Below are positions 1 through 32,000 of a stretch of DNA of 32,000 nucleotides, one piece after another. The translations under genes and the position numbers were made by a program. How positions within the stretch are numbered: position 1 is the first letter of the stretch; each line of letters begins with the position of its first letter. The notes below the pieces were generated by a model. The model saw only the letters and a list, made by a program, of their open reading frames with translations. It was not told the origin of the DNA and did not search any database. The DNA comes from Thermodesulfobacteriota bacterium. Lineage in GTDB: Bacteria; Desulfobacterota; WTBG01; JAGOGO01. The stretch is taken from NCBI GenBank assembly GCA_026625185.1, contig CP113000.1, positions 1,845,622 through 1,877,621 of the forward strand. The letters run 5' to 3'.

Positions 1-1503
1 TATCAGATCGCGTCGGGAAACTTTTCCGGTTGAGGTTTTTGGCAAGGCGTCACGCGATTCTATTATTTTGGGAACCTTGAAATTTGCGAGATGCTCCCGG
101 CAGAAAGCAAGCAGCGCTTTTTTATCGAGCCGTTTTCCCGGTTTCAGCACCACGACCGCTTTGATCGCCTGTCCCCGGTCTTCATCCGGAATCCCGACGG
201 CTCCTGCCTCGAGGATGTCGTGATGTTTCAAAAGAACATTCTCCACTTCCGCGGGAAAGACATTTAAGCCCCCAGTAATAATCATATCGTCTTTTCTTCC
301 CAGGTGGTAGACAAAACCGTCTTGATCTATCTTTCCCAGATCACCGGTATGGAGCCATCCATCCTTAATCATCTCCTGGGTGTCTTCAAGGCCATTATGG
401 TAGCCCTTCATAACCATAGGCCCCTTAACAACGATCTCCCCGACCTCTCCGGGAGCAACTTCCTGGTCATTGCCGTCTAAGAGCCTTAATACTATCTCCG
501 GCACGGGGAGGCCGATGCTTCCCATCTTGGTGTCGGCATAGTCAAGGGGCAAGAGCGTTATATAAGGCGAAGTCTCAGTAAGACCATATCCCTGGATGAC
601 CTTTACTGTGGGAAAAGCGTGCCGGAATTCTTGCATCAGCGGCAAGGGGACATTTGTCCCCATCATGGAGACATAAACCAGGCTTTTTAAGTGGTATCGT
701 TCGGGATGGGGCACGCGCAGAATGGCCTGAAAAATCGGCGGCACGCCGAAAAAATAGGTTACGCCAAAGCGGTCAACTTCTTCGAGAATGCGATCCGGCC
801 GGAGATTTTCAAATAACACGATGGTTGAACCATTGAGGGCGATCATGTTGGATATGATGGGACCGGAAATGTGGGAGAGGGGGATGATGAAGCCAATGAC
901 GTCATCTTCTCCTGCACCGACCATCCGATTCATGGTAAGCGGGTAATAATCCAAGTTCTTAAACGTGAGCACGACCCCTTTAGGCTTTCCGGTGGTTCCG
1001 GAGGTATAGAGGTAGAGTGCCTCATCCGCTTCATCAATCGCGACTTCCTCCAATCTTGTTGGGACATCCTCGCTTAAGAGAGCTTCTAAGCGAAAAGTTT
1101 CCGGGTGTTCGCCTTCAAAAAGCACCACCGTATGGAGCAGTCTCCGCGCCGCGCCTAAATCAGATTCAATTTCCACAAATTTATCCTTTAAGGTAAAGAG
1201 CGCTTTAACGTCCGCATCCATCAAGACGGAGAATAATTCATCTCCTTTAAAACGAAAGTCGAGCGGCACTCCGATTGCTCCCAGCCTGATTATCCCAAAG
1301 TAAATGATTATGAACTCGGGGATATTAGGGAAAACGATTGCCACGCGATCTCCCTTTTTGATTCCGCGGCGTGAAAGAAAAGTTGCCACCCGGTCAGCCC
1401 TCAGGTCAAGCTCGCTAAAAGTGAAAGACTTATTTCCAAAGATAACAGCCTTCTTATCCGGCAGTCGGGAAGCGGTTTTTCGTAGTACTGTTCCGACATT
1501 CAT
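1..1503 (-). CDS. AMP-dependent acyl-CoA (or acyl-ACP) synthetase, fatty-acid--CoA ligase family; the 3' end leaves the window by a few codons
   Basis: Absent from the ORF track because it is open at the left edge. The rc ATG is at 1503-1501, preceded by AGGTGA. My translation begins MNVGTVLRKTASRLPDKKAVIFGNKSFTFSELDLRADRVATFLSRRGIKKGDRVAIVFPN. The in-frame AMP-binding P-loop YTSGTTGKPKG lies at 1008-976. The last codons in the window read LPKTSTGKVSRRDLI, the usual C-terminal motif of this family. Confidence 0.9.
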   Translation of the reverse strand, partial: MNVGTVLRKTASRLPDKKAVIFGNKSFTFSELDLRADRVATFLSRRGIKKGDRVAIVFPNIPEFIIIYFGIIRLGAIGVPLDFRFKGDELFSVLMDADVKALFTLKDKFVEIESDLGAARRLLHTVVLFEGEHPETFRLEALLSEDVPTRLEEVAIDEADEALYLYTSGTTGKPKGVVLTFKNLDYYPLTMNRMVGAGEDDVIGFIIPLSHISGPIISNMIALNGSTIVLFENLRPDRILEEVDRFGVTYFFGVPPIFQAILRVPHPERYHLKSLVYVSMMGTNVPLPLMQEFRHAFPTVKVIQGYGLTETSPYITLLPLDYADTKMGSIGLPVPEIVLRLLDGNDQEVAPGEVGEIVVKGPMVMKGYHNGLEDTQEMIKDGWLHTGDLGKIDQDGFVYHLGRKDDMIITGGLNVFPAEVENVLLKHHDILEAGAVGIPDEDRGQAIKAVVVLKPGKRLDKKALLAFCREHLANFKVPKIIESRDALPKTSTGKVSRRDLI

Positions 1504-1561
1504 AATTCGCTCACCTTTCGTAAAAAAAAGCTTAAACCAAACGCCAATAATAAAATAAAGG

Positions 1562-1607
1562 GATTGGGAACCTCAGGAATATACATGCAATTCATAAATT
1601 CCCAATC
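1562..1607 (-). other. Inverted repeat in the 155-nt gap between the OM-barrel gene and the ligase gene (possible terminator, attenuator or processing hairpin)
   Basis: GATTGGGAA (1562-1570) pairs with TTCCCAATC (1599-1607). The 28-nt interior contains GAAT...ATTC. On the minus strand it is followed by CCTTTATTTTATTATT. The loop is large for a canonical intrinsic terminator. Confidence 0.25.
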
Positions 1608-1658
1608 ACTCGCTGAGCACATTTGTCACATTTGAAAAGTTAACGCTAAGACAACCAG

Positions 1659-3140
1659 TTAAAAGCCGTATTTAATCTCACAATACACCTCATCATTGTC
1701 CCGGAATTCACCGAGAAGGGTTCCCCGTTTTCCCCAGAACATATGACCGCCTACGGCGACATTCAGGTAGTCCCTGACCTCGTACTCGATCCGGGGCGAT
1801 ATTCTCCACTCGTTTAGCGTTCCGTACATGAACAGGCAATCGGGCTTGATTCTTTCATGCATGAAGTCAGTGGAGATTCTGGTGGTTAAAAAGGTATAGT
1901 ATTTATTGAGTCGGGCATTGGTCGGACCAAAAAGAAGATTATTCCCATTTTCGCTGGTTTTGTTTGTCACGAGTTGGATGAACTGAAAACTGGCCAGCCA
2001 GTTGGTCACAATGTATTTATCGATCCCGAGCACGTACTTATAGTTATCCACTTTGGTAATTCCGTAATAGATAGCCTTAGTTGGTACGGAGTAAGGGTAG
2101 AAAGGAACAGATATATAGTCCTTAAGCCACAACCCTTCAGTCTTGTTATTGTTGTTGTGGATATAGGCAAACTCTCCACGGACGGTGGTTCCGGTTAAGG
2201 GGCCGCTGTTAATACCTTTAGTAAAGGTAAAGCCAAGGAGTTGGGTCATAGGGTATTTATACTTCAACACATAATCTCCTTGGTAAGGTCCGTTTGTAAA
2301 TTGCTGAGGACCCAAATTAGAGATATGGACGTTTCCTGCAAACGTGCCATAACCGTGGAGGTAGTTGAGAGTATATTCGAGCCCATTGGGAAGAATGTCG
2401 AGCCACCGCACGCCGAAGGAAGAATTTTTAAAGCTCTGACCAGGGTACTGGTGATTTTCATCAAACGTGTAATGCCCATTTGATGCTAATTGGTGTAATG
2501 GATCAATGAGGTCCTTTTGGAGGAGGGTAAAGGAATAGTAGGTAAAGGGCGAGCCGGCAGGCGCGTAGTAGTCGGTTTCAAAATCCGGTATAAAGAGAAA
2601 CTGGAGAGTACCGTTGACCTTTGGAGAATATTCAATCTTCAGCATCCACCGGGGAATCCTGCTGTCCGCATAGTTATCGAGAAGATACTCTCTCTGGTCA
2701 GTAGGGCAGACCACATCCATAATCTTGATGCCATCGGCAGTACCCCACACCACCTGCTGTTTCCCAATCCTGACATCCAGGCTGGGTGATTCGTAGTTTA
2801 GGTAACATTCCCTGAGCCAGTCAGTACCCCGGGTGCGGTGAAGACGGCTCCGGTTATCTTCGAACAGAGGATTTACATCAAAAGCATTGTCATAGAAATA
2901 ACGAAAAATAGTGAAAAAACTGAATCTGTCATTAAGCATGTACTCAGCTTCAAGCTGGAAGGTGTTTTCGATCTTCATGAACTCACGGTCATGATTGGGG
3001 TTATAGGCGGTCTCATTCTTTAAAAATCCGGAGAGGGTTAACTTATTATCCAGCAAAGAAAGAGATGCCTGAGCAACCTTAGCGCTGCTCAGTAACAGGA
3101 GACATGCTCCGGCAACAAATAAAGCGATCGATTTCCTCAT
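1659..3140 (-). CDS. Outer-membrane beta-barrel protein, DUF1302-like
   Basis: 493-aa ORF with signal peptide MRKSIALFVAGACLLLLSSAKVAQA. The sequence is aromatic- and Gly-rich with an alternating pattern. The C-terminus is ...CEIKYGF, with the terminal Phe typical of OM barrels. It resembles the DUF1302 family (from memory), which normally pairs with LolA-like/DUF1329 proteins. Confidence 0.6.
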   Translation of the reverse strand: MRKSIALFVAGACLLLLSSAKVAQASLSLLDNKLTLSGFLKNETAYNPNHDREFMKIENTFQLEAEYMLNDRFSFFTIFRYFYDNAFDVNPLFEDNRSRLHRTRGTDWLRECYLNYESPSLDVRIGKQQVVWGTADGIKIMDVVCPTDQREYLLDNYADSRIPRWMLKIEYSPKVNGTLQFLFIPDFETDYYAPAGSPFTYYSFTLLQKDLIDPLHQLASNGHYTFDENHQYPGQSFKNSSFGVRWLDILPNGLEYTLNYLHGYGTFAGNVHISNLGPQQFTNGPYQGDYVLKYKYPMTQLLGFTFTKGINSGPLTGTTVRGEFAYIHNNNNKTEGLWLKDYISVPFYPYSVPTKAIYYGITKVDNYKYVLGIDKYIVTNWLASFQFIQLVTNKTSENGNNLLFGPTNARLNKYYTFLTTRISTDFMHERIKPDCLFMYGTLNEWRISPRIEYEVRDYLNVAVGGHMFWGKRGTLLGEFRDNDEVYCEIKYGF

Positions 3141-3165
3141 TTTTCGTTCCTCCTTTCTTTCCTTT

Positions 3166-4101
3166 CTACCATTTGGTCCGCATCAGCGCTTTGGGTGACA
3201 AAAGCTTTTCATCCACCCCGCTGTTAAACCTAATCCATTCGATTTCAACTGCAGTGGTATGATTTGTTCGGTGGTCAACACATTCCACATAGTTCATCGG
3301 GATGCACCCATTATCGCGTATTTCATACGTCCTGAGGATGTCTTTAAATTTTTTGCCATTGGGATCAAAAACATCATCGTGGACTTGAGCGCCAATATCT
3401 TTAGGAATAAACAAAGTTCGCCTTGAATAATACCACGGCTTACGTTTTGGTGTTGCTTCTACTACCCAACTGGGTGTATTTTTATAATAGGTCTTTCCGG
3501 TGTACTGAGAGGTATAGCCTGCAAAGGTGGCATCTTCTTTTACAAACTTATACGTTTCACTACTCCAGTTGCGGGTGGTCAATTCCTCAGTGGTGAGGTC
3601 TGACCCAAACGCAGCATCATCATCTTCCGCAGGCGATGCTCGGCGGATTTTTCTCTGACTGGGGAGCCAGATCCAGTTATCGCGCTCCCGGTTGGGGTCG
3701 AGGTACATCCAGGTAAGCACTGCCAGACCTTTGATATGCTGAGGTTCGGTTAGCACGATCAGATCCTTATAATCAAGTCCATCCTTTTCCAGAATGACCC
3801 GATAACGTTGCCATTTACGGGTCCGCTTAAGGCCGCTTCGGTCAATCATGACAAAATTCCCCACGCTCTCCTGGTCTTTAGCAAACTTAGTATATTTTAT
3901 AATATACTTAATTTGCATCAGGTTGTTCACATCAATGCCTGGATAAAGGTTTACTTTTTTGCAGCAGGTGGAGCAATCAACCGGAGCAGGTAGTAAGAGT
4001 GGTCTTTCTTCAGCGAAAGCTGGTTTAGTGTTCCCGCCTCCGAAAATTAAACCTACCAGCATGATGATGAGAAAGAATGGTAACAGTTTCAGCTTCATCA
4101 T
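3166..4101 (-). CDS. Periplasmic LolA-like outer membrane lipoprotein-sorting family protein
   Basis: 311-aa ORF with signal peptide MMKLKLLPFFLIIMLVGLIFGGGNTKPAFA. The block KGLAVLTWMYLDPNRERDNWIWLPSQRKIRRASPAEDDDAAFGSDLTTEEL matches the W-Y-LP-x-RRVRR...GSDF-x-EDL signature I recall for the LolA_like/DUF1329 group. GGAGGGAG lies upstream of the ATG. Confidence 0.65.
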   Translation of the reverse strand: MMKLKLLPFFLIIMLVGLIFGGGNTKPAFAEERPLLLPAPVDCSTCCKKVNLYPGIDVNNLMQIKYIIKYTKFAKDQESVGNFVMIDRSGLKRTRKWQRYRVILEKDGLDYKDLIVLTEPQHIKGLAVLTWMYLDPNRERDNWIWLPSQRKIRRASPAEDDDAAFGSDLTTEELTTRNWSSETYKFVKEDATFAGYTSQYTGKTYYKNTPSWVVEATPKRKPWYYSRRTLFIPKDIGAQVHDDVFDPNGKKFKDILRTYEIRDNGCIPMNYVECVDHRTNHTTAVEIEWIRFNSGVDEKLLSPKALMRTKW

Positions 4102-4255
4102 CTCCCTCCTTTTCTAAAGTTGATAATTTAAAAAATTTAGTTATGCCTCCTTACCTTCCTCAATCGGAAAAATAAAAAAATGAGAAATATTTTTAGCACC
4201 CCTCCTTCTGTCAACGTACAAAATTTTTACCTCTTCTTCTTGCTGGTGAAAAACT

Positions 4256-5260
4256 TTATTGGATTTTAACCTCTTTAAAAAGCGCAAAAAGCCGAGTAAA
4301 CGGTAAGTACCAGCGGGTGAGTTTTGTTAACTCACCCTTTAATTCCATCTTTTTTTGGGTGGTGGCCACAAAGGGGTCGAGTTTTCCAAAAAAAATCTGC
4401 TGCCAGATTTCCCGGGAAGCAGAGATTACAAAAGGAGCCTCACCAGCTTCATCAAGACCGTCTATCTTTCCTTTGACAAAATGAAACGTATATGCTTTTC
4501 CTGCTTCGCTGGCAAGCATGATTGCGAGGTCAACGCTTAGATCAAACTCAGCGCCTAATTTCCTAAAGGATTCATCGTTGTTCACCAGATCAACAATTGC
4601 CTCCATATGAGGCAAGGAAAACATCTCATAGAAAACCGCAGAAGAAGGTGAGAGGTCTTTTTTCAACTCTTCCTCAAAAGGATTCAGAGTTTCTTTTTTA
4701 AAAAGCCTGGCTACCCCGGCCATCCTCACCGCCTCTTCCAGACTTTCAATCAGATAAAAGGCCTCAGTAAAATTTTCTCCCATGGAGACCACACCATGAT
4801 TCTTCATTGCAACTAAATTGTTCATTTTAAGGGCATCAATAACTTCTTTGGGATTGGTTACACTGGGGGTGAACTGTTTTACTGCCGGAATCTGGCCTAA
4901 GAAAAGTTTGGTTTCAAAGGTTAAGATTTCTAGGTCATCATATACGGAAAAATAGGCATTGGTAAGAGGAGGGTGGCAGTGGATCACCCGGTTAATCTTG
5001 CTGAAATTTTTATAAATGAGACTATGCAAAGGAAACTCGGTAGAAAGACTTTTATTCGTGCAGTCAGCAGAGTTGGTTAAATCAACCGTGATAATATCTT
5101 CTTCTCTCAACTCACCCAGACTTACTGAGGTGGCAGTGATAAGGATTGTATCCTGCGCAAGACGGGAGCTCAAATTACCCCCACGGGCGACTGCCAGGCG
5201 GAGGTCATAAAGTTTTTTCCCTAATCGAATAATTTCTTCTTTTAGGAATTTTTCTTCCAT
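4256..5260 (-). CDS. Class II aldolase/adducin-family domain (MtnB/Ald2/FucA-like) fused to a C-terminal SCP2 sterol/lipid-binding domain
   Basis: 334 aa. The N-terminal ~200 aa carry class II aldolase hallmarks (GGNLSSRL, VIHCHPPLTNAY, MKNHGVVSMGENFTEAF). The C-terminal ~100 aa (AYTFHFVKGKIDGL...FFGKLDPFVATTQKKMELKGELTKL) match the SCP2 pattern GKL-x-P-x-AF-x-GKLKIKG. The start overlaps the upstream stop by 1 nt. Confidence 0.75.
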   Translation of the reverse strand: MEEKFLKEEIIRLGKKLYDLRLAVARGGNLSSRLAQDTILITATSVSLGELREEDIITVDLTNSADCTNKSLSTEFPLHSLIYKNFSKINRVIHCHPPLTNAYFSVYDDLEILTFETKLFLGQIPAVKQFTPSVTNPKEVIDALKMNNLVAMKNHGVVSMGENFTEAFYLIESLEEAVRMAGVARLFKKETLNPFEEELKKDLSPSSAVFYEMFSLPHMEAIVDLVNNDESFRKLGAEFDLSVDLAIMLASEAGKAYTFHFVKGKIDGLDEAGEAPFVISASREIWQQIFFGKLDPFVATTQKKMELKGELTKLTRWYLPFTRLFALFKEVKIQ

Positions 5261-6198
5261 CAGGAGATTCTCAGATAAATATGTCTGGTAATCAATGCTG
5301 CCGGGGTGATGTCAAAAGCGGGGTAATAGCCTTTCACTTCCTTTGGGGCAATTCTTTGGCCGGCAATGGTTAAGAGCTCTTTATCAGGTCGTATTTCAAT
5401 AGCAATATCCTTTCCGGTTCCGGCGTTTGACGGGGGGGGCGCCAGAACATAGAAGGGGATTTTAAATTTTCCGGCTAACAGGGCGATCTGATACGTTCCG
5501 ATCTTGTTGGCAATGTCTCCGTTGCGGGCAAGCTGGTCTGCGCCGGTGATTACTTTATTGACCAAACCTTCCGCAAATACATGGGCGACCGCACTGTCGG
5601 GAATGATGGTCACGTTAAATTCCGCTCTCTGGAGTTCCCAAGCCGTTAACCGCGAACCCTGAAAATAGGGCCTGGTTTCAGTAACAAAAAAGCTTATATG
5701 TTTTTTTTGTTTTCGGCAAAACGCCCCTATCAAAGGTAAAAGCCCGCTTACATTGCAGTGGGTAAGGATGACATCTCGGTCTTCAAAAAGCGCGCCGGCT
5801 GCCTGCGCTTGTTCGATCCGTTTAGCTTTAAGAAATTCCAAGAACCCTTTAATATTTTTTTCTACGGTAGAAGGTTCTTTTCCCCAGTCCAAGACCATGT
5901 CCGTTAAAAATTTAAACGGTAACGTGGGCCGGGTGGCATTGAGACTTTTAGCAATGAGGCTGAGGGTTGGTAAAAGCTTTTTCTCCTCCTTAATGCGTCT
6001 TACATAAAGCAGAAACGTGTAGAAAACCAGAAGCACCTGGCCGATAGCGCGGGTCTTCATGCTTTTTATCGCCCGACACGCCTCCTGATAATTTTTTATT
6101 TTAAAGTAAATGAGGCGTTGGGGGAGCTTGGTCTCATCAAGCGCCGAGATCGTCTCGCCTTTAAGCTCGACCGGCCAGAAAAGCGGAGAAAAATCCAT
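5260..6198 (-). CDS. eIF-2B alpha/beta/delta-family sugar-phosphate isomerase (5-methylthioribose-1-P / 5-deoxyribose-1-P isomerase-like)
   Basis: 312 aa. Motifs are VILTHCNVSG (compare THCNTG) and TGADQLARNGDIANKIGTYQIALLAGKFKIPFYVLAP (compare GADRIAANGDTANKIGTY), as in MtnA-type isomerases. It abuts the phosphorylase gene with no gap. Confidence 0.8.
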   Translation of the reverse strand: MDFSPLFWPVELKGETISALDETKLPQRLIYFKIKNYQEACRAIKSMKTRAIGQVLLVFYTFLLYVRRIKEEKKLLPTLSLIAKSLNATRPTLPFKFLTDMVLDWGKEPSTVEKNIKGFLEFLKAKRIEQAQAAGALFEDRDVILTHCNVSGLLPLIGAFCRKQKKHISFFVTETRPYFQGSRLTAWELQRAEFNVTIIPDSAVAHVFAEGLVNKVITGADQLARNGDIANKIGTYQIALLAGKFKIPFYVLAPPPSNAGTGKDIAIEIRPDKELLTIAGQRIAPKEVKGYYPAFDITPAALITRHIYLRIS

Positions 6199-6948
6199 TT
6201 ATTTTCCTTCCAGGTTTTTAACCGTTTGAAGAGCAATTTGAATGAGCTTTGTTTCCGCCATATAGTAGAGGGGGTTCATAAAACCCATCTCTCCGGTAAT
6301 CACATTATCGCTGACCGCCAGGATAGAAGCCGCCTTGACGTTATAAAGTTGGCTGATGGTAAGGAGGCACGATGAGACCATATCCACGGCGATCGCTCCT
6401 TCTTTCCGCTTTGCTTCGACAACTTCCCGGGTTTCCCGGAGGAGGGCATCCGTGGTCCAGACTTTGCCGGTGTAAACCTGCGACCCCATTCCTTTAGCTA
6501 CCTCGATGAGGGTGTCAGTAAGTTTTTTATCCGGCGTGGTTATAAATTTTTCATCAACATAATAAGGCGTTACCCCATCACCCCTGATAACGCTATCCAC
6601 CACAACCAAGTCTCCGACCTGCATTTTTTCATCTAAGGCACCACAGGTTCCGATCCGGATGATGTTTTTTATCTCCGCGTTACAGACAACCTCAGTGGTA
6701 ATGGCAGTATCCGCGCTGAACCTTCCGCCATTGATGGTGGTGATTTTCATCCCGTCGTATTCTCCGGTATACATGGCGTATTCCATAAAGGAAAAATTTC
6801 GCATCGCATCTTTCAATTTTTTAATCAGCACCTCCATCCGGTCTTTTGGTCCGGGAATGATGGCCCATTCTCCCACATCCTGGGGCCTTAACTGCACCAT
6901 GTCCGTTAGTTCTTTGCCGGTTAAATGGATCGGTTTCTGCATCTCCAT
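6199..6948 (-). CDS. Nucleoside phosphorylase, PNP_UDP_1 family (purine/uridine/MTA-type)
   Basis: 249 aa. The block NIIRIGTCGALDEKMQVGDLVVVDSVIRGDGVTPYY and the later AVDMVSS are typical of hexameric DeoD/Udp-type phosphorylases. Substrate is not inferable from sequence alone. Confidence 0.75.
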   Translation of the reverse strand: MEMQKPIHLTGKELTDMVQLRPQDVGEWAIIPGPKDRMEVLIKKLKDAMRNFSFMEYAMYTGEYDGMKITTINGGRFSADTAITTEVVCNAEIKNIIRIGTCGALDEKMQVGDLVVVDSVIRGDGVTPYYVDEKFITTPDKKLTDTLIEVAKGMGSQVYTGKVWTTDALLRETREVVEAKRKEGAIAVDMVSSCLLTISQLYNVKAASILAVSDNVITGEMGFMNPLYYMAETKLIQIALQTVKNLEGK

Positions 6949-6949
6949 G

Positions 6950-7864
6950 TCATGCTCCTTTCAGCAGATTATTAATAGTTTCACCGAGAATATTTTTTAT
7001 TTCGTTTTGGCTCAGGGGGAGTTGGGAAACTGCCTCCTGTGAACCCTTGATATCTTTTTTTGCCGGCCAGTCGCTTCCCCACAAAATATGCTGCGTGCCT
7101 AAGAGCTCTAACGCGGAAAGGAAGTTGGAGGTGGTTTTATCCCCGCCGGTATCCACATAGATATTTTTAAGGAATTGGGTGGGATTACCTCCCAAGTCTT
7201 TTACAAAATTAATTCCGCGTAACATTTTATAGGTCTCGTCAAACCGGTTGGCCACATGAGTGATGATGCCGCCAAAATTTGAAAAAATAAGCGTGAGTTC
7301 CGGAAAGAGCGTGAAGATGTCTGCCATCAAAAGTTTGCCAATGGAAATAGTGGTATCAAAAACATATTCGATAACCGGGGTCAGTAGGGGATCATTCACC
7401 CGTTCTGATCCGATGGGGTTGATAATCTGGGGATGAACAAAAATAGGGATGCGATTTTTCTGGGCGATCTCAAAAATCGGCCAAACCGTCCGGTCATCAA
7501 GATAAACCCCGTTATAGCTGCTTGCCAAAGAGAGAGCGCGAAAACCCAGCTGTTCAGTTGCGCGTCTCAGTTCGAAAACCATTTCTTCGGAATTGCCGAG
7601 CGGCAGTATAGCGGCGCCAATAAACCGATCAGGAAAGCGGACAACAATCCGGGCGATTGCGTCGTTATAAATTCTGGCTACCTCATTGAAGCTTCCCATT
7701 TTGAGGTGGGCGTTGGTGGTGGGGTAGCTTAAGACTGCCTGGTCTATTCCCGCTTTATCCATCATCGATACCTGAGCTTCAATATCACCCCACGCCGGGG
7801 AGAAAAAATGAGCATTGCGAATGATTTCCTCGGGCAGCCAGTGGCTGTGGGCGTCAATAATCAT
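6950..7864 (-). CDS. Amidohydrolase_2 (PF04909, ACMSD/resorcylate-decarboxylase-type) metal-dependent hydrolase/decarboxylase
   Basis: 304 aa. The N-terminus MIIDAHSHWLPEE carries the HxH metal motif. FVHPQ and WGSDWP blocks are typical of the family. The start overlaps the upstream gene by 4 nt. Confidence 0.7.
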   Translation of the reverse strand: MIIDAHSHWLPEEIIRNAHFFSPAWGDIEAQVSMMDKAGIDQAVLSYPTTNAHLKMGSFNEVARIYNDAIARIVVRFPDRFIGAAILPLGNSEEMVFELRRATEQLGFRALSLASSYNGVYLDDRTVWPIFEIAQKNRIPIFVHPQIINPIGSERVNDPLLTPVIEYVFDTTISIGKLLMADIFTLFPELTLIFSNFGGIITHVANRFDETYKMLRGINFVKDLGGNPTQFLKNIYVDTGGDKTTSNFLSALELLGTQHILWGSDWPAKKDIKGSQEAVSQLPLSQNEIKNILGETINNLLKGA

Positions 7865-8256
7865 TTATGTTCAGTACTCCGTAAAATCCGTTCAACCATT
7901 TCCTGGTGATAAAGGTTTTTTATTTCTTCCAAACCGTCTGCACCCAATTCTTTCACGATTGCTTTTTCGATGGCTTTTAATTTTAAAGCAAGAAATTGGT
8001 GTTCGGGATTGAGGTAGTCTCCTTTCAGTGACCTCAAGGTTTCGCAGTCCTTGTCCTTATTGTTCACATAAGTGTTAAAGTCCTCAAAAAAAATTTGATA
8101 GTTAAGTTCTTCTTTTCGCAACTCTTCTCGAATAAACTTATCTATGTCAATCTGGGTGAACTTCCGGTCGACACGATCAAGGGCTTCTTTGGTTTCTTTA
8201 TAAAGCCAGATGAGATATCTTTTCTTTAAATTAAGAGTATCGTCCATTTTCATCAT
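7861..8256 (-). CDS. Hypothetical protein (131 aa, charged, predicted helical)
   Basis: The ORF is translationally coupled on both sides (4-nt overlaps at 8253-8256 and 7861-7864). I recognise no motif in it. Confidence 0.5.
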   Translation of the reverse strand: MMKMDDTLNLKKRYLIWLYKETKEALDRVDRKFTQIDIDKFIREELRKEELNYQIFFEDFNTYVNNKDKDCETLRSLKGDYLNPEHQFLALKLKAIEKAIVKELGADGLEEIKNLYHQEMVERILRSTEHK

Positions 8257-9026
8257 TTATCAGGGTGCTCCTGTTTGTAAGGGATTACCGGTTCGGTCCA
8301 TGGGGTCTGCTGGTTGATAACCGAAATCTCCAAAGGACAAACATTCGCCGGCACGTTTAGCGCGAATTTGACGGCATTTTCAATTGCCTCCGTGGTCATC
8401 AGCCGTGATCGATCCACGGTTATTTTATCAAGTTTTTCGGTCAGCTCGGTATCGGTTACTCCGGGAAGGATGGAAGTTATCTTTATTCCATGGTCCCGCA
8501 TCTCCCAGAAAAGGCCTTTGGAAAAAGCCCGCAGCCCGACTTTTAAAGAACTATAAACCAGGAACGTTCGCGGAAGCGGATCACAGAGGGTGGAACCGGA
8601 GACCATATTGATAATGGTGCCGGACTTTCTTTTTATCATATCGTTTATGACTAAACGGATCATTCGCACGTAACCCAGGTAGTTGGTATGAACCAACCGT
8701 TCAAAATCCTCAAACGGCTGTTTTTCAAACGGGTACTGGCTCGAAATTCCGGCATTGTTGATCAGAATATCAATCGCTCCAAATTGTTTTTGAGTCTTTT
8801 TTACCAGGTTCTCAAGATCTTCGAATTGCGTTACATCAGTTGAAACCGGGAGGACCTCGACTCCATAATGGTTTGCGATTTCGACCGCGGTTTCTTCCAA
8901 AGGACCTTCTCCTCGGGCTGCCAAGCTCAAGTTGATCCCAAGACTCGCTGCTGCTTCCGCAATCGCCTTGCCGATGCCGCGGCTTGCGCCGGTGATGATA
9001 GCGGTCTTTCCTTTTAACAGTTCCAT
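8253..9026 (-). CDS. Short-chain dehydrogenase/reductase (SDR), candidate ketoreductase
   Basis: 257 aa. It has the TGASRGIGKAIAE cofactor motif, NNAG (LINNAGISS) and catalytic YSSLK (YxxxK). Confidence 0.85.
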   Translation of the reverse strand: MELLKGKTAIITGASRGIGKAIAEAAASLGINLSLAARGEGPLEETAVEIANHYGVEVLPVSTDVTQFEDLENLVKKTQKQFGAIDILINNAGISSQYPFEKQPFEDFERLVHTNYLGYVRMIRLVINDMIKRKSGTIINMVSGSTLCDPLPRTFLVYSSLKVGLRAFSKGLFWEMRDHGIKITSILPGVTDTELTEKLDKITVDRSRLMTTEAIENAVKFALNVPANVCPLEISVINQQTPWTEPVIPYKQEHPDK

Positions 9027-9027
9027 A

Positions 9028-10119
9028 TTATGCCTCCTGACGTAAGATAATGAGCTTTCTGGTCATCATGAAGAGAATAAGCAGACACGTTCCAAAAAGA
9101 ATAAAACCAAAATTAAAGCTTTTTTGCATCACTATTCCTCCTAAAACGCCGCCCAGCCCGGCGGAGAGAAAACGTACGGCGCTGTTTAAACTGGCGGATT
9201 CAAACACCTGGGTTAAGGGGAGGTCGGTGAGAAAGGTAGAGACCCCGACATGATTAAATGTCCACCCTAAGCCCCAGGCAAACATTAACGTAAAAAGAAT
9301 CAATAAACTTCCTTTTACCAACAGCGAAAAAGCAACCCCAATCATGAGACCTTTCCCGATGCGGATAACTTTTGTTCTGCCCAGGTGATCCGCGAAAACT
9401 CCTCCGGCGGCAGAACCGATAATACTGCTTACACTGACGGTGGTTAAAAGCAGACTGATAAAGAATTGCTCCAGGTGGTTCACCAACGAGAAATAGACCC
9501 CGAGCCATTGAGTGATACTATGATAGAAGAGACTTACCAAAAAAATATAGGTAAAGAGCCTAAAGACCGTCTTATCTTCCAATGCTTGGCGGTATTGAAC
9601 CGTGAAATCTTCTTTTTGCAATAAAAGCGGAGGGAACAGGAAGTAAAGAGTCAAACAAGAAACGATTCCGGCTATCGCGGGTATTAAAAATATCCAGCGC
9701 CACCCCGTAAAGCCACTCAAAAAAACTCCCAGGAGTGAGGCCACAAAGGTTGAGCTAAAGAACAAACCGACGCGTTTGCCTCGCTCACTGTCCGGGGTGG
9801 TTTTGGCAATAAGTATTAAGGCAACCGGAATAACCCCTGCGCCTGCAAGACCGGCTAAGACGCGCGCAAAAAGAATCTGATTAATGTTTTCCGCCAATCC
9901 ACCTAGGACATTCGCAACGGAAAGAAGACCCATGCAAAACAACAGGAGGGAACGCGGATCCCGGCTGCGGGTAAGAGGGCCGTAAAAAAGCGCCGCCACG
10001 CCATAGGGAATCAAGTAAAACCACAACATTCGCCCGGCCACAAAAGGATCAGTTCTAAATTCAGAGGCTACGGAGGGCACCAGCGCTGACATTGCCGCCA
10101 CATTAAAAGAAAGAACCAA
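9028..10119 (-). CDS. MFS transporter (N-terminus uncertain)
   Basis: 363 aa and polytopic. It has MFS-like loops (GPLTRSRDPRS, ADHLGRTKVIR). The tracked start is TTG at 10119. The reading frame stays open upstream to 10172 and encodes a hydrophobic IKKQTLYILSFCGL stretch that looks like the missing part of TM1. Confidence 0.75.
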   Translation of the reverse strand: MVLSFNVAAMSALVPSVASEFRTDPFVAGRMLWFYLIPYGVAALFYGPLTRSRDPRSLLLFCMGLLSVANVLGGLAENINQILFARVLAGLAGAGVIPVALILIAKTTPDSERGKRVGLFFSSTFVASLLGVFLSGFTGWRWIFLIPAIAGIVSCLTLYFLFPPLLLQKEDFTVQYRQALEDKTVFRLFTYIFLVSLFYHSITQWLGVYFSLVNHLEQFFISLLLTTVSVSSIIGSAAGGVFADHLGRTKVIRIGKGLMIGVAFSLLVKGSLLILFTLMFAWGLGWTFNHVGVSTFLTDLPLTQVFESASLNSAVRFLSAGLGGVLGGIVMQKSFNFGFILFGTCLLILFMMTRKLIILRQEA

Positions 10120-10154
10120 CCCGCAAAAAGATAAAATATAAAGGGTTTGTTTTT

Positions 10155-10595
10155 TTATGACCCCGCCTCCTTTTCAATCACGGCTTTAAAAATTTTCAGG
10201 TTTTCTTTGGAGTGCTGGTTAATGAATTCTTCAACTTGTTCATCGTTAAATGCTGCTTTTGGATCCATCTTAAAATGCTGGATCCAGGTGAGCTCGATCC
10301 CTTCAGGCTTTGGGGTATAAAGCCAGATGATTTTCATGAATTCAAAAGGAAATTTCGGTTCTTCTCTTTCTGCGTAAGCCAAGTAGTTTTCTTTAAACAA
10401 AAGTCGAAATGATTGCCAGGTTCTTCCTTCTTTATCAGTAAGCTTGAAGGTGATTTTATTGTTTTCTTTTTTAACGACAACTGCTTCTTTATATTCACCG
10501 CCGAAAAGCTCGGTCCACCGGGGAATGTTATTCGAGATGTCGAAAATTAAATCGTAGGGAGCCTTGATAATAATGGAATTACATGTATGTCCCAT
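10155..10595 (-). CDS. SRPBCC-superfamily protein (polyketide cyclase/aromatase-like, Polyketide_cyc2-type)
   Basis: 146 aa. The N-terminus SIIIKAPYDLIFDISNNIPRWTELF and the size fit the START/Bet v1-like cyclase/dehydrase fold. GGAGGA lies upstream of the ATG. Confidence 0.55.
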   Translation of the reverse strand: MGHTCNSIIIKAPYDLIFDISNNIPRWTELFGGEYKEAVVVKKENNKITFKLTDKEGRTWQSFRLLFKENYLAYAEREEPKFPFEFMKIIWLYTPKPEGIELTWIQHFKMDPKAAFNDEQVEEFINQHSKENLKIFKAVIEKEAGS

Positions 10596-10617
10596 GGGTA
10601 TCCTCCTTTGTATTGTT

Positions 10618-11415
10618 TTATACCATCGCCACTACCCGCGCCCAGGCTGCTCCGGCATCCTTGATTTTTATTGGGAAGCAGGAAATTTTAAAGCCAAAGG
10701 GAGGTAGTTTCTTCAAATTGGTCAATCTTTCAATATGAGCGTATTCCTTTTTACGACCAAAAAAATGAGCGGGCCAAAGATATGAGGCATCTTTGGTGCG
10801 CAAAAAATCAGCCATCATAAAAGGGTAAGGACGGTCAAAGCCAAGCGCATCAATGCCGATAACCTTTACTCCCTGATCCAAAATATACGCCAACGCTTCC
10901 GGGGAAACACCCGGATAGTTGGCTAAGTACTCAGGAGTCCCGAAATACTGATCGGCATCCGTGCGAAGCAGCACAATATCTTGGCGCTTGATAGTATAGT
11001 TTATCTTGTTTAATGCACTGAGCACATCTTCCCTGGAGATCACCTCGCCCGGTTTTTTGTGCGATACATCCAACACCACCCCGTCACCAAAACACCATTC
11101 AAGGGGAAGCTCGTTTATGGTCTTGGATTTTTTTCCTTCCGAACGAGTCCCGTAATGGAAAGTGAAATCCACATGAGTGCCAATATGGACTGGACAGTGA
11201 ACGGTCTCGAGCGATAAAAATTCTCCGTCCGGAAGATCTTCGAACTTGATAATTCTCTTTCCCAGAAAATAGGAAATTTTTCCCCAAAGCGTCTTTTTGA
11301 GCATTACCCAGTTTAAATGTTTTACCCCTTCGCGGTGATTGATTCGCTCAATGCCAAAGGGATGGACTTCGAAAGAACGTTCATCAATGGAGAGGCTTAA
11401 ATCAAACAGTTGCAT
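10618..11415 (-). CDS. Cyclase-family protein (PF04199; kynurenine-formamidase/polyketide-cyclase type)
   Basis: Contains VHIGTHVDFTFHY, which is the HxGTHxDxPxH-type metal motif. I place the start at the ATG at 11415 (MQLFDLSLSIDE...), not the tracked 11502, because the longer form would overlap the ACP gene by 100 nt. Confidence 0.7.
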   Translation of the reverse strand: MQLFDLSLSIDERSFEVHPFGIERINHREGVKHLNWVMLKKTLWGKISYFLGKRIIKFEDLPDGEFLSLETVHCPVHIGTHVDFTFHYGTRSEGKKSKTINELPLEWCFGDGVVLDVSHKKPGEVISREDVLSALNKINYTIKRQDIVLLRTDADQYFGTPEYLANYPGVSPEALAYILDQGVKVIGIDALGFDRPYPFMMADFLRTKDASYLWPAHFFGRKKEYAHIERLTNLKKLPPFGFKISCFPIKIKDAGAAWARVVAMV

Positions 11416-11650
11416 GGAGTAATAACTTTCCCTGAATAACCCGATCAATATCCTTAAAACAAGAAAATTTGGTAATTTCTTTTTCCATAATATTGATGCC
11501 AAATAATTTTTCGATCGCGAGGATAAGCTCTACCGTTTCCGTAGAATCAAGACCAAGACCGCTATAGAGTTCCACATCATCCTTGATTTCGTCTGGATCA
11601 ATCTCAAAAAGCTCGATCAAAAGGTTTTTAACTTTTTCTTTAACATCCAT
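11402..11650 (-). CDS. Acyl carrier protein
   Basis: 82 aa beginning MDVKEKVKNLLIELFEID, with the phosphopantetheine-attachment motif LGLDSTETVEL. GGAGGAAGCAAACTT lies upstream of the ATG at 11650. The tracked 112-aa form is a spurious 5' extension into the rSAM gene. Confidence 0.85.
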   Translation of the reverse strand: MDVKEKVKNLLIELFEIDPDEIKDDVELYSGLGLDSTETVELILAIEKLFGINIMEKEITKFSCFKDIDRVIQGKLLLHATV

Positions 11651-11667
11651 AAGTTTGCTTCCTCCTA

Positions 11668-13128
11668 TTAAATCTGGACCTCTCCTTTGGTTGCTCCCGC
11701 TTCCCATTTTCCGACTCCGGCCATGACATCTTGGAAGCAAAGTTTAGCGAGAACATCAAAATCACTTTCCATAATGCGGTTTATTCTTCCCGGCTTGGAG
11801 TAAAATTCACGCATACACCAGGCGCCCAGCCGCCCCAGGTCTTCAACCGTAAGGTGATCGGTAGGCATGACGGGGTGGAGAAAATCCCACCGGCTAAAAT
11901 CTACGTTTCGAGCGTCAATCCACTTATTCTTAAGCGATTTTCTCCAAACCGGAGAATTGGGCGCCGGAGTCACATAACCAATCCAGAGAATATCCGGATC
12001 AACCTCATCGGTAAATTCGTATCGCTGCTTGATAATCCGCTCATCATCATAGTCAAAGCCCATCATAATATCCGCTACTACGGCAATATTATTTCTCCGA
12101 AGAATTTCGATAGTTTTTTTGATCTGATCAACGGTGATCCCTTTGGCGATCTTTTTCAGCTCCTCGGGGGTGGTGACTTCAATGCCAAAAACACCGATGA
12201 AAAGCCCTGACTCTTTCATTAACGGAAGGATTTCCTCGCAATTAATCCAGTCCACTGCTCGTCCTAAGGAAACCCACTTGATCGGAATATTTTTCTTGAG
12301 CTTAAGCTCGCAGAACCGCTTAACCCGCGCGGGATCAACATTGAAGTTATCATCCTGGATAACCACGACTTTAACGCCATATTGTCGGTGAAGAATTTCC
12401 AGCTCGTCAATGACCCGTTCAGGAGATTTAGCGCGCCATTTAAGGAAGTCTCTGGGGGATCGCGGATCATACTGATCCCATTCATAACAGAAAGTACAGG
12501 CGGAAGGACATCCCCGCGAGGTAACCATTTCCACAAACGGCTTCCAGTGGGTGTGACCAACATAGCGATCCATGGGATAAAGATCGTAAGCCGGAAAAGG
12601 GAGTTTATCTAAGTTCTCTGATAGCGCCTTGTGAGGTCCCATGACAATCTGTCCGTTGACCCGGGATGTGACTCCTGCGACTGCCTTAAGGTCTTTATTG
12701 TTGTTAAGCGCGTCAACCAAGTCAAAAAAGGATTCTTCTTCGCCCATGACCACAAAATCAACGGCGGGATTATCTTCTAAGGTCTCGACCGGCATGGCTG
12801 AATACCAGAGCCCGCCCAAGATGATTTTAGTTTTTGGCAGAACGTCTTTGATTAATGCGGCGGACTCATTAAAATGCGCGATAATCCCGTAACCGCCGTA
12901 AGAATGGAGCATATCACCAATAACCACTACATCGGGATTGTTCTCCTTTACTTTTTCTATCATTTTTTCTTTTGCTATATCCAAAGCTTTGCAGTCCAAG
13001 ACCTCGATATCCCGGTATCCTTTTTCTCGAATATAGGCAGCCCAGTGAGCGTAAAGTTGGTTAGGTGCTAAGTGCTTTCCATGGGTTGCCCAAGCCCCGA
13101 CTCTGGGCATGACAAATAAAATTTTCAT
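11668..13128 (-). CDS. B12-binding-domain radical SAM enzyme (class B rSAM)
   Basis: 486 aa. The N-terminal Rossmann-like cobalamin-binding region is MKILFVMPR...DVVVIGDM...IILGG...DFVVMGEEE. It is followed by the CxxxCxxC cluster motif SRGCPSACTFCYE. Confidence 0.85.
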   Translation of the reverse strand: MKILFVMPRVGAWATHGKHLAPNQLYAHWAAYIREKGYRDIEVLDCKALDIAKEKMIEKVKENNPDVVVIGDMLHSYGGYGIIAHFNESAALIKDVLPKTKIILGGLWYSAMPVETLEDNPAVDFVVMGEEESFFDLVDALNNNKDLKAVAGVTSRVNGQIVMGPHKALSENLDKLPFPAYDLYPMDRYVGHTHWKPFVEMVTSRGCPSACTFCYEWDQYDPRSPRDFLKWRAKSPERVIDELEILHRQYGVKVVVIQDDNFNVDPARVKRFCELKLKKNIPIKWVSLGRAVDWINCEEILPLMKESGLFIGVFGIEVTTPEELKKIAKGITVDQIKKTIEILRRNNIAVVADIMMGFDYDDERIIKQRYEFTDEVDPDILWIGYVTPAPNSPVWRKSLKNKWIDARNVDFSRWDFLHPVMPTDHLTVEDLGRLGAWCMREFYSKPGRINRIMESDFDVLAKLCFQDVMAGVGKWEAGATKGEVQI

Positions 13129-14363
13129 GCTGTCTCCTTTTTTTCAATAACGATAACTGTATTAATGCCTCCTCGGCCCCGTGAAATGACCAGCGCCTTA
13201 TTGATCTCTTTTTCATGAGCCTTACCGATGATGTAATTGAGACCCTCAGGGTCAGGCACCTCAATATTAATCGTTGGGGGAACCGAATTGTGCTCCATTG
13301 CTAAGATAGTCGAAATGAGATCTACCGAACCTGATGCCCCCAACAAATTTCCAAACATTGATTTGGGACAACTTACGGGGACGGTTTTTGCCTTATCTGC
13401 GAAAACGTCTTTTATAGCTTTGGCTTCGCTTTGGTCCCACACTTCTACGGCTAAACCGTCCAAGCTTATATAGTCAATTTCTTCGGGCGCTGTCTCTGCT
13501 TCATTTAAAGCCATCCGTATCGCCCGGGCTAATTGTTTGCCGCTGGGGTCAGGGTTAATCCGATCTTTGCCATCGCAAGTATTTCCAACGCCCGAAATAA
13601 CTGCCAAGATATTTGACCCCCGCGCCTCAGCACGATCAATGTTTTCCATCAGGATTACCCCGGATCCTTCTCCGATCACAAAGCCCTGCCGGTTTTTGTC
13701 AAACGGGCGATACGTTTTATGGGGATAATCATTATTTTCCGCAATACCTCCATAGGTATTACAGCATAAGAGGGCATAGGGAGTAACCGGAGCTTCCGTA
13801 CCGCCGGCTAAGATCATGTGGAGTTTTCCCTTCACCAAGGTGTCCCGCGCATAGCCTACGGCCATTAAAGAACTTGCGCGGTCAGCTACCACGGTTTTGC
13901 TGAAGCCTTTTATCCCGTAATAGATGGAGACCTGTCCTTGAGGTGCGGCCGGAAACCACGCCGAAGCCATATACGGAGATACTCCCTCCCGGCCTTCGAT
14001 GTAAAGGTCGCGCAGTTCGGTTTCAGCGTAAAGCCAGCCTCCCAGAGCATTGCCTAAAAATATCCCCACCAGGTTGGGATCTTCTTGCCTAATATCCATC
14101 TTGGCATCTTCAAGCGCCATCTCGGAGGCAACCAAGGCCATATGCGAGAAAAGATCGATTTTTTTGAGAAGGCGTCGCGATAATAAGCCGTAGTTCTCCA
14201 AATCATCGATCTGTCCCGCAATATGGGAAGGATACTGAGAAGCATCAAAACGAGTGATCTTCTCCACAAAAGAGCGCCCGGATTTGATGTTTGCCCAAAA
14301 CTGCCGCTTGCCGATACCCGGAGGAGCTACGACTCCTATCCCGGTGACTGCTACCTTTTTCAT
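13125..14363 (-). CDS. Ketosynthase-beta / chain-length-factor-like subunit (thiolase fold, catalytic triad absent)
   Basis: 412 aa. It aligns along its length with the upstream KS, but the active-site block reads VVADRASSLMAVG (Arg where KS has Cys). The His blocks read TCDGKD, SLDGLA and KSMFGN (His to Asp/Asp/Asn). The start shares 1 nt with the KS-alpha stop (TAATG). Confidence 0.8.
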   Translation of the reverse strand: MKKVAVTGIGVVAPPGIGKRQFWANIKSGRSFVEKITRFDASQYPSHIAGQIDDLENYGLLSRRLLKKIDLFSHMALVASEMALEDAKMDIRQEDPNLVGIFLGNALGGWLYAETELRDLYIEGREGVSPYMASAWFPAAPQGQVSIYYGIKGFSKTVVADRASSLMAVGYARDTLVKGKLHMILAGGTEAPVTPYALLCCNTYGGIAENNDYPHKTYRPFDKNRQGFVIGEGSGVILMENIDRAEARGSNILAVISGVGNTCDGKDRINPDPSGKQLARAIRMALNEAETAPEEIDYISLDGLAVEVWDQSEAKAIKDVFADKAKTVPVSCPKSMFGNLLGASGSVDLISTILAMEHNSVPPTINIEVPDPEGLNYIIGKAHEKEINKALVISRGRGGINTVIVIEKKETA

Positions 14364-15628
14364 TAGTTCTTATACCTTTTTATAATGAGAGAAGAATGAA
14401 TGCCTGAAAATCCACTGCTGGTCTTCAAAATAGTATCAACCTTTTTTTCCCGAGAGCAATTCGGGATATAGTCCAAATCGCAAAGCGGATCGTTCTTTAC
14501 CTGGTTGATGGTCGGCGGAAGCAGATTCTTTTCAAATATCATCGCGCCAATAACCAACTCAACCGCGTTCGCTGCCGCGAGGGGGTGCCCGATCATAGAT
14601 TTCATAGAGCTTATCGGCAGCTTATACGCATAGTCGCCAAAGACCATTTTGTAGGCGTTAGTCTCAAACACATCATTCATGCGCGTGGAAGAACCGTGGG
14701 CATTAATATAATCGATTTCACCAGGCTGCAGGTCCGCATCTTGAAGGGCTAATCTGATGCAGTCAGCCATCGCTGTGCCGTCCGCGGGTAGGTCGGTCAT
14801 ATGAAACGCGTTACAGCTGGTGCCGAATCCGGCTACCTCACAGTAAATCTTCGTTCCCCGCTTCAGTGCATGCTGGAGTTCTTCCAAAATTAAGATTCCA
14901 GCTCCTTCTGATATAACAAACCCATCCCGATCATTATCAAAAGGCCGGCTGGCAGCTTCGGGATCATCATTACGCGCAGAAGAGAGGACATTAACGACAT
15001 CAAAGGCGCCAAAGGTAATTGGAGTAATGGGGGCTTCGGCCGCTCCGGTAATCATGATGTCCTGCTTGCCGTCCTGAATTACTTCTAACCCATAACCCAA
15101 TGAATCGGTTCCCGCGGTACATCCGGTCGACAAGGTGTTACAGATTCCCTGAAACCCGTATTTGCTTGAAACCTCGATGGACGGAGTATTAAACATGGCG
15201 GCGTCATAGAGGTCAGGTCTGACCTTGGAGGGGTCAATGGGATTTTTCCCATTATCGGTCACAAAGGAAAACTCTTCCTCCATATACTTGGTGCCGCAAA
15301 TGGCATTGGCTAAACAGACGCCAATCCGCTCAGGATCTTCGTGCGCAAAATTAAGACGGCTGTCTTGGTAGGCCATTTCGGCCGCTACCACGGCAAACTG
15401 AACATATCGATCCATCCGCATGGCGTCATCATGAGTCAGACCATAGTTAAAGGGGTCAAAACCTCTTACCTCAGCGGCAATTTGCGATTTAAACATGGAT
15501 ACATCAAAATAATCTACTTTTCTTACTGCCGATTTTCCTGAAATCATGGCGTCAAAAGCTCTGTTCTTGCCGATTCCATTGGGGGAAATTACGCCGATTC
15601 CGGTAACGACTACCCGTCTTTTTTTCAT
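14363..15628 (-). CDS. Beta-ketoacyl synthase, type II PKS KS-alpha-like (FabF family)
   Basis: 421 aa. The active-site Cys lies in LSTGCTAGTDSLG (compare VSTGCTSGLDAVG of type II PKS KS-alpha). The His residues lie in CNAFHMTD and INAHGSST, with KSMIGHPLAAA also present. Confidence 0.9.
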   Translation of the reverse strand: MKKRRVVVTGIGVISPNGIGKNRAFDAMISGKSAVRKVDYFDVSMFKSQIAAEVRGFDPFNYGLTHDDAMRMDRYVQFAVVAAEMAYQDSRLNFAHEDPERIGVCLANAICGTKYMEEEFSFVTDNGKNPIDPSKVRPDLYDAAMFNTPSIEVSSKYGFQGICNTLSTGCTAGTDSLGYGLEVIQDGKQDIMITGAAEAPITPITFGAFDVVNVLSSARNDDPEAASRPFDNDRDGFVISEGAGILILEELQHALKRGTKIYCEVAGFGTSCNAFHMTDLPADGTAMADCIRLALQDADLQPGEIDYINAHGSSTRMNDVFETNAYKMVFGDYAYKLPISSMKSMIGHPLAAANAVELVIGAMIFEKNLLPPTINQVKNDPLCDLDYIPNCSREKKVDTILKTSSGFSGIHSSLIIKRYKN

Positions 15629-16221
15629 TGGTCTTTTACCTCCTCAATTCTAGTGACTTTAAAAACAATATTTCCATTATCCGGGCAGGTAACGGTATCG
15701 ATACTATTGGGGTTATCCATAAAGAAAAATTTTGCTCCAAAGTTAAGCGCAAAAAGAGCCGGGAAGGCGGTATGAAAAGCGGCCCCGCAGAATTCCGGTA
15801 TCGCTTTAAGTCCCACGGTTTCAAATTTATCTCCCAACTTATATCCATAGTGGCAACTTCCTTTGGCTTTAACCACTTCAAGTACCATCTTTTTGGGCTG
15901 CGGCCCTTGATACGTTGGGTCTTTTGGAATAACCTCAACGTGGCCTTGTCTATCCAGAATCTCAGCAAGAAACTCGAGTTTCCCTCCATCCGGACAGGTT
16001 AAAGTTAACGAACGCTGGTTATCACGGAAAGGAAACCGGGCCCCAAAGCTGATCGCATAGATGACCGGGAAAAGCACATGAGCTAAGCCTAAGCAGAAGT
16101 ACTGAGGTGGATGCGTAAAGTCTTCGAGAATAAGCTCATCGCCCACTTTATAACCGTGATAACAATCTCCGTATACATTGAGTACCGTAAGTTTTAATTT
16201 TGGAAAAGGTGTATCAAACAT
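15625..16221 (-). CDS. Tandem-duplicated TIGR04076-like Cys-rich protein
   Basis: 198 aa made of two ~85-aa halves. Both halves share G-x-C-x-x-GYK-x-GD ... FC ... FP ... FGA-x-F-x-F-x-DN ... TCPD-x-G. AAGGA lies upstream of the ATG. The 3' end overlaps the KS-alpha start by 4 nt. Confidence 0.6.
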   Translation of the reverse strand: MFDTPFPKLKLTVLNVYGDCYHGYKVGDELILEDFTHPPQYFCLGLAHVLFPVIYAISFGARFPFRDNQRSLTLTCPDGGKLEFLAEILDRQGHVEVIPKDPTYQGPQPKKMVLEVVKAKGSCHYGYKLGDKFETVGLKAIPEFCGAAFHTAFPALFALNFGAKFFFMDNPNSIDTVTCPDNGNIVFKVTRIEEVKDQ

Positions 16222-16286
16222 ACGAATATCCTTCCCTTTCAGGTAATCTATTTAATCTTGACCATTTTTGGTTATGCTACCCTGTT

Positions 16287-17291
16287 TCAGGGAATTAGTT
16301 TTTCGGTTTCTGCTAATAATTTTTCCTTGCTGAAAAAAGTATTAGCGCGTTCAACTTCGTGCACCATCTCAACCAATTTTTGGTTCAGCGGCGATTCTAA
16401 CGCATTTTCTTTAGCCAGGGTGATGAATTCTCCGTTGATGAAATCAATTTCCGAAGCACGGCCCCGCTTGATGCTTTGTAATATTGACCCATAGAGGGGC
16501 TCTTTACTTAAATTAATCATAATCCCTGAAAATATTTTAGCTGCTTCATCAATTGGCATGGCGGTTAAACCACCCAGGCGCTCCAGAGGAAAGTCGGGCA
16601 ACGACGTTAAGGTAACGTTCGATTTGGTTACGATACCCAATCCCTCTTTCCAGATGCCGATGCTGATGCGGCTTACGCTGGGATCGGCGAATGCTTCCTG
16701 CATGCTCATCCCTAATATGGCGGGGATGCAGTTATTGGCATTAACAAAGATCTTGAGATATTTCATTCCCCTGATATCATCAGTGATGATGGTGGGAAAA
16801 ATGTTATTGAGCAGCGCTTGCAGCGCATTGACCGAGCTGTCATTAGGTCCAAACATCTTGCCGATGATCCAGTCGCCGTCAAAGTTATGGATAACCTTTC
16901 CTTCTTCTAAAGAGGTCGCGCCAAACATGACGATACTGGAAATAGTATTTTCCACGGGGAGGTGGTGAGCAACAAGCGAATCAGCGCGAACCCCATTTTG
17001 CGTCGTGAGCAAACACGTTTCTTTTAAAAAAGCAAGGTTATCTTTGAGGGCTTCTTCTACGTCCTGAGTTTTAACCGCGAGAATAGCGACGTCCGGCTTC
17101 TCCCGCAGGCGCTCACTGACCTCAAGATTAACGCGTGTTTCTCCCCGTGCTCCGGAGATCAGCAAGCCGTTTTTTTTGATCATTTTCACCGTGCGCGGGC
17201 GACCAATCAAATACACCGTTTCATTGTTAAGTGTGAGGTATCCGGCGGCGACATTGCCGATCGCCCCGGCACCGATGACCGCGATCTTCAT
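16287..17291 (-). CDS. 2-dehydropantoate 2-reductase family (PanE/ApbA) NAD(P)H-dependent ketoreductase
   Basis: The Rossmann start is MKIAVIGAGAIGNVAAGYL. The C-terminal block SILQSIKRGRASEIDFINGEFITLAKENALESPLNQKLVEMV matches the family signature. I prefer the ATG at 17291, which abuts the upstream stop. The tracked start at 17324 would overlap the upstream gene by 32 nt. Confidence 0.8.
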   Translation of the reverse strand: MKIAVIGAGAIGNVAAGYLTLNNETVYLIGRPRTVKMIKKNGLLISGARGETRVNLEVSERLREKPDVAILAVKTQDVEEALKDNLAFLKETCLLTTQNGVRADSLVAHHLPVENTISSIVMFGATSLEEGKVIHNFDGDWIIGKMFGPNDSSVNALQALLNNIFPTIITDDIRGMKYLKIFVNANNCIPAILGMSMQEAFADPSVSRISIGIWKEGLGIVTKSNVTLTSLPDFPLERLGGLTAMPIDEAAKIFSGIMINLSKEPLYGSILQSIKRGRASEIDFINGEFITLAKENALESPLNQKLVEMVHEVERANTFFSKEKLLAETEKLIP

Positions 17292-17292
17292 T

Positions 17293-17562
17293 TTACTTGG
17301 GGAATCCATATTTCTTATAATCAAATCCCGTGTGATCCAAGAGCCTCACCATCATGCTGTAGAATGGTTTAGGCACCTCTGAGAAAAAGGCGCTGATCAC
17401 ATCGTGTTCTTCCACAATCTGAGAACCTCGTGATTGGGCATTTTCCTCCGCTTTTTTACTGGCAAAAACCTGCGCTAACCCCCGATGAAAGACCGGGAGT
17501 TTAGCGATCATGAGTTCGAATTTTTCCTGAGTAGTTTTTTTCCATTCCATCGTTTTACCCAT
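17293..17562 (-). CDS. Small PCP_red-like protein (PF08369-like helical domain)
   Basis: 89 aa. MEWKKTTQEKFELMIAKLPVFHRGLAQVFASKKAEENAQSRGSQIVEEHDV resembles the W-x-x-EA-x-x-L-x-KIP-x-FVR...AR-x-x-G...IT pattern of the protochlorophyllide reductase B C-terminal domain. This is recognised from memory only. It overlaps the MMPL stop by 8 nt. Confidence 0.4.
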   Translation of the reverse strand: MGKTMEWKKTTQEKFELMIAKLPVFHRGLAQVFASKKAEENAQSRGSQIVEEHDVISAFFSEVPKPFYSMMVRLLDHTGFDYKKYGFPK

Positions 17563-19921
17563 GGGCTAAAAGTGTCAATGATTCTTCCCGAAAAAGGAAA
17601 CGCGGCTTAATGATTCTTATAAAGATGGGTAGCAAAAAGAGAGCGGCCATCATGTTGATAAACAAAAGAGAGCCTAACGCTGCTCCCAGCTTTGCCTGGA
17701 GTTTAATGCCGGAAAAGAGCCAGGAGAGCACTCCGTTGCTGATGATCATGCCGGTGAAAAAAACCGCTTTTCCTGATGTTACGAGCGCTTTTTGTATCGC
17801 TCCTGAAAGGTCAGGGTTACCATGACCTTTCAGGATTTCTTCATGAATACGGGCCGCTATATAAATGCTGTAGTCAATACCTAAACCAATCCCCATGGCT
17901 GCTACCGGTAAGGTCTCAACGGTCAAGGTTACCCCTGAGAGTCCGAATATGCCGAAGGTGAGAATAATGCTGAATATCAGGGGAATAAAAAGGAACAAAC
18001 CGCCAATTAAAGATTGGAGCGCGACCGAAACCCTCAGCAGAACTAAAATGAAGACCAGAATAATATTGGAATACGTTGATTGTTTAATAATGTCATTCAC
18101 TGCTGCAGTGGTTCCGATGAGCCCGCCGGCAAGCTTAAACTCCGCGTTTCCGCTATTATGATTTTTTTTGATCCAGTCTTGCGTGGCAGCGATGGTTTTA
18201 TTGATGGTTGCCGCGCGATGATCTTTCAGGTCGAATTTGATATTGGCGTGCTTATAATCGGGACTCAAAACTGGGTCGAAGTCCCCGGGAAAACCGGAAA
18301 TTGAATAAAGGAATAAATATTCCGCAATCGTTCCGTCATTCTCGGGAATCTTAAAGGAGGCGGGGTTATTATTGTCCATGACGAAGTTAAGGCCCTTGAT
18401 ATAATCGGCTAAGGAAACAGCGCTTCCGATTTCCGGGAATCTGGTAACGAGATGGCGCTGGAGGGAATCCATTTCTTTAAGCACTCTCCAATCCAGCATG
18501 GCTTCATCCTTCTTGCCTTCGACAAAAATGTAATAAGGGTTTGCTCCGGTAAACTTTGCGTTGACAAACTTTTCCGCCATATTATACGGGGAATGAGGAT
18601 AAAGCGTGGCTGAACCTTCTTCGTTATCTCCGACCACGATCTGGGTTATCCCTTTTATTCCCAAAACAGTAAGGATGATAAAGAAGGCTAAAATGACATT
18701 TCTTCCCCAAGCATGTTTCCCGATTCCGGCAATCCGGCTAAGTATCCTGTCCACACTATTGGGCCGTTCCTCCCGCTCCACCTCCCTTTGTACGGGCACC
18801 GGAATATAGGTAAGGATTGCGGGTATAAAGGTAACGACTGTGAGATAGAGGCTGAAGACTCCGGCTCCCGCGGTAATGGCTAAGGTTTTGATCATGACTA
18901 GGGGAACAATCATGAGCGAAAGAAATCCCAAGCCATCAGTAAACAATGAGGCTCTTACGGGGTTTGAAAGCGCGGCCAAAGTATTCTCCGAGGCTTTTAA
19001 CCGGTCATGAGGATTGGCTTTGATTTCTTCATAATAGCGCTTGATGAATTGGATGGCGTGACTTATCCCGATCGCTAAGATGAGGAAAGGGACCAAGGTA
19101 GTCGTTGGGTCCAAATGGAAGCCTGAGAGGCTTAAGATTCCCAGCCCCCAGACCACTCCCATTAATGCCGCGGCAAAAGGAAGCAAAATTCCCCGCTTGG
19201 AACGAAACGCGAAGAACAGAAGAAAAACCATGATAAGGATCGTTCCCAAAAATACCGTCAGCAATTTGGGGAGATAATAATCGAGCCACCCTTCTAAAAT
19301 CGGCCGCCCGGCCAGATAGAATTTGGTCGTGCCGTCTTTTTCCTTCTCAATGATCTGGTTGAGTTGTTGAAATATTTTTTTGGAAGAAACCTCCGGATAA
19401 AAGTCCAAGACAATTTGTGTGGCCGAGAAATCATTGGCCACGATCGGTCCGTAAACCAGGTTATTTCTCATGATGGATTTTTTTAAAAACCCCATCTTTT
19501 CAGGTGTCGTAGGGGCCTCCCGCATCAAATGAGTTACTTTAAAACCTTCCTCCGTGCCTTCAACCCGTTTTATCTTCCGTGCGGATAGCGAAACGATTCT
19601 CCCGATATTAACCCCCTCGAGGTAGTAAAGCTGGTTGGTGATCCGTACCACTTTCTCCAGCAGAGCGGCTTGGAAAATATCACCTTCTTTTGGCTCTAAA
19701 GCAATGGAGACCTGATTAAGGCCGCCAAAAATTTTCATGAGCTGGTTATTAACCTCAACAAAGGGATGCTTTTGAGGAATAAAGTCCTGGACGCTGGTGT
19801 GAATGGTTAAATTTTTCAGGGTATAAAGGAAAAAAGCGGTAACCACTAAAGGGAAAAGGCTGAAAAACAAGCGGTGGCGGAGGACAAAGGTTGCTAATTT
19901 TGAAGAAGAATGATCAGTCAT
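17555..19921 (-). CDS. MMPL/RND-superfamily exporter (HpnN-like lipid transporter type)
   Basis: 788 aa with two blocks of about six TM helices, each preceded by a large soluble loop. The SSD-like block is VPFLILAIGISHAIQFIKRY and the second half has GIGLGIDYSIYIAARI. The start forms an ATGA overlap with the MarR stop. Confidence 0.85.
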   Translation of the reverse strand: MTDHSSSKLATFVLRHRLFFSLFPLVVTAFFLYTLKNLTIHTSVQDFIPQKHPFVEVNNQLMKIFGGLNQVSIALEPKEGDIFQAALLEKVVRITNQLYYLEGVNIGRIVSLSARKIKRVEGTEEGFKVTHLMREAPTTPEKMGFLKKSIMRNNLVYGPIVANDFSATQIVLDFYPEVSSKKIFQQLNQIIEKEKDGTTKFYLAGRPILEGWLDYYLPKLLTVFLGTILIMVFLLFFAFRSKRGILLPFAAALMGVVWGLGILSLSGFHLDPTTTLVPFLILAIGISHAIQFIKRYYEEIKANPHDRLKASENTLAALSNPVRASLFTDGLGFLSLMIVPLVMIKTLAITAGAGVFSLYLTVVTFIPAILTYIPVPVQREVEREERPNSVDRILSRIAGIGKHAWGRNVILAFFIILTVLGIKGITQIVVGDNEEGSATLYPHSPYNMAEKFVNAKFTGANPYYIFVEGKKDEAMLDWRVLKEMDSLQRHLVTRFPEIGSAVSLADYIKGLNFVMDNNNPASFKIPENDGTIAEYLFLYSISGFPGDFDPVLSPDYKHANIKFDLKDHRAATINKTIAATQDWIKKNHNSGNAEFKLAGGLIGTTAAVNDIIKQSTYSNIILVFILVLLRVSVALQSLIGGLFLFIPLIFSIILTFGIFGLSGVTLTVETLPVAAMGIGLGIDYSIYIAARIHEEILKGHGNPDLSGAIQKALVTSGKAVFFTGMIISNGVLSWLFSGIKLQAKLGAALGSLLFINMMAALFLLPIFIRIIKPRFLFREESLTLLAHG

Positions 19922-20394
19922 AATGCGTTATGCTCCGTGCCTTTTATCGGGGGGAAAGAAGCCATGGCTAAAAGACCGTGGCTGAATTTTTTAAGCAACC
20001 GACTCAATTGGCGCTGTTCTTCAAAATCAAGAATTCCCACAATTTCTTTCCATTTTTTTTGGAAGATGGGGAGAATATCCTTATGAAGTAAAATCCCTTT
20101 TGGAGTGAGTTTTGCTCGAATAATTCTCCGGTCGTCCTTGTCCCGGTCCCGATAAACGAATCCGCTTTTTTCCAAGCGGTCCATGACACCGGTGATGTTT
20201 CCTCCAGTGACCATGAGCCGTTCGCCGATTTCTCCGAGTGTCAACCCCTTGGCCCGGCCCAAACAAACCAAAATGTCGAGCTGGGGCAGGGTAAGGCTTT
20301 CTTTTTTCAAGGTTTTTCGAATCTCATGATAAATTAACTGAAAAGTCATGTTAAGTCTGACCCAGAGAATAGTGGGGCGAAAGGACTCGCTCAT
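19918..20394 (-). CDS. MarR-family transcriptional regulator, first gene of the operon
   Basis: 158 aa. The winged-helix core is LTLPQLDILVCLGRAKGLTLGEIGERLMVTGGNITGVMDRLEKSGFVYRDRDKDDRRIIRAKLTPKG. An alternative start is Met16 at 20349. Confidence 0.85.
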   Translation of the reverse strand: MSESFRPTILWVRLNMTFQLIYHEIRKTLKKESLTLPQLDILVCLGRAKGLTLGEIGERLMVTGGNITGVMDRLEKSGFVYRDRDKDDRRIIRAKLTPKGILLHKDILPIFQKKWKEIVGILDFEEQRQLSRLLKKFSHGLLAMASFPPIKGTEHNAL

Positions 20395-20436
20395 TCCTTA
20401 CCTTATTAAAATTATTAAGATTATTTAGTAGTTAGG

Positions 20437-20458
20437 AATATTTTATGGTTAAAATATT
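20437..20458. promoter_or_regulatory. 22-bp palindrome AATATTTTA-N4-TAAAATATT, candidate MarR operator
   Basis: The 9-bp arms are perfect (20437-20445 and 20450-20458). It lies between the putative -10 and the MarR start codon. The surrounding DNA is AT-rich, so a chance palindrome is possible. Confidence 0.3.
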
Positions 20459-20467
20459 AAGGTGTAA

Positions 20468-20495
20468 AGTTTATCATCCAAATGAGGTATGTCAA
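20468..20495 (-). promoter_or_regulatory. Putative sigma70-type promoter of the 21-gene operon
   Basis: On the minus strand the sequence reads TTGACA (20495-20490), a 16-nt spacer, then TAAACT (20473-20468). It lies about 75 nt upstream of the MarR ATG. Confidence 0.4.
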
Positions 20496-20537
20496 GAAAA
20501 AAATAGTAAAGAAATATGAGGGCAGAAAGGTGTTTTT

Positions 20538-20665
20538 ACCCCGTTAGAAATACCCGCTTGCCCTGTTTGCTCTCAAATATCTAACGGGGTGAAGAAGCAC
20601 GGGGAAAATCCCATTAGAAAATTTTCTAACGGGATGAATGCCGCGTGTAAAATCATTCTAACGTG
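20538..20665. repeat. Cluster of ACCCCGTTAGAA-family motifs in both orientations
   Basis: The copies are ACCCCGTTAGAA at 20538-20549 (+) and TCTAACGGGGT at 20580-20590 (inverted). A near-perfect 24-bp palindrome CCCATTAGAAAATTTTCTAACGGG lies at 20610-20633. A degenerate TTCTAACGTG lies at 20656-20665. The companion CACGGGG lies at 20598-20604. Confidence 0.8.
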
Positions 20666-20715
20666 ATTAATTGACTTTCCTTGCGAATTTATTTAGTAAA
20701 ATTACGGGGGTCCAG

Positions 20716-20738
20716 CATGGTGAGCCTGTCGAACCATG
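20716..20738. repeat. GAGCCTGTCGAA-loop hairpin unit
   Basis: The sequence is CATGGT-GAGCCTGTCGA-ACCATG. The exact reverse complement recurs at 22715-22737. Confidence 0.8.
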
Positions 20739-20853
20739 AACAGACTTGTGACCCAGTCTCATCAGAAAAGAAGCCGCCAAAACGTAATATTCATTGAAAC
20801 TATATAGATATTGAGATATTATCTGCATTGGCCCCACGCAATTTTCAAATGTG

Positions 20854-20998
20854 AATATTGATGAGGTCGTAAAAAGTCAAAATTCGCGGGTTTCGTCATG
20901 CTGAACTTGTCGAAGTATGACGTAATATCAATTAGTTATGTTCACCATTCAACAGGCTCAGGGTGACATCTCCGACTTTTTACGGCTTCATCAATATT
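20854..20998. repeat. 145-bp element bounded by 25-bp terminal inverted repeats (MITE-like or long hairpin)
   Basis: The left arm AATATTGATGAGGTCGTAAAAAGTC (20854-20878) matches the reverse complement of the right arm (20974-20998) at 23 of 25 positions. Each half contains one GAGCCTGTCGAA-type hairpin. They are CGTCAT...ATGACG at 20894-20922 and TCACC...GGTGA at 20942-20966. Confidence 0.65.
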
Positions 20999-21010
20999 TC
21001 CTGACTACAG

Positions 21011-21080
21011 TTGACAAAACTTCGCTTTTATCACTGGTGTCTTATACTGACACTAAAGCGTTGTTTGGGTTTTTGTACGG
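21011..21080 (+). repeat. Copy 1 of a ~60-70-nt direct repeat, upstream of the flavodoxin-like gene
   Basis: The core at 21021-21080 is 57/60 identical to 21723-21782. Both copies are preceded by TTGACAAAA and contain GTGTC-TTATACT-GACAC flanked by CGCTTT...AAAGCG. The copy ends 44 nt before the ATG at 21125. Confidence 0.85.
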
Positions 21081-21124
21081 AAAATATAAATAACGTTAGC
21101 TGAATACATTTTTAGGAGGTTATT

Positions 21125-21709
21125 ATGAAAGTATTAATTGTTTATGCTCATCCCAATCCCCAATCTTTCAATCATGCCATTTTGGAATCTTTTACCAAAG
21201 GTCTTGCGGAAGCGGGACATACTTACGAAGTAGTTGACCTCTATGCCATTAAGTTTAATCCCTGTTTGAGTGGAGAGGATATTGGGATGTTTATGCAAGG
21301 GAAGGTACCTGACGACGTTCGGGACCAGCAGGAAAAAGTTTCGCAGGCGAATGGACTTGTCTTTATTCACCCCGTATGGTGGATTGGCCTACCTGCAATG
21401 CTTAAGGGGTGGTTTGATCGGGTATTTTCCATGGGCTTCGCCTATGGGTACGACGAAAAAACTGGAGACTTCCAAGGCTTACTTAAAAACCAAAAAGCTC
21501 TGATTATTAATACGGCTGCAGCTAATGAAGAGGAAGCTAAAACAATGGGGTGGGCTGATGTCCCTAAAAAAATCGAAGGTGACTTTATGTTGAAATTCAC
21601 CGGGATCGGCAATGTTCAACATGTTCTCTTTTTCAATGTAATCAAGACTGATGACGCAACTCGAAAAAAATACTTAGAAAAAGCCCGGGATCTGGGAAAG
21701 ACCTTTTGA
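21125..21709 (+). CDS. Flavodoxin-like-fold NAD(P)H-dependent (quinone) oxidoreductase (Flavodoxin_2/NQO1/MdaB-like)
   Basis: 194 aa. The N-terminus MKVLIVYAHPNPQSFNHAILESF and the block VFIHPVWWIGLPAMLKGWFDRVF are the family signature. A strong AGGAGG lies 7 nt upstream. Confidence 0.85.
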   Translation: MKVLIVYAHPNPQSFNHAILESFTKGLAEAGHTYEVVDLYAIKFNPCLSGEDIGMFMQGKVPDDVRDQQEKVSQANGLVFIHPVWWIGLPAMLKGWFDRVFSMGFAYGYDEKTGDFQGLLKNQKALIINTAAANEEEAKTMGWADVPKKIEGDFMLKFTGIGNVQHVLFFNVIKTDDATRKKYLEKARDLGKTF

Positions 21710-21782
21710 CAAAAACCAAAAATTCGCTTTTATCACTGGTGTCTTATACTGACACTAAAACGATGTTTGGGTTTTTATACGG
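21706..21782 (+). repeat. Copy 2 of the direct repeat, overlapping the flavodoxin-like stop codon and upstream of the next gene
   Basis: See copy 1. The TTGACA at 21706-21711 contains the TGA stop. Relative to copy 1 there is a 7-nt insertion (ACCAAAA) between TTGACAAAA and the core. The copy ends 36 nt before the ATG at 21819. Confidence 0.85.
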
Positions 21783-21818
21783 GTCAAGAGGAACAGTGTT
21801 GGAACTAAGAGAGAGGAT

Positions 21819-22550
21819 ATGCAAAACAGACCAGTGGAAATGATCGAGTACTACCGACTTTTGCAGGAGGAGATGCTCCACAAGAAAAAAGTGCTTGACG
21901 TTCTAATTGACTCCAAACAGCGCTATACCAAAGGCATCCTCTGCGAAGACGTTGTGCGGCGAATGCTGCGCAACATACTACCCAATGACATAGCTGTGGC
22001 CCAGGGGTTTGTCTACTATTCCGGGAAAAAGAGTCAGCAATGCGACGTGGTGCTTTACAATTCGGCGCGCTACGCACCCTTTCTGTCTGTCAATGATCTT
22101 GTCGTCTTGCCGGTAGAGGCCGTCACTGCTCTCATTGAAATTAAGACTTACCTGAACCAGAACGAACTCCACAAAGCCCTCGATTGTTTCCAAAGCATTG
22201 ACGATATCTGCTTTGAAGCATTGGGACATTTTCCCATCAGGAAGTATGTTCTGGCCTTCAGTTCTATCAGTCTGAAAAGCCTGTTTTGTTCCAGTCAGTT
22301 AACCCCGTTCCCAAGCCAACTCGATGCCATAGGTATTCTTGATAAAGGCTTTATTCTGCAGGAAACTGCTCCCTCTACTAATCCTCAAGCCCATAAATCC
22401 AGTGATGTTCTTTTTTCCCTGGTGGGTCAACTCCTTGGTCAATTCTATTTTTCCACGGGAATGGTGGGCGAGTTAAAAAATCCCTATGAATCCTATTTTG
22501 ACCAAATAAGCAGTGAGAAAATAGAGGTGGAGAAATCGCAGGATGACTAA
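21819..22550 (+). CDS. Hypothetical PD-(D/E)xK nuclease-fold protein (DUF6602-like)
   Basis: 243 aa. The block ...GILCEDVVRRMLRNILPNDIAVAQGFVYYSGKKSQQCDVVLYNS...VEAVTALIEIKTYLN gives a D...E-x-K arrangement (QCDVVLY, then IEIK). It also matches my recollection of the DUF6602 pattern (S-x-Q-x-D-ivIyD ... V-x-a-vIEVKs-L). Confidence 0.5.
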   Translation: MQNRPVEMIEYYRLLQEEMLHKKKVLDVLIDSKQRYTKGILCEDVVRRMLRNILPNDIAVAQGFVYYSGKKSQQCDVVLYNSARYAPFLSVNDLVVLPVEAVTALIEIKTYLNQNELHKALDCFQSIDDICFEALGHFPIRKYVLAFSSISLKSLFCSSQLTPFPSQLDAIGILDKGFILQETAPSTNPQAHKSSDVLFSLVGQLLGQFYFSTGMVGELKNPYESYFDQISSEKIEVEKSQDD

Positions 22551-22600
22551 CGAGCTGTTCGAAAAACATCAGGGTCAGTTTTACACCCCAAGTGAAGTAA

Positions 22601-22612
22601 ACCCCGTTAGAA
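22601..22612 (+). repeat. ACCCCGTTAGAA motif copy
   Basis: Exact 12-mer, 50 nt after the stop of the 21819-22550 gene. Confidence 0.8.
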
Positions 22613-22619
22613 GGATTTC

Positions 22620-22647
22620 ACACGGAGCATTTACTCCGTGTTTTTTT
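22620..22647 (+). terminator. Rho-independent terminator of the 21819-22550 gene
   Basis: The stem is ACACGGAG / CTCCGTGT (8 bp) with loop CATTTA. It is followed by seven T residues (22641-22647). Confidence 0.75.
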
Positions 22648-22714
22648 ACCCTGTTATACACAACGTCATAAGTAATTGCGAATGATTATTATTGCCGAGA
22701 GGAAACACCCAGTA

Positions 22715-22818
22715 CATGGTTCGACAGGCTCACCATGAGCGGTCCCCCGGGCGCTTCGATTCCGTTCGTCCTGAGCCTGTCGAAGGACGAGCGCCACTCA
22801 GCACAGGCTTGTCGAAGG
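22715..22818. repeat. Three GAGCCTGTCGAA-type units
   Basis: The first unit, CATGGT-TCGACAGGCTC-ACCATG at 22715-22737, is the inverted copy of 20716-20738. The second, CGTTCGTCC-TGAGCCTGTCGAA-GGACGAGCG, lies at 22763-22793. The third, a degenerate CAGGCTTGTCGAAGG, lies at 22804-22818. Translated, they give the spurious peptide MVRQAHHERS...VRPEPVEGR...LSKG. Confidence 0.8.
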
Positions 22819-22892
22819 GTACCGTGACGGATGCGCAAATAATTACGTCGTCATGTATAGATATCAAATATCTAACAAGGCAAGCGAGGCAT

Positions 22893-22904
22893 TTCTAACG
22901 GGGT
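22893..22904 (-). repeat. ACCCCGTTAGAA motif copy (inverted), about 60 nt upstream of the transposase gene
   Basis: TTCTAACGGGGT is the exact reverse complement of the 12-mer. It is followed by CACGGGG at 22912-22918, as in the 20580-20604 copy. A degenerate TCTAACAAGG lies at 22871-22880. Confidence 0.8.
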
Positions 22905-22966
22905 AAATCTTCACGGGGTAAACATTTGACAAAATAAAAAGGTAAGAACCAGTAAGGGAGTAGGGG

Positions 22967-23704
22967 ATGTGTAATTCTGATATTCATCGGAGAAAATCAA
23001 TTCGTCTTAAGCATTATGATTATTCGTCAGCCGGGGCGTATTTTGTGACGATATGTGTCCACAATCGAAAAAATTCATTTGGAATAATCAAAAACGGGAA
23101 AATACGTTTGAATAATCTTGGAGAAATTGCCGGAGATGAATGGCAAAAGACGCCAGAAATAAGAAACGATATGAATATTCAATTGGATGAATTCGTCATA
23201 ATGCCGAATCATATGCATGGAATAATAATGATCGGCGCCAATCAACACAATATCTGTAGGGACACGATGCATCGTGTCCTAAATGATGAAACGACAATGT
23301 ATCAGGACGCAAAGCATTGCGTCCCTACGAATCGATTTGGGGGGCAATCAAAAAATTTATCGTCGATTATTCGCGGATATAAATCTGCTGTAACGATGTA
23401 TGCACGTAAACACGGTATAAATTTCAAATGGCAGACTCGTTTCTACGAACACATCGTCCGCAATAAAAAAGAATTAAACCAGATAAGGGAATACATTCAA
23501 AACAATCCCCTGCAATGGCACCTGGATCGGGAAAACCCACTAAGAACAGGAATTGAACCCTTAGAAAATAAAATCTTTGGCAATACGTTAAAGACGGGGA
23601 GTAGGGGCGAAAAATTTTTCGCCCCTACATTTACGCGAAATAAAATTCTTTTATTTTTTCTACAATATAATCTTGCTGCTCAGTGGTTAGCTCAGGATAA
23701 ATAG
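22967..23704 (+). CDS. IS200/IS605-superfamily Y1 (HUH) transposase, REP-associated tyrosine transposase (RAYT)-like
   Basis: 245 aa. The HUH motif lies in FVIMPNHMHGIIMI and the catalytic Tyr region is WQTRFYEHIVRNKKELNQIREYIQNNPLQW. GGGAG lies upstream of the ATG. The last ~25 codons overlap the convergent aminotransferase gene, so the real C-terminus may be functionally irrelevant tail. Confidence 0.8.
   Translation: MCNSDIHRRKSIRLKHYDYSSAGAYFVTICVHNRKNSFGIIKNGKIRLNNLGEIAGDEWQKTPEIRNDMNIQLDEFVIMPNHMHGIIMIGANQHNICRDTMHRVLNDETTMYQDAKHCVPTNRFGGQSKNLSSIIRGYKSAVTMYARKHGINFKWQTRFYEHIVRNKKELNQIREYIQNNPLQWHLDRENPLRTGIEPLENKIFGNTLKTGSRGEKFFAPTFTRNKILLFFLQYNLAAQWLAQDK
23256..23328. repeat. Inverted pair of GTAG-headed palindromes inside the transposase ORF (REP/BIME-like)
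   Basis: The first is GTAG followed by the perfect 20-nt palindrome GGACACGATGCATCGTGTCC (23256-23279). The second is GGACGCAA-AGCA-TTGCGTCC followed by CTAC (23305-23328). The reverse complement of the second reads GTAGGGACGCAA..., so the two units are head-to-head. Confidence 0.7.
23601..23628. repeat. Perfect 28-nt palindrome GTAGGGGCGAAAAATTTTTCGCCCCTAC
   Basis: The arms are 14 + 14 nt with no mismatch. It lies 2 nt from the aminotransferase stop (23631-23633) and inside the 3' tail of the transposase ORF. It has GTAG/CTAC termini like the 23256-23328 units. Confidence 0.85.
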
Positions 23705-24761
23705 GCAGCGCCAAGGTTTCCCGAGCGGCTTTTTCGGATTCGGGGAAATCGCCTTCTTTATATCCAAAATACTGAAAACACTCTTGCAAATGGAGTGGGA
23801 TGGGATAATAGATCTCAGTCCCAATCCCTGCCTGGGTAAGAAACTTCTGAAGCTCATCCCGCTTTTTAACCCGAATGACAAATTGATTATAGATATGAAA
23901 GTTGCCTTCCGCCACCTTTGGTAAACTAACGAACTCATTTAAACCGTTTTTCTGAAATCTCTCTCGATAATAATCCGCGTTTTTTCTCCTTTTCGCGGTC
24001 CATTGGTCAAGGTGTTTTATTTTAACCAGTAAGGCTGCGGCCTGAAGGGCATCAAGACGGCTATTTAAGCCGATAACCTTATGGTGGTATTTTGGTTTAC
24101 TGCCGTGCACTCTCAGTATTTCGACTTTTTCCGCCAGGGTTTCGTTATCGGTGGTGACCATGCCGCCATCGCCAAACCCTCCTAAATTTTTGGAGGGGAA
24201 AAAGGAAAAACAGCCAAACTCGCTCATGGAACCAGCTTTAAGTTCCTTATACCGTGCCCCAATAGCTTGAGCGGCATCTTCAATTATTGATAATCCATGT
24301 TCGCGCGCGATTGCTCGAATCGGTCCCATGTCCGCACACTGTCCATAGAGGTGGACAGGCATGATGGCTTTAATCTTTTCCTTAGCAGAGACTGTTTTAA
24401 GGGATGCACCTATCTTTTGGGGGGAAATATTGTAGGTTTCAGGGTCAATATCCACAAAGACCGGGAGAGCGCCGAGCCGGGCAATGGAACCGGCGGTCGC
24501 AAAAAAAGTATACGGAGTGGTGACCACCTTGTCTCCATAGCCGACATTGAGAGCCATAAGTGCAAGCAAAAGCGCATCAGAACCGGAGGCAACACCAACC
24601 GCGAATTTTGAACCCGAATACTTCGCTATTGCTTCTTCCAGTTTGACAACCTTTTCCCCTAAAATGAACAGTTGACTTTCCAAAACCTCATCAATAGCCG
24701 GTTTGATTTCATCACGGATGGTCGCATATTGAGCTTTTAAATCCAACAGAGGAATGTGCAT
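23631..24761 (-). CDS. DegT/DnrJ/EryC1/StrS-family PLP-dependent sugar aminotransferase
   Basis: 376 aa. The N-terminus is MHIPLLDLKAQYATIRDEIKPAIDEVLESQLFILGEKVVKLEEAIAKY...GVASGSDALLLAL, with FFPSKNLGGFGDGG containing the PLP lysine region. AAGGAGA lies upstream of the ATG. Confidence 0.9.
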   Translation of the reverse strand: MHIPLLDLKAQYATIRDEIKPAIDEVLESQLFILGEKVVKLEEAIAKYSGSKFAVGVASGSDALLLALMALNVGYGDKVVTTPYTFFATAGSIARLGALPVFVDIDPETYNISPQKIGASLKTVSAKEKIKAIMPVHLYGQCADMGPIRAIAREHGLSIIEDAAQAIGARYKELKAGSMSEFGCFSFFPSKNLGGFGDGGMVTTDNETLAEKVEILRVHGSKPKYHHKVIGLNSRLDALQAAALLVKIKHLDQWTAKRRKNADYYRERFQKNGLNEFVSLPKVAEGNFHIYNQFVIRVKKRDELQKFLTQAGIGTEIYYPIPLHLQECFQYFGYKEGDFPESEKAARETLALPIYPELTTEQQDYIVEKIKEFYFA

Positions 24762-24867
24762 AATGGTTCTCCTTACAACAGATTCAATTAATTCAATTAT
24801 TGGAGCACAAAATTGTTTATACTCCTATTTGACGTAATGCGCAGATGGATATGCTTCAATTTCACCC

Positions 24868-25371
24868 TCACCCTGACCATCTCCCTCGAGAGACTGTTTC
24901 GTAATACATGTTTTGGTAGCCCCAAGCTTTAGCTTGCGTTTCTCGGATATGTGATTTCAATATGTTACGCAGCCTAAAAGCTGCGACTATCCCCTGTTTT
25001 TGAATTGTAACCCAGTCTCGGCGGGGAGAGACATAATCTAGGCCTTTGGTCAGAAGGTAAAGCGCTAAGTATTTTTCAACCATCAGCTTTGAAATCCCGT
25101 TAGCACTGGTGGGATTTGTGGGATGGTCTTCGGCAATGGGGATTGCCTGAGGTACTACATAAACAGTGCCCCCGGAAGAAGAAATGGTAAAATCTCCCTC
25201 CGTCATTTGAAGGTCATCAATGATATGGTTAATATTTTTAGTATCAACCTTGACTTTGTCAAAAATTCTAATGACATGCCCGGATTCAAGCAACCCTTCG
25301 GCCACATGAGAACCCAGAAAACCACACCCCCCAAGAATGAGCACTTTCCCGAGATTTTTTTTTGGATTCAT
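24868..25371 (-). pseudogene. Decayed NAD-dependent epimerase/dehydratase (GalE-like) remnant
   Basis: The Rossmann start VLILGGCGFLGSHV is intact. After TEGDF the sequence jumps straight to ISSSGGTVYV, so roughly 60 aa of the usual middle are missing. The catalytic YxxxK reads SANGISK, with Tyr replaced by Asn. The C-terminus diverges and stops at 167 aa, against about 310 aa expected. A GDGQ-like motif appears only in another frame, near 24850-24880. Confidence 0.55.
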
Positions 25372-25542
25372 AGGTTAAATTTTATTTTATAGATTTTTTC
25401 TTGGCAATTATCCAAATTTATTAATTATTTTTCTATATCAGATAAAAAGCATTCTTGCAATACGGAAGCCACTATCAGTTCATTATCCTTTTTATTATTA
25501 GACGAAAAGATAAAGGGGGGGTATGGCAATAATAAAAAATTT

Positions 25543-25554
25543 ACCCCGTTAGAA
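25543..25554 (+). repeat. ACCCCGTTAGAA motif copy
   Basis: Exact 12-mer in the divergent intergenic region. It is followed by CCCCGTG (25557-25563), the inverted CACGGGG companion. Confidence 0.8.
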
Positions 25555-25689
25555 TGACCCCGTGCGGAAGCGAGGGGGAAAATTAAGTAGGCTTACGCTG
25601 TGTTATATGTAATAAACGCCTCGTGTGAAAGCTTTTTAAGGGGTTTGCTGGAAAGGAAAAAATTCAAGATGAGAGGGACAAAAAACTGC

Positions 25690-25717
25690 TTGACATTTAA
25701 AACAATTGTTTTATACT
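25690..25717 (+). promoter_or_regulatory. Putative sigma70 promoter of the TetR gene (and possibly the efflux operon)
   Basis: TTGACA (25690-25695), a 16-nt spacer, then TATACT (25712-25717). It lies about 28 nt upstream of the ATG at 25745. Confidence 0.5.
25698..25713. promoter_or_regulatory. Perfect 16-bp palindrome TAAAACAATTGTTTTA, candidate TetR operator
   Basis: It occupies the promoter spacer and overlaps the -10. An extra half-site TTGTTTTA lies at 25719-25726. Confidence 0.45.
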
Positions 25718-25744
25718 TTTGTTTTAAAAAATAGAGGCGCTACT

Positions 25745-26401
25745 ATGAAACAAAAAAATAAAGATGCCATAGTAAAAGAACGAATTCTTAATAATGCTGA
25801 AAGCCTTTTTGCACAAAAAGGCTTTCGCGGCGTCACCGTGCGGGAAATTATCAACGCTGCCAACTGTAATCTTTCTGCGGTGAATTATTATTTTGGCAAT
25901 AAAAAGAATCTCTACTTAGAGGTGTTCCGCGCACGGTTGATACCCCGGTCCCAAAGCATGTGTGAACGTTTTAAAAAATTTTTAGGTCAGCGGCAGCCAT
26001 CTGATTCACCGGCTGCAGTGGTTGAAGCCTTAGCCCAAGCCTTTCTGGAAGGGCCGTTATCGGATGATGAACGTCGGTGCCACTATCAACTTATGGTCAG
26101 AGAGATGAGTCAGCCCGGCGAGGCTTTTGATCTGGTATTCGAGCACGTGATGCAACCACTTTTGCAGGATTTATCCCGCCGGCTTCGTTTAGTTATTACT
26201 GAAGAGATTGAAGAGGAGCGCCTGATACTTAACATTGAAAGCATTCTCGGCATGATAATTCATTTTAATTATTTCCGGTCGGTAATTACTCGCTTCACAG
26301 GACATGCATACGATTCATCATTCAAGAAAAGGTTGATAGAACATATTATCGATTTTTCCCTTTATGGATTGGGTGTGGGCAAAAAGGAAGTGCTCACATG
26401 A
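25745..26401 (+). CDS. TetR/AcrR-family transcriptional regulator
   Basis: The sequence begins MKQKNKDAIVKERILNNAESLFAQKGFRGVTVREIINAANCNLSAVNYYFGNKKNLY, which is the HTH. I prefer the ATG at 25745 over the tracked TTG at 25706, which would fall inside the promoter. Confidence 0.85.
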   Translation: MKQKNKDAIVKERILNNAESLFAQKGFRGVTVREIINAANCNLSAVNYYFGNKKNLYLEVFRARLIPRSQSMCERFKKFLGQRQPSDSPAAVVEALAQAFLEGPLSDDERRCHYQLMVREMSQPGEAFDLVFEHVMQPLLQDLSRRLRLVITEEIEEERLILNIESILGMIIHFNYFRSVITRFTGHAYDSSFKKRLIEHIIDFSLYGLGVGKKEVLT

Positions 26402-26500
26402 AATTTGAAGTTATATATCGGGGTGTGTTCTTCATATTGAGGATAAAAAGATTAATAACTTAATGATGATTCGGTTAAAATATGGCTATGGAGATGTCTG

Positions 26501-27724
26501 ATGAAATTCATTAAAAATAGTAATGAACGAATTAAATCGATTGTCGTTTTGACATTTTTACTATGCGGTTTTTTGGTGGGTGTTTGTAGCTGCCGGCAGC
26601 AAGTTTCGCCACTGCCCCCTGTCCCGGAAGTGGCAACCGTGACCGTTCGGACGCAGCAGGTAGTGCTCACCACTGAATTGCCGGGCCGCACATCAGCCTA
26701 CCTGGTTGCGGAAGTCCGACCCCAGGTAAGCGGGATTATTCAGAAGCGCTTGTTTATTGAAGGGAGCGATGTTAAGGCCGGTGACCTGCTTTACCAGATC
26801 GATCCCGCTCTCTATCAGGCATCCTACGATAATGCCAAAGCAATGCTCGCAAGGGCTGAAGCTAATGTGTCTCCGGTCCGATTGCGGGCAGAGCGTTATA
26901 AGGAGCTGGTTGATGTCAAAGCGGTCAGCCAGCAAGACTATGATGATGCGGCCGCCGCCCTTAAACAGGCTCAGGCCGAGGTCGACGTTAACAAGGCGGC
27001 AGTAGAAGCAGCGCGCATTAATCTGGCCTATACCCGCATTACGGCGCCTATATCCGGTCGTATCGGTAAATCCAATATAACCGTTGGCGCTCTCGCGACC
27101 GCTCATCAGTCTTTAGCTCTTGCGACTATCCAGCAGCTTGATCCCATTTATGTAGACGCGACAAAATCAAGCGTCACTCTGCTGCGCCTTAAAGACAACA
27201 TGGCTGCCGGCCGGGTTAAAAATACGGATCCCGGACAGGCACGGGTGAATCTGCTTCTTGAGGACGGTACACCCTACGCACCGGAAGGTACCCTGAAGTT
27301 TTCCGATGTGACCGTTGATCCCAGCACCGGATCCATTATCCTTCGGATGGTTTTTCCAAACCAGGAGCATACTCTCCTGCCGGGCATGTTCGTGCGCGCG
27401 GTTGTTGAGGAGGGTGTCGCCCCAAACGCCATTCTTATCTCTCAGCAGGGGGTGAGCCGTACTCCAAAGGGAGAGCCCATCGCGCTGGTTGTGGACAAGG
27501 CCGACACAGTTCAGCAGAAGATGCTGAAGCTTGATCGCGCCATCGGCGATACGTGGTTGGTCTCATCGGGCCTTGCGGCAGGAGATCGGGTGATCGTTGA
27601 GGGAATTATGAATGTGCGACCGGGCGTCGTGGTGAAGGTTGTTTCCTTTGATAACCGGAAAAAGGAGGCGAAACCTGAAGTTTTGAACCAGCGGCGGGAA
27701 AATCGAACTAAGGGAGACCGGTAA
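26501..27724 (+). CDS. RND efflux periplasmic adaptor (membrane fusion protein, AcrA/MexA family)
   Basis: 407 aa with an N-terminal signal/lipoprotein-like segment ending ...LVGVCSC. The blocks RPQVSGIIQKRLFIEGSDVKAGDLLYQIDP, the coiled-coil region and AYTRITAPISGRIG are typical. GGAG lies upstream. The stop overlaps the pump start (TAATG). Confidence 0.9.
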   Translation: MKFIKNSNERIKSIVVLTFLLCGFLVGVCSCRQQVSPLPPVPEVATVTVRTQQVVLTTELPGRTSAYLVAEVRPQVSGIIQKRLFIEGSDVKAGDLLYQIDPALYQASYDNAKAMLARAEANVSPVRLRAERYKELVDVKAVSQQDYDDAAAALKQAQAEVDVNKAAVEAARINLAYTRITAPISGRIGKSNITVGALATAHQSLALATIQQLDPIYVDATKSSVTLLRLKDNMAAGRVKNTDPGQARVNLLLEDGTPYAPEGTLKFSDVTVDPSTGSIILRMVFPNQEHTLLPGMFVRAVVEEGVAPNAILISQQGVSRTPKGEPIALVVDKADTVQQKMLKLDRAIGDTWLVSSGLAAGDRVIVEGIMNVRPGVVVKVVSFDNRKKEAKPEVLNQRRENRTKGDR

Positions 27725-30700
27725 TGTTATCAAGGTTTTTTCTGGACCGCCCGGTGTTCGCCTGGGTCATCGCCATCATCATGATGCTGGCGGGAGGACT
27801 GGCGATCTACAATTTACCGATTTCCCAGTATCCGCCTATCGCACCCCCATCCATTGCCATTGACGCTTTTTATCCCGGCGCCTCCGCGGAAACGGTTGAA
27901 GACAGCGTGGTGCAGATCATCGAGCAGAAGATGACCGGATTTGACAAAATGTTATATATGTCCGCCAGCAGCGATGCCTCCGGCGCAGGGAGAATCGAGC
28001 TTACCTTTGCTCCAGGGACCGATCCTGACCTCGCCTGGGCCCAGGTTCAAAATAAGCTCCAGCTTGCTATGGCGAGTTTGCCCGACGTGGTGCAACGCCA
28101 GGGCGTCAAGGTCAGCAAATCCACCAGAAACTATCTCATCATTGTAGGCCTGACCTCGGAAAGTGGCAGTCTAGATGAATGGGACCTGGGGGACTACGCT
28201 CAATCCAGCATCCAGCAGGTGCTGGCGAGGGTTCCGGGCGTTGGTGAAGTGGAAGCCTTCAGCTCTCAGTATGCCATGAGGGTGTGGTTAAATCCGGATA
28301 GATTGACCGATTACCACCTTACCGTAGAAGATGTCATCACCGCGCTTCGTGCTTATAACGTGGAAATTTCCGCCGGTCAGTTCGGCGGGGCACCGGCAGT
28401 GAGAGGCCAGCGCCTGAACGCTTCCATCATCGTCCAAAATTTGCTCAAAACCCCGAAGGAGTTTGCCGCCATCCCGCTGCTCACCAATCCGGACGGCTCC
28501 ATCGTGCGAGTGCGGGATGTGGGACGGGTGGAGTTGGGCACCGAGCGTTACGAAAGCCACGTGCGGTATAATGGCCAACCTGCATGTGGTCTTGCCGTCC
28601 GGCAAGCACCCGGGGCGAATGCGCTGAAAACCGCCGACGCCGTTAAGGCGAAGATGAAGGAAATGTCCAGGTACTTTCCCCACGGCATGAAGGTCATTTA
28701 CCCTTATGACACTACGCCTTTCGTGAAGGTTGCCATCAACGAGGTGTTCAAGACCCTGTTCGAGGCCATTCTGTTGGTCTTCCTGGTGATGTATCTTTTT
28801 ATGGGAAACATCCGAGCCACCCTGGTCCCCACCATCGCAGTGCCGGTGGTGATTCTGGGAACCTTTGCCGTTCTTGGATTGTTCGGGTTTTCCATAAACA
28901 TGCTCACTATGTTTGCCATGGTGCTGGCCATCGGCCTTCTGGTAGACGACGCCATCGTGGTGGTGGAAAACGTGGAACGAATCATGAGCGATGAGGGGCT
29001 TTCGCCCAAAGAGGCCACCGCTAAGTCAATGGATCAGATCACCAGTGCTTTGATCGGAATCGGGCTGGTGCTTGCGGCGGTATTCGGCCCCATGGCGTTT
29101 TTCGGCGGCTCCACCGGCGTTATTTACCGTCAGTTTTCCGTGACCGTTATGACCGCCATGCTGCTCTCGGTGCTGGTGGCACTGGTTCTCTCTCCGGTTC
29201 TTTGCGCATCTTTTCTAAAACCGGTGTTAAAGGGACATGAGGCTGCTGAGAGCGGATTTTTTCTGTTACGGCCTTTTTTACTGTGGTTTGACCGGGTGTT
29301 TTTCCGGACCCGGGACAGGTACCAGGCCATTGTGGGGCACATTCTCGCGAAGAAGATCCGCTATCTGTGTATATACCTGGTGATTGTCGGGTCCTTGTGG
29401 GTCCTGTACCAGCGGATGCCCACCTCCTATCTTCCGGAGGAGGACCAGGGTATGATGTTCGGGCAGGTAATTCTGCCCGTGGGTTCGACCCTGGAACAGA
29501 CCGAGCAGATTATGGAGGAGTTCCGGAACTATTTTTTGGTGAATGAAAAAGAAACAGTGAAAACCTGCTTCACTATTGCCGGCAGAAGCTTTTCCGGCAC
29601 CGGACAGAATGTCGGGATGGCATTTATCCATCTCAAGGACTGGGAGTTGCGTAACCGCCCGGGCATGAAAATAAATGCTGTGCTGGAACGCGCCATGGTA
29701 AAGTTCGAAAAGATCAGAAATGCGCAAGTTTTCGCTTTTCCCCCGCCGGCAGTCATTGAGCTTGGGCGGGCAGGCGGGTTTGACTTTCAATTGCAGGACC
29801 GGGGCGGTATAGAGCATGAAGCATTGATGGCGGCCAGACAACAGATGCTCGACCTGGCCGCCAAAGACCCGAAGCTGGCCCGGGTCCGCCCCAACGGCCT
29901 CGATGATGTGCCGCAATTCCGGGTTGACGTGGATTGGGAAAAGGCGGGGGCTTTGGGAGTTCCCATCAGCTCCATTCACAACACCATCTCGGCGGCCTTC
30001 GGCAGCGCCTATGTCAATGACTTCATTCAGGGCGGACGGGTCAAGCGGGTCTACGTTCAAGCCGACGCATCCCACCGCATGCTGCCCGGCGACCTCGAGC
30101 GGCTCTACGTTCGCAATAACGCGGGAACGATGACCCCGTTTTCCTCTTTTGCCAGCGGCCACTGGTTCTACGGGGCGCCGTTGCTGCAGCGTTACAACGC
30201 CTTTCCATCGATTAACATTTGGGGCGAGCCGTCGCTAGGGAAGAGCTCAGGGGAAGCGATGCAGGCCATGGAGGAGATTGTCTCAACGTTGCCAAAGGGC
30301 ATCGGTTTTGACTGGACCGGAATTTCCTACCAGGAGCGGATGGCAAAGGCCCAGGCGGCTCCCCTTTACGCCTTTTCCGTGATCGTGATTTTTCTCTGCC
30401 TGGCTGCTCTTTATGAAAGCTGGACCGTTCCTATTTCAATCATGCTGGCATTGCCGCTGGGAGTCATTGGCGGCGTGCTGGCCACATCACTGCGGGGATT
30501 GCCCAATGATGTGTATTTCCAGATAGGACTCCTGACGGTTTTGGGACTGACCACCAAGAACGCGATTTTGATCGTTCAGTTCGCCATAGTCCGAGTTCAT
30601 GATGGAATGGGGTTGATCGAGGCTACCCTCGAAGGGGCAAAGTTGAGGTTTCGCCCGATTGTCATGACCTCGCTCGCGTTCGGCTTCGGCGTTCTTCCTT

Positions 30701-30903
30701 TGGCGCTGGCCACCGGAGCAGGCGCCGGAGCGCAAAAAGCAATCGGAACCGGCGTCCTGGGTGGGATGATTACCGCCACCTTCCTGGCGATTTTCTTCAT
30801 CCCCCTCTTTTATGTTGGGGTAGTTCACATTTTTGGAAAGAAGAAAGGGGCTCGAACGGAAGCTACCCCTCCCGAGACCGTGTATCCTTCGGAGGGTGAG
30901 TGA
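27724..30903 (+). CDS. RND multidrug efflux permease, HAE1 family (AcrB/MexB-like)
   Basis: 1059 aa. The N-terminus is MLSRFFLDRPVFAWVIAIIMMLAGGLAIYNLPISQYPPIAPPSIAI, with AIGLLVDDAIVVVENVERIM and a 12-TM architecture with two large periplasmic loops. Confidence 0.95.
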   Translation: MLSRFFLDRPVFAWVIAIIMMLAGGLAIYNLPISQYPPIAPPSIAIDAFYPGASAETVEDSVVQIIEQKMTGFDKMLYMSASSDASGAGRIELTFAPGTDPDLAWAQVQNKLQLAMASLPDVVQRQGVKVSKSTRNYLIIVGLTSESGSLDEWDLGDYAQSSIQQVLARVPGVGEVEAFSSQYAMRVWLNPDRLTDYHLTVEDVITALRAYNVEISAGQFGGAPAVRGQRLNASIIVQNLLKTPKEFAAIPLLTNPDGSIVRVRDVGRVELGTERYESHVRYNGQPACGLAVRQAPGANALKTADAVKAKMKEMSRYFPHGMKVIYPYDTTPFVKVAINEVFKTLFEAILLVFLVMYLFMGNIRATLVPTIAVPVVILGTFAVLGLFGFSINMLTMFAMVLAIGLLVDDAIVVVENVERIMSDEGLSPKEATAKSMDQITSALIGIGLVLAAVFGPMAFFGGSTGVIYRQFSVTVMTAMLLSVLVALVLSPVLCASFLKPVLKGHEAAESGFFLLRPFLLWFDRVFFRTRDRYQAIVGHILAKKIRYLCIYLVIVGSLWVLYQRMPTSYLPEEDQGMMFGQVILPVGSTLEQTEQIMEEFRNYFLVNEKETVKTCFTIAGRSFSGTGQNVGMAFIHLKDWELRNRPGMKINAVLERAMVKFEKIRNAQVFAFPPPAVIELGRAGGFDFQLQDRGGIEHEALMAARQQMLDLAAKDPKLARVRPNGLDDVPQFRVDVDWEKAGALGVPISSIHNTISAAFGSAYVNDFIQGGRVKRVYVQADASHRMLPGDLERLYVRNNAGTMTPFSSFASGHWFYGAPLLQRYNAFPSINIWGEPSLGKSSGEAMQAMEEIVSTLPKGIGFDWTGISYQERMAKAQAAPLYAFSVIVIFLCLAALYESWTVPISIMLALPLGVIGGVLATSLRGLPNDVYFQIGLLTVLGLTTKNAILIVQFAIVRVHDGMGLIEATLEGAKLRFRPIVMTSLAFGFGVLPLALATGAGAGAQKAIGTGVLGGMITATFLAIFFIPLFYVGVVHIFGKKKGARTEATPPETVYPSEGE

Positions 30904-30904
30904 C

Positions 30905-32000
30905 ATGATAAGGAAGTTGTTTTCACTTTTGGCAACGACCGTTCTTATTTCCGGTTGCACCTTGATTCCGAAATACACCCGGCCTGAAGCCCCGATTCCT
31001 GATGCCTGGCCGAGTGGCACAGCTTACAAAGAGAATTTCTCTACTTCTGAAGGTAAACTTCCGGAAGATATAAAATGGCAGGTTTTCTTTATTGATGAGC
31101 GGCTGAAAGAAGTAATCGGTATGGCATTAAAAAATAACCGTGACTTACGGGTTGCTGGCTTGAATATTGAAAAAGCGCGGGCGCTTTACCGTATTCAGCG
31201 GGCGGAACTTTTCCCTACCATAGATGCCGTTGGAAGTGTGTATAAAGAACGAATTCCTGCAAATATTACGGGTACCGGCCATACAATGACGGTGGAAGAA
31301 GACGGCCTAAACCTTGGTATCAGTTCATGGGAGCTTGATTTTTTCGGTCGCATCCGAAGCCTGAAAAAGAAGGCACTGGAAGAATACCTGGCTACCGAGC
31401 AGGCCCGCCGGAGTGCCCAGATCTCGCTGGTGACCGAAGTTGCCGGTGCCTATCTTACTCTGGCCGCGGATCGGGAAAGTTTGAAATTGACTGAGGCCAC
31501 TCTTGATGTTCAGCAAGCTTCGTACGATCTGGTCCGACTCCGTTATGAGGTGGGTCTTGTTTCGGAGCTTGACCTTCGGCAAGCGCAAACGCGGGTGGAT
31601 GCCGCCAAGGTGGATAAGGCGCTTTTCATTCGGCTGGCGGCGCAGGATGAAAACGCTCTCAACCTTTTGGTCGGCTCTTCTGTGCCGGCGGAGCTTTTGC
31701 CCGGCGACCTGGAAACAGTACAATCTACCAAGTATTTTTCTTCCGGCATATCCTCGGAGGTGCTCCTGAAACGTCCGGATATTCTTCAGGCTGAAAATTT
31801 GCTTAAGGCCGCCAATGCTAATATCGGAGCTGCGCGGGCAGCGTTATTTCCCCGCATTTCTTTGACTGCGGCGGCAGGAACCGCGAGCAACGATCTGTCG
31901 GGGCTTTTTAAGGCCGGTTCCGGTGCCTGGAGTTACGCGCCGCAAATAATTATGCCGATTTTTGATTCCCGTTTGTGGTGGGCGGTAAAAGCGGTAAAAG
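30905..32000 (+). CDS. RND efflux outer-membrane factor lipoprotein, NodT/OprM family (3' end beyond the window)
   Basis: Absent from the ORF track because it is open at the right edge. My translation from the ATG at 30905 is MIRKLFSLLATTVLISGCTLIPKYTRPEAPIPDAWPSG...NNRDLRVAGLNIEKARALYRIQRAELFPTIDA. It has the lipobox LISGC and starts 1 nt after the pump stop. Confidence 0.9.
   Translation, partial: MIRKLFSLLATTVLISGCTLIPKYTRPEAPIPDAWPSGTAYKENFSTSEGKLPEDIKWQVFFIDERLKEVIGMALKNNRDLRVAGLNIEKARALYRIQRAELFPTIDAVGSVYKERIPANITGTGHTMTVEEDGLNLGISSWELDFFGRIRSLKKKALEEYLATEQARRSAQISLVTEVAGAYLTLAADRESLKLTEATLDVQQASYDLVRLRYEVGLVSELDLRQAQTRVDAAKVDKALFIRLAAQDENALNLLVGSSVPAELLPGDLETVQSTKYFSSGISSEVLLKRPDILQAENLLKAANANIGAARAALFPRISLTAAAGTASNDLSGLFKAGSGAWSYAPQIIMPIFDSRLWWAVKAVK

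Follow-up and report, generated by a model that had tools for sequence, protein, structure and literature searches.

A 21-gene run on one strand

The window, by which we mean the whole 32,000-nucleotide stretch of DNA analysed, carries 21 consecutive open reading frames (ORFs) running from 20394 to 1, all on the minus strand. The original prediction of this run, with its overlaps and only three gaps of 65 to 155 nt, was borne out by the ORF listing and a junction script. ATGA overlaps lie at 19918-19921, 15625-15628, 13125-13128, 8253-8256 and 7861-7864, and a TAATG junction at 14363; the three largest gaps separate ApbA from TIGR04076 (65 nt), the aldolase from the LolA-like gene (154 nt) and DUF1302 from the ligase (155 nt), and everywhere else neighbouring ORFs overlap or stand no more than 35 nt apart. 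Domain calls were remade with Pfam and NCBIfam over the cluster ORFs, reproducing every earlier family assignment. From first gene to last, with presence counted over 35 full-length related loci, the features are:

19918..20394, minus: MarR-family regulator, first gene (Pfam MarR, 63.7 bits); accessory
17555..19921, minus: MMPL/HAE3-type RND inner-membrane transporter, AmeD/HpnN-like (Pfam MMPL, 137 bits); accessory
17293..17562, minus: 89-aa DUF2621/PCP_red-like protein (DUF2621 19.6 bits, PCP_red 15.1 bits, both below cutoff); 30/35 loci
16287..17324, minus: ketopantoate-reductase-family (ApbA/PanE) NAD(P)H reductase (TIGR00745, 165 bits, above the 141 cutoff); 32/35 loci
15625..16221, minus: tandem double TIGR04076 protein (NCBIfam TIGR04076, 90.8 bits against a cutoff of 33, in two stretches)
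14363..15628, minus: KS-alpha, predicted active ketosynthase (Cys170-His276-His311)
13125..14363, minus: KS-beta, chain-length-factor-like inactive partner (Arg replaces the catalytic Cys and Asp the second His in the PDB alignment)
11668..13128, minus: B12-binding-domain radical SAM enzyme (Pfam Radical_SAM and B12-binding; CPSACTFC motif)
11402..11650, minus: acyl carrier protein, ACP (Pfam PP-binding, NCBIfam ACP models; DS36TE phosphopantetheine site)
10618..11415, minus: PF04199 cyclase, kynurenine formamidase/isatin hydrolase fold (Pfam Cyclase, 115 bits); 33/35 loci
10155..10595, minus: SRPBCC aromatase/cyclase, TcmN/WhiE type (Pfam Polyketide_cyc, 24.1 bits, above cutoff)
9028..10119, minus: MFS transporter (Pfam MFS_1, 129 bits); 31/35 loci
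8253..9026, minus: SDR ketoreductase (YxxxK; Pfam adh_short, 173 bits, and a KR-domain match); 33/35 loci
7861..8256, minus: 131-aa protein, no family; 13/35 loci, one sub-clade only
6950..7864, minus: Amidohydrolase_2 protein, non-oxidative aromatic decarboxylase group by PDB matches; 34/35 loci
6199..6948, minus: PNP_UDP_1 nucleoside phosphorylase, DeoD/Udp-like (Pfam, 121.8 bits); 27/35 loci
5260..6198, minus: MtnA-type (IF-2B family) 5-substituted ribose-1-phosphate isomerase (TIGR00524, 194 bits, above the 186 cutoff); 34/35 loci
4256..5260, minus: class II (FucA/DrdA-like) aldolase with a C-terminal SCP2 lipid-binding domain (Pfam Aldolase_II, 122 bits; SCP2, 23.3 bits)
3166..4101, minus: LolA-like/DUF1329 periplasmic protein, AmeB-like (Pfam LolA_like, 94 bits; DUF1329, 58 bits); accessory
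1659..3140, minus: DUF1302 outer-membrane protein, AmeA-like (Pfam DUF1302, 67 bits; role taken from PMC6394551); accessory
1..1503, minus: AMP-forming acyl/aryl-CoA (or -ACP) ligase, last gene (Pfam AMP-binding, 302 bits), its 3' end cut by the window edge

The tightly packed 21-gene cluster is confirmed as real, and its clustering is not chance, because over 40 independent genomes share this set of genes.

A condensing core of the type II polyketide kind

The idea of a type II PKS-like core gained support from active-site states and scores alike. KS-alpha scores higher against AntD (390 bits) and Act KS (385) in the PDB than against housekeeping FabF (351) or the ladderane enzyme amxFabF2 (282), and its Cys-His-His triad is kept in 56/56 orthologues. 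It thus does not fall in with housekeeping FabF, an outcome that favours the original prediction. KS-beta lacks the triad: across 62 sequences the Cys position holds Arg (45) or Lys (17), and the second-His position is an invariant Asp. The phosphopantetheine Ser of the ACP is invariant in all 61 sequences compared.

The canonical glutamine of chain-length factors normally makes the acetyl primer. Lacking it, KS-beta counts against a standard type II PKS reading.

Predicted reduction, cyclisation and decarboxylation

Both cyclase-type proteins in the original prediction reappeared in our searches. The SRPBCC protein matches the PDB entries for TcmN ARO/CYC and WhiE (E = 3e-22, 82 bits), and the PF04199 protein, with weak PDB matches to isatin hydrolase, is a candidate second-ring cyclase or release hydrolase. 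TcmN-type monodomain cyclases normally work on unreduced chains, and the presence of an SDR in the cluster is a point against the proposed pathway. The Amidohydrolase_2 protein matches ACMSD and the gamma-resorcylate and 5-carboxyvanillate decarboxylases in the PDB (E = 1e-22 to 1e-19). For the 131-aa protein, Pfam and NCBIfam returned no match. The ligase has feruloyl- and fatty-acyl-CoA synthetases as its best PDB matches. We take it as the final cluster gene because it is terminal in the relative L091; just 9/35 loci have it within 10 kb, and its link to the cluster is loose.

A radical SAM enzyme and its candidate partners

Pfam and NCBIfam bear out both the class B radical SAM assignment and the TIGR04076 one, and these are the most conserved proteins of the cluster, at 74-75% identity to the Omnitrophota locus L001 (75% for TIGR04076), as against 33% for the ligase and MFS transporter. 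The CxxxCxxC motif of the radical SAM enzyme is invariant in 82/82 sequences. More than 120 clusters lie at 73-93% identity to this enzyme, with the nearest outside relatives at 49% or less. Its best NCBIfam families are BchE (219 bits against a cutoff of 481) and HpnJ (148 bits), both below cutoff, followed by TIGR04072 (85 bits). Any reaction we assign to it is a guess, because no characterised family fits: its identity to annotated BchE genes is 26-29%, and its PDB matches are weak.

Invariant cysteines and histidines mark each repeat of the TIGR04076 protein, C20/H22/C43/H48/C76 in the first (C-x-H, C, H, C) and C123/C145/H150/C179 in the second, which is the same pattern minus its first His, and for this reason we regard it as a putative metal or Fe-S partner. 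Its predicted structure, of low confidence (pLDDT 66), gave no structural match. The 89-aa gene belongs to the core; its orthologues bear precomputed DUF2621 matches, and the ApbA gene, whose true start is likely 17291, always follows downstream of it. L085 and L090, two distant relatives, have the radical SAM, 89-aa and ApbA genes side by side.

A salvage-like trio with unexplained features

The phosphorylase is nearer DeoD/Udp than MtnP, its NCBIfam matches all falling below cutoff (Udp 97 bits, DeoD 94, HpnG 56), and the isomerase scores 232 bits against PRK05720, below its 271. The aldolase keeps the HxH, His and Glu metal ligands, and its AlphaFold2 model (pLDDT 89) has the FucA/DrdA fold; residues 211-317 match PDB SCP2 domains, a fusion retained in most homologues. 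In the DHAP shunt such a trio degrades 5'-deoxyadenosine, yielding adenine, DHAP and an aldehyde (PMC10986504, PMC12632272, PMC8102628), and the three genes accompany the radical SAM gene across several gene orders.

The salvage trio originally proposed thus stands as DHAP-shunt-like, but plain salvage leaves the SCP2 domain unaccounted for, as well as a non-acylating aldehyde dehydrogenase that usually comes next after the aldolase (25/35 loci) and is missing from this copy. Nor does it explain why a ligase is often nearby. Two variants also count against the proposed reading: the L086/L087 contig lacks a KS although it carries the radical SAM enzyme, the trio, the aldehyde dehydrogenase, the ligase, MMPL and LolA, and L090 has the PKS with two radical SAMs and no trio in view.

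An Omnitrophota core with added genes

Relatives are encoded in 130 species-level genomes, nearly all Omnitrophota, and dozens of Candidatus Omnitrophota genomes keep the core, though in a shuffled gene order. Core genes occur in 30-35 of the 35 full loci (phosphorylase, 27/35). On this distribution the cluster is typical of the candidate phylum Omnitrophota, its apparent home; the neighbourhood is strongly conserved in related genomes, which again favours the original prediction. When seven proteins are concatenated for a neighbour-joining tree, the window and L003 fall inside an Omnitrophota clade, and GC content is 45.7% in the cluster against 54.2% at 26.5-32 kb of the window. The nesting of this copy within Omnitrophota diversity indicates that a Thermodesulfobacteriota lineage received it horizontally, with host taxonomy resting on MAG labels.

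The 21 genes are physically contiguous, as first described, but they are not one unit: besides the loosely linked ligase, the MarR, MMPL, LolA-like and DUF1302 genes each occur in just 1-2 of the 35 loci. The MarR gene is confined to Desulfobacterota-lineage copies (present in L003, absent from Omnitrophota loci). MMPL, which scores 212 bits against NCBIfam HAE3, below the 352 cutoff, is confined to the window, L072, L079 and L086; the LolA-like gene is also in L004, L072, L086 and L091, and the DUF1302 gene in L004, L072 and L091. The 93%-identical relative L003 lacks all three, and the export set accompanies the cluster in the window/L004/L091 lineage, L072 and L086. The MFS gene is usually kept, being lost or remnant in L003, L004 and L091 (remnant in L003).

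A proposed pathway and its relation to known systems

From gene content, we infer that the cluster most likely makes a small aromatic polyketide without oxygen. What the analysis shows directly is the genes present, the state of their active sites, their conservation and the nesting among Omnitrophota copies; each chemical step, the class of product, the roles of the partners and the direction of export are inferred. The evidence favours that part of the predicted exported, cyclised or aromatic polyketide-type lipid; "lipid" is unproven. KS-alpha, the inactive KS-beta and ACP would build a poly-beta-keto chain from malonyl units. Because KS-beta lacks the primer-making Gln, the starter probably has a separate source, the AMP-ligase being a plausible one. 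The SDR, the TcmN-type aromatase/cyclase and the PF04199 cyclase/hydrolase would fold the chain and release it as an aromatic acid, from which the ACMSD/resorcylate-type decarboxylase would strip the carboxyl group. The radical SAM enzyme could then carry out an oxygen-independent C-H functionalisation of the aromatic intermediate, be it C-methylation or a BchE-like oxidation/cyclisation, probably partnered by the double TIGR04076 Cys/His protein, the 89-aa DUF2621-like protein and the ketopantoate-reductase-like enzyme. Its inhibitory by-product, 5'-deoxyadenosine, would be processed by the adjoining trio of phosphorylase, MtnA-type isomerase and class II aldolase, with adenine, DHAP and an aldehyde as the end products. 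The MarR gene and the Ame-type HAE3 RND/LolA-like/DUF1302 set would have been added in the Thermodesulfobacteriota lineage, and that set, with the MFS pump, probably carries a hydrophobic product across the envelope. To the account as a whole, an Omnitrophota-type anaerobic aromatic polyketide cluster, horizontally acquired and furnished with export genes, we give an even chance of being right.

The combination was not recognised as a described cluster when first noted, and no paper describing it was found in the literature we searched. Several known systems nonetheless resemble it in part. Chain-length factors usually carry Gln where this KS-beta and its orthologues have Arg or Lys. The trio recalls the DHAP shunt for 5'-deoxyadenosine, and unlike the plain shunt its aldolase bears an SCP2 domain. 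Aryl-polyene clusters are expected to have dehydratases and a lyase, and the absence of these holds: neither Pfam nor NCBIfam gave a dehydratase, thioesterase, acyltransferase, glycosyltransferase or ammonia-lyase domain for any cluster ORF. The export logic, once likened to that of aryl-polyene and flexirubin clusters, is better fitted by AmeABCD, an HAE3 efflux cassette (PMC6394551), whose AmeD, AmeB and AmeA are matched here by the MMPL, LolA-like and DUF1302 proteins, respectively.

The predicted polyketide core

The case for an aromatic polyketide cluster starts with two ketosynthase genes that overlap by a single nucleotide:

14363-15628, minus strand: KS_A, the ketosynthase alpha subunit (KS-alpha)
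13125-14363, minus strand: KS_B, its KS-beta partner, resembling a chain-length factor (CLF)

On pairwise scores against the PDB, KS_A appears closer to the KS-alpha subunits of polyketide synthases (PKSs) than to FabF: 390 bits with the anthraquinone ketosynthase AntD (6SMO_B) and 385 with actinorhodin KS-alpha, against 351 for the best FabF, 282 for anammox amxFabF2 (9S5H_B) and 222 for the polyene ketosynthase Iga11. Its Cys170-His276-His311 triad is intact in all 56 of 56 orthologues. KS_B can be aligned over its full length with both FabF and the Act CLF. Across 62 orthologues, the position of its catalytic Cys is taken by Arg (45) or Lys (17) and never by the Gln with which canonical CLFs prime by decarboxylation, while the position of the second His is Asp in every one (62/62). 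The Arg/Lys and Asp substitutions point to an inactive, CLF-like partner of an unusual kind and, because the priming Gln is absent, the starter is probably supplied, plausibly via the AMP-ligase.

The other proteins of the set are in keeping with a minimal PKS and its tailoring enzymes. The acyl carrier protein (ACP) has a PP-binding domain in which the serine of a D-S-T-E motif is invariant (61/61). A 146-residue SRPBCC protein matches the TcmN and WhiE ARO/CYC structures over its full length (E = 3e-22). The Amidohydro_2 protein matches ACMSD, gamma-resorcylate decarboxylase and 5-carboxyvanillate decarboxylase, with E values from 1e-22 to 1e-19, and the tailoring set also holds an SDR (YxxxK) and a PF04199 'cyclase'. 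Read from sequence, the set has the parts predicted for an aromatic type II PKS, namely the minimal PKS plus a ketoreductase, an aromatase, a cyclase and a decarboxylase, and not those of a fatty-acid-like, aryl-polyene or ladderane system. Pfam and NCBIfam profiles recovered every family call of the original prediction and, as it had also claimed, found no dehydratase, thioesterase, acyltransferase, glycosyltransferase or ammonia-lyase domain in the 21 ORFs.

The radical SAM enzyme and its small neighbors

The radical SAM enzyme (rSAM) carries a B12-binding domain and a CPSACTFC motif that is invariant in 82 of 82 sequences. Its top-scoring curated families in NCBIfam are BchE (TIGR02026, 219 bits) and HpnJ (148 bits), both aligned over nearly the full length and both under their cutoffs of 481 and 578, respectively; the 'ladderane' family, TIGR04072, reaches 85 bits where its cutoff is 360. 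The best identity to plasmid proteins is at most 29% and to annotated BchE genes 26-29%, and the solved structures of TokK, AprD4 and CysS are weak matches. In a search of 1.84 billion representatives, the nearest outside relatives were 49, 47, 41 and 38% identical, after which the score drops from 354 to 268 bits, marking out a discrete family.

Two small proteins accompany the enzyme. One, of 198 residues, is a tandem double TIGR04076 (90.8 bits, cutoff 33), the first repeat having invariant C-x-H, C, H and C, and the second the same set minus the first His. Its AF2 model is of low confidence (pLDDT 66), and with this model Foldseek found no structural match in the PDB at E < 0.1; a sequence search of the PDB gave chance matches only. 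The other, of 89 residues, has matches to DUF2621 and PCP_red, all sub-threshold.

Conservation, gene order and probable transfer

The KS pair, the rSAM gene and the TIGR04076 gene, which the original prediction had placed in one cluster, do recur together across Omnitrophota loci. Relatives of the rSAM populate more than 120 database clusters at 73-93% identity, mostly labeled Candidatus Omnitrophota, with a 100% match, on a 3.3 Mb contig, labeled Thermodesulfobacteriota. Taking one genome per GTDB species, 130 genomes hold a relative, and the best 80 of these 130 are almost all Omnitrophota, a complete chromosome of 1.28 Mb among them.

Table. Presence of cluster genes in 35 full-length related loci (tblastn matrix; view limited to ±10 kb)
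Gene: loci
rSAM: 35/35
Amidohydro_2: 34/35
MtnA-type isomerase: 34/35
KS_A: 33/35
KS_B: 33/35
TIGR04076: 33/35
PF04199 cyclase: 33/35
SRPBCC: 33/35
SDR: 33/35
ApbA (ketopantoate-reductase-like): 32/35
ACP: 32/35
Aldolase: 32/35
MFS transporter: 31/35
89-residue protein: 30/35
PNP (PNP_UDP_1 phosphorylase): 27/35
Aldehyde dehydrogenase (not in the window): 25/35
131-residue protein: 13/35
Ligase: 9/35
MMPL: 2/35
LolA-like: 1/35
DUF1302: 1/35
MarR: 1/35

Order is another matter. Depending on the sub-clade, the rSAM gene follows KS_B, follows the SDR or precedes the 89-residue protein and ApbA, and the trio of phosphorylase, isomerase and aldolase lies upstream or downstream. Membership kept despite such shuffling is good evidence that the genes are functionally coupled. 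They have diverged unevenly, too: compared with L001, one of the related loci, identity is 74% for the rSAM, 75% for TIGR04076, 64% for KS_A, 61% for both MtnA and SRPBCC and 33% for both the MFS transporter and the ligase. This indicates an old split in which the rSAM and TIGR04076 have been strongly constrained, rather than a recent sweep.

How did such a cluster come to be in this genome? A neighbor-joining tree built from a concatenation of seven core proteins (2219 columns, 52 taxa) places the window and L003, its 93%-identical relative, inside one large Omnitrophota clade. The GC content is 45.7% in the cluster against 54.2% in the efflux genes at 26.5-32 kb, and a search with the aldolase returned a graded series of Desulfobacterota-labeled sequences running from 100% down to about 66% identity. 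Tree, base composition and graded series together suggest that the cluster was transferred from Omnitrophota and has since probably diversified in a Desulfobacterota-labeled lineage.

Several related loci have peculiarities of their own. The L090 locus (GCA_040753015.1, 1-21446) has the PKS and two B12-radical SAM genes, 56% and 37% identical to that of the window, together with three extra uncharacterized proteins of 440, 120 and 64 residues; no SDR, MFS transporter or trio is in view within 1-21446. After its cluster come a xanthine-dehydrogenase-family molybdenum hydroxylase, XdhC and molybdenum cofactor synthesis genes; molybdenum hydroxylases are another oxygen-independent hydroxylation system. 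One Omnitrophota sub-clade has a class IV aminotransferase/aminodeoxychorismate-lyase-like gene between the decarboxylase and MtnA (12 loci; 12394-13218 in L052, for example) and a familyless 158-residue protein between MtnA and the aldolase (9 loci; L052 14107-14583), the counterpart of which in the distant locus L086 has a weak IF-2B match. Just upstream of the cluster in some sub-clades (examples are L062 4024-5480 and L055 34-447) are AccA, the alpha subunit of acetyl-CoA carboxylase carboxyltransferase, which serves malonyl-CoA supply (9 loci), and a PadR-like regulator (10 loci). A secreted protein with a CBM_11 domain is inserted after the SDR in 15 Omnitrophota loci. In L003 (12982-15377), the MFS gene is reduced to its last 106 codons, and the 131-residue and Amidohydro_2 genes are each found by tblastn in two pieces; these broken genes reflect either gene decay or an assembly error.

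Two loci carry surprising labels. L060, labeled a Methanosarcinales archaeon, and L020, labeled Patescibacteria group, have typical Omnitrophota-type clusters, with rSAM identities of 73% and 81%, and are probably mis-binned contigs. Mis-binning may also be a source of the published 'archaeal' KS-CLF hits in Ca. Methanoperedenaceae (PMC10132072).

A predicted 5'-deoxynucleoside pathway within the cluster

The trio genes are packed against the PKS tailoring genes, with gaps of 1, 0 and -1 nt. The PNP_UDP_1 protein has DeoD/Udp-like best matches, with MTAP at 17.7 bits and every NCBIfam match below cutoff. For the isomerase, the score with the MtnA-related model TIGR00524 is above cutoff (194 bits against 185.85), those with the equivalog models being below theirs. 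The third protein scores 122 bits with Aldolase_II, and its metal ligands (HxH, His and Glu) align with those of FucA; the top Foldseek matches of its AF2 model (pLDDT 89) are FucA and DrdA, with E = 1e-13 to 1e-11. DrdA is the 5-deoxyribulose-phosphate aldolase of DHAP shunt chemistry (PMC10986504, PMC12632272, PMC8102628). The C-terminal 120 residues of our aldolase form an SCP2 lipid-binding domain, marginal by Pfam (23.3 bits, cutoff 21.3), with E values of about 1e-4 to PDB entries 1WFR and 2CX7, and the fusion is retained in most of the 120 best homologues.

What usually follows the aldolase in related loci is a non-acylating aldehyde dehydrogenase (ALDH) of the BADH type (537 bits), absent from the window and L003. 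Downstream of the trio/ALDH region in 11 Omnitrophota loci is an LsrF-like thiolase; that of L056 (15805-16617) scores 361 bits with NF006081, the 3-hydroxy-5-phosphonooxypentane-2,4-dione thiolase model (cutoff 297). The LsrF-like thiolase substrate is the 4-keto form of 5-deoxyribulose-1-phosphate, and the gene may point to another way out of the 5'-deoxyadenosine pathway, one that depends on CoA. L086 and its companion L087 have a block in the order ligase, class I methyltransferase, rSAM (45% identical by tblastn), PNP, MtnA, aldolase-SCP2, ALDH, MMPL and DUF1329 (LolA-like), directly upstream of which are MTHFR and CODH/ACS acetogenesis genes; no ketosynthase is found on either contig. 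The SCP2 fusion, the usual ALDH and the L086/L087 block are a poor fit to simple salvage of 5'-deoxyadenosine.

They are among the attractions of a different reading, which we consider doubtful: that the trio would process an adduct. By analogy with known enzymes, a 5'-deoxyadenosyl group might be joined to a hydrophobic substrate by, or with, the rSAM, making SAM a donor of two carbons (C5'-C4'). The phosphorylase would remove adenine, in HpnG-like logic, the isomerase would open the sugar and the SCP2-aldolase would yield DHAP and R-CH2-CHO. The ALDH would then give R-CH2-COOH, an acid for the AMP-ligase to load as PKS starter or export lipid. HpnH and MqnE attach 5'-deoxyadenosyl groups to their substrates, and the later processing would parallel the HpnH/HpnG and MqnE/MqnB pathways as well as the fluoroacetate route from 5'-fluoro-5'-deoxyadenosine, which follows the same logic. 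The lipid-binding domain on the aldolase in nearly all homologues would suit the adduct reading, as would the ALDH in 25 of 35 loci, the contiguous ligase-to-LolA unit of L086/L087 and a KS_B that, for lack of its priming Gln, needs a supplied starter; HpnJ is the second-best family for the rSAM, and weak HpnG (PNP) and HpnN (MMPL) matches echo hopanoid side-chain logic. However, HpnH and MqnE have no B12 domain and we know of no class B radical SAM enzyme that adenosylates. The ALDH is missing from the window copy and L003, no trio is in view beside the PKS of L090, the LsrF-like thiolase, above cutoff, suits small-sugar metabolism of 5-deoxyribulose-1-phosphate, and the SCP2 score is itself marginal. 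Were the adduct reading true, carbon chains would be built here in a way not known before, and the logic of hopanoid side chains, futalosine and fluoroacetate would be extended.

Gene layout and the export genes

The original prediction described a 21-gene operon that included a lipid export module. The layout it gave is borne out: 21 consecutive ORFs run on the minus strand from 20394 down to 1, with ATGA overlaps at 19918, 15625, 13125, 8253 and 7861, TAATG at 14363 and three larger gaps, of 65 nt (ApbA/TIGR04076), 154 nt (aldolase/LolA-like) and 155 nt (DUF1302/ligase). All remaining junctions are overlaps or gaps of 35 nt or less. From this spacing we infer that the 21 genes may be co-transcribed. 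Counts of promoter-like sites in the window (27 against 28.6 expected from shuffles) and of terminator-like sites (37 against 25.8, sd 6.8, a modest excess) are close enough to expectation that the scan is silent on operon structure. No convincing minus-strand terminator lies within the 65-, 154- or 155-nt gaps, promoter-like hexamers are present in the two longer ones, ahead of the LolA-like and ligase genes, and Rfam and tRNA scans found no riboswitch or tRNA in the window.

The part of the operon claim that does not hold is its unity; the core is conserved and the export genes are lineage-specific additions. The MMPL/HAE3, DUF1329 (LolA-like) and DUF1302 proteins correspond by Pfam to AmeD, AmeB and AmeA, respectively, as defined in PMC6394551, with further counterparts in co-fit DUF1302/DUF1329/RND sets of Pseudomonas; no ORF in 1-20495 resembles AmeC (COG4447/BNR-like). 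L003 shares the upstream DegT gene (92% identical) but has none of the three. Two other relatives, L004 and L091, have LolA-like and DUF1302 genes at the window's position, the ligase being the terminal cluster gene in L091, while in the Omnitrophota locus L072 and in the distant L086, MMPL and LolA-like genes come directly after the ALDH. From this distribution, the module is accessory, yet it has been taken up more than once, a pattern in keeping with a hydrophobic product that has to cross the envelope.

Could the locus simply be a composite, with PKS genes, housekeeping 5'-deoxynucleoside salvage and general efflux side by side and not one pathway? The variable presence of MMPL, LolA-like, DUF1302, MarR and ligase would be expected of such an arrangement, and so would the 154-155 nt gaps with their promoter-like hexamers. 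The DHAP shunt, moreover, is a general pathway of many bacteria (PMC10986504), and Ame-type cassettes serve diverse hydrophobic compounds (PMC6394551). We nevertheless think a composite unlikely. Across deep divergence and at least three gene orders, the trio remains part of the cluster, its genes overlap or abut those for PKS tailoring, and the export set has joined the cluster in the window/L004/L091 group, in L072 and in L086.

The export genes also underlie the likeness to aryl-polyene and flexirubin clusters drawn in the original prediction. The Ame-type cassette is a better match to the export set than those clusters are, and the dehydratases, starter supply and transferases that define them are absent. 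The wider proposal, of a fatty-acid-like or polyene lipid cluster (aryl-polyene, flexirubin or 'ladderane') with an outer-membrane lipid as product, strikes us as very improbable. KS pair, ACP, ligase, LolA-like and MMPL proteins do co-occur as in aryl-polyene clusters, and the aldolase has its SCP2 domain. antiSMASH tends to label clusters of these phyla that combine a KS and a radical SAM gene as 'ladderane'. Published annotations of Omnitrophota and Desulfobacterota MAGs include such calls (PMC9902471). Yet there is no FabZ/FabA dehydratase, enoyl reductase, ammonia-lyase, acyltransferase or phytoene-desaturase homologue, the LolA-like and MMPL proteins are accessory, and the gene set includes a TcmN-type aromatase/cyclase along with an aromatic decarboxylase. 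We reject the ladderane version because FabZ and amine-oxidase/PDH domains are missing and both KS_A, with its far lower scores for amxFabF2 and Iga11 than for aromatic KS-alphas, and the rSAM, against TIGR04072, score low, and the aryl-polyene version because dehydratases, ammonia-lyase and acyl- and glycosyltransferases are absent from the 21 ORFs. Catabolism of aromatic or phenolic compounds, with ligase, decarboxylase, SDR, PF04199 ring opening and MFS uptake as in anaerobic phloroglucinol degradation, merits next to no credence and is rejected: PF04199, SDR, Amidohydro_2 and CoA-ligase families do occur in anaerobic aromatic degradation and MarR/PadR regulators are typically phenolic sensors, but the ACP, the pairing of an intact KS-alpha and an inactive partner, and the TcmN-type ARO/CYC are hallmarks of biosynthesis, AccA lies upstream in 9 loci and the Omnitrophota hosts include the small genome with the 1.28 Mb chromosome.

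Flanking DNA

Upstream of the cluster, the window holds the following features.

20538-20635, intergenic region upstream of MarR (20395-21124): a 28-nt palindrome, ATCCCGTTAGAAAATTTTCTAATGGGAT (minus-strand reading)
20538-20635: a second inverted pair with the same CCCGTTAGA / TCTAACGGG motif, ~30 nt apart
~70-100 nt upstream of the MarR start: a TTGACA...TAAACT promoter-like pair
21125-21709, plus strand: Flavodoxin_2 NAD(P)H (quinone) oxidoreductase, PRK09739-like (119 bits), divergent from MarR
21819-25371: a low-GC stretch (about 42%) in which a DUF6602 protein is present
22967-23704: an IS200-like Y1 transposase-related ORF, overlapping the 3' end of the DegT aminotransferase gene
24868-25371: a 167-residue ORF with a start resembling that of an NAD-dependent epimerase (GGCGFLGSHV), after which similarity is lost
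25706-32000, plus strand: an efflux operon (54% GC) of TetR (CecR-like), AcrA, AcrB and an OprM/NodT-type outer-membrane lipoprotein

The palindrome and the inverted pair are candidate operator sites for the cluster regulator. The pairing of MarR and Flavodoxin_2 genes is reminiscent of quinone-responsive MarR/azoreductase regulons. As a cluster member, the quinone reductase was considered and set aside: it is absent in L003, and only the distant L020 has a homologue (30%), just upstream. The 24868-25371 ORF, given its lost similarity, is probably a gene remnant, and the features of the low-GC stretch, together with a GC step at ~26.5 kb, suggest an island boundary. The efflux operon, the last gene of which continues past the end of the window, lies outside the cluster.

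Proposed mechanism and significance

An aromatic type II PKS is the best-supported description of the kind of cluster this is; its product and key reaction we infer. In the best-supported reading, the PKS would make a small, partly reduced aromatic acid on a starter supplied separately, plausibly by the ligase. The decarboxylase would strip the carboxyl group from this acid, the rSAM and its co-conserved neighbors would carry out oxygen-independent tailoring, the trio would dispose of 5'-deoxyadenosine as in the DHAP shunt and the transporters would carry the product out of the cell. Anthracycline and actinorhodin biosynthesis uses a ketoreductase, an aromatase and a cyclase of the DpsY type to reach an anthrone, which aerobes oxidize with O2. 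That a BchE-like enzyme might oxidize an anthrone with water instead is purely speculative.

Omnitrophota are a poorly understood phylum of nanobacteria. With the rSAM and TIGR04076 proteins 73-93% identical across deep lineages, a physiologically important product seems a better expectation than an occasional antibiotic. It may be a conserved molecule of Omnitrophota physiology, for example an oxygen-independent polyketide quinone or electron carrier, and not a dispensable metabolite.

The cluster is real, conserved and biochemically suggestive, and undescribed in the literature searched, the main Omnitrophota genomics papers making no mention of it; KS-CLF pairs of Ca. Omnitrophica do appear in one catalogue, which takes them no further (PMC10132072). 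Its distinctive features are the discrete B12-radical SAM family, the embedded 5'-deoxynucleoside pathway, the SCP2-fused aldolase and the CLF-like partner with Arg or Lys. To our knowledge, nearly all type II PKSs come from aerobic actinomycetes, in which tailoring falls to oxygenases. The aromatic-type system of this cluster is conserved in an uncultivated, largely anaerobic phylum, very small genomes included, a cobalamin-type radical SAM enzyme stands where oxygenases would and a predicted 5'-deoxynucleoside pathway is built in. Were the cluster solved, TIGR04076 and a discrete family of BchE-like radical SAM enzymes would have their first function; the work would also reveal how aromatic polyketides get finished without oxygen and test whether the SCP2-fused aldolase is the sign of new SAM-derived carbon chemistry. 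The Desulfobacterota copy, with its added envelope export genes, is a more tractable entry to the problem than Omnitrophota.

Comparison with known systems

The export set is like AmeABCD, the monoterpene efflux system of Castellaniella defragrans, in having an HAE3/MMPL pump of ~788 residues, a periplasmic DUF1329 protein and an outer-membrane DUF1302 protein. Unlike that system, it has no AmeC, its genes are split between both ends of the cluster, the LolA-like and DUF1302 proteins are shorter (311 residues against 451 for AmeB, and 493 against 605 for AmeA) and it is linked to biosynthesis rather than to monoterpene catabolism. The rSAM shares its domain architecture with HpnJ and with BchE, the anaerobic oxidative cyclase of Mg-protoporphyrin monomethyl ester, but scores far under both cutoffs, is ~26-29% identical to annotated BchE genes and belongs to a discrete family.

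The genes of anammox 'ladderane' Cluster I are amxACP, amxFabZ, amxFabF2/amxFabFmut, PDH and a radical SAM gene. Our cluster resembles it in pairing a KS with an inactive KS partner, in its dedicated ACP and B12-type radical SAM enzyme and in being found in anaerobes. It differs in having no FabZ or phytoene-desaturase homologue, in having an aromatase/cyclase and a decarboxylase and in an rSAM that is not TIGR04072.

The trio, a putative phosphorylase, an MtnA-type isomerase and a class II aldolase, parallels the DHAP shunt (MtnP, or Pfs with MtnK, then MtnA and Ald2; DrdK, DrdI and DrdA in B. thuringiensis) in its predicted chemical order, and the modeled fold of the aldolase matches DrdA (6BTD/6BTG) and FucA. 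In contrast to the shunt, the set sits inside a PKS cluster, the phosphorylase looks DeoD/Udp-like rather than MtnP-like, the aldolase is fused to SCP2 and, in related loci, an ALDH usually comes next, with an LsrF-like thiolase in some.

The closest parallels to the core are the ant cluster for Photorhabdus anthraquinones (antA-I), act and tetracenomycin/WhiE, with which it shares a KS-alpha/partner pair, ACP, SDR, SRPBCC aromatase/cyclase and second cyclase, as well as, with ant, a CoA-ligase-type gene. Unlike in any of these, the partner has Arg or Lys in place of Gln, no oxygenases are present and the rSAM, the TIGR04076, DUF2621-like and ApbA-like proteins and a DHAP-shunt-like trio are integral to the cluster, the hosts of which are candidate phyla, largely anaerobic.

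Follow-up and report, generated by a model that had tools for sequence, protein, structure and literature searches.

Enzyme series in which a purine nucleoside phosphorylase (PNP), an isomerase, a class II aldolase and an aldehyde dehydrogenase (ALDH) act in turn have precedents in the DHAP shunt or 5-deoxyribose salvage (PMC6079011, PMC10986504) and in fluoroacetate formation (PMC3999930). The shunt employs MtnP, or MtnN with MtnK/DrdK, followed by MtnA/DrdI and Ald2/DrdA. The fluoroacetate/4-fluorothreonine pathway of Streptomyces cattleya and Nocardia brasiliensis consists of FlA, FlB, an FDRP isomerase, a fuculose-type aldolase and an aldehyde dehydrogenase, and no other pathway is known to put such a series to biosynthetic use; it turns the ribose C5'-C4' of a SAM-derived nucleoside into X-CH2-COOH. 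A radical SAM (rSAM) gene beside a PNP_UDP_1 enzyme in a lipid pathway is also known from HpnH/HpnG (adenosylhopane to ribosylhopane) and from MqnE/MqnB of the futalosine route (PMC13459092), both of which do without an MtnA-like isomerase and without an aldolase. The futalosine route keeps only ribose C5'/C4' and discards a C3 fragment, which is what an isomerase and aldolase would do at the locus described here. Finally, the anammox ladderane Cluster I comprises amxACP, FabZ, FabF2, FabFmut, PDH and a B12-rSAM (bioRxiv 10.64898/2026.05.19.726425), and antiSMASH has called 'ladderane' clusters in Omnitrophota and Desulfobacterota (PMC9902471).

In the window analysed here, a stretch of 32,000 nucleotides from a Thermodesulfobacteriota bacterium (GCA_026625185.1, CP113000.1:1845622-1877621), the three chemistries of the DHAP shunt appear to be encoded in the same order by adjacent genes, all on the minus strand: a phosphorylase (249 aa; 6199-6948), a sugar-1-phosphate isomerase of an MtnA subfamily (312 aa; 5260-6198) and a class II (Zn) aldolase with a C-terminal SCP2 lipid-carrier domain (334 aa; 4256-5260). 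The ORF coordinates agree exactly with the three consecutive genes placed at 4256-6948 by the first-pass annotation, and the 0-nt and 1-nt junctions that it gave are borne out by the sequence, where the phosphorylase TAA is followed directly by the isomerase ATG and a TGATG forms the 1-nt overlap of isomerase and aldolase. A single nucleotide separates the end of the preceding Amidohydro_2 gene from the phosphorylase start. The trio is part of a 20-gene operon, and the rSAM gene that had been put about 5 kb upstream in it, encoding B12-binding and Radical_SAM domains, lies 4.7 kb upstream on the same strand.

On balance, the trio probably forms the catalytic centre of an autonomous four-gene module, new to the literature and often accompanied by an ALDH, that resembles the DHAP shunt or the fluoroacetate pathway after its fluorinase step. 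We infer its reactions, the way they run and the nature of X as follows: a 5'-modified purine nucleoside would be phosphorolysed to adenine and a pentose-1-phosphate, the isomerase would form the ketose-1-phosphate, the aldolase would release DHAP and an aldehyde X-CH2-CHO, and ALDH and ligase would convert this aldehyde to the acid and then to a thioester. Here and in most relatives the module seems to have been recruited into a lipid or polyketide operon with ketosynthase (KS), chain-length factor, acyl carrier protein (ACP), B12-rSAM and its own exporters, where the most likely input would be an adenosine-derived product of SAM cleavage by the operon's rSAM. That this input is the by-product 5'-deoxyadenosine (5'-dAdo), with adenine, DHAP and an acetyl unit as products recycled into the pathway, is a tentative proposal to which we grant somewhat less than an even chance. 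Of the DHAP-shunt logic proposed earlier, the order and the family-typical catalytic residues are intact, but curated cut-offs support orthology to MtnP, MtnA, Ald2 or DrdA for none of the proteins; the scores of all three for MtnP/DeoD, MtnA and FucA/MtnB stay far short of them, which counts against our reading.

The phosphorylase belongs to PNP_UDP_1 (PF01048, 3.9e-35) and, in contrast to the MtnP of the shunt, is of the hexameric DeoD/Udp/SsMTAP-like type; it has a purine-type Asp. Its bit scores are all far below the NCBIfam equivalog cut-offs (Udp 97 against 280, DeoD 92 against 232, MTAN 56 against 169). The catalytic Asp of B. cereus AdoP ('VSDH') and of S. solfataricus MTAP ('VSDN') is matched by a 'VSDN' motif, and no insertion of the uridine-phosphorylase (UP) type is seen in the alignment. 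Both features speak against a pyrimidine-specific uridine phosphorylase, named earlier as a competing assignment, and the residues appear to fit a purine phosphorylase. An HpnG- or MqnB-type enzyme is ruled out (HpnG TIGR03468, 55.8 against 187; futalosine hydrolase, 35.9 against 124.7), the similarity being at superfamily level only. R37 and R98 occupy two of the three phosphate-binding Arg positions, while the third is replaced by Met and the ribose-binding Glu181 by Val; these altered phosphate and ribose contacts distinguish the protein from the shunt enzyme and weigh against our main reading. Orthologs in Omnitrophota are 71-78% identical.

H8, the counterpart of the 5'-OH-binding His of E. 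coli PNP (DeoD), is conserved, as would suit ordinary purine-nucleoside catabolism, in which adenosine, inosine or guanosine would yield ribose-1-P, ribulose-1-P, and then DHAP with glycolaldehyde, the latter ending as glycolate or a glycolyl-thioester, with the link to the lipid cluster being secondary. A GlcF-like protein (glycolate-oxidase Fe-S subunit-like) directly 5' of the phosphorylase in 31 Binatota-type loci, a Mo enzyme of the xanthine-dehydrogenase/aldehyde-oxidase family that follows in five of this type, and a weak match to haloarchaeal ribulose-1-P aldolase (48 bits) point in the same direction. However, we know of no direct ribose-1-P isomerase established in the MtnA family, and this catabolism, which we regard as improbable, would leave the SCP2 domain, the FadD-like ligase and the tight cross-phylum synteny with KS and rSAM genes without explanation.

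The isomerase matches the IF-2B/MtnA-like family (PF01008, 4.9e-54) and passes TIGR00524 (194 bits, cut-off 186), but falls below the MtnA equivalog TIGR00512 (210 bits, cut-off 279). The catalytic Cys/Asp pair of the MtnA lineage, as required by the DHAP shunt, is present and invariant (Cys148 in THCN and Asp221 in GAD), whereas a 'THCNVSG' motif and a shortened loop are common to a distinct subfamily, separate from the MtnA of the shunt. Structures of MtnA match at 1e-43 to 1e-39 (1t9k, 1.8e-43) and that of R15P isomerase at 1.3e-25; a ribose-1,5-bisphosphate isomerase, the second competing assignment raised in the first-pass annotation, is ruled out by this difference, and the protein seems to be of the MtnA type.

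As S. solfataricus MTAP (5e-19) and MtnA enzymes are among the closest solved relatives, a variant of MTA or sulfur salvage deserves mention, in which MTA would pass through MTR-1-P and MTRu-1-P to DHAP and methylthioacetaldehyde, and then to methylthioacetate and its thioester. The DHAP shunt indeed handles MTA (PMC10986504), and a CCG-domain (heterodisulfide-reductase-like) protein of the Binatota type could, speculatively, fit sulfur chemistry. We nevertheless judge this variant quite improbable: B12-rSAM enzymes give 5'-dAdo and SAH rather than MTA, genes of the MtnB/C/D type or for the recovery of methanethiol did not turn up, and the SCP2 domain is left without explanation. Canonical methionine salvage through MtnB is rejected, as the MtnB models reach only 55-60 bits against cut-offs of 137-226. 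A HAD enolase-phosphatase was found in none of the loci, and a small cupin weakly matching ARD in only eight.

The aldolase comprises an Aldolase_II domain (PF00596, 3.7e-35; residues 8-180, 4721-5239, from the Pfam envelope and alignment to S. pneumoniae FucA 4c25) and an SCP2-like domain (residues ~211-317, 4310-4630). Across 50 diverse members G28, N29, S31, T42, E75, H94, H96 and H155 are invariant, and these are the counterparts of the phosphate, Glu73 and His3-Zn residues of FucA. No equivalog-level match was found among the curated models, FucA and MtnB included. In Foldseek searches the model is about as close to DrdA (6btd, 3e-12) as to FucA (2fk5, 5e-14), and its residues appear to fit a FucA/DrdA-type zinc aldolase, although a dehydratase or decarboxylase activity, as found elsewhere in the superfamily, may also be conceivable. 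The SCP2 domain, absent from the first-pass annotation, is recognised by Pfam (PF02036, 8.2e-5, residues 253-315) and by the PDB SCP2 proteins 1wfr (6e-5) and 2cx7 (1.2e-4) over residues 211-317, and forms an alpha/beta domain in the AF2 model (overall pLDDT 90.6). More than 1000 full-length homologues exist, most with a precomputed PF02036, and the SCP2 domain is invariant among them. The fusion is located where the C-terminal tail of FucA sits (alignment, AF2 model), a tail that closes the aldehyde pocket (literature cited in PMC6079011).

This fusion distinguishes the aldolase from that of the shunt and is without explanation if the substrate is 5'-dAdo or MTA; together with the FadD-type ligase, neither being expected for acetaldehyde or acetate, it argues against our main reading. 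It would be accounted for if the adenosyl group served as a C2 donor: the 5'-deoxyadenosyl radical would be attached, by this rSAM or another and as HpnH and MqnE do, to the C=C of a free or ACP-bound lipid or polyketide, the phosphorylase would remove adenine like HpnG, the isomerase and aldolase-SCP2 would cut off C1'-C3' as DHAP, and the resulting lipid-CH2-CHO would be oxidised and re-activated by the ligase. The FadD/acyl-ACP-synthetase-like ligase, the MMPL, LolA-like and DUF1302 lipid exporters of the operon, an LplT/acyltransferase fusion with an AMP-ligase after the ALDH in locus L172, the rSAM directly adjoining the phosphorylase in L088 and L089, and the HpnH/HpnG and MqnE precedents (PMC13459092) are all consistent with such a route. 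Still, we consider it rather unlikely, as the rSAM, with its B12 domain, falls into the BchE/HpnJ class and is not HpnH/MqnE-like, the phosphorylase reaches just 56 of the 187 bits for HpnG, an LsrF-like accessory suggests a methyl-ketone-sized substrate, and the module occurs without a nearby rSAM in the Binatota type, L093 and L166. If true, this would be a third natural route of 'radical adenosylation', with the module as its later part, and Omnitrophota, Thermodesulfobacteriota and relatives would draw on the SAM ribose as C2 donor for an envelope lipid that they export; a two-carbon aldehyde or acid extension or branch would be left on the lipid, and adenine and C1'-C3' (as DHAP) would be recycled.

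The remaining genes of the operon, all on the minus strand, share several traits with ladderane-type clusters. The rSAM enzyme (486 aa; 11668-13128; PF04055 2e-23, PF02310 3.6e-12) is BchE/HpnJ-like (BchE 219 bits, cut-off 481; HpnJ 148), and no HpnH or MqnE model is among its NCBIfam matches. It is accompanied by two FabF-like ketosynthases (Pfam, NCBIfam), of which motif inspection shows KS1 (14363-15628) with Cys/His/His intact and the chain-length-factor-like KS2 (13125-14363) without them, and by an ACP (82 aa, LGLDSTE; 11402-11650; PP-binding 8.9e-9) with orthologs at the same position in other loci. This combination of an active KS, a dead partner, a dedicated ACP and a B12-rSAM is probably the reason why surveys label such loci 'ladderane'. 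A ladderane-type lipid cluster is not matched, though: the ladderane-type model TIGR04072 gives the rSAM just 85 bits (cut-off 360), and neither FabZ nor a phytoene-desaturase homologue (PDH) is present in the window's cluster by Pfam and NCBIfam. Instead, an aromatic type II PKS flavour is given by a PF04199 'cyclase' (10618-11502), an SRPBCC protein (10155-10595), an SDR/ketoreductase (8253-9026) and a resorcylate-type decarboxylase, to which the nucleoside module is added. The last of these enzymes, the Amidohydro_2 protein directly 5' of the phosphorylase (6950-7864; PF04909 2.7e-24), resembles ACMSD (7e-22), gamma-resorcylate decarboxylase (1.3e-21) and 5-carboxyvanillate decarboxylase (1.5e-19) in the PDB. 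With an MFS gene (9028-10119) and a 131-aa protein without assignment (7861-8256), the block 7861-11502 is syntenic in Omnitrophota and Thermodesulfobacteriota. Upstream are a TIGR04076 protein (15625-16221), an ApbA/PanE-like reductase (16287-17324), an 89-aa protein (17293-17562), an MMPL/HAE3 exporter (17555-19921) and a MarR regulator (19918-20394), 5' of which promoter-like hexamers (20495-20440) are overall not above chance. The RND/MMPL exporter genes resemble HpnN. Downstream of the trio, outer-membrane lipid-handling genes for LolA-like/DUF1329 (3166-4101) and DUF1302 (1659-3140) proteins keep their order in L005, L006 and L011, and a FadD-like AMP-dependent acyl ligase (2-1503; PF00501 5.6e-90), 75% identical to its L005 ortholog, is the last operon gene, with its 3' end at the window edge. 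Embedding in a KS/CLF-rSAM lipid operon, and a FadD-like ligase (usually with ALDH) in the unit, are further differences from the shunt.

The module recurs beside rSAM/ketosynthase lipid clusters in hundreds of uncultured bacteria. A genome scan returned 80 species-level loci of Omnitrophota and Thermodesulfobacteriota. Among those long enough to judge, 72 of 74 have the isomerase behind the phosphorylase, 70 of 71 have aldolase-SCP2 next, and 41 of 44 genomes have the rSAM no more than 10 kb from the phosphorylase. More distant relatives carry the same genes in shuffled orders (L088, L089, L091, L139, L174), such as rSAM-PNP-isomerase-aldolase in L088, and ligase-PNP-isomerase-aldolase-ALDH-rSAM-...-KS-KS in type D. 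The ligase is found with the trio in all four architectures, and the constant core is phosphorylase, isomerase, aldolase-SCP2 and FadD-like ligase. Since the arrangement is syntenic in ~70 other species-level genomes, it is far beyond chance, and a chance position of the trio is rejected. Accidental presence of housekeeping genes for methionine or 5'-dAdo salvage would agree with the family-level annotation, which equals that of salvage enzymes, but is so improbable as to be nearly negligible in view of this synteny in two phyla, the shuffled orders elsewhere, and divergent proteins with a unique fusion.

Comparative genomics, including the rSAM-PNP-isomerase-aldolase arrays of distant lineages, supports the suggested co-occurrence of trio and rSAM. 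In Binatota-type operons (31+ loci), however, neither an rSAM nor a KS lies within 8-10 kb of the core, and an rSAM is absent from L093 and L166; therefore the module is not the strictly private disposal unit for rSAM by-products that the first-pass annotation had envisaged. These loci also speak against our main reading, as do the partial sets in L037 (without isomerase), L172 (without phosphorylase) and L006, where aldolase-SCP2, exporters and ligase occur without phosphorylase or isomerase. The L006 set and the isomerase of L089, directly followed by a LolA-like gene, would rather suit a biosynthetic direction, in which aldolase-SCP2 would condense DHAP with a lipid aldehyde, and the product to be exported, a 5'-alkyl nucleoside lipid, would be assembled by isomerase and phosphorylase. 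Thermodynamically, synthesis is the favoured direction for both DHAP aldolases and purine phosphorylases. We hold this direction to be very improbable, because in most loci the next gene after the aldolase encodes a hydrolytic ALDH, essentially irreversible, and no aldehyde-making acyl-thioester reductase was found.

Directly behind the aldolase, Omnitrophota and other lineages carry this ALDH, which has hydrolytic Glu/Cys motifs and is BADH/phenylacetaldehyde-DH-like, and the ligase, which is FadD/acyl-ACP-synthetase-like and not of the acetyl-CoA-synthetase type; the alternative idea that the trio supplies a C2 unit gains support from this order. PNP, isomerase, aldolase and ALDH are consecutive in 60 of 65 loci of the scan, matching the fluorometabolite gene series, while the window's own operon has no ALDH. 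Beside the aldolase, 17-19 Omnitrophota loci carry a Zn-ADH and a thiolase that is LsrF-like (357 bits, cut-off 297). C4 oxidation of 5-deoxyribulose-1-P would yield exactly the substrate of LsrF, so that these accessories, by their presumed chemistry, favour a small 5-deoxy substrate. Unlike in the fluoroacetate pathway, the SAM-cleaving enzyme here is a radical SAM enzyme and the hosts are anaerobes of unrelated phyla. A SAM-dependent fluorinase/chlorinase (PF01887 family) is absent from the Pfam-annotated ORFs of the window and of representative loci (of 170). Genes for crcB/DUF190 occur beside the phosphorylase in 11 loci and are at most a hint in this regard.

A single long minus-strand operon begins with a MarR gene (19918-20394) and extends to the left edge of the window. 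Its products, in the order of transcription, are MarR, an MMPL/HAE3 exporter, an 89-aa protein, an ApbA/PanE-like reductase, a TIGR04076 protein, an active FabF-like ketosynthase (KS), a second ketosynthase, a radical SAM protein (rSAM), an ACP (11402-11650), a PF04199 'cyclase' with an HxGTHxD motif, an SRPBCC protein, an MFS transporter, an SDR ketoreductase, a 131-aa unknown, an Amidohydro_2 member of the ACMSD/gamma-resorcylate/5-carboxyvanillate decarboxylase family, a trio of phosphorylase, isomerase and aldolase, a LolA-like/DUF1329 protein, a DUF1302 protein and a FadD-like AMP ligase (2-1503). The trio, which with the ligase we call the module, consists of a PNP_UDP_1 phosphorylase (6199-6948; Pfam 3.9e-35), an IF-2B/MtnA-like isomerase (5260-6198; 4.9e-54) and a 334-aa Aldolase_II protein (4256-5260; 3.7e-35), all on the minus strand. 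The first-pass annotation had placed three consecutive genes at 4256-6948 with junctions of 0 and 1 nt, and the ORFs lie exactly there, with TAA followed directly by ATG at the first junction and TGATG at the second; the Amidohydro_2 stop lies 1 nt ahead of the phosphorylase start. The radical SAM gene claimed upstream in the same operon was also recovered, 4.7 kb from the trio and with B12-binding and Radical_SAM domains (Pfam). The second FabF-like protein (13125-14363) lacks the catalytic Cys and both His, its sites reading ADRASS, SLDGLAV and GNLLGASG, and is predicted from these residues to be a chain-length-factor-like (CLF) partner, as was recently shown for an anammox FabF pair (bioRxiv 10.64898/2026.05.19.726425). 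No Rfam match to SAM, fluoride or other riboswitches was found at the gathering threshold in the window and seven further loci; in the operon, the promoter scan gave nothing exceeding shuffled expectation and the terminator scan no convincing internal terminator.

The phosphorylase widely misses all curated NCBIfam models (Udp 97 bits against a cut-off of 280, DeoD 92 against 232, MTAN 56 against 169, HpnG 56 against 187). Its best NCBIfam and PDB scores are to uridine phosphorylases, the pyrimidine type against which it had been proposed to test it, but residue-level alignment shows the 'VSD' motif of PNP/MTAP enzymes and no uridine-phosphorylase-specific Gln/Arg insertion, and we rejected this identity. 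In HMMER alignments against solved structures, AVSDN aligns with TVSDH of Bacillus cereus adenosine phosphorylase and VVSDN of Sulfolobus solfataricus MTAP, the aligned Asp being the catalytic Asp of purine enzymes, whereas streptococcal uridine phosphorylase has VVGNQ at this position together with an insertion absent from the window protein. Of the three phosphate-binding Arg, R37 and R98 are retained; Met replaces the third, as Val does the ribose-binding Glu of the EME motif, and the family shares both substitutions without exception. The VSD motif and the lost Arg and Glu contacts together indicate that the enzyme is of the purine type and that its sugar site has changed.

For the isomerase, E-values are 1.8e-43 to 7e-39 with MtnA structures but no better than 1e-25 with ribose-1,5-bisphosphate isomerases, so that the latter reading, also raised in the first-pass annotation, was discarded (1e-25 against 1e-43). 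The protein retains the Cys/Asp pair and scores above the cut-off of the eIF-2B-related subfamily model, though it stays below that of the MtnA equivalog. An all-against-library HMMER search places it in a separate subfamily with 'THCNVSG' and a shortened loop in place of the canonical MtnA 'THCNAGALAT..GTALG'; its closest 50%-cluster representatives are 38-52% identical. Many members of this subfamily have 470-510 aa (P0121, P0124, P0127 and P0128 from loci L088-L090, and L111:9983-11509) against 312 aa in the window protein. In these the C-terminal extension partly repeats the Rossmann-like half of the same protein, without its catalytic residues, so that we rejected the notion that the ~500-aa forms are isomerase-aldolase fusions; the window protein has no such extension. 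The duplicate piece also occurs as a separate gene directly after the isomerase (L091:2932-3315 and L174:1911-2468).

The class II assignment of the aldolase stands, but a second domain had been overlooked. The protein is ~120 residues longer than usual for its family and ends in an SCP2 lipid-carrier domain (Pfam 8.2e-5), residues 211-317 matching the PDB SCP2 proteins 1wfr and 2cx7. An AlphaFold model has a confident alpha/beta domain at this C-terminus (pLDDT 90.6), and PF02036 is precomputed in most of the homologues, of which the fused form numbers >1000 proteins. The phosphate-binding, Glu73 and His3-Zn positions of FucA are invariant among 50 diverse homologues, and in fold DrdA (6btd/6btg), the 5-deoxyribulose-1-P aldolase, is as close as FucA. 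FucA-type models score ~100 bits against 55-60 bits for MtnB, and no salvage genes follow downstream; an MtnB dehydratase is thus less likely. A lone Omnitrophota aldolase-SCP2, 57% identical to that of the window, has an unannotated 350-aa gene on one side and 2-oxoacid:ferredoxin oxidoreductase genes on the other (L001/L002:10001-11008); it may be an extra copy that is not part of the cluster.

To survey conservation in close relatives, the phosphorylase family was searched for in a single genome of each species, which gave at least 210 species-level genomes with a relative. The best 80 of these loci were mapped by tblastn of the operon proteins (45-50% coverage thresholds) and by Pfam for a sample of ORFs. 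Almost all of the 80 are Omnitrophota (some labelled Planctomycetales), with a few Thermodesulfobacteriota that include relatives 94-95% identical to the window. Many contigs are short; counting only loci that extend far enough, the isomerase follows the phosphorylase in 72/74, aldolase-SCP2 comes after in 70/71 and an aldehyde dehydrogenase (ALDH) in 60/65, while the rSAM gene lies ≤10 kb upstream of the phosphorylase in 41/44; two of the three misses are loci where insertions displace it beyond this range. On this synteny, a placement of the trio here by chance and a set of housekeeping neighbours were both rejected; mere adjacency is scarcely credible. The Omnitrophota order continues from aldolase-SCP2 to ALDH and the FadD-like ligase. 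With its ELGGK/GQxC motifs the ALDH is of the hydrolytic kind, and its nearest relatives are phenylacetaldehyde and betaine-aldehyde dehydrogenases; those of the ligase are FadD5 and PRK06187 long-chain ligases, not acetyl-CoA synthetase.

The Amidohydro_2/phosphorylase junction, 1 nt in the window, is an insertion hot spot in Omnitrophota, with gaps of 5-4645 nt (e.g. L076:5365-10000) that have received HEPN/nucleotidyltransferase, Fic toxin-antitoxin and crcB genes; the phosphorylase-to-ligase block is therefore probably a transcription unit of its own there. Several other neighbours recur. For instance, 44 Omnitrophota loci (e.g. L028:15690-16718) have RlmN, an rRNA/tRNA-methylating rSAM enzyme (387 bits, cut-off 290), flanked by the ligase and a GDSL lipoprotein; it is probably a conserved housekeeping neighbour, not a pathway member. 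A CBM_11-like 231-aa ORF lies between the SDR and 131-aa genes in 29 loci. A carbamoyltransferase and an SxtJ-like protein, a pairing known from saxitoxin-type clusters, follow the ALDH at L003:13178-15423 and L007:12526-14779, which by analogy hints at a carbamoylated product in some lineages.

More distant architectures were found on contigs carrying the 38-52% identical isomerases. The order is rSAM-phosphorylase-isomerase-aldolase with overlapping junctions in L088, rSAM-phosphorylase-isomerase-LolA-like in L089, phosphorylase-isomerase-rSAM in L091 and phosphorylase-isomerase-aldolase-SCP2-ligase in L090. A metagenome scan seeded with these isomerases gave at least 582 relatives and two further architectures. 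Type D, with L174 likewise, reads ligase-phosphorylase-isomerase-aldolase-ALDH-rSAM-89aa-ApbA-TIGR04076-KS-KS-ACP-cyclase. Type C, from Binatota or 'Deltaproteobacteria RIFCSP' according to the NCBI entries, comprises MarR, a GlcF-like Fer4_8+CCG protein, the phosphorylase, a 508-aa isomerase, aldolase-SCP2 and the ligase, and four long loci lack any rSAM or ketosynthase gene within 8-10 kb on both sides. The GlcF/HdrD-like gene always immediately precedes the phosphorylase in this rSAM-free architecture (31 loci, including L111:8006-9235). A few kb downstream, five type C loci carry a Mo enzyme of the xanthine-dehydrogenase/aldehyde-oxidase family with 2Fe-2S, FAD and MoCo subunits (L110:8311-10524 and L104:15403-16023), which could substitute for ALDH or act on the released purine. 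These Binatota-type operons with their GlcF-like protein, five of them also with the Mo enzymes, and the conserved 5'-OH-binding His speak for an ordinary nucleoside, with OH as its 5' substituent, as input, a reading that we still hold improbable.

The proposed co-occurrence of trio and rSAM is hence borne out among the close relatives but fails in type C and in two type D loci, L093 and L166; rSAM is a frequent, not an obligatory, partner. Other exceptions lack the isomerase (L037) or the phosphorylase (L172). In L172 a molybdate ABC transporter and Moco genes (MoeA, MoaA, MoaC, MOSC/MogA; 4373-10008) separate the B12-rSAM gene from the isomerase, and MarR, an LplT/acyltransferase fusion, a hydrolase and an AMP-binding enzyme follow the ALDH. 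A minimal version (L006:5607-13684) holds MarR, MMPL, the 89-aa protein, aldolase-SCP2, LolA-like, DUF1302 and ligase, while phosphorylase, isomerase, rSAM and ketosynthases are all absent; this locus either arose by deletion or points to a role of aldolase-SCP2 linked to lipid export. Judged from gene content, the constant core is phosphorylase, isomerase, aldolase-SCP2 and ligase, and it has been joined repeatedly, in differing gene orders, to rSAM/KS-CLF genes, a classical signature of functional coupling.

The succession of phosphorylase, MtnA-type isomerase and class II aldolase is that of the DHAP shunt and 5-deoxyribose salvage (PMC6079011; PMC10986504), and the enzyme logic claimed for the trio holds to this extent. 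The module would work in the same way, yet curated criteria do not admit it as a member, since no trio protein reaches an equivalog threshold; it also differs in phosphorylase class, isomerase subfamily, SCP2 fusion, obligatory ligase and genomic setting. The same series with an ALDH makes up the post-fluorinase steps to fluoroacetate, which turn C5'-C4' of the ribose of a SAM-derived nucleoside into X-CH2-COOH, X being the 5' substituent (PMC3999930). The Omnitrophota phosphorylase, isomerase, aldolase, ALDH and ligase would amount to this series plus thioester activation. With ALDH and ligase in the gene order, the aldehyde, and not DHAP alone, appears by this analogy to be carried forward, which favours the supply of a C2 unit, one of the two roles previously envisaged, over pure detoxification.

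The module shares its enzyme series with the fluorometabolite pathway, but no fluorinase was seen among the annotated ORFs of the window and representative loci. A crcB fluoride channel gene and DUF190 separate Amidohydro_2 from the phosphorylase, all on one strand, in 11 genome loci (L020:3502-4199, L026, L059, L062, L064, L069, L070, L075, L076, L084 and L087) and in L170, mostly ending ~24 nt ahead of the phosphorylase start. Their distribution across the tree of phosphorylase plus isomerase is patchy, the site is the insertion hot spot and a fluorinase was not seen; a fluoride link is therefore no more than a hint, if a curious one, as the downstream genes do mirror the fluoroacetate pathway.

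The leading candidate for the input, at somewhat below even chances, is 5'-deoxyadenosine (5'-dAdo; X = H). It is the universal by-product of rSAM enzymes, and a bulk lipid pathway with such an enzyme would make much of it. Also counted in favour of X = H is a pair of genes directly after aldolase-SCP2 or ALDH in 17-19 Omnitrophota loci (e.g. L021:14116-15972, L052:12710-14555 and L012:2857-4701), encoding an LsrF-like DeoC/LacD thiolase and a Zn-dependent sugar-type dehydrogenase. The LsrF-like protein scores 357 bits (cut-off 297) with the NCBIfam 3-hydroxy-5-phosphonooxypentane-2,4-dione thiolase model. On chemistry that we infer, oxidation of 5-deoxyribulose-1-P at C4 would yield the LsrF substrate and hence DHAP and acetyl-CoA, and the pair suggests an undescribed route between these compounds. 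MTA as the input is quite improbable in our estimate, and operation of the series in the reverse, synthetic direction highly so.

A lipid or polyketide adenosyl adduct, that is a lipophilic X, is a rather unlikely possibility: most simply, the 5'-deoxyadenosyl radical would add to an olefin, for which HpnH/HpnG and MqnE offer precedents (PMC13459092), and the module would then trim C1'-C3' away as DHAP. Such a substrate would suit the invariant SCP2 domain, attached where the mobile C-terminal tail of FucA shuts the pocket for the aldehyde, a ligase of the FadD or acyl-ACP-synthetase type, the MMPL, LolA-like and DUF1302 exporters of the operon, and the LplT/acyltransferase fusion and AMP ligase of L172. 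Every enzyme-SCP2 fusion known to us, moreover, acts on lipids. However, the rSAM protein is of the B12/BchE/HpnJ class and absent from some contexts, and the LsrF-like accessory is present. Hopanoid and futalosine systems have the rSAM-plus-PNP_UDP_1 logic in common with the module, but its rSAM class and downstream enzymes differ.

The window operon shares the KS/dead-KS/ACP/B12-rSAM set with ladderane-type clusters, and this core is probably the reason why antiSMASH calls such loci 'ladderane' in Omnitrophota and Desulfobacterota MAGs (PMC9902471). The window rSAM, however, reaches only 85 bits against a ladderane model cut-off of 360, and the accessory enzymes, among them a resorcylate-type decarboxylase, look closer to those of an aromatic type II PKS.

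The module is hosted mostly by Omnitrophota, which have almost no cultured members and whose lipid chemistry is unknown, and also by Thermodesulfobacteriota and Binatota. Widespread as it is, in at least 210 species-level genomes, neither the fusion nor the gene combination has been described in the literature that we searched, where nothing relevant was found on the aldolase-SCP2 fusion, this combination or a link between LsrF and 5-deoxyribulose. Handling of 5'-dAdo is known as housekeeping salvage, and to our knowledge the phosphorylase-isomerase-aldolase series serves biosynthesis only in the rare fluoroacetate pathway. The version described here is divergent and occurs in another setting, its aldolase fused to a lipid-carrier domain, with an acyl ligase as constant companion and a tie to a radical-SAM/ketosynthase lipid operon. 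If it recycles 5'-dAdo, it would be the first case in which one biosynthetic pathway has its own route for salvaging a by-product and regains carbon from it. If an adenosylated lipid is processed, the ribose of SAM would be a C2 donor, which is new chemistry and would also account for the true product of the 'ladderane-like' clusters of metagenome surveys. On either reading, the module offers a concrete and assayable set of four enzymes predicted to be soluble.

Elsewhere in the window, an AcrA/AcrB-type RND efflux pair with a TetR regulator (26501-30903) has 54-56% G+C against ~45% in the rest, which suggests that it came from elsewhere or follows another codon regime; an IS200-like transposase fragment (22967-23704) and a truncated epimerase (24868-25371) lie nearby.

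Follow-up and report, generated by a model that had tools for sequence, protein, structure and literature searches.

A class B radical SAM enzyme encoded within an anaerobic type II PKS-like operon of a sulfate-reducing bacterium

The chemistry of radical SAM enzymes on ketoacyl chains, of fatty-acid or polyketide type, is almost unexplored, and a 2026 review names no proposed cases other than ladderanes and jawsamycin (PMC13459092). Among these very few is the anammox 'Cluster I', a set of proposed ladderane genes that comprises amxACP, amxFabZ, amxFabF2/amxFabFmut and a B12-type radical SAM gene. It shares with the locus described here a dedicated ACP, an active and a dead KS, a B12-type radical SAM enzyme and an anaerobic host. 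However, the radical SAM enzyme of the present locus (hereafter rSAM) does not belong to the TIGR04072 family, and its cluster has no FabZ and adds aromatic-type cyclases, an amidohydrolase_2 protein and a nucleoside module. Another close system is BchE, the anaerobic Mg-protoporphyrin IX monomethyl ester oxidative cyclase (TIGR02026), which like rSAM combines an N-terminal B12-type domain with a radical SAM core. Its oxygen-independent oxidation and ring closure would fit an anaerobic aromatic-polyketide pathway, but the context of rSAM is polyketide rather than bacteriochlorophyll, and by the evidence at hand its host is not a phototroph. The cobalamin-dependent C-methylases CysS and TokK/ThnK match rSAM in their class B fold (Foldseek E-values of ~1e-20 to 1e-21) and act on carrier- or pantetheine-linked substrates, the kind proposed for rSAM in a preliminary description of this DNA. 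They are nevertheless only 16–19% identical to rSAM, are ~140–180 residues longer and occur outside type II PKS clusters. The 1,2-diol dehydratase AprD4, a class B-fold enzyme that is not known to use cobalamin, is similar to rSAM in length, but is 17–18% identical and acts on an aminoglycoside.

The nucleoside module of the locus has relatives of its own. In HpnH/HpnG (hopanoid side chain) and MqnE/MqnB (futalosine), the radical SAM enzymes HpnH and MqnE add the 5'-deoxyadenosyl radical of SAM to their substrates, and a partner of the PNP family then takes adenine off the adenosyl adduct. These systems differ in that no isomerase, aldolase or aldehyde dehydrogenase (ALDH) follows and that, to our knowledge, the known adenosyl-adding enzymes HpnH and MqnE have no B12-type domain. 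The DHAP shunt (MtnP or MtnN/K, MtnA, Ald2) and the fluoroacetate pathway (FlB, isomerase, aldolase, ALDH), the latter with the order PNP, isomerase, aldolase and ALDH in Streptomyces cattleya, use the same enzyme order on a SAM-derived 5'-deoxynucleoside. In contrast to both, the set described here lies inside a PKS operon, has its aldolase fused to SCP2 and has as its last enzyme either an acyl ligase or a thiolase of the LsrF type.

The window analyzed here is a stretch of 32,000 nucleotides of a Thermodesulfobacteriota genome (GCA_026625185.1, contig CP113000.1, positions 1,845,622–1,877,621). The rSAM gene (11668–13128, minus strand) encodes 486 aa from an ATG start, and was assigned to orthogroup 'rSAM-1' as a class B (B12-binding domain) radical SAM gene on the basis of PF02310 and PF04055, NCBIfam models, the AlphaFold2 (AF2) fold and its linkage to KS/KS-beta. 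Its ATG and the TGA of the 412-aa KS-beta gene (13125–14363) overlap within an ATGA tetranucleotide, so that the two genes share 4 nt, and AAAGGAG lies 8 nt upstream. The TAA of rSAM (11668–11670) is followed by 17 nt (TAGGAGGAAGCAAACTT) containing a Shine-Dalgarno sequence and then by the ATG of the 82-aa ACP gene (11402–11650, minus strand), whose start is preceded by AGGAGG. The 4-nt overlap and the 17-nt gap reported in the preliminary description were both confirmed on the sequence, as was the location of rSAM between KS-beta and ACP; the span 11402–13128 that it gave to rSAM covers rSAM and ACP together, not rSAM alone. A listed 112-aa ORF (11402–11740) corresponds to the ACP gene extended in frame to a TTG upstream of its ATG start.

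The rSAM gene is a constant member of an anaerobic type II PKS-like operon of ~21 co-directional genes, and the annotated genes all lie on the minus strand. At its head, domain profiles identify a MarR regulator (19918–20394) and an MMPL/HAE3 RND transporter (17555–19921), taken as an exporter. These are followed by orf89 (17293–17562), a conserved 89-aa protein recognized by tblastn synteny, with weak Pfam matches only, which directly follows rSAM in family C and in genome G007; an ApbA/PanE-type ketoreductase (16287–17324; Pfam and NCBIfam profiles); and a tandem-duplicated Cys-rich TIGR04076 protein (15625–16221; NCBIfam TIGR04076, 90.8 bits, two stretches), a conserved upstream neighbour of KS-alpha in three arrangements of the cluster (A, B and D). 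KS-alpha (14363–15628) has an intact Cys-His-His set by domain profiles and alignment. The KS-beta/chain-length-factor-like subunit (13125–14363) carries the Pfam KS N and C domains and is catalytically dead, with Arg/Asp/Asn in place of Cys/His/His when aligned to KS-alpha and to the FabF of this genome; classical CLFs carry Gln where this subunit has Arg. Together with the discrete ACP (11402–11650; PF00550, 37 bits; GLDS serine motif), the active KS-alpha and inactive KS-beta/CLF complete the type II PKS minimal set. Since a separate canonical fabF-acpP pair is located elsewhere in the genome at ~748 kb, the KS set of the operon represents a secondary system.

Beyond the ACP, a PF04199 putative cyclase (10618–11415; Pfam) begins at an ATG (11415) that overlaps the ACP stop, and an SRPBCC polyketide cyclase/dehydrase-like protein (10155–10595) scores 24.1 bits against PF03364 (cut-off 23.4) and 27.0 bits against PF10604 (cut-off 27.4). 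The operon continues with an MFS transporter, a FabG-like SDR ketoreductase (8253–9026; domain profiles), a 131-aa protein with no assigned function (7861–8256), defined by synteny and found between SDR and rSAM in arrangement B of genome G126, and an amidohydrolase_2 protein of the decarboxylase/lactonase superfamily (6950–7864; domain profiles). The 131-aa ORF sits in the ancestral neighbourhood of rSAM, but a reading of it as a remnant of rSAM was rejected, as the two have no similarity and G126 carries both genes side by side. Pfam domains then define the nucleoside module, consisting of a PNP_UDP_1 phosphorylase (6199–6948), an MtnA-type isomerase (5260–6198) and a class II aldolase fused to SCP2 (4256–5260). 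LolA-like and DUF1302 outer-membrane proteins (1659–4101; Pfam) form a putative export set with MMPL that recurs in locus L173, and a 501-aa AMP-forming acyl ligase (1–1503; profiles) closes the operon, its stop codon lying 3 nt beyond the window start. No oxygenase gene occurs in the operon, and accessory enzymes typical of anaerobes are present: TIGR04076 in this locus and, next to the orthologue of G039, G144 and G205, an aldehyde:ferredoxin oxidoreductase (AOR) and an FMN reductase.

The class B identity of rSAM proposed in the preliminary description is borne out by several lines of evidence. PF02310 (B12-binding) matches residues 30–136 with 46.6 bits (cut-off 32.1) and PF04055 (Radical_SAM) residues 201–365 with 83.8 bits (cut-off 29.5), while the CxxxCxxC motif for the SAM-binding [4Fe-4S] cluster (C207/C211/C214) is invariant across 82 aligned relatives. 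A PDB sequence search gave weak matches only. The best PDB fold matches of the AF2 model (pLDDT 92.3) are all class B enzymes, namely AprD4, MgmA, TsrM, TokK, CysS and OxsB, and each matches the model across both domains. AprD4 is the top match (TM 0.73–0.77), among comparators that include no solved BchE structure. This search of a predicted model supports the class B membership of rSAM, not its chemistry.

At the family level, the best NCBIfam model is BchE (TIGR02026; 219 bits against a cut-off of 481, residues 3–431), followed among curated models by HpnJ (TIGR03471; 148 bits against 578). TIGR04072, the lipid-biosynthesis B12/radical SAM model, gives 85 bits (cut-off 360) and the AprD4 model 61 bits (cut-off 500), and rSAM stays far below every curated cut-off, including those of BchE, HpnJ, HpnR, PhpK and other named families. 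Judged by curated HMM cut-offs, rSAM is an uncharacterised BchE/HpnJ-like class B enzyme. Orthology to BchE itself (chlorophyll ring E cyclase) or to HpnJ (hopanoid cyclitol ether), with the PKS genes as mere neighbours, would explain why these are the two best curated models for rSAM, but this is extremely improbable: both scores fall well short, none of the 81 nearest relatives attains these or any other curated family cut-off, the TIGR02026 profile finds no BchE-level match anywhere in this genome, every orthologue lies in the PKS-type cluster and the host reduces sulfate. Control genomes scanned for true BchE reference sequences likewise gave none above the cut-off. The preliminary description had held that the chemistry cannot be read from the sequence, and the present results agree, with all scores below curated cut-offs and no sequence feature that assigns a chemistry. 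It had also counted placement in a clade of unrelated function, such as BchE or HpnP, or homologues mostly away from KS and ACP genes, as evidence against its reading; the named-family scores are all below cut-off and the homologues are consistently tied to the KS/KS-beta/ACP set, so that neither outcome was found.

This linkage was assessed with contexts of distant homologues drawn from a metagenome scan and whole-genome searches. KS and ACP genes lie within the fetched DNA at 63 of 80 main-family loci, and the KS pair is present at 33 of the 35 that are fully flanked, both exceptions carrying it elsewhere in the same genome; in a sister family (49% identical), all 19 fully flanked loci have it. 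Across 301 genomes of the host phylum, rSAM-1 and KS-beta orthologues occur in the same six, and the other 295 have neither. The operon is known from more than 100 species-level genomes, mostly Omnitrophota and, patchily, sulfate reducers. The present host is a sulfate reducer, with DsrA above cut-off, but its rSAM falls within a clade of Omnitrophota sequences, a placement that suggests horizontal transfer. No characterisation of this rSAM/type II PKS-like cluster was found in the literature.

The exact position of rSAM is less constant than its company; what persists across hundreds of uncultured bacteria is its membership of the operon next to the nucleoside module. Orthologues 47–93% identical to it occupy at least four positions within the same gene set, and the KS-beta|rSAM|ACP order accounts for 43 of 80 main-family loci, which form one derived clade; rSAM is thus not an obligatory insert between the two genes. 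This clade is nested among loci with the orthologue between the SDR and amidohydrolase genes, an arrangement whose own monophyly was rejected (p-AU 7e-4). More distant orthologues follow aldolase/ALDH genes or precede an AOR gene. The amidohydrolase_2 gene is the immediate neighbour of rSAM in arrangement B and in genomes with split clusters, in which rSAM remains with the amidohydrolase and the nucleoside module, not with KS/ACP. Because the wedged order is confined to one clade nested in another arrangement, it is a single derived relocation in one lineage, inherited since, rather than repeated evidence. Of the expectation that homologues sit beside KS and ACP genes, the tie to the set therefore holds, while the wedge does not generalize, and the earlier argument that the position implies action on an ACP-bound intermediate is not borne out. 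Action on a thiol-tethered substrate is plausible by analogy with its structural neighbours CysS and TokK. More broadly, gene order within a 'minimal PKS' should not serve as mechanistic evidence.

As for function, we consider it about an even chance that rSAM carries out an oxygen-independent radical step on the polyketide, either methylation or BchE-type oxidation, with the resulting 5'-deoxyadenosine cleared by the nucleoside module. The [4Fe-4S]/SAM site would generate a 5'-deoxyadenosyl radical, which would abstract hydrogen from an unactivated carbon of a polyketide chain that is probably still thioester-tethered to ACP or pantetheine. The enzyme would then complete, by cobalamin-mediated C-methylation or by BchE-type oxidation and ring closure, a step for which aerobes would use oxygenases or conventional methyltransferases, and the 5'-deoxyadenosine freed at each turnover would pass to the co-inherited phosphorylase, isomerase and aldolase. 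The class B domains, motif and fold, the proximity to BchE and then HpnJ, the KS linkage, the lack of an oxygenase and the anaerobic accessory enzymes all favour this explanation. The PDB entry titles of CysS and TokK name pantetheinylated substrates in the crystals, and a HemN-type radical SAM methylase in a type II PKS appears in at least one report (PMC9714029). Several observations run against it. The best structural match, AprD4, is not known to use cobalamin, and a single tailoring enzyme does not obviously need a private co-inherited nucleoside-to-acid pathway with an SCP2-aldolase, the more so as the genome encodes another MtnA and three further members of the PNP family. In split clusters, moreover, rSAM keeps with this module. 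A further point against is that cobS was not found in four of the five cluster-bearing genomes searched, including this one. Corrinoid uptake is nevertheless likely, as B12-domain genes are plentiful despite this (seven each in G301 and G303, the two cluster-bearing genomes without detected cobS that were checked). Cobalamin supply consequently failed as a discriminator of mechanism.

The module itself raises a second possibility. It is co-inherited with rSAM in every arrangement, although the phosphorylase is absent from most B-type clusters, and the operon contains all three DHAP-shunt-type Pfam domains. The broad TIGR00524 model is the only one that the isomerase passes. All equivalog cut-offs lie above the scores of the phosphorylase and the aldolase; for HpnG, the phosphorylase reaches 56 bits where 187 are required. 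Co-inheritance of phosphorylase, isomerase, aldolase-SCP2, ALDH or thiolase and ligase suggests that the deoxyadenosyl part of SAM could serve as a building block. Under this alternative, which we regard as possible but rather unlikely, rSAM or, in some genomes, its paralogue rSAM-2 would couple an unsaturated lipid or polyketide precursor to the 5'-deoxyadenosyl radical. The phosphorylase would strip adenine, the MtnA-type isomerase would give the 1-phosphoribulose form, and the SCP2-fused aldolase would release DHAP and an R-CH2-CHO aldehyde; ALDH or AOR with the AMP ligase, or Zn-ADH with the LsrF-type thiolase, would yield R-CH2-CO-S-X to prime KS/KS-beta. That C5' and C4' of the SAM ribose would thereby be built into the polyketide as a two-carbon activated acyl extension is a similarly doubtful proposition.

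Gene order speaks for such a donor role in several loci. In L173, MMPL and rSAM-2 are followed by PNP, MtnA, a short IF-2B, aldolase-SCP2, ALDH, LolA, DUF1302 and AMP ligase, and in family C the order AMP ligase, PNP, MtnA, aldolase-SCP2 and ALDH precedes rSAM, orf89, ApbA and KS. AOR directly follows rSAM-1 in G039, G144 and G205, and B-type loci add Zn-ADH and an LsrF-type thiolase (361 bits, cut-off 297), which by our own chemical reading would yield DHAP and acyl-CoA from oxidised 5-deoxyribulose-1-phosphate. Two routes to an activated acyl unit would be odd for plain disposal, and the SCP2 lipid-binding domain is present on the aldolase in every version. The S. cattleya enzyme order is also that of the module. 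Furthermore, the logic of HpnH/HpnG offers a precedent (PMC13459092). Yet the DHAP shunt, an established salvage route for free 5'-deoxyadenosine, employs the same three enzymes (PMC10986504, PMC8102628), and most B-type clusters dispense with the phosphorylase. Where two paralogues exist, it is rSAM-2, not the orthologue of this rSAM, that adjoins the phosphorylase. MqnE is only a weak core-domain fold match (rank 48), and the lack of any known B12-type domain in HpnH and MqnE weighs in the same direction.

Finally, the locus could encode a ladderane-type or other cyclic fatty-acid lipid system in which rSAM cyclises or cross-links an ACP-bound acyl chain, a role proposed for the B12-type radical SAM enzyme of anammox Cluster I. 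The formal parallel with that cluster, in which a dedicated ACP and a KS/CLF-like heterodimer of active and dead FabF accompany the enzyme (bioRxiv 10.64898/2026.05.19.726425; PMC13459092), and 'Ladderane' BGC calls in Omnitrophota and Desulfobacterota MAGs (PMC9902471) point this way, and the MMPL, LolA-like and DUF1302 genes suggest an envelope lipid. Such a system is nonetheless improbable here, given the low TIGR04072 score, the two aromatic-polyketide-type cyclases and an operon without a FabZ-type dehydratase, an enoyl reductase or a phytoene-desaturase-like gene.

Altogether, the operon is a well-delimited model for the question of how tailoring proceeds in strict anaerobes where aerobes use oxygenases, and work on rSAM should include the nucleoside-to-acyl module that always accompanies it. 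Should an adenosylated intermediate, not free 5'-deoxyadenosine, be the substrate of that module, it would represent a new route from SAM to carbon skeletons, and the donor role of SAM would then make a B12-domain enzyme the agent of a phosphorolytic variant of futalosine and adenosylhopane chemistry.

The radical SAM (rSAM) gene lies at 11668-13128 on the minus strand, like all genes of the region, and encodes a protein of 486 aa. Its ATG overlaps the TGA of the KS-beta gene as ATGA (13125-13128), with AAAGGAG just 5'. Between its TAA and the ATG (11650) of the ACP gene (11402-11650, minus strand, 82 aa) lie 17 nt that include AGGAGG. Pfam places B12-binding at residues 30-136 and Radical_SAM at 201-365, both exceeding their cut-offs, and the cluster-binding motif C207-x3-C211-x2-C214 is unchanged across 82 relatives. 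The top PDB fold matches of the AlphaFold2 model (pLDDT 92.3, pTM 0.91) are all class B enzymes, namely AprD4, MgmA, TsrM, TokK, CysS and OxsB. Open reading frames, domains, motif and fold agree with the preliminary description of a class B rSAM gene that overlaps the KS-beta stop and precedes the ACP gene by 17 nt; the span it assigned to the gene, 11402-13128, does contain it but covers rSAM and ACP together.

Among curated models, BchE scored highest on this enzyme (219 bits against a cut-off of 481), followed by HpnJ (148 against 578); the anammox-type lipid rSAM model gave 85 bits against 360. None of the 81 nearest relatives reached a curated cut-off, and by this measure the family lies outside groups of known function such as BchE; the whole host genome contained no BchE-level match. 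Given these HMM scores and the surrounding gene content, a true BchE or HpnJ identity is hardly conceivable. When 1.84 billion representatives were searched exhaustively, identity outside the family dropped sharply to 49, 47, 41 and 38%, and then to 34% or less. By this fall and the sub-cut-off scores, the enzyme is a member of a separate and so far uncharacterised orthogroup within the BchE/HpnJ-like section of class B.

The gene belongs to a run of 21 co-directional minus-strand genes, joined by overlaps or short gaps, from MarR (19918-20394) to an AMP-forming ligase (to 1503). Their order is MarR, an MMPL/HAE3 exporter, orf89, an ApbA-type reductase and a doubled TIGR04076 protein; KS-alpha, KS-beta, rSAM and ACP; a PF04199 cyclase, an SRPBCC cyclase-like protein and an MFS transporter; an SDR, a 131-aa unknown and an amidohydrolase_2; a PNP-family phosphorylase, an MtnA-type isomerase and a class II aldolase-SCP2 fusion; and a LolA-like protein, DUF1302 and the ligase. 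KS-alpha retains an intact Cys-His-His triad, and KS-beta carries Arg, Asp and Asn at the same positions. Since the host genome has a separate fabF-acpP pair near 748 kb, the cluster represents a secondary, type II PKS-like system. Anammox Cluster I, which combines a dedicated ACP, an active and a dead FabF, and a B12-rSAM, is formally the nearest parallel. A ladderane-type lipid role is improbable, being disfavoured by both the HMM scores and the gene content. Clusters of the present type may account for the 'ladderane' calls made by antiSMASH in MAGs of Omnitrophota and Desulfobacterota (PMC9902471).

The association of rSAM with this cluster is meaningful. Of 35 main-family loci flanked on each side by 7.9 kb or more, 33 contained the KS pair, the other two genomes carrying it elsewhere, and so did all 19 fully flanked loci of family C, a sister family 49% identical to rSAM. 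In an even sample of 301 host-phylum genomes, the same six hold orthologues of KS-beta (E below 1e-160) and of rSAM, and the remaining 295 hold neither. The concern in the preliminary description that homologues might mostly lack KS or ACP neighbours is thereby answered, and the enzyme is an obligatory component of this anaerobic type II PKS-like operon, which is widespread.

The exact position of rSAM within the operon carries a different message. Window proteins were mapped onto 80 species-level loci with main-family orthologues 73-93% identical; rSAM lay between KS-beta and ACP in 43 (arrangement A), between SDR and amidohydrolase_2 with ACP directly following KS-beta in 35 (arrangement B), and between two cyclase genes in one. 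In rSAM trees, arrangement A forms a single clade nested among B lineages, and forcing B into one clade was rejected (p-AU 7e-4, or 1e-7 with the host-phylum genome G126 included), the A and B groups having been defined only after the tree was viewed. Family C, recovered from metagenomes, shows a third order: ligase, PNP, MtnA, a short IF-2B, aldolase-SCP2, aldehyde dehydrogenase, rSAM, orf89, ApbA, KS-alpha, KS-beta, ACP, cyclases, SDR and amidohydrolase. The host-phylum orthologues (51-63% identical) take two forms, with order B in G126 and rSAM 5' of the whole set elsewhere. The latter comprises order D in G039, G144 and G205 (FMN reductase, rSAM, aldehyde:ferredoxin oxidoreductase, ApbA, TIGR04076, then KS) and G007, where orf89 comes next. 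Furthermore, two Omnitrophota genomes have a split cluster, with rSAM beside amidohydrolase_2 and the nucleoside module, and the KS pair 250-680 kb away. The wedged position is a single inherited rearrangement and therefore provides no evidence on the substrate; the earlier proposal that it suggests action on an ACP-bound intermediate is not upheld.

Several neighbouring genes were also noted. The 131-aa gene (7861-8256), which has no Pfam match, is conserved between SDR and amidohydrolase in arrangement A and between SDR and rSAM in G126, and is a marker of the ancestral neighbourhood of rSAM. The 89-aa orf89 (17293-17562), weakly similar only to DUF2621 and the PCP_red helical domain, is kept in all arrangements, directly 3' of rSAM in family C and G007, and may be an rSAM partner. 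In family C clusters (L091:11915-12346 and others), TIGR04076 is missing, and ApbA and KS-alpha are instead separated by a DUF4440/SnoaL-like gene. At three host-phylum loci (L166:442-6223, L167 and L168), a tungsten-type aldehyde:ferredoxin oxidoreductase comes after the rSAM orthologue, which in at least two has an FMN-reductase/flavodoxin-like gene on its 5' side. In L166 (G144) and L168 (G205), the region 3' of the amidohydrolase encodes a glycyl-radical enzyme with its activase and a third B12-rSAM paralogue; the L167 (G039) stretch stops at the amidohydrolase.

Whatever the arrangement, rSAM is accompanied by the MtnA-type isomerase and aldolase-SCP2, usually by the phosphorylase and often by the acyl ligase. 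In lineages other than that of the window, the aldolase is succeeded by an aldehyde dehydrogenase. B-type Omnitrophota loci then add a Zn-ADH and an LsrF-type 3-hydroxy-5-phosphonooxypentane-2,4-dione thiolase (361 bits, NCBIfam cut-off 297), and often a class IV aminotransferase/ADC-lyase-fold gene in the phosphorylase's place (extra genes at L054:13772-14617, L047:15337-16365 and L070:10444-11259). ADH and thiolase could convert 5-deoxyribulose-1-phosphate to DHAP and acyl-CoA. Far from the operon and outside the window, at G000:C1:729852-731975, the host genome carries a gene pair for a Zn-ADH (55% identical) and an LsrF-like protein (45% identical); it has no aldehyde dehydrogenase of the cluster type. 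Both module variants terminate in an activated acyl unit, and the enzyme order is also that of the fluoroacetate pathway. The same order of enzyme types occurs in the DHAP shunt for 5'-deoxyadenosine (PMC10986504, PMC8102628). In some genomes the module has its own rSAM, as seen from separate operons in G144 (L173:7013-16712) and G039 (L172, about 600 kb from the KS cluster) reading MMPL, rSAM-2, PNP, MtnA, IF-2B fragment, aldolase-SCP2, ALDH, LolA, DUF1302 and ligase. Herein, rSAM-2, about 41% identical to the window enzyme, lies directly 5' of the phosphorylase; together with the third paralogue adjoining the glycyl-radical enzyme, it forms the sister group of the window's family.

The best-supported reading, to which we give roughly even odds, is a conventional hydrogen-abstracting class B enzyme that performs an oxygen-independent step on the polyketide. 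This step would be C-methylation or a BchE-type oxidation or ring closure, the substrate would probably be thioester-tethered by analogy with CysS and TokK, and the nucleoside module would clear inhibitory 5'-deoxyadenosine. In the main rival, which we consider unlikely, the deoxyadenosyl radical would be joined to the substrate, as modelled on HpnH/HpnG adenosyl addition (PMC13459092), and the module would cut the adduct down to an acyl starter. This rival is favoured by the SCP2 domain that the aldolase carries, by endings of the ALDH/AOR-ligase and ADH-thiolase kinds, by the tight linkage of rSAM to the module and by the other PNP and MtnA genes of the host genome. MqnE is a further adenosyl-adding precedent; however, all adenosylating rSAMs known to us lack a B12-type domain. 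In addition, where both paralogues exist the phosphorylase neighbours rSAM-2 and not the window's type, and plain salvage is already established for these enzymes.

The closed 3.30-Mb host genome (44% GC) encodes a DsrA scoring above cut-off, which identifies a predicted sulfate reducer. The whole operon (1-20394) appears to be horizontally acquired and of Omnitrophota type, because the window rSAM nests inside the Omnitrophota A clade at 74-93% identity (compare loci L001 and L002), together with the copies of two MAGs that bear the labels delta proteobacterium and Pseudomonadota, the cluster is absent from all nine same-class genomes sampled, and the five other cluster-bearing host-phylum genomes hold only the distant copies in other gene orders. 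This genome, 94% complete, has about 14 B12-domain rSAM-like genes and no match to the cobS model (TIGR00317); the host probably relies on corrinoid uptake.

A literature search returned no paper characterising the cluster or the enzyme. The window adds a copy of the cluster in a closed sulfate-reducer genome and a polarity of gene order, with A derived from B, and its comparison adds the deeper C and D versions, the rSAM-2 and rSAM-3 paralogues, and the AOR, ALDH and LsrF-type endings.
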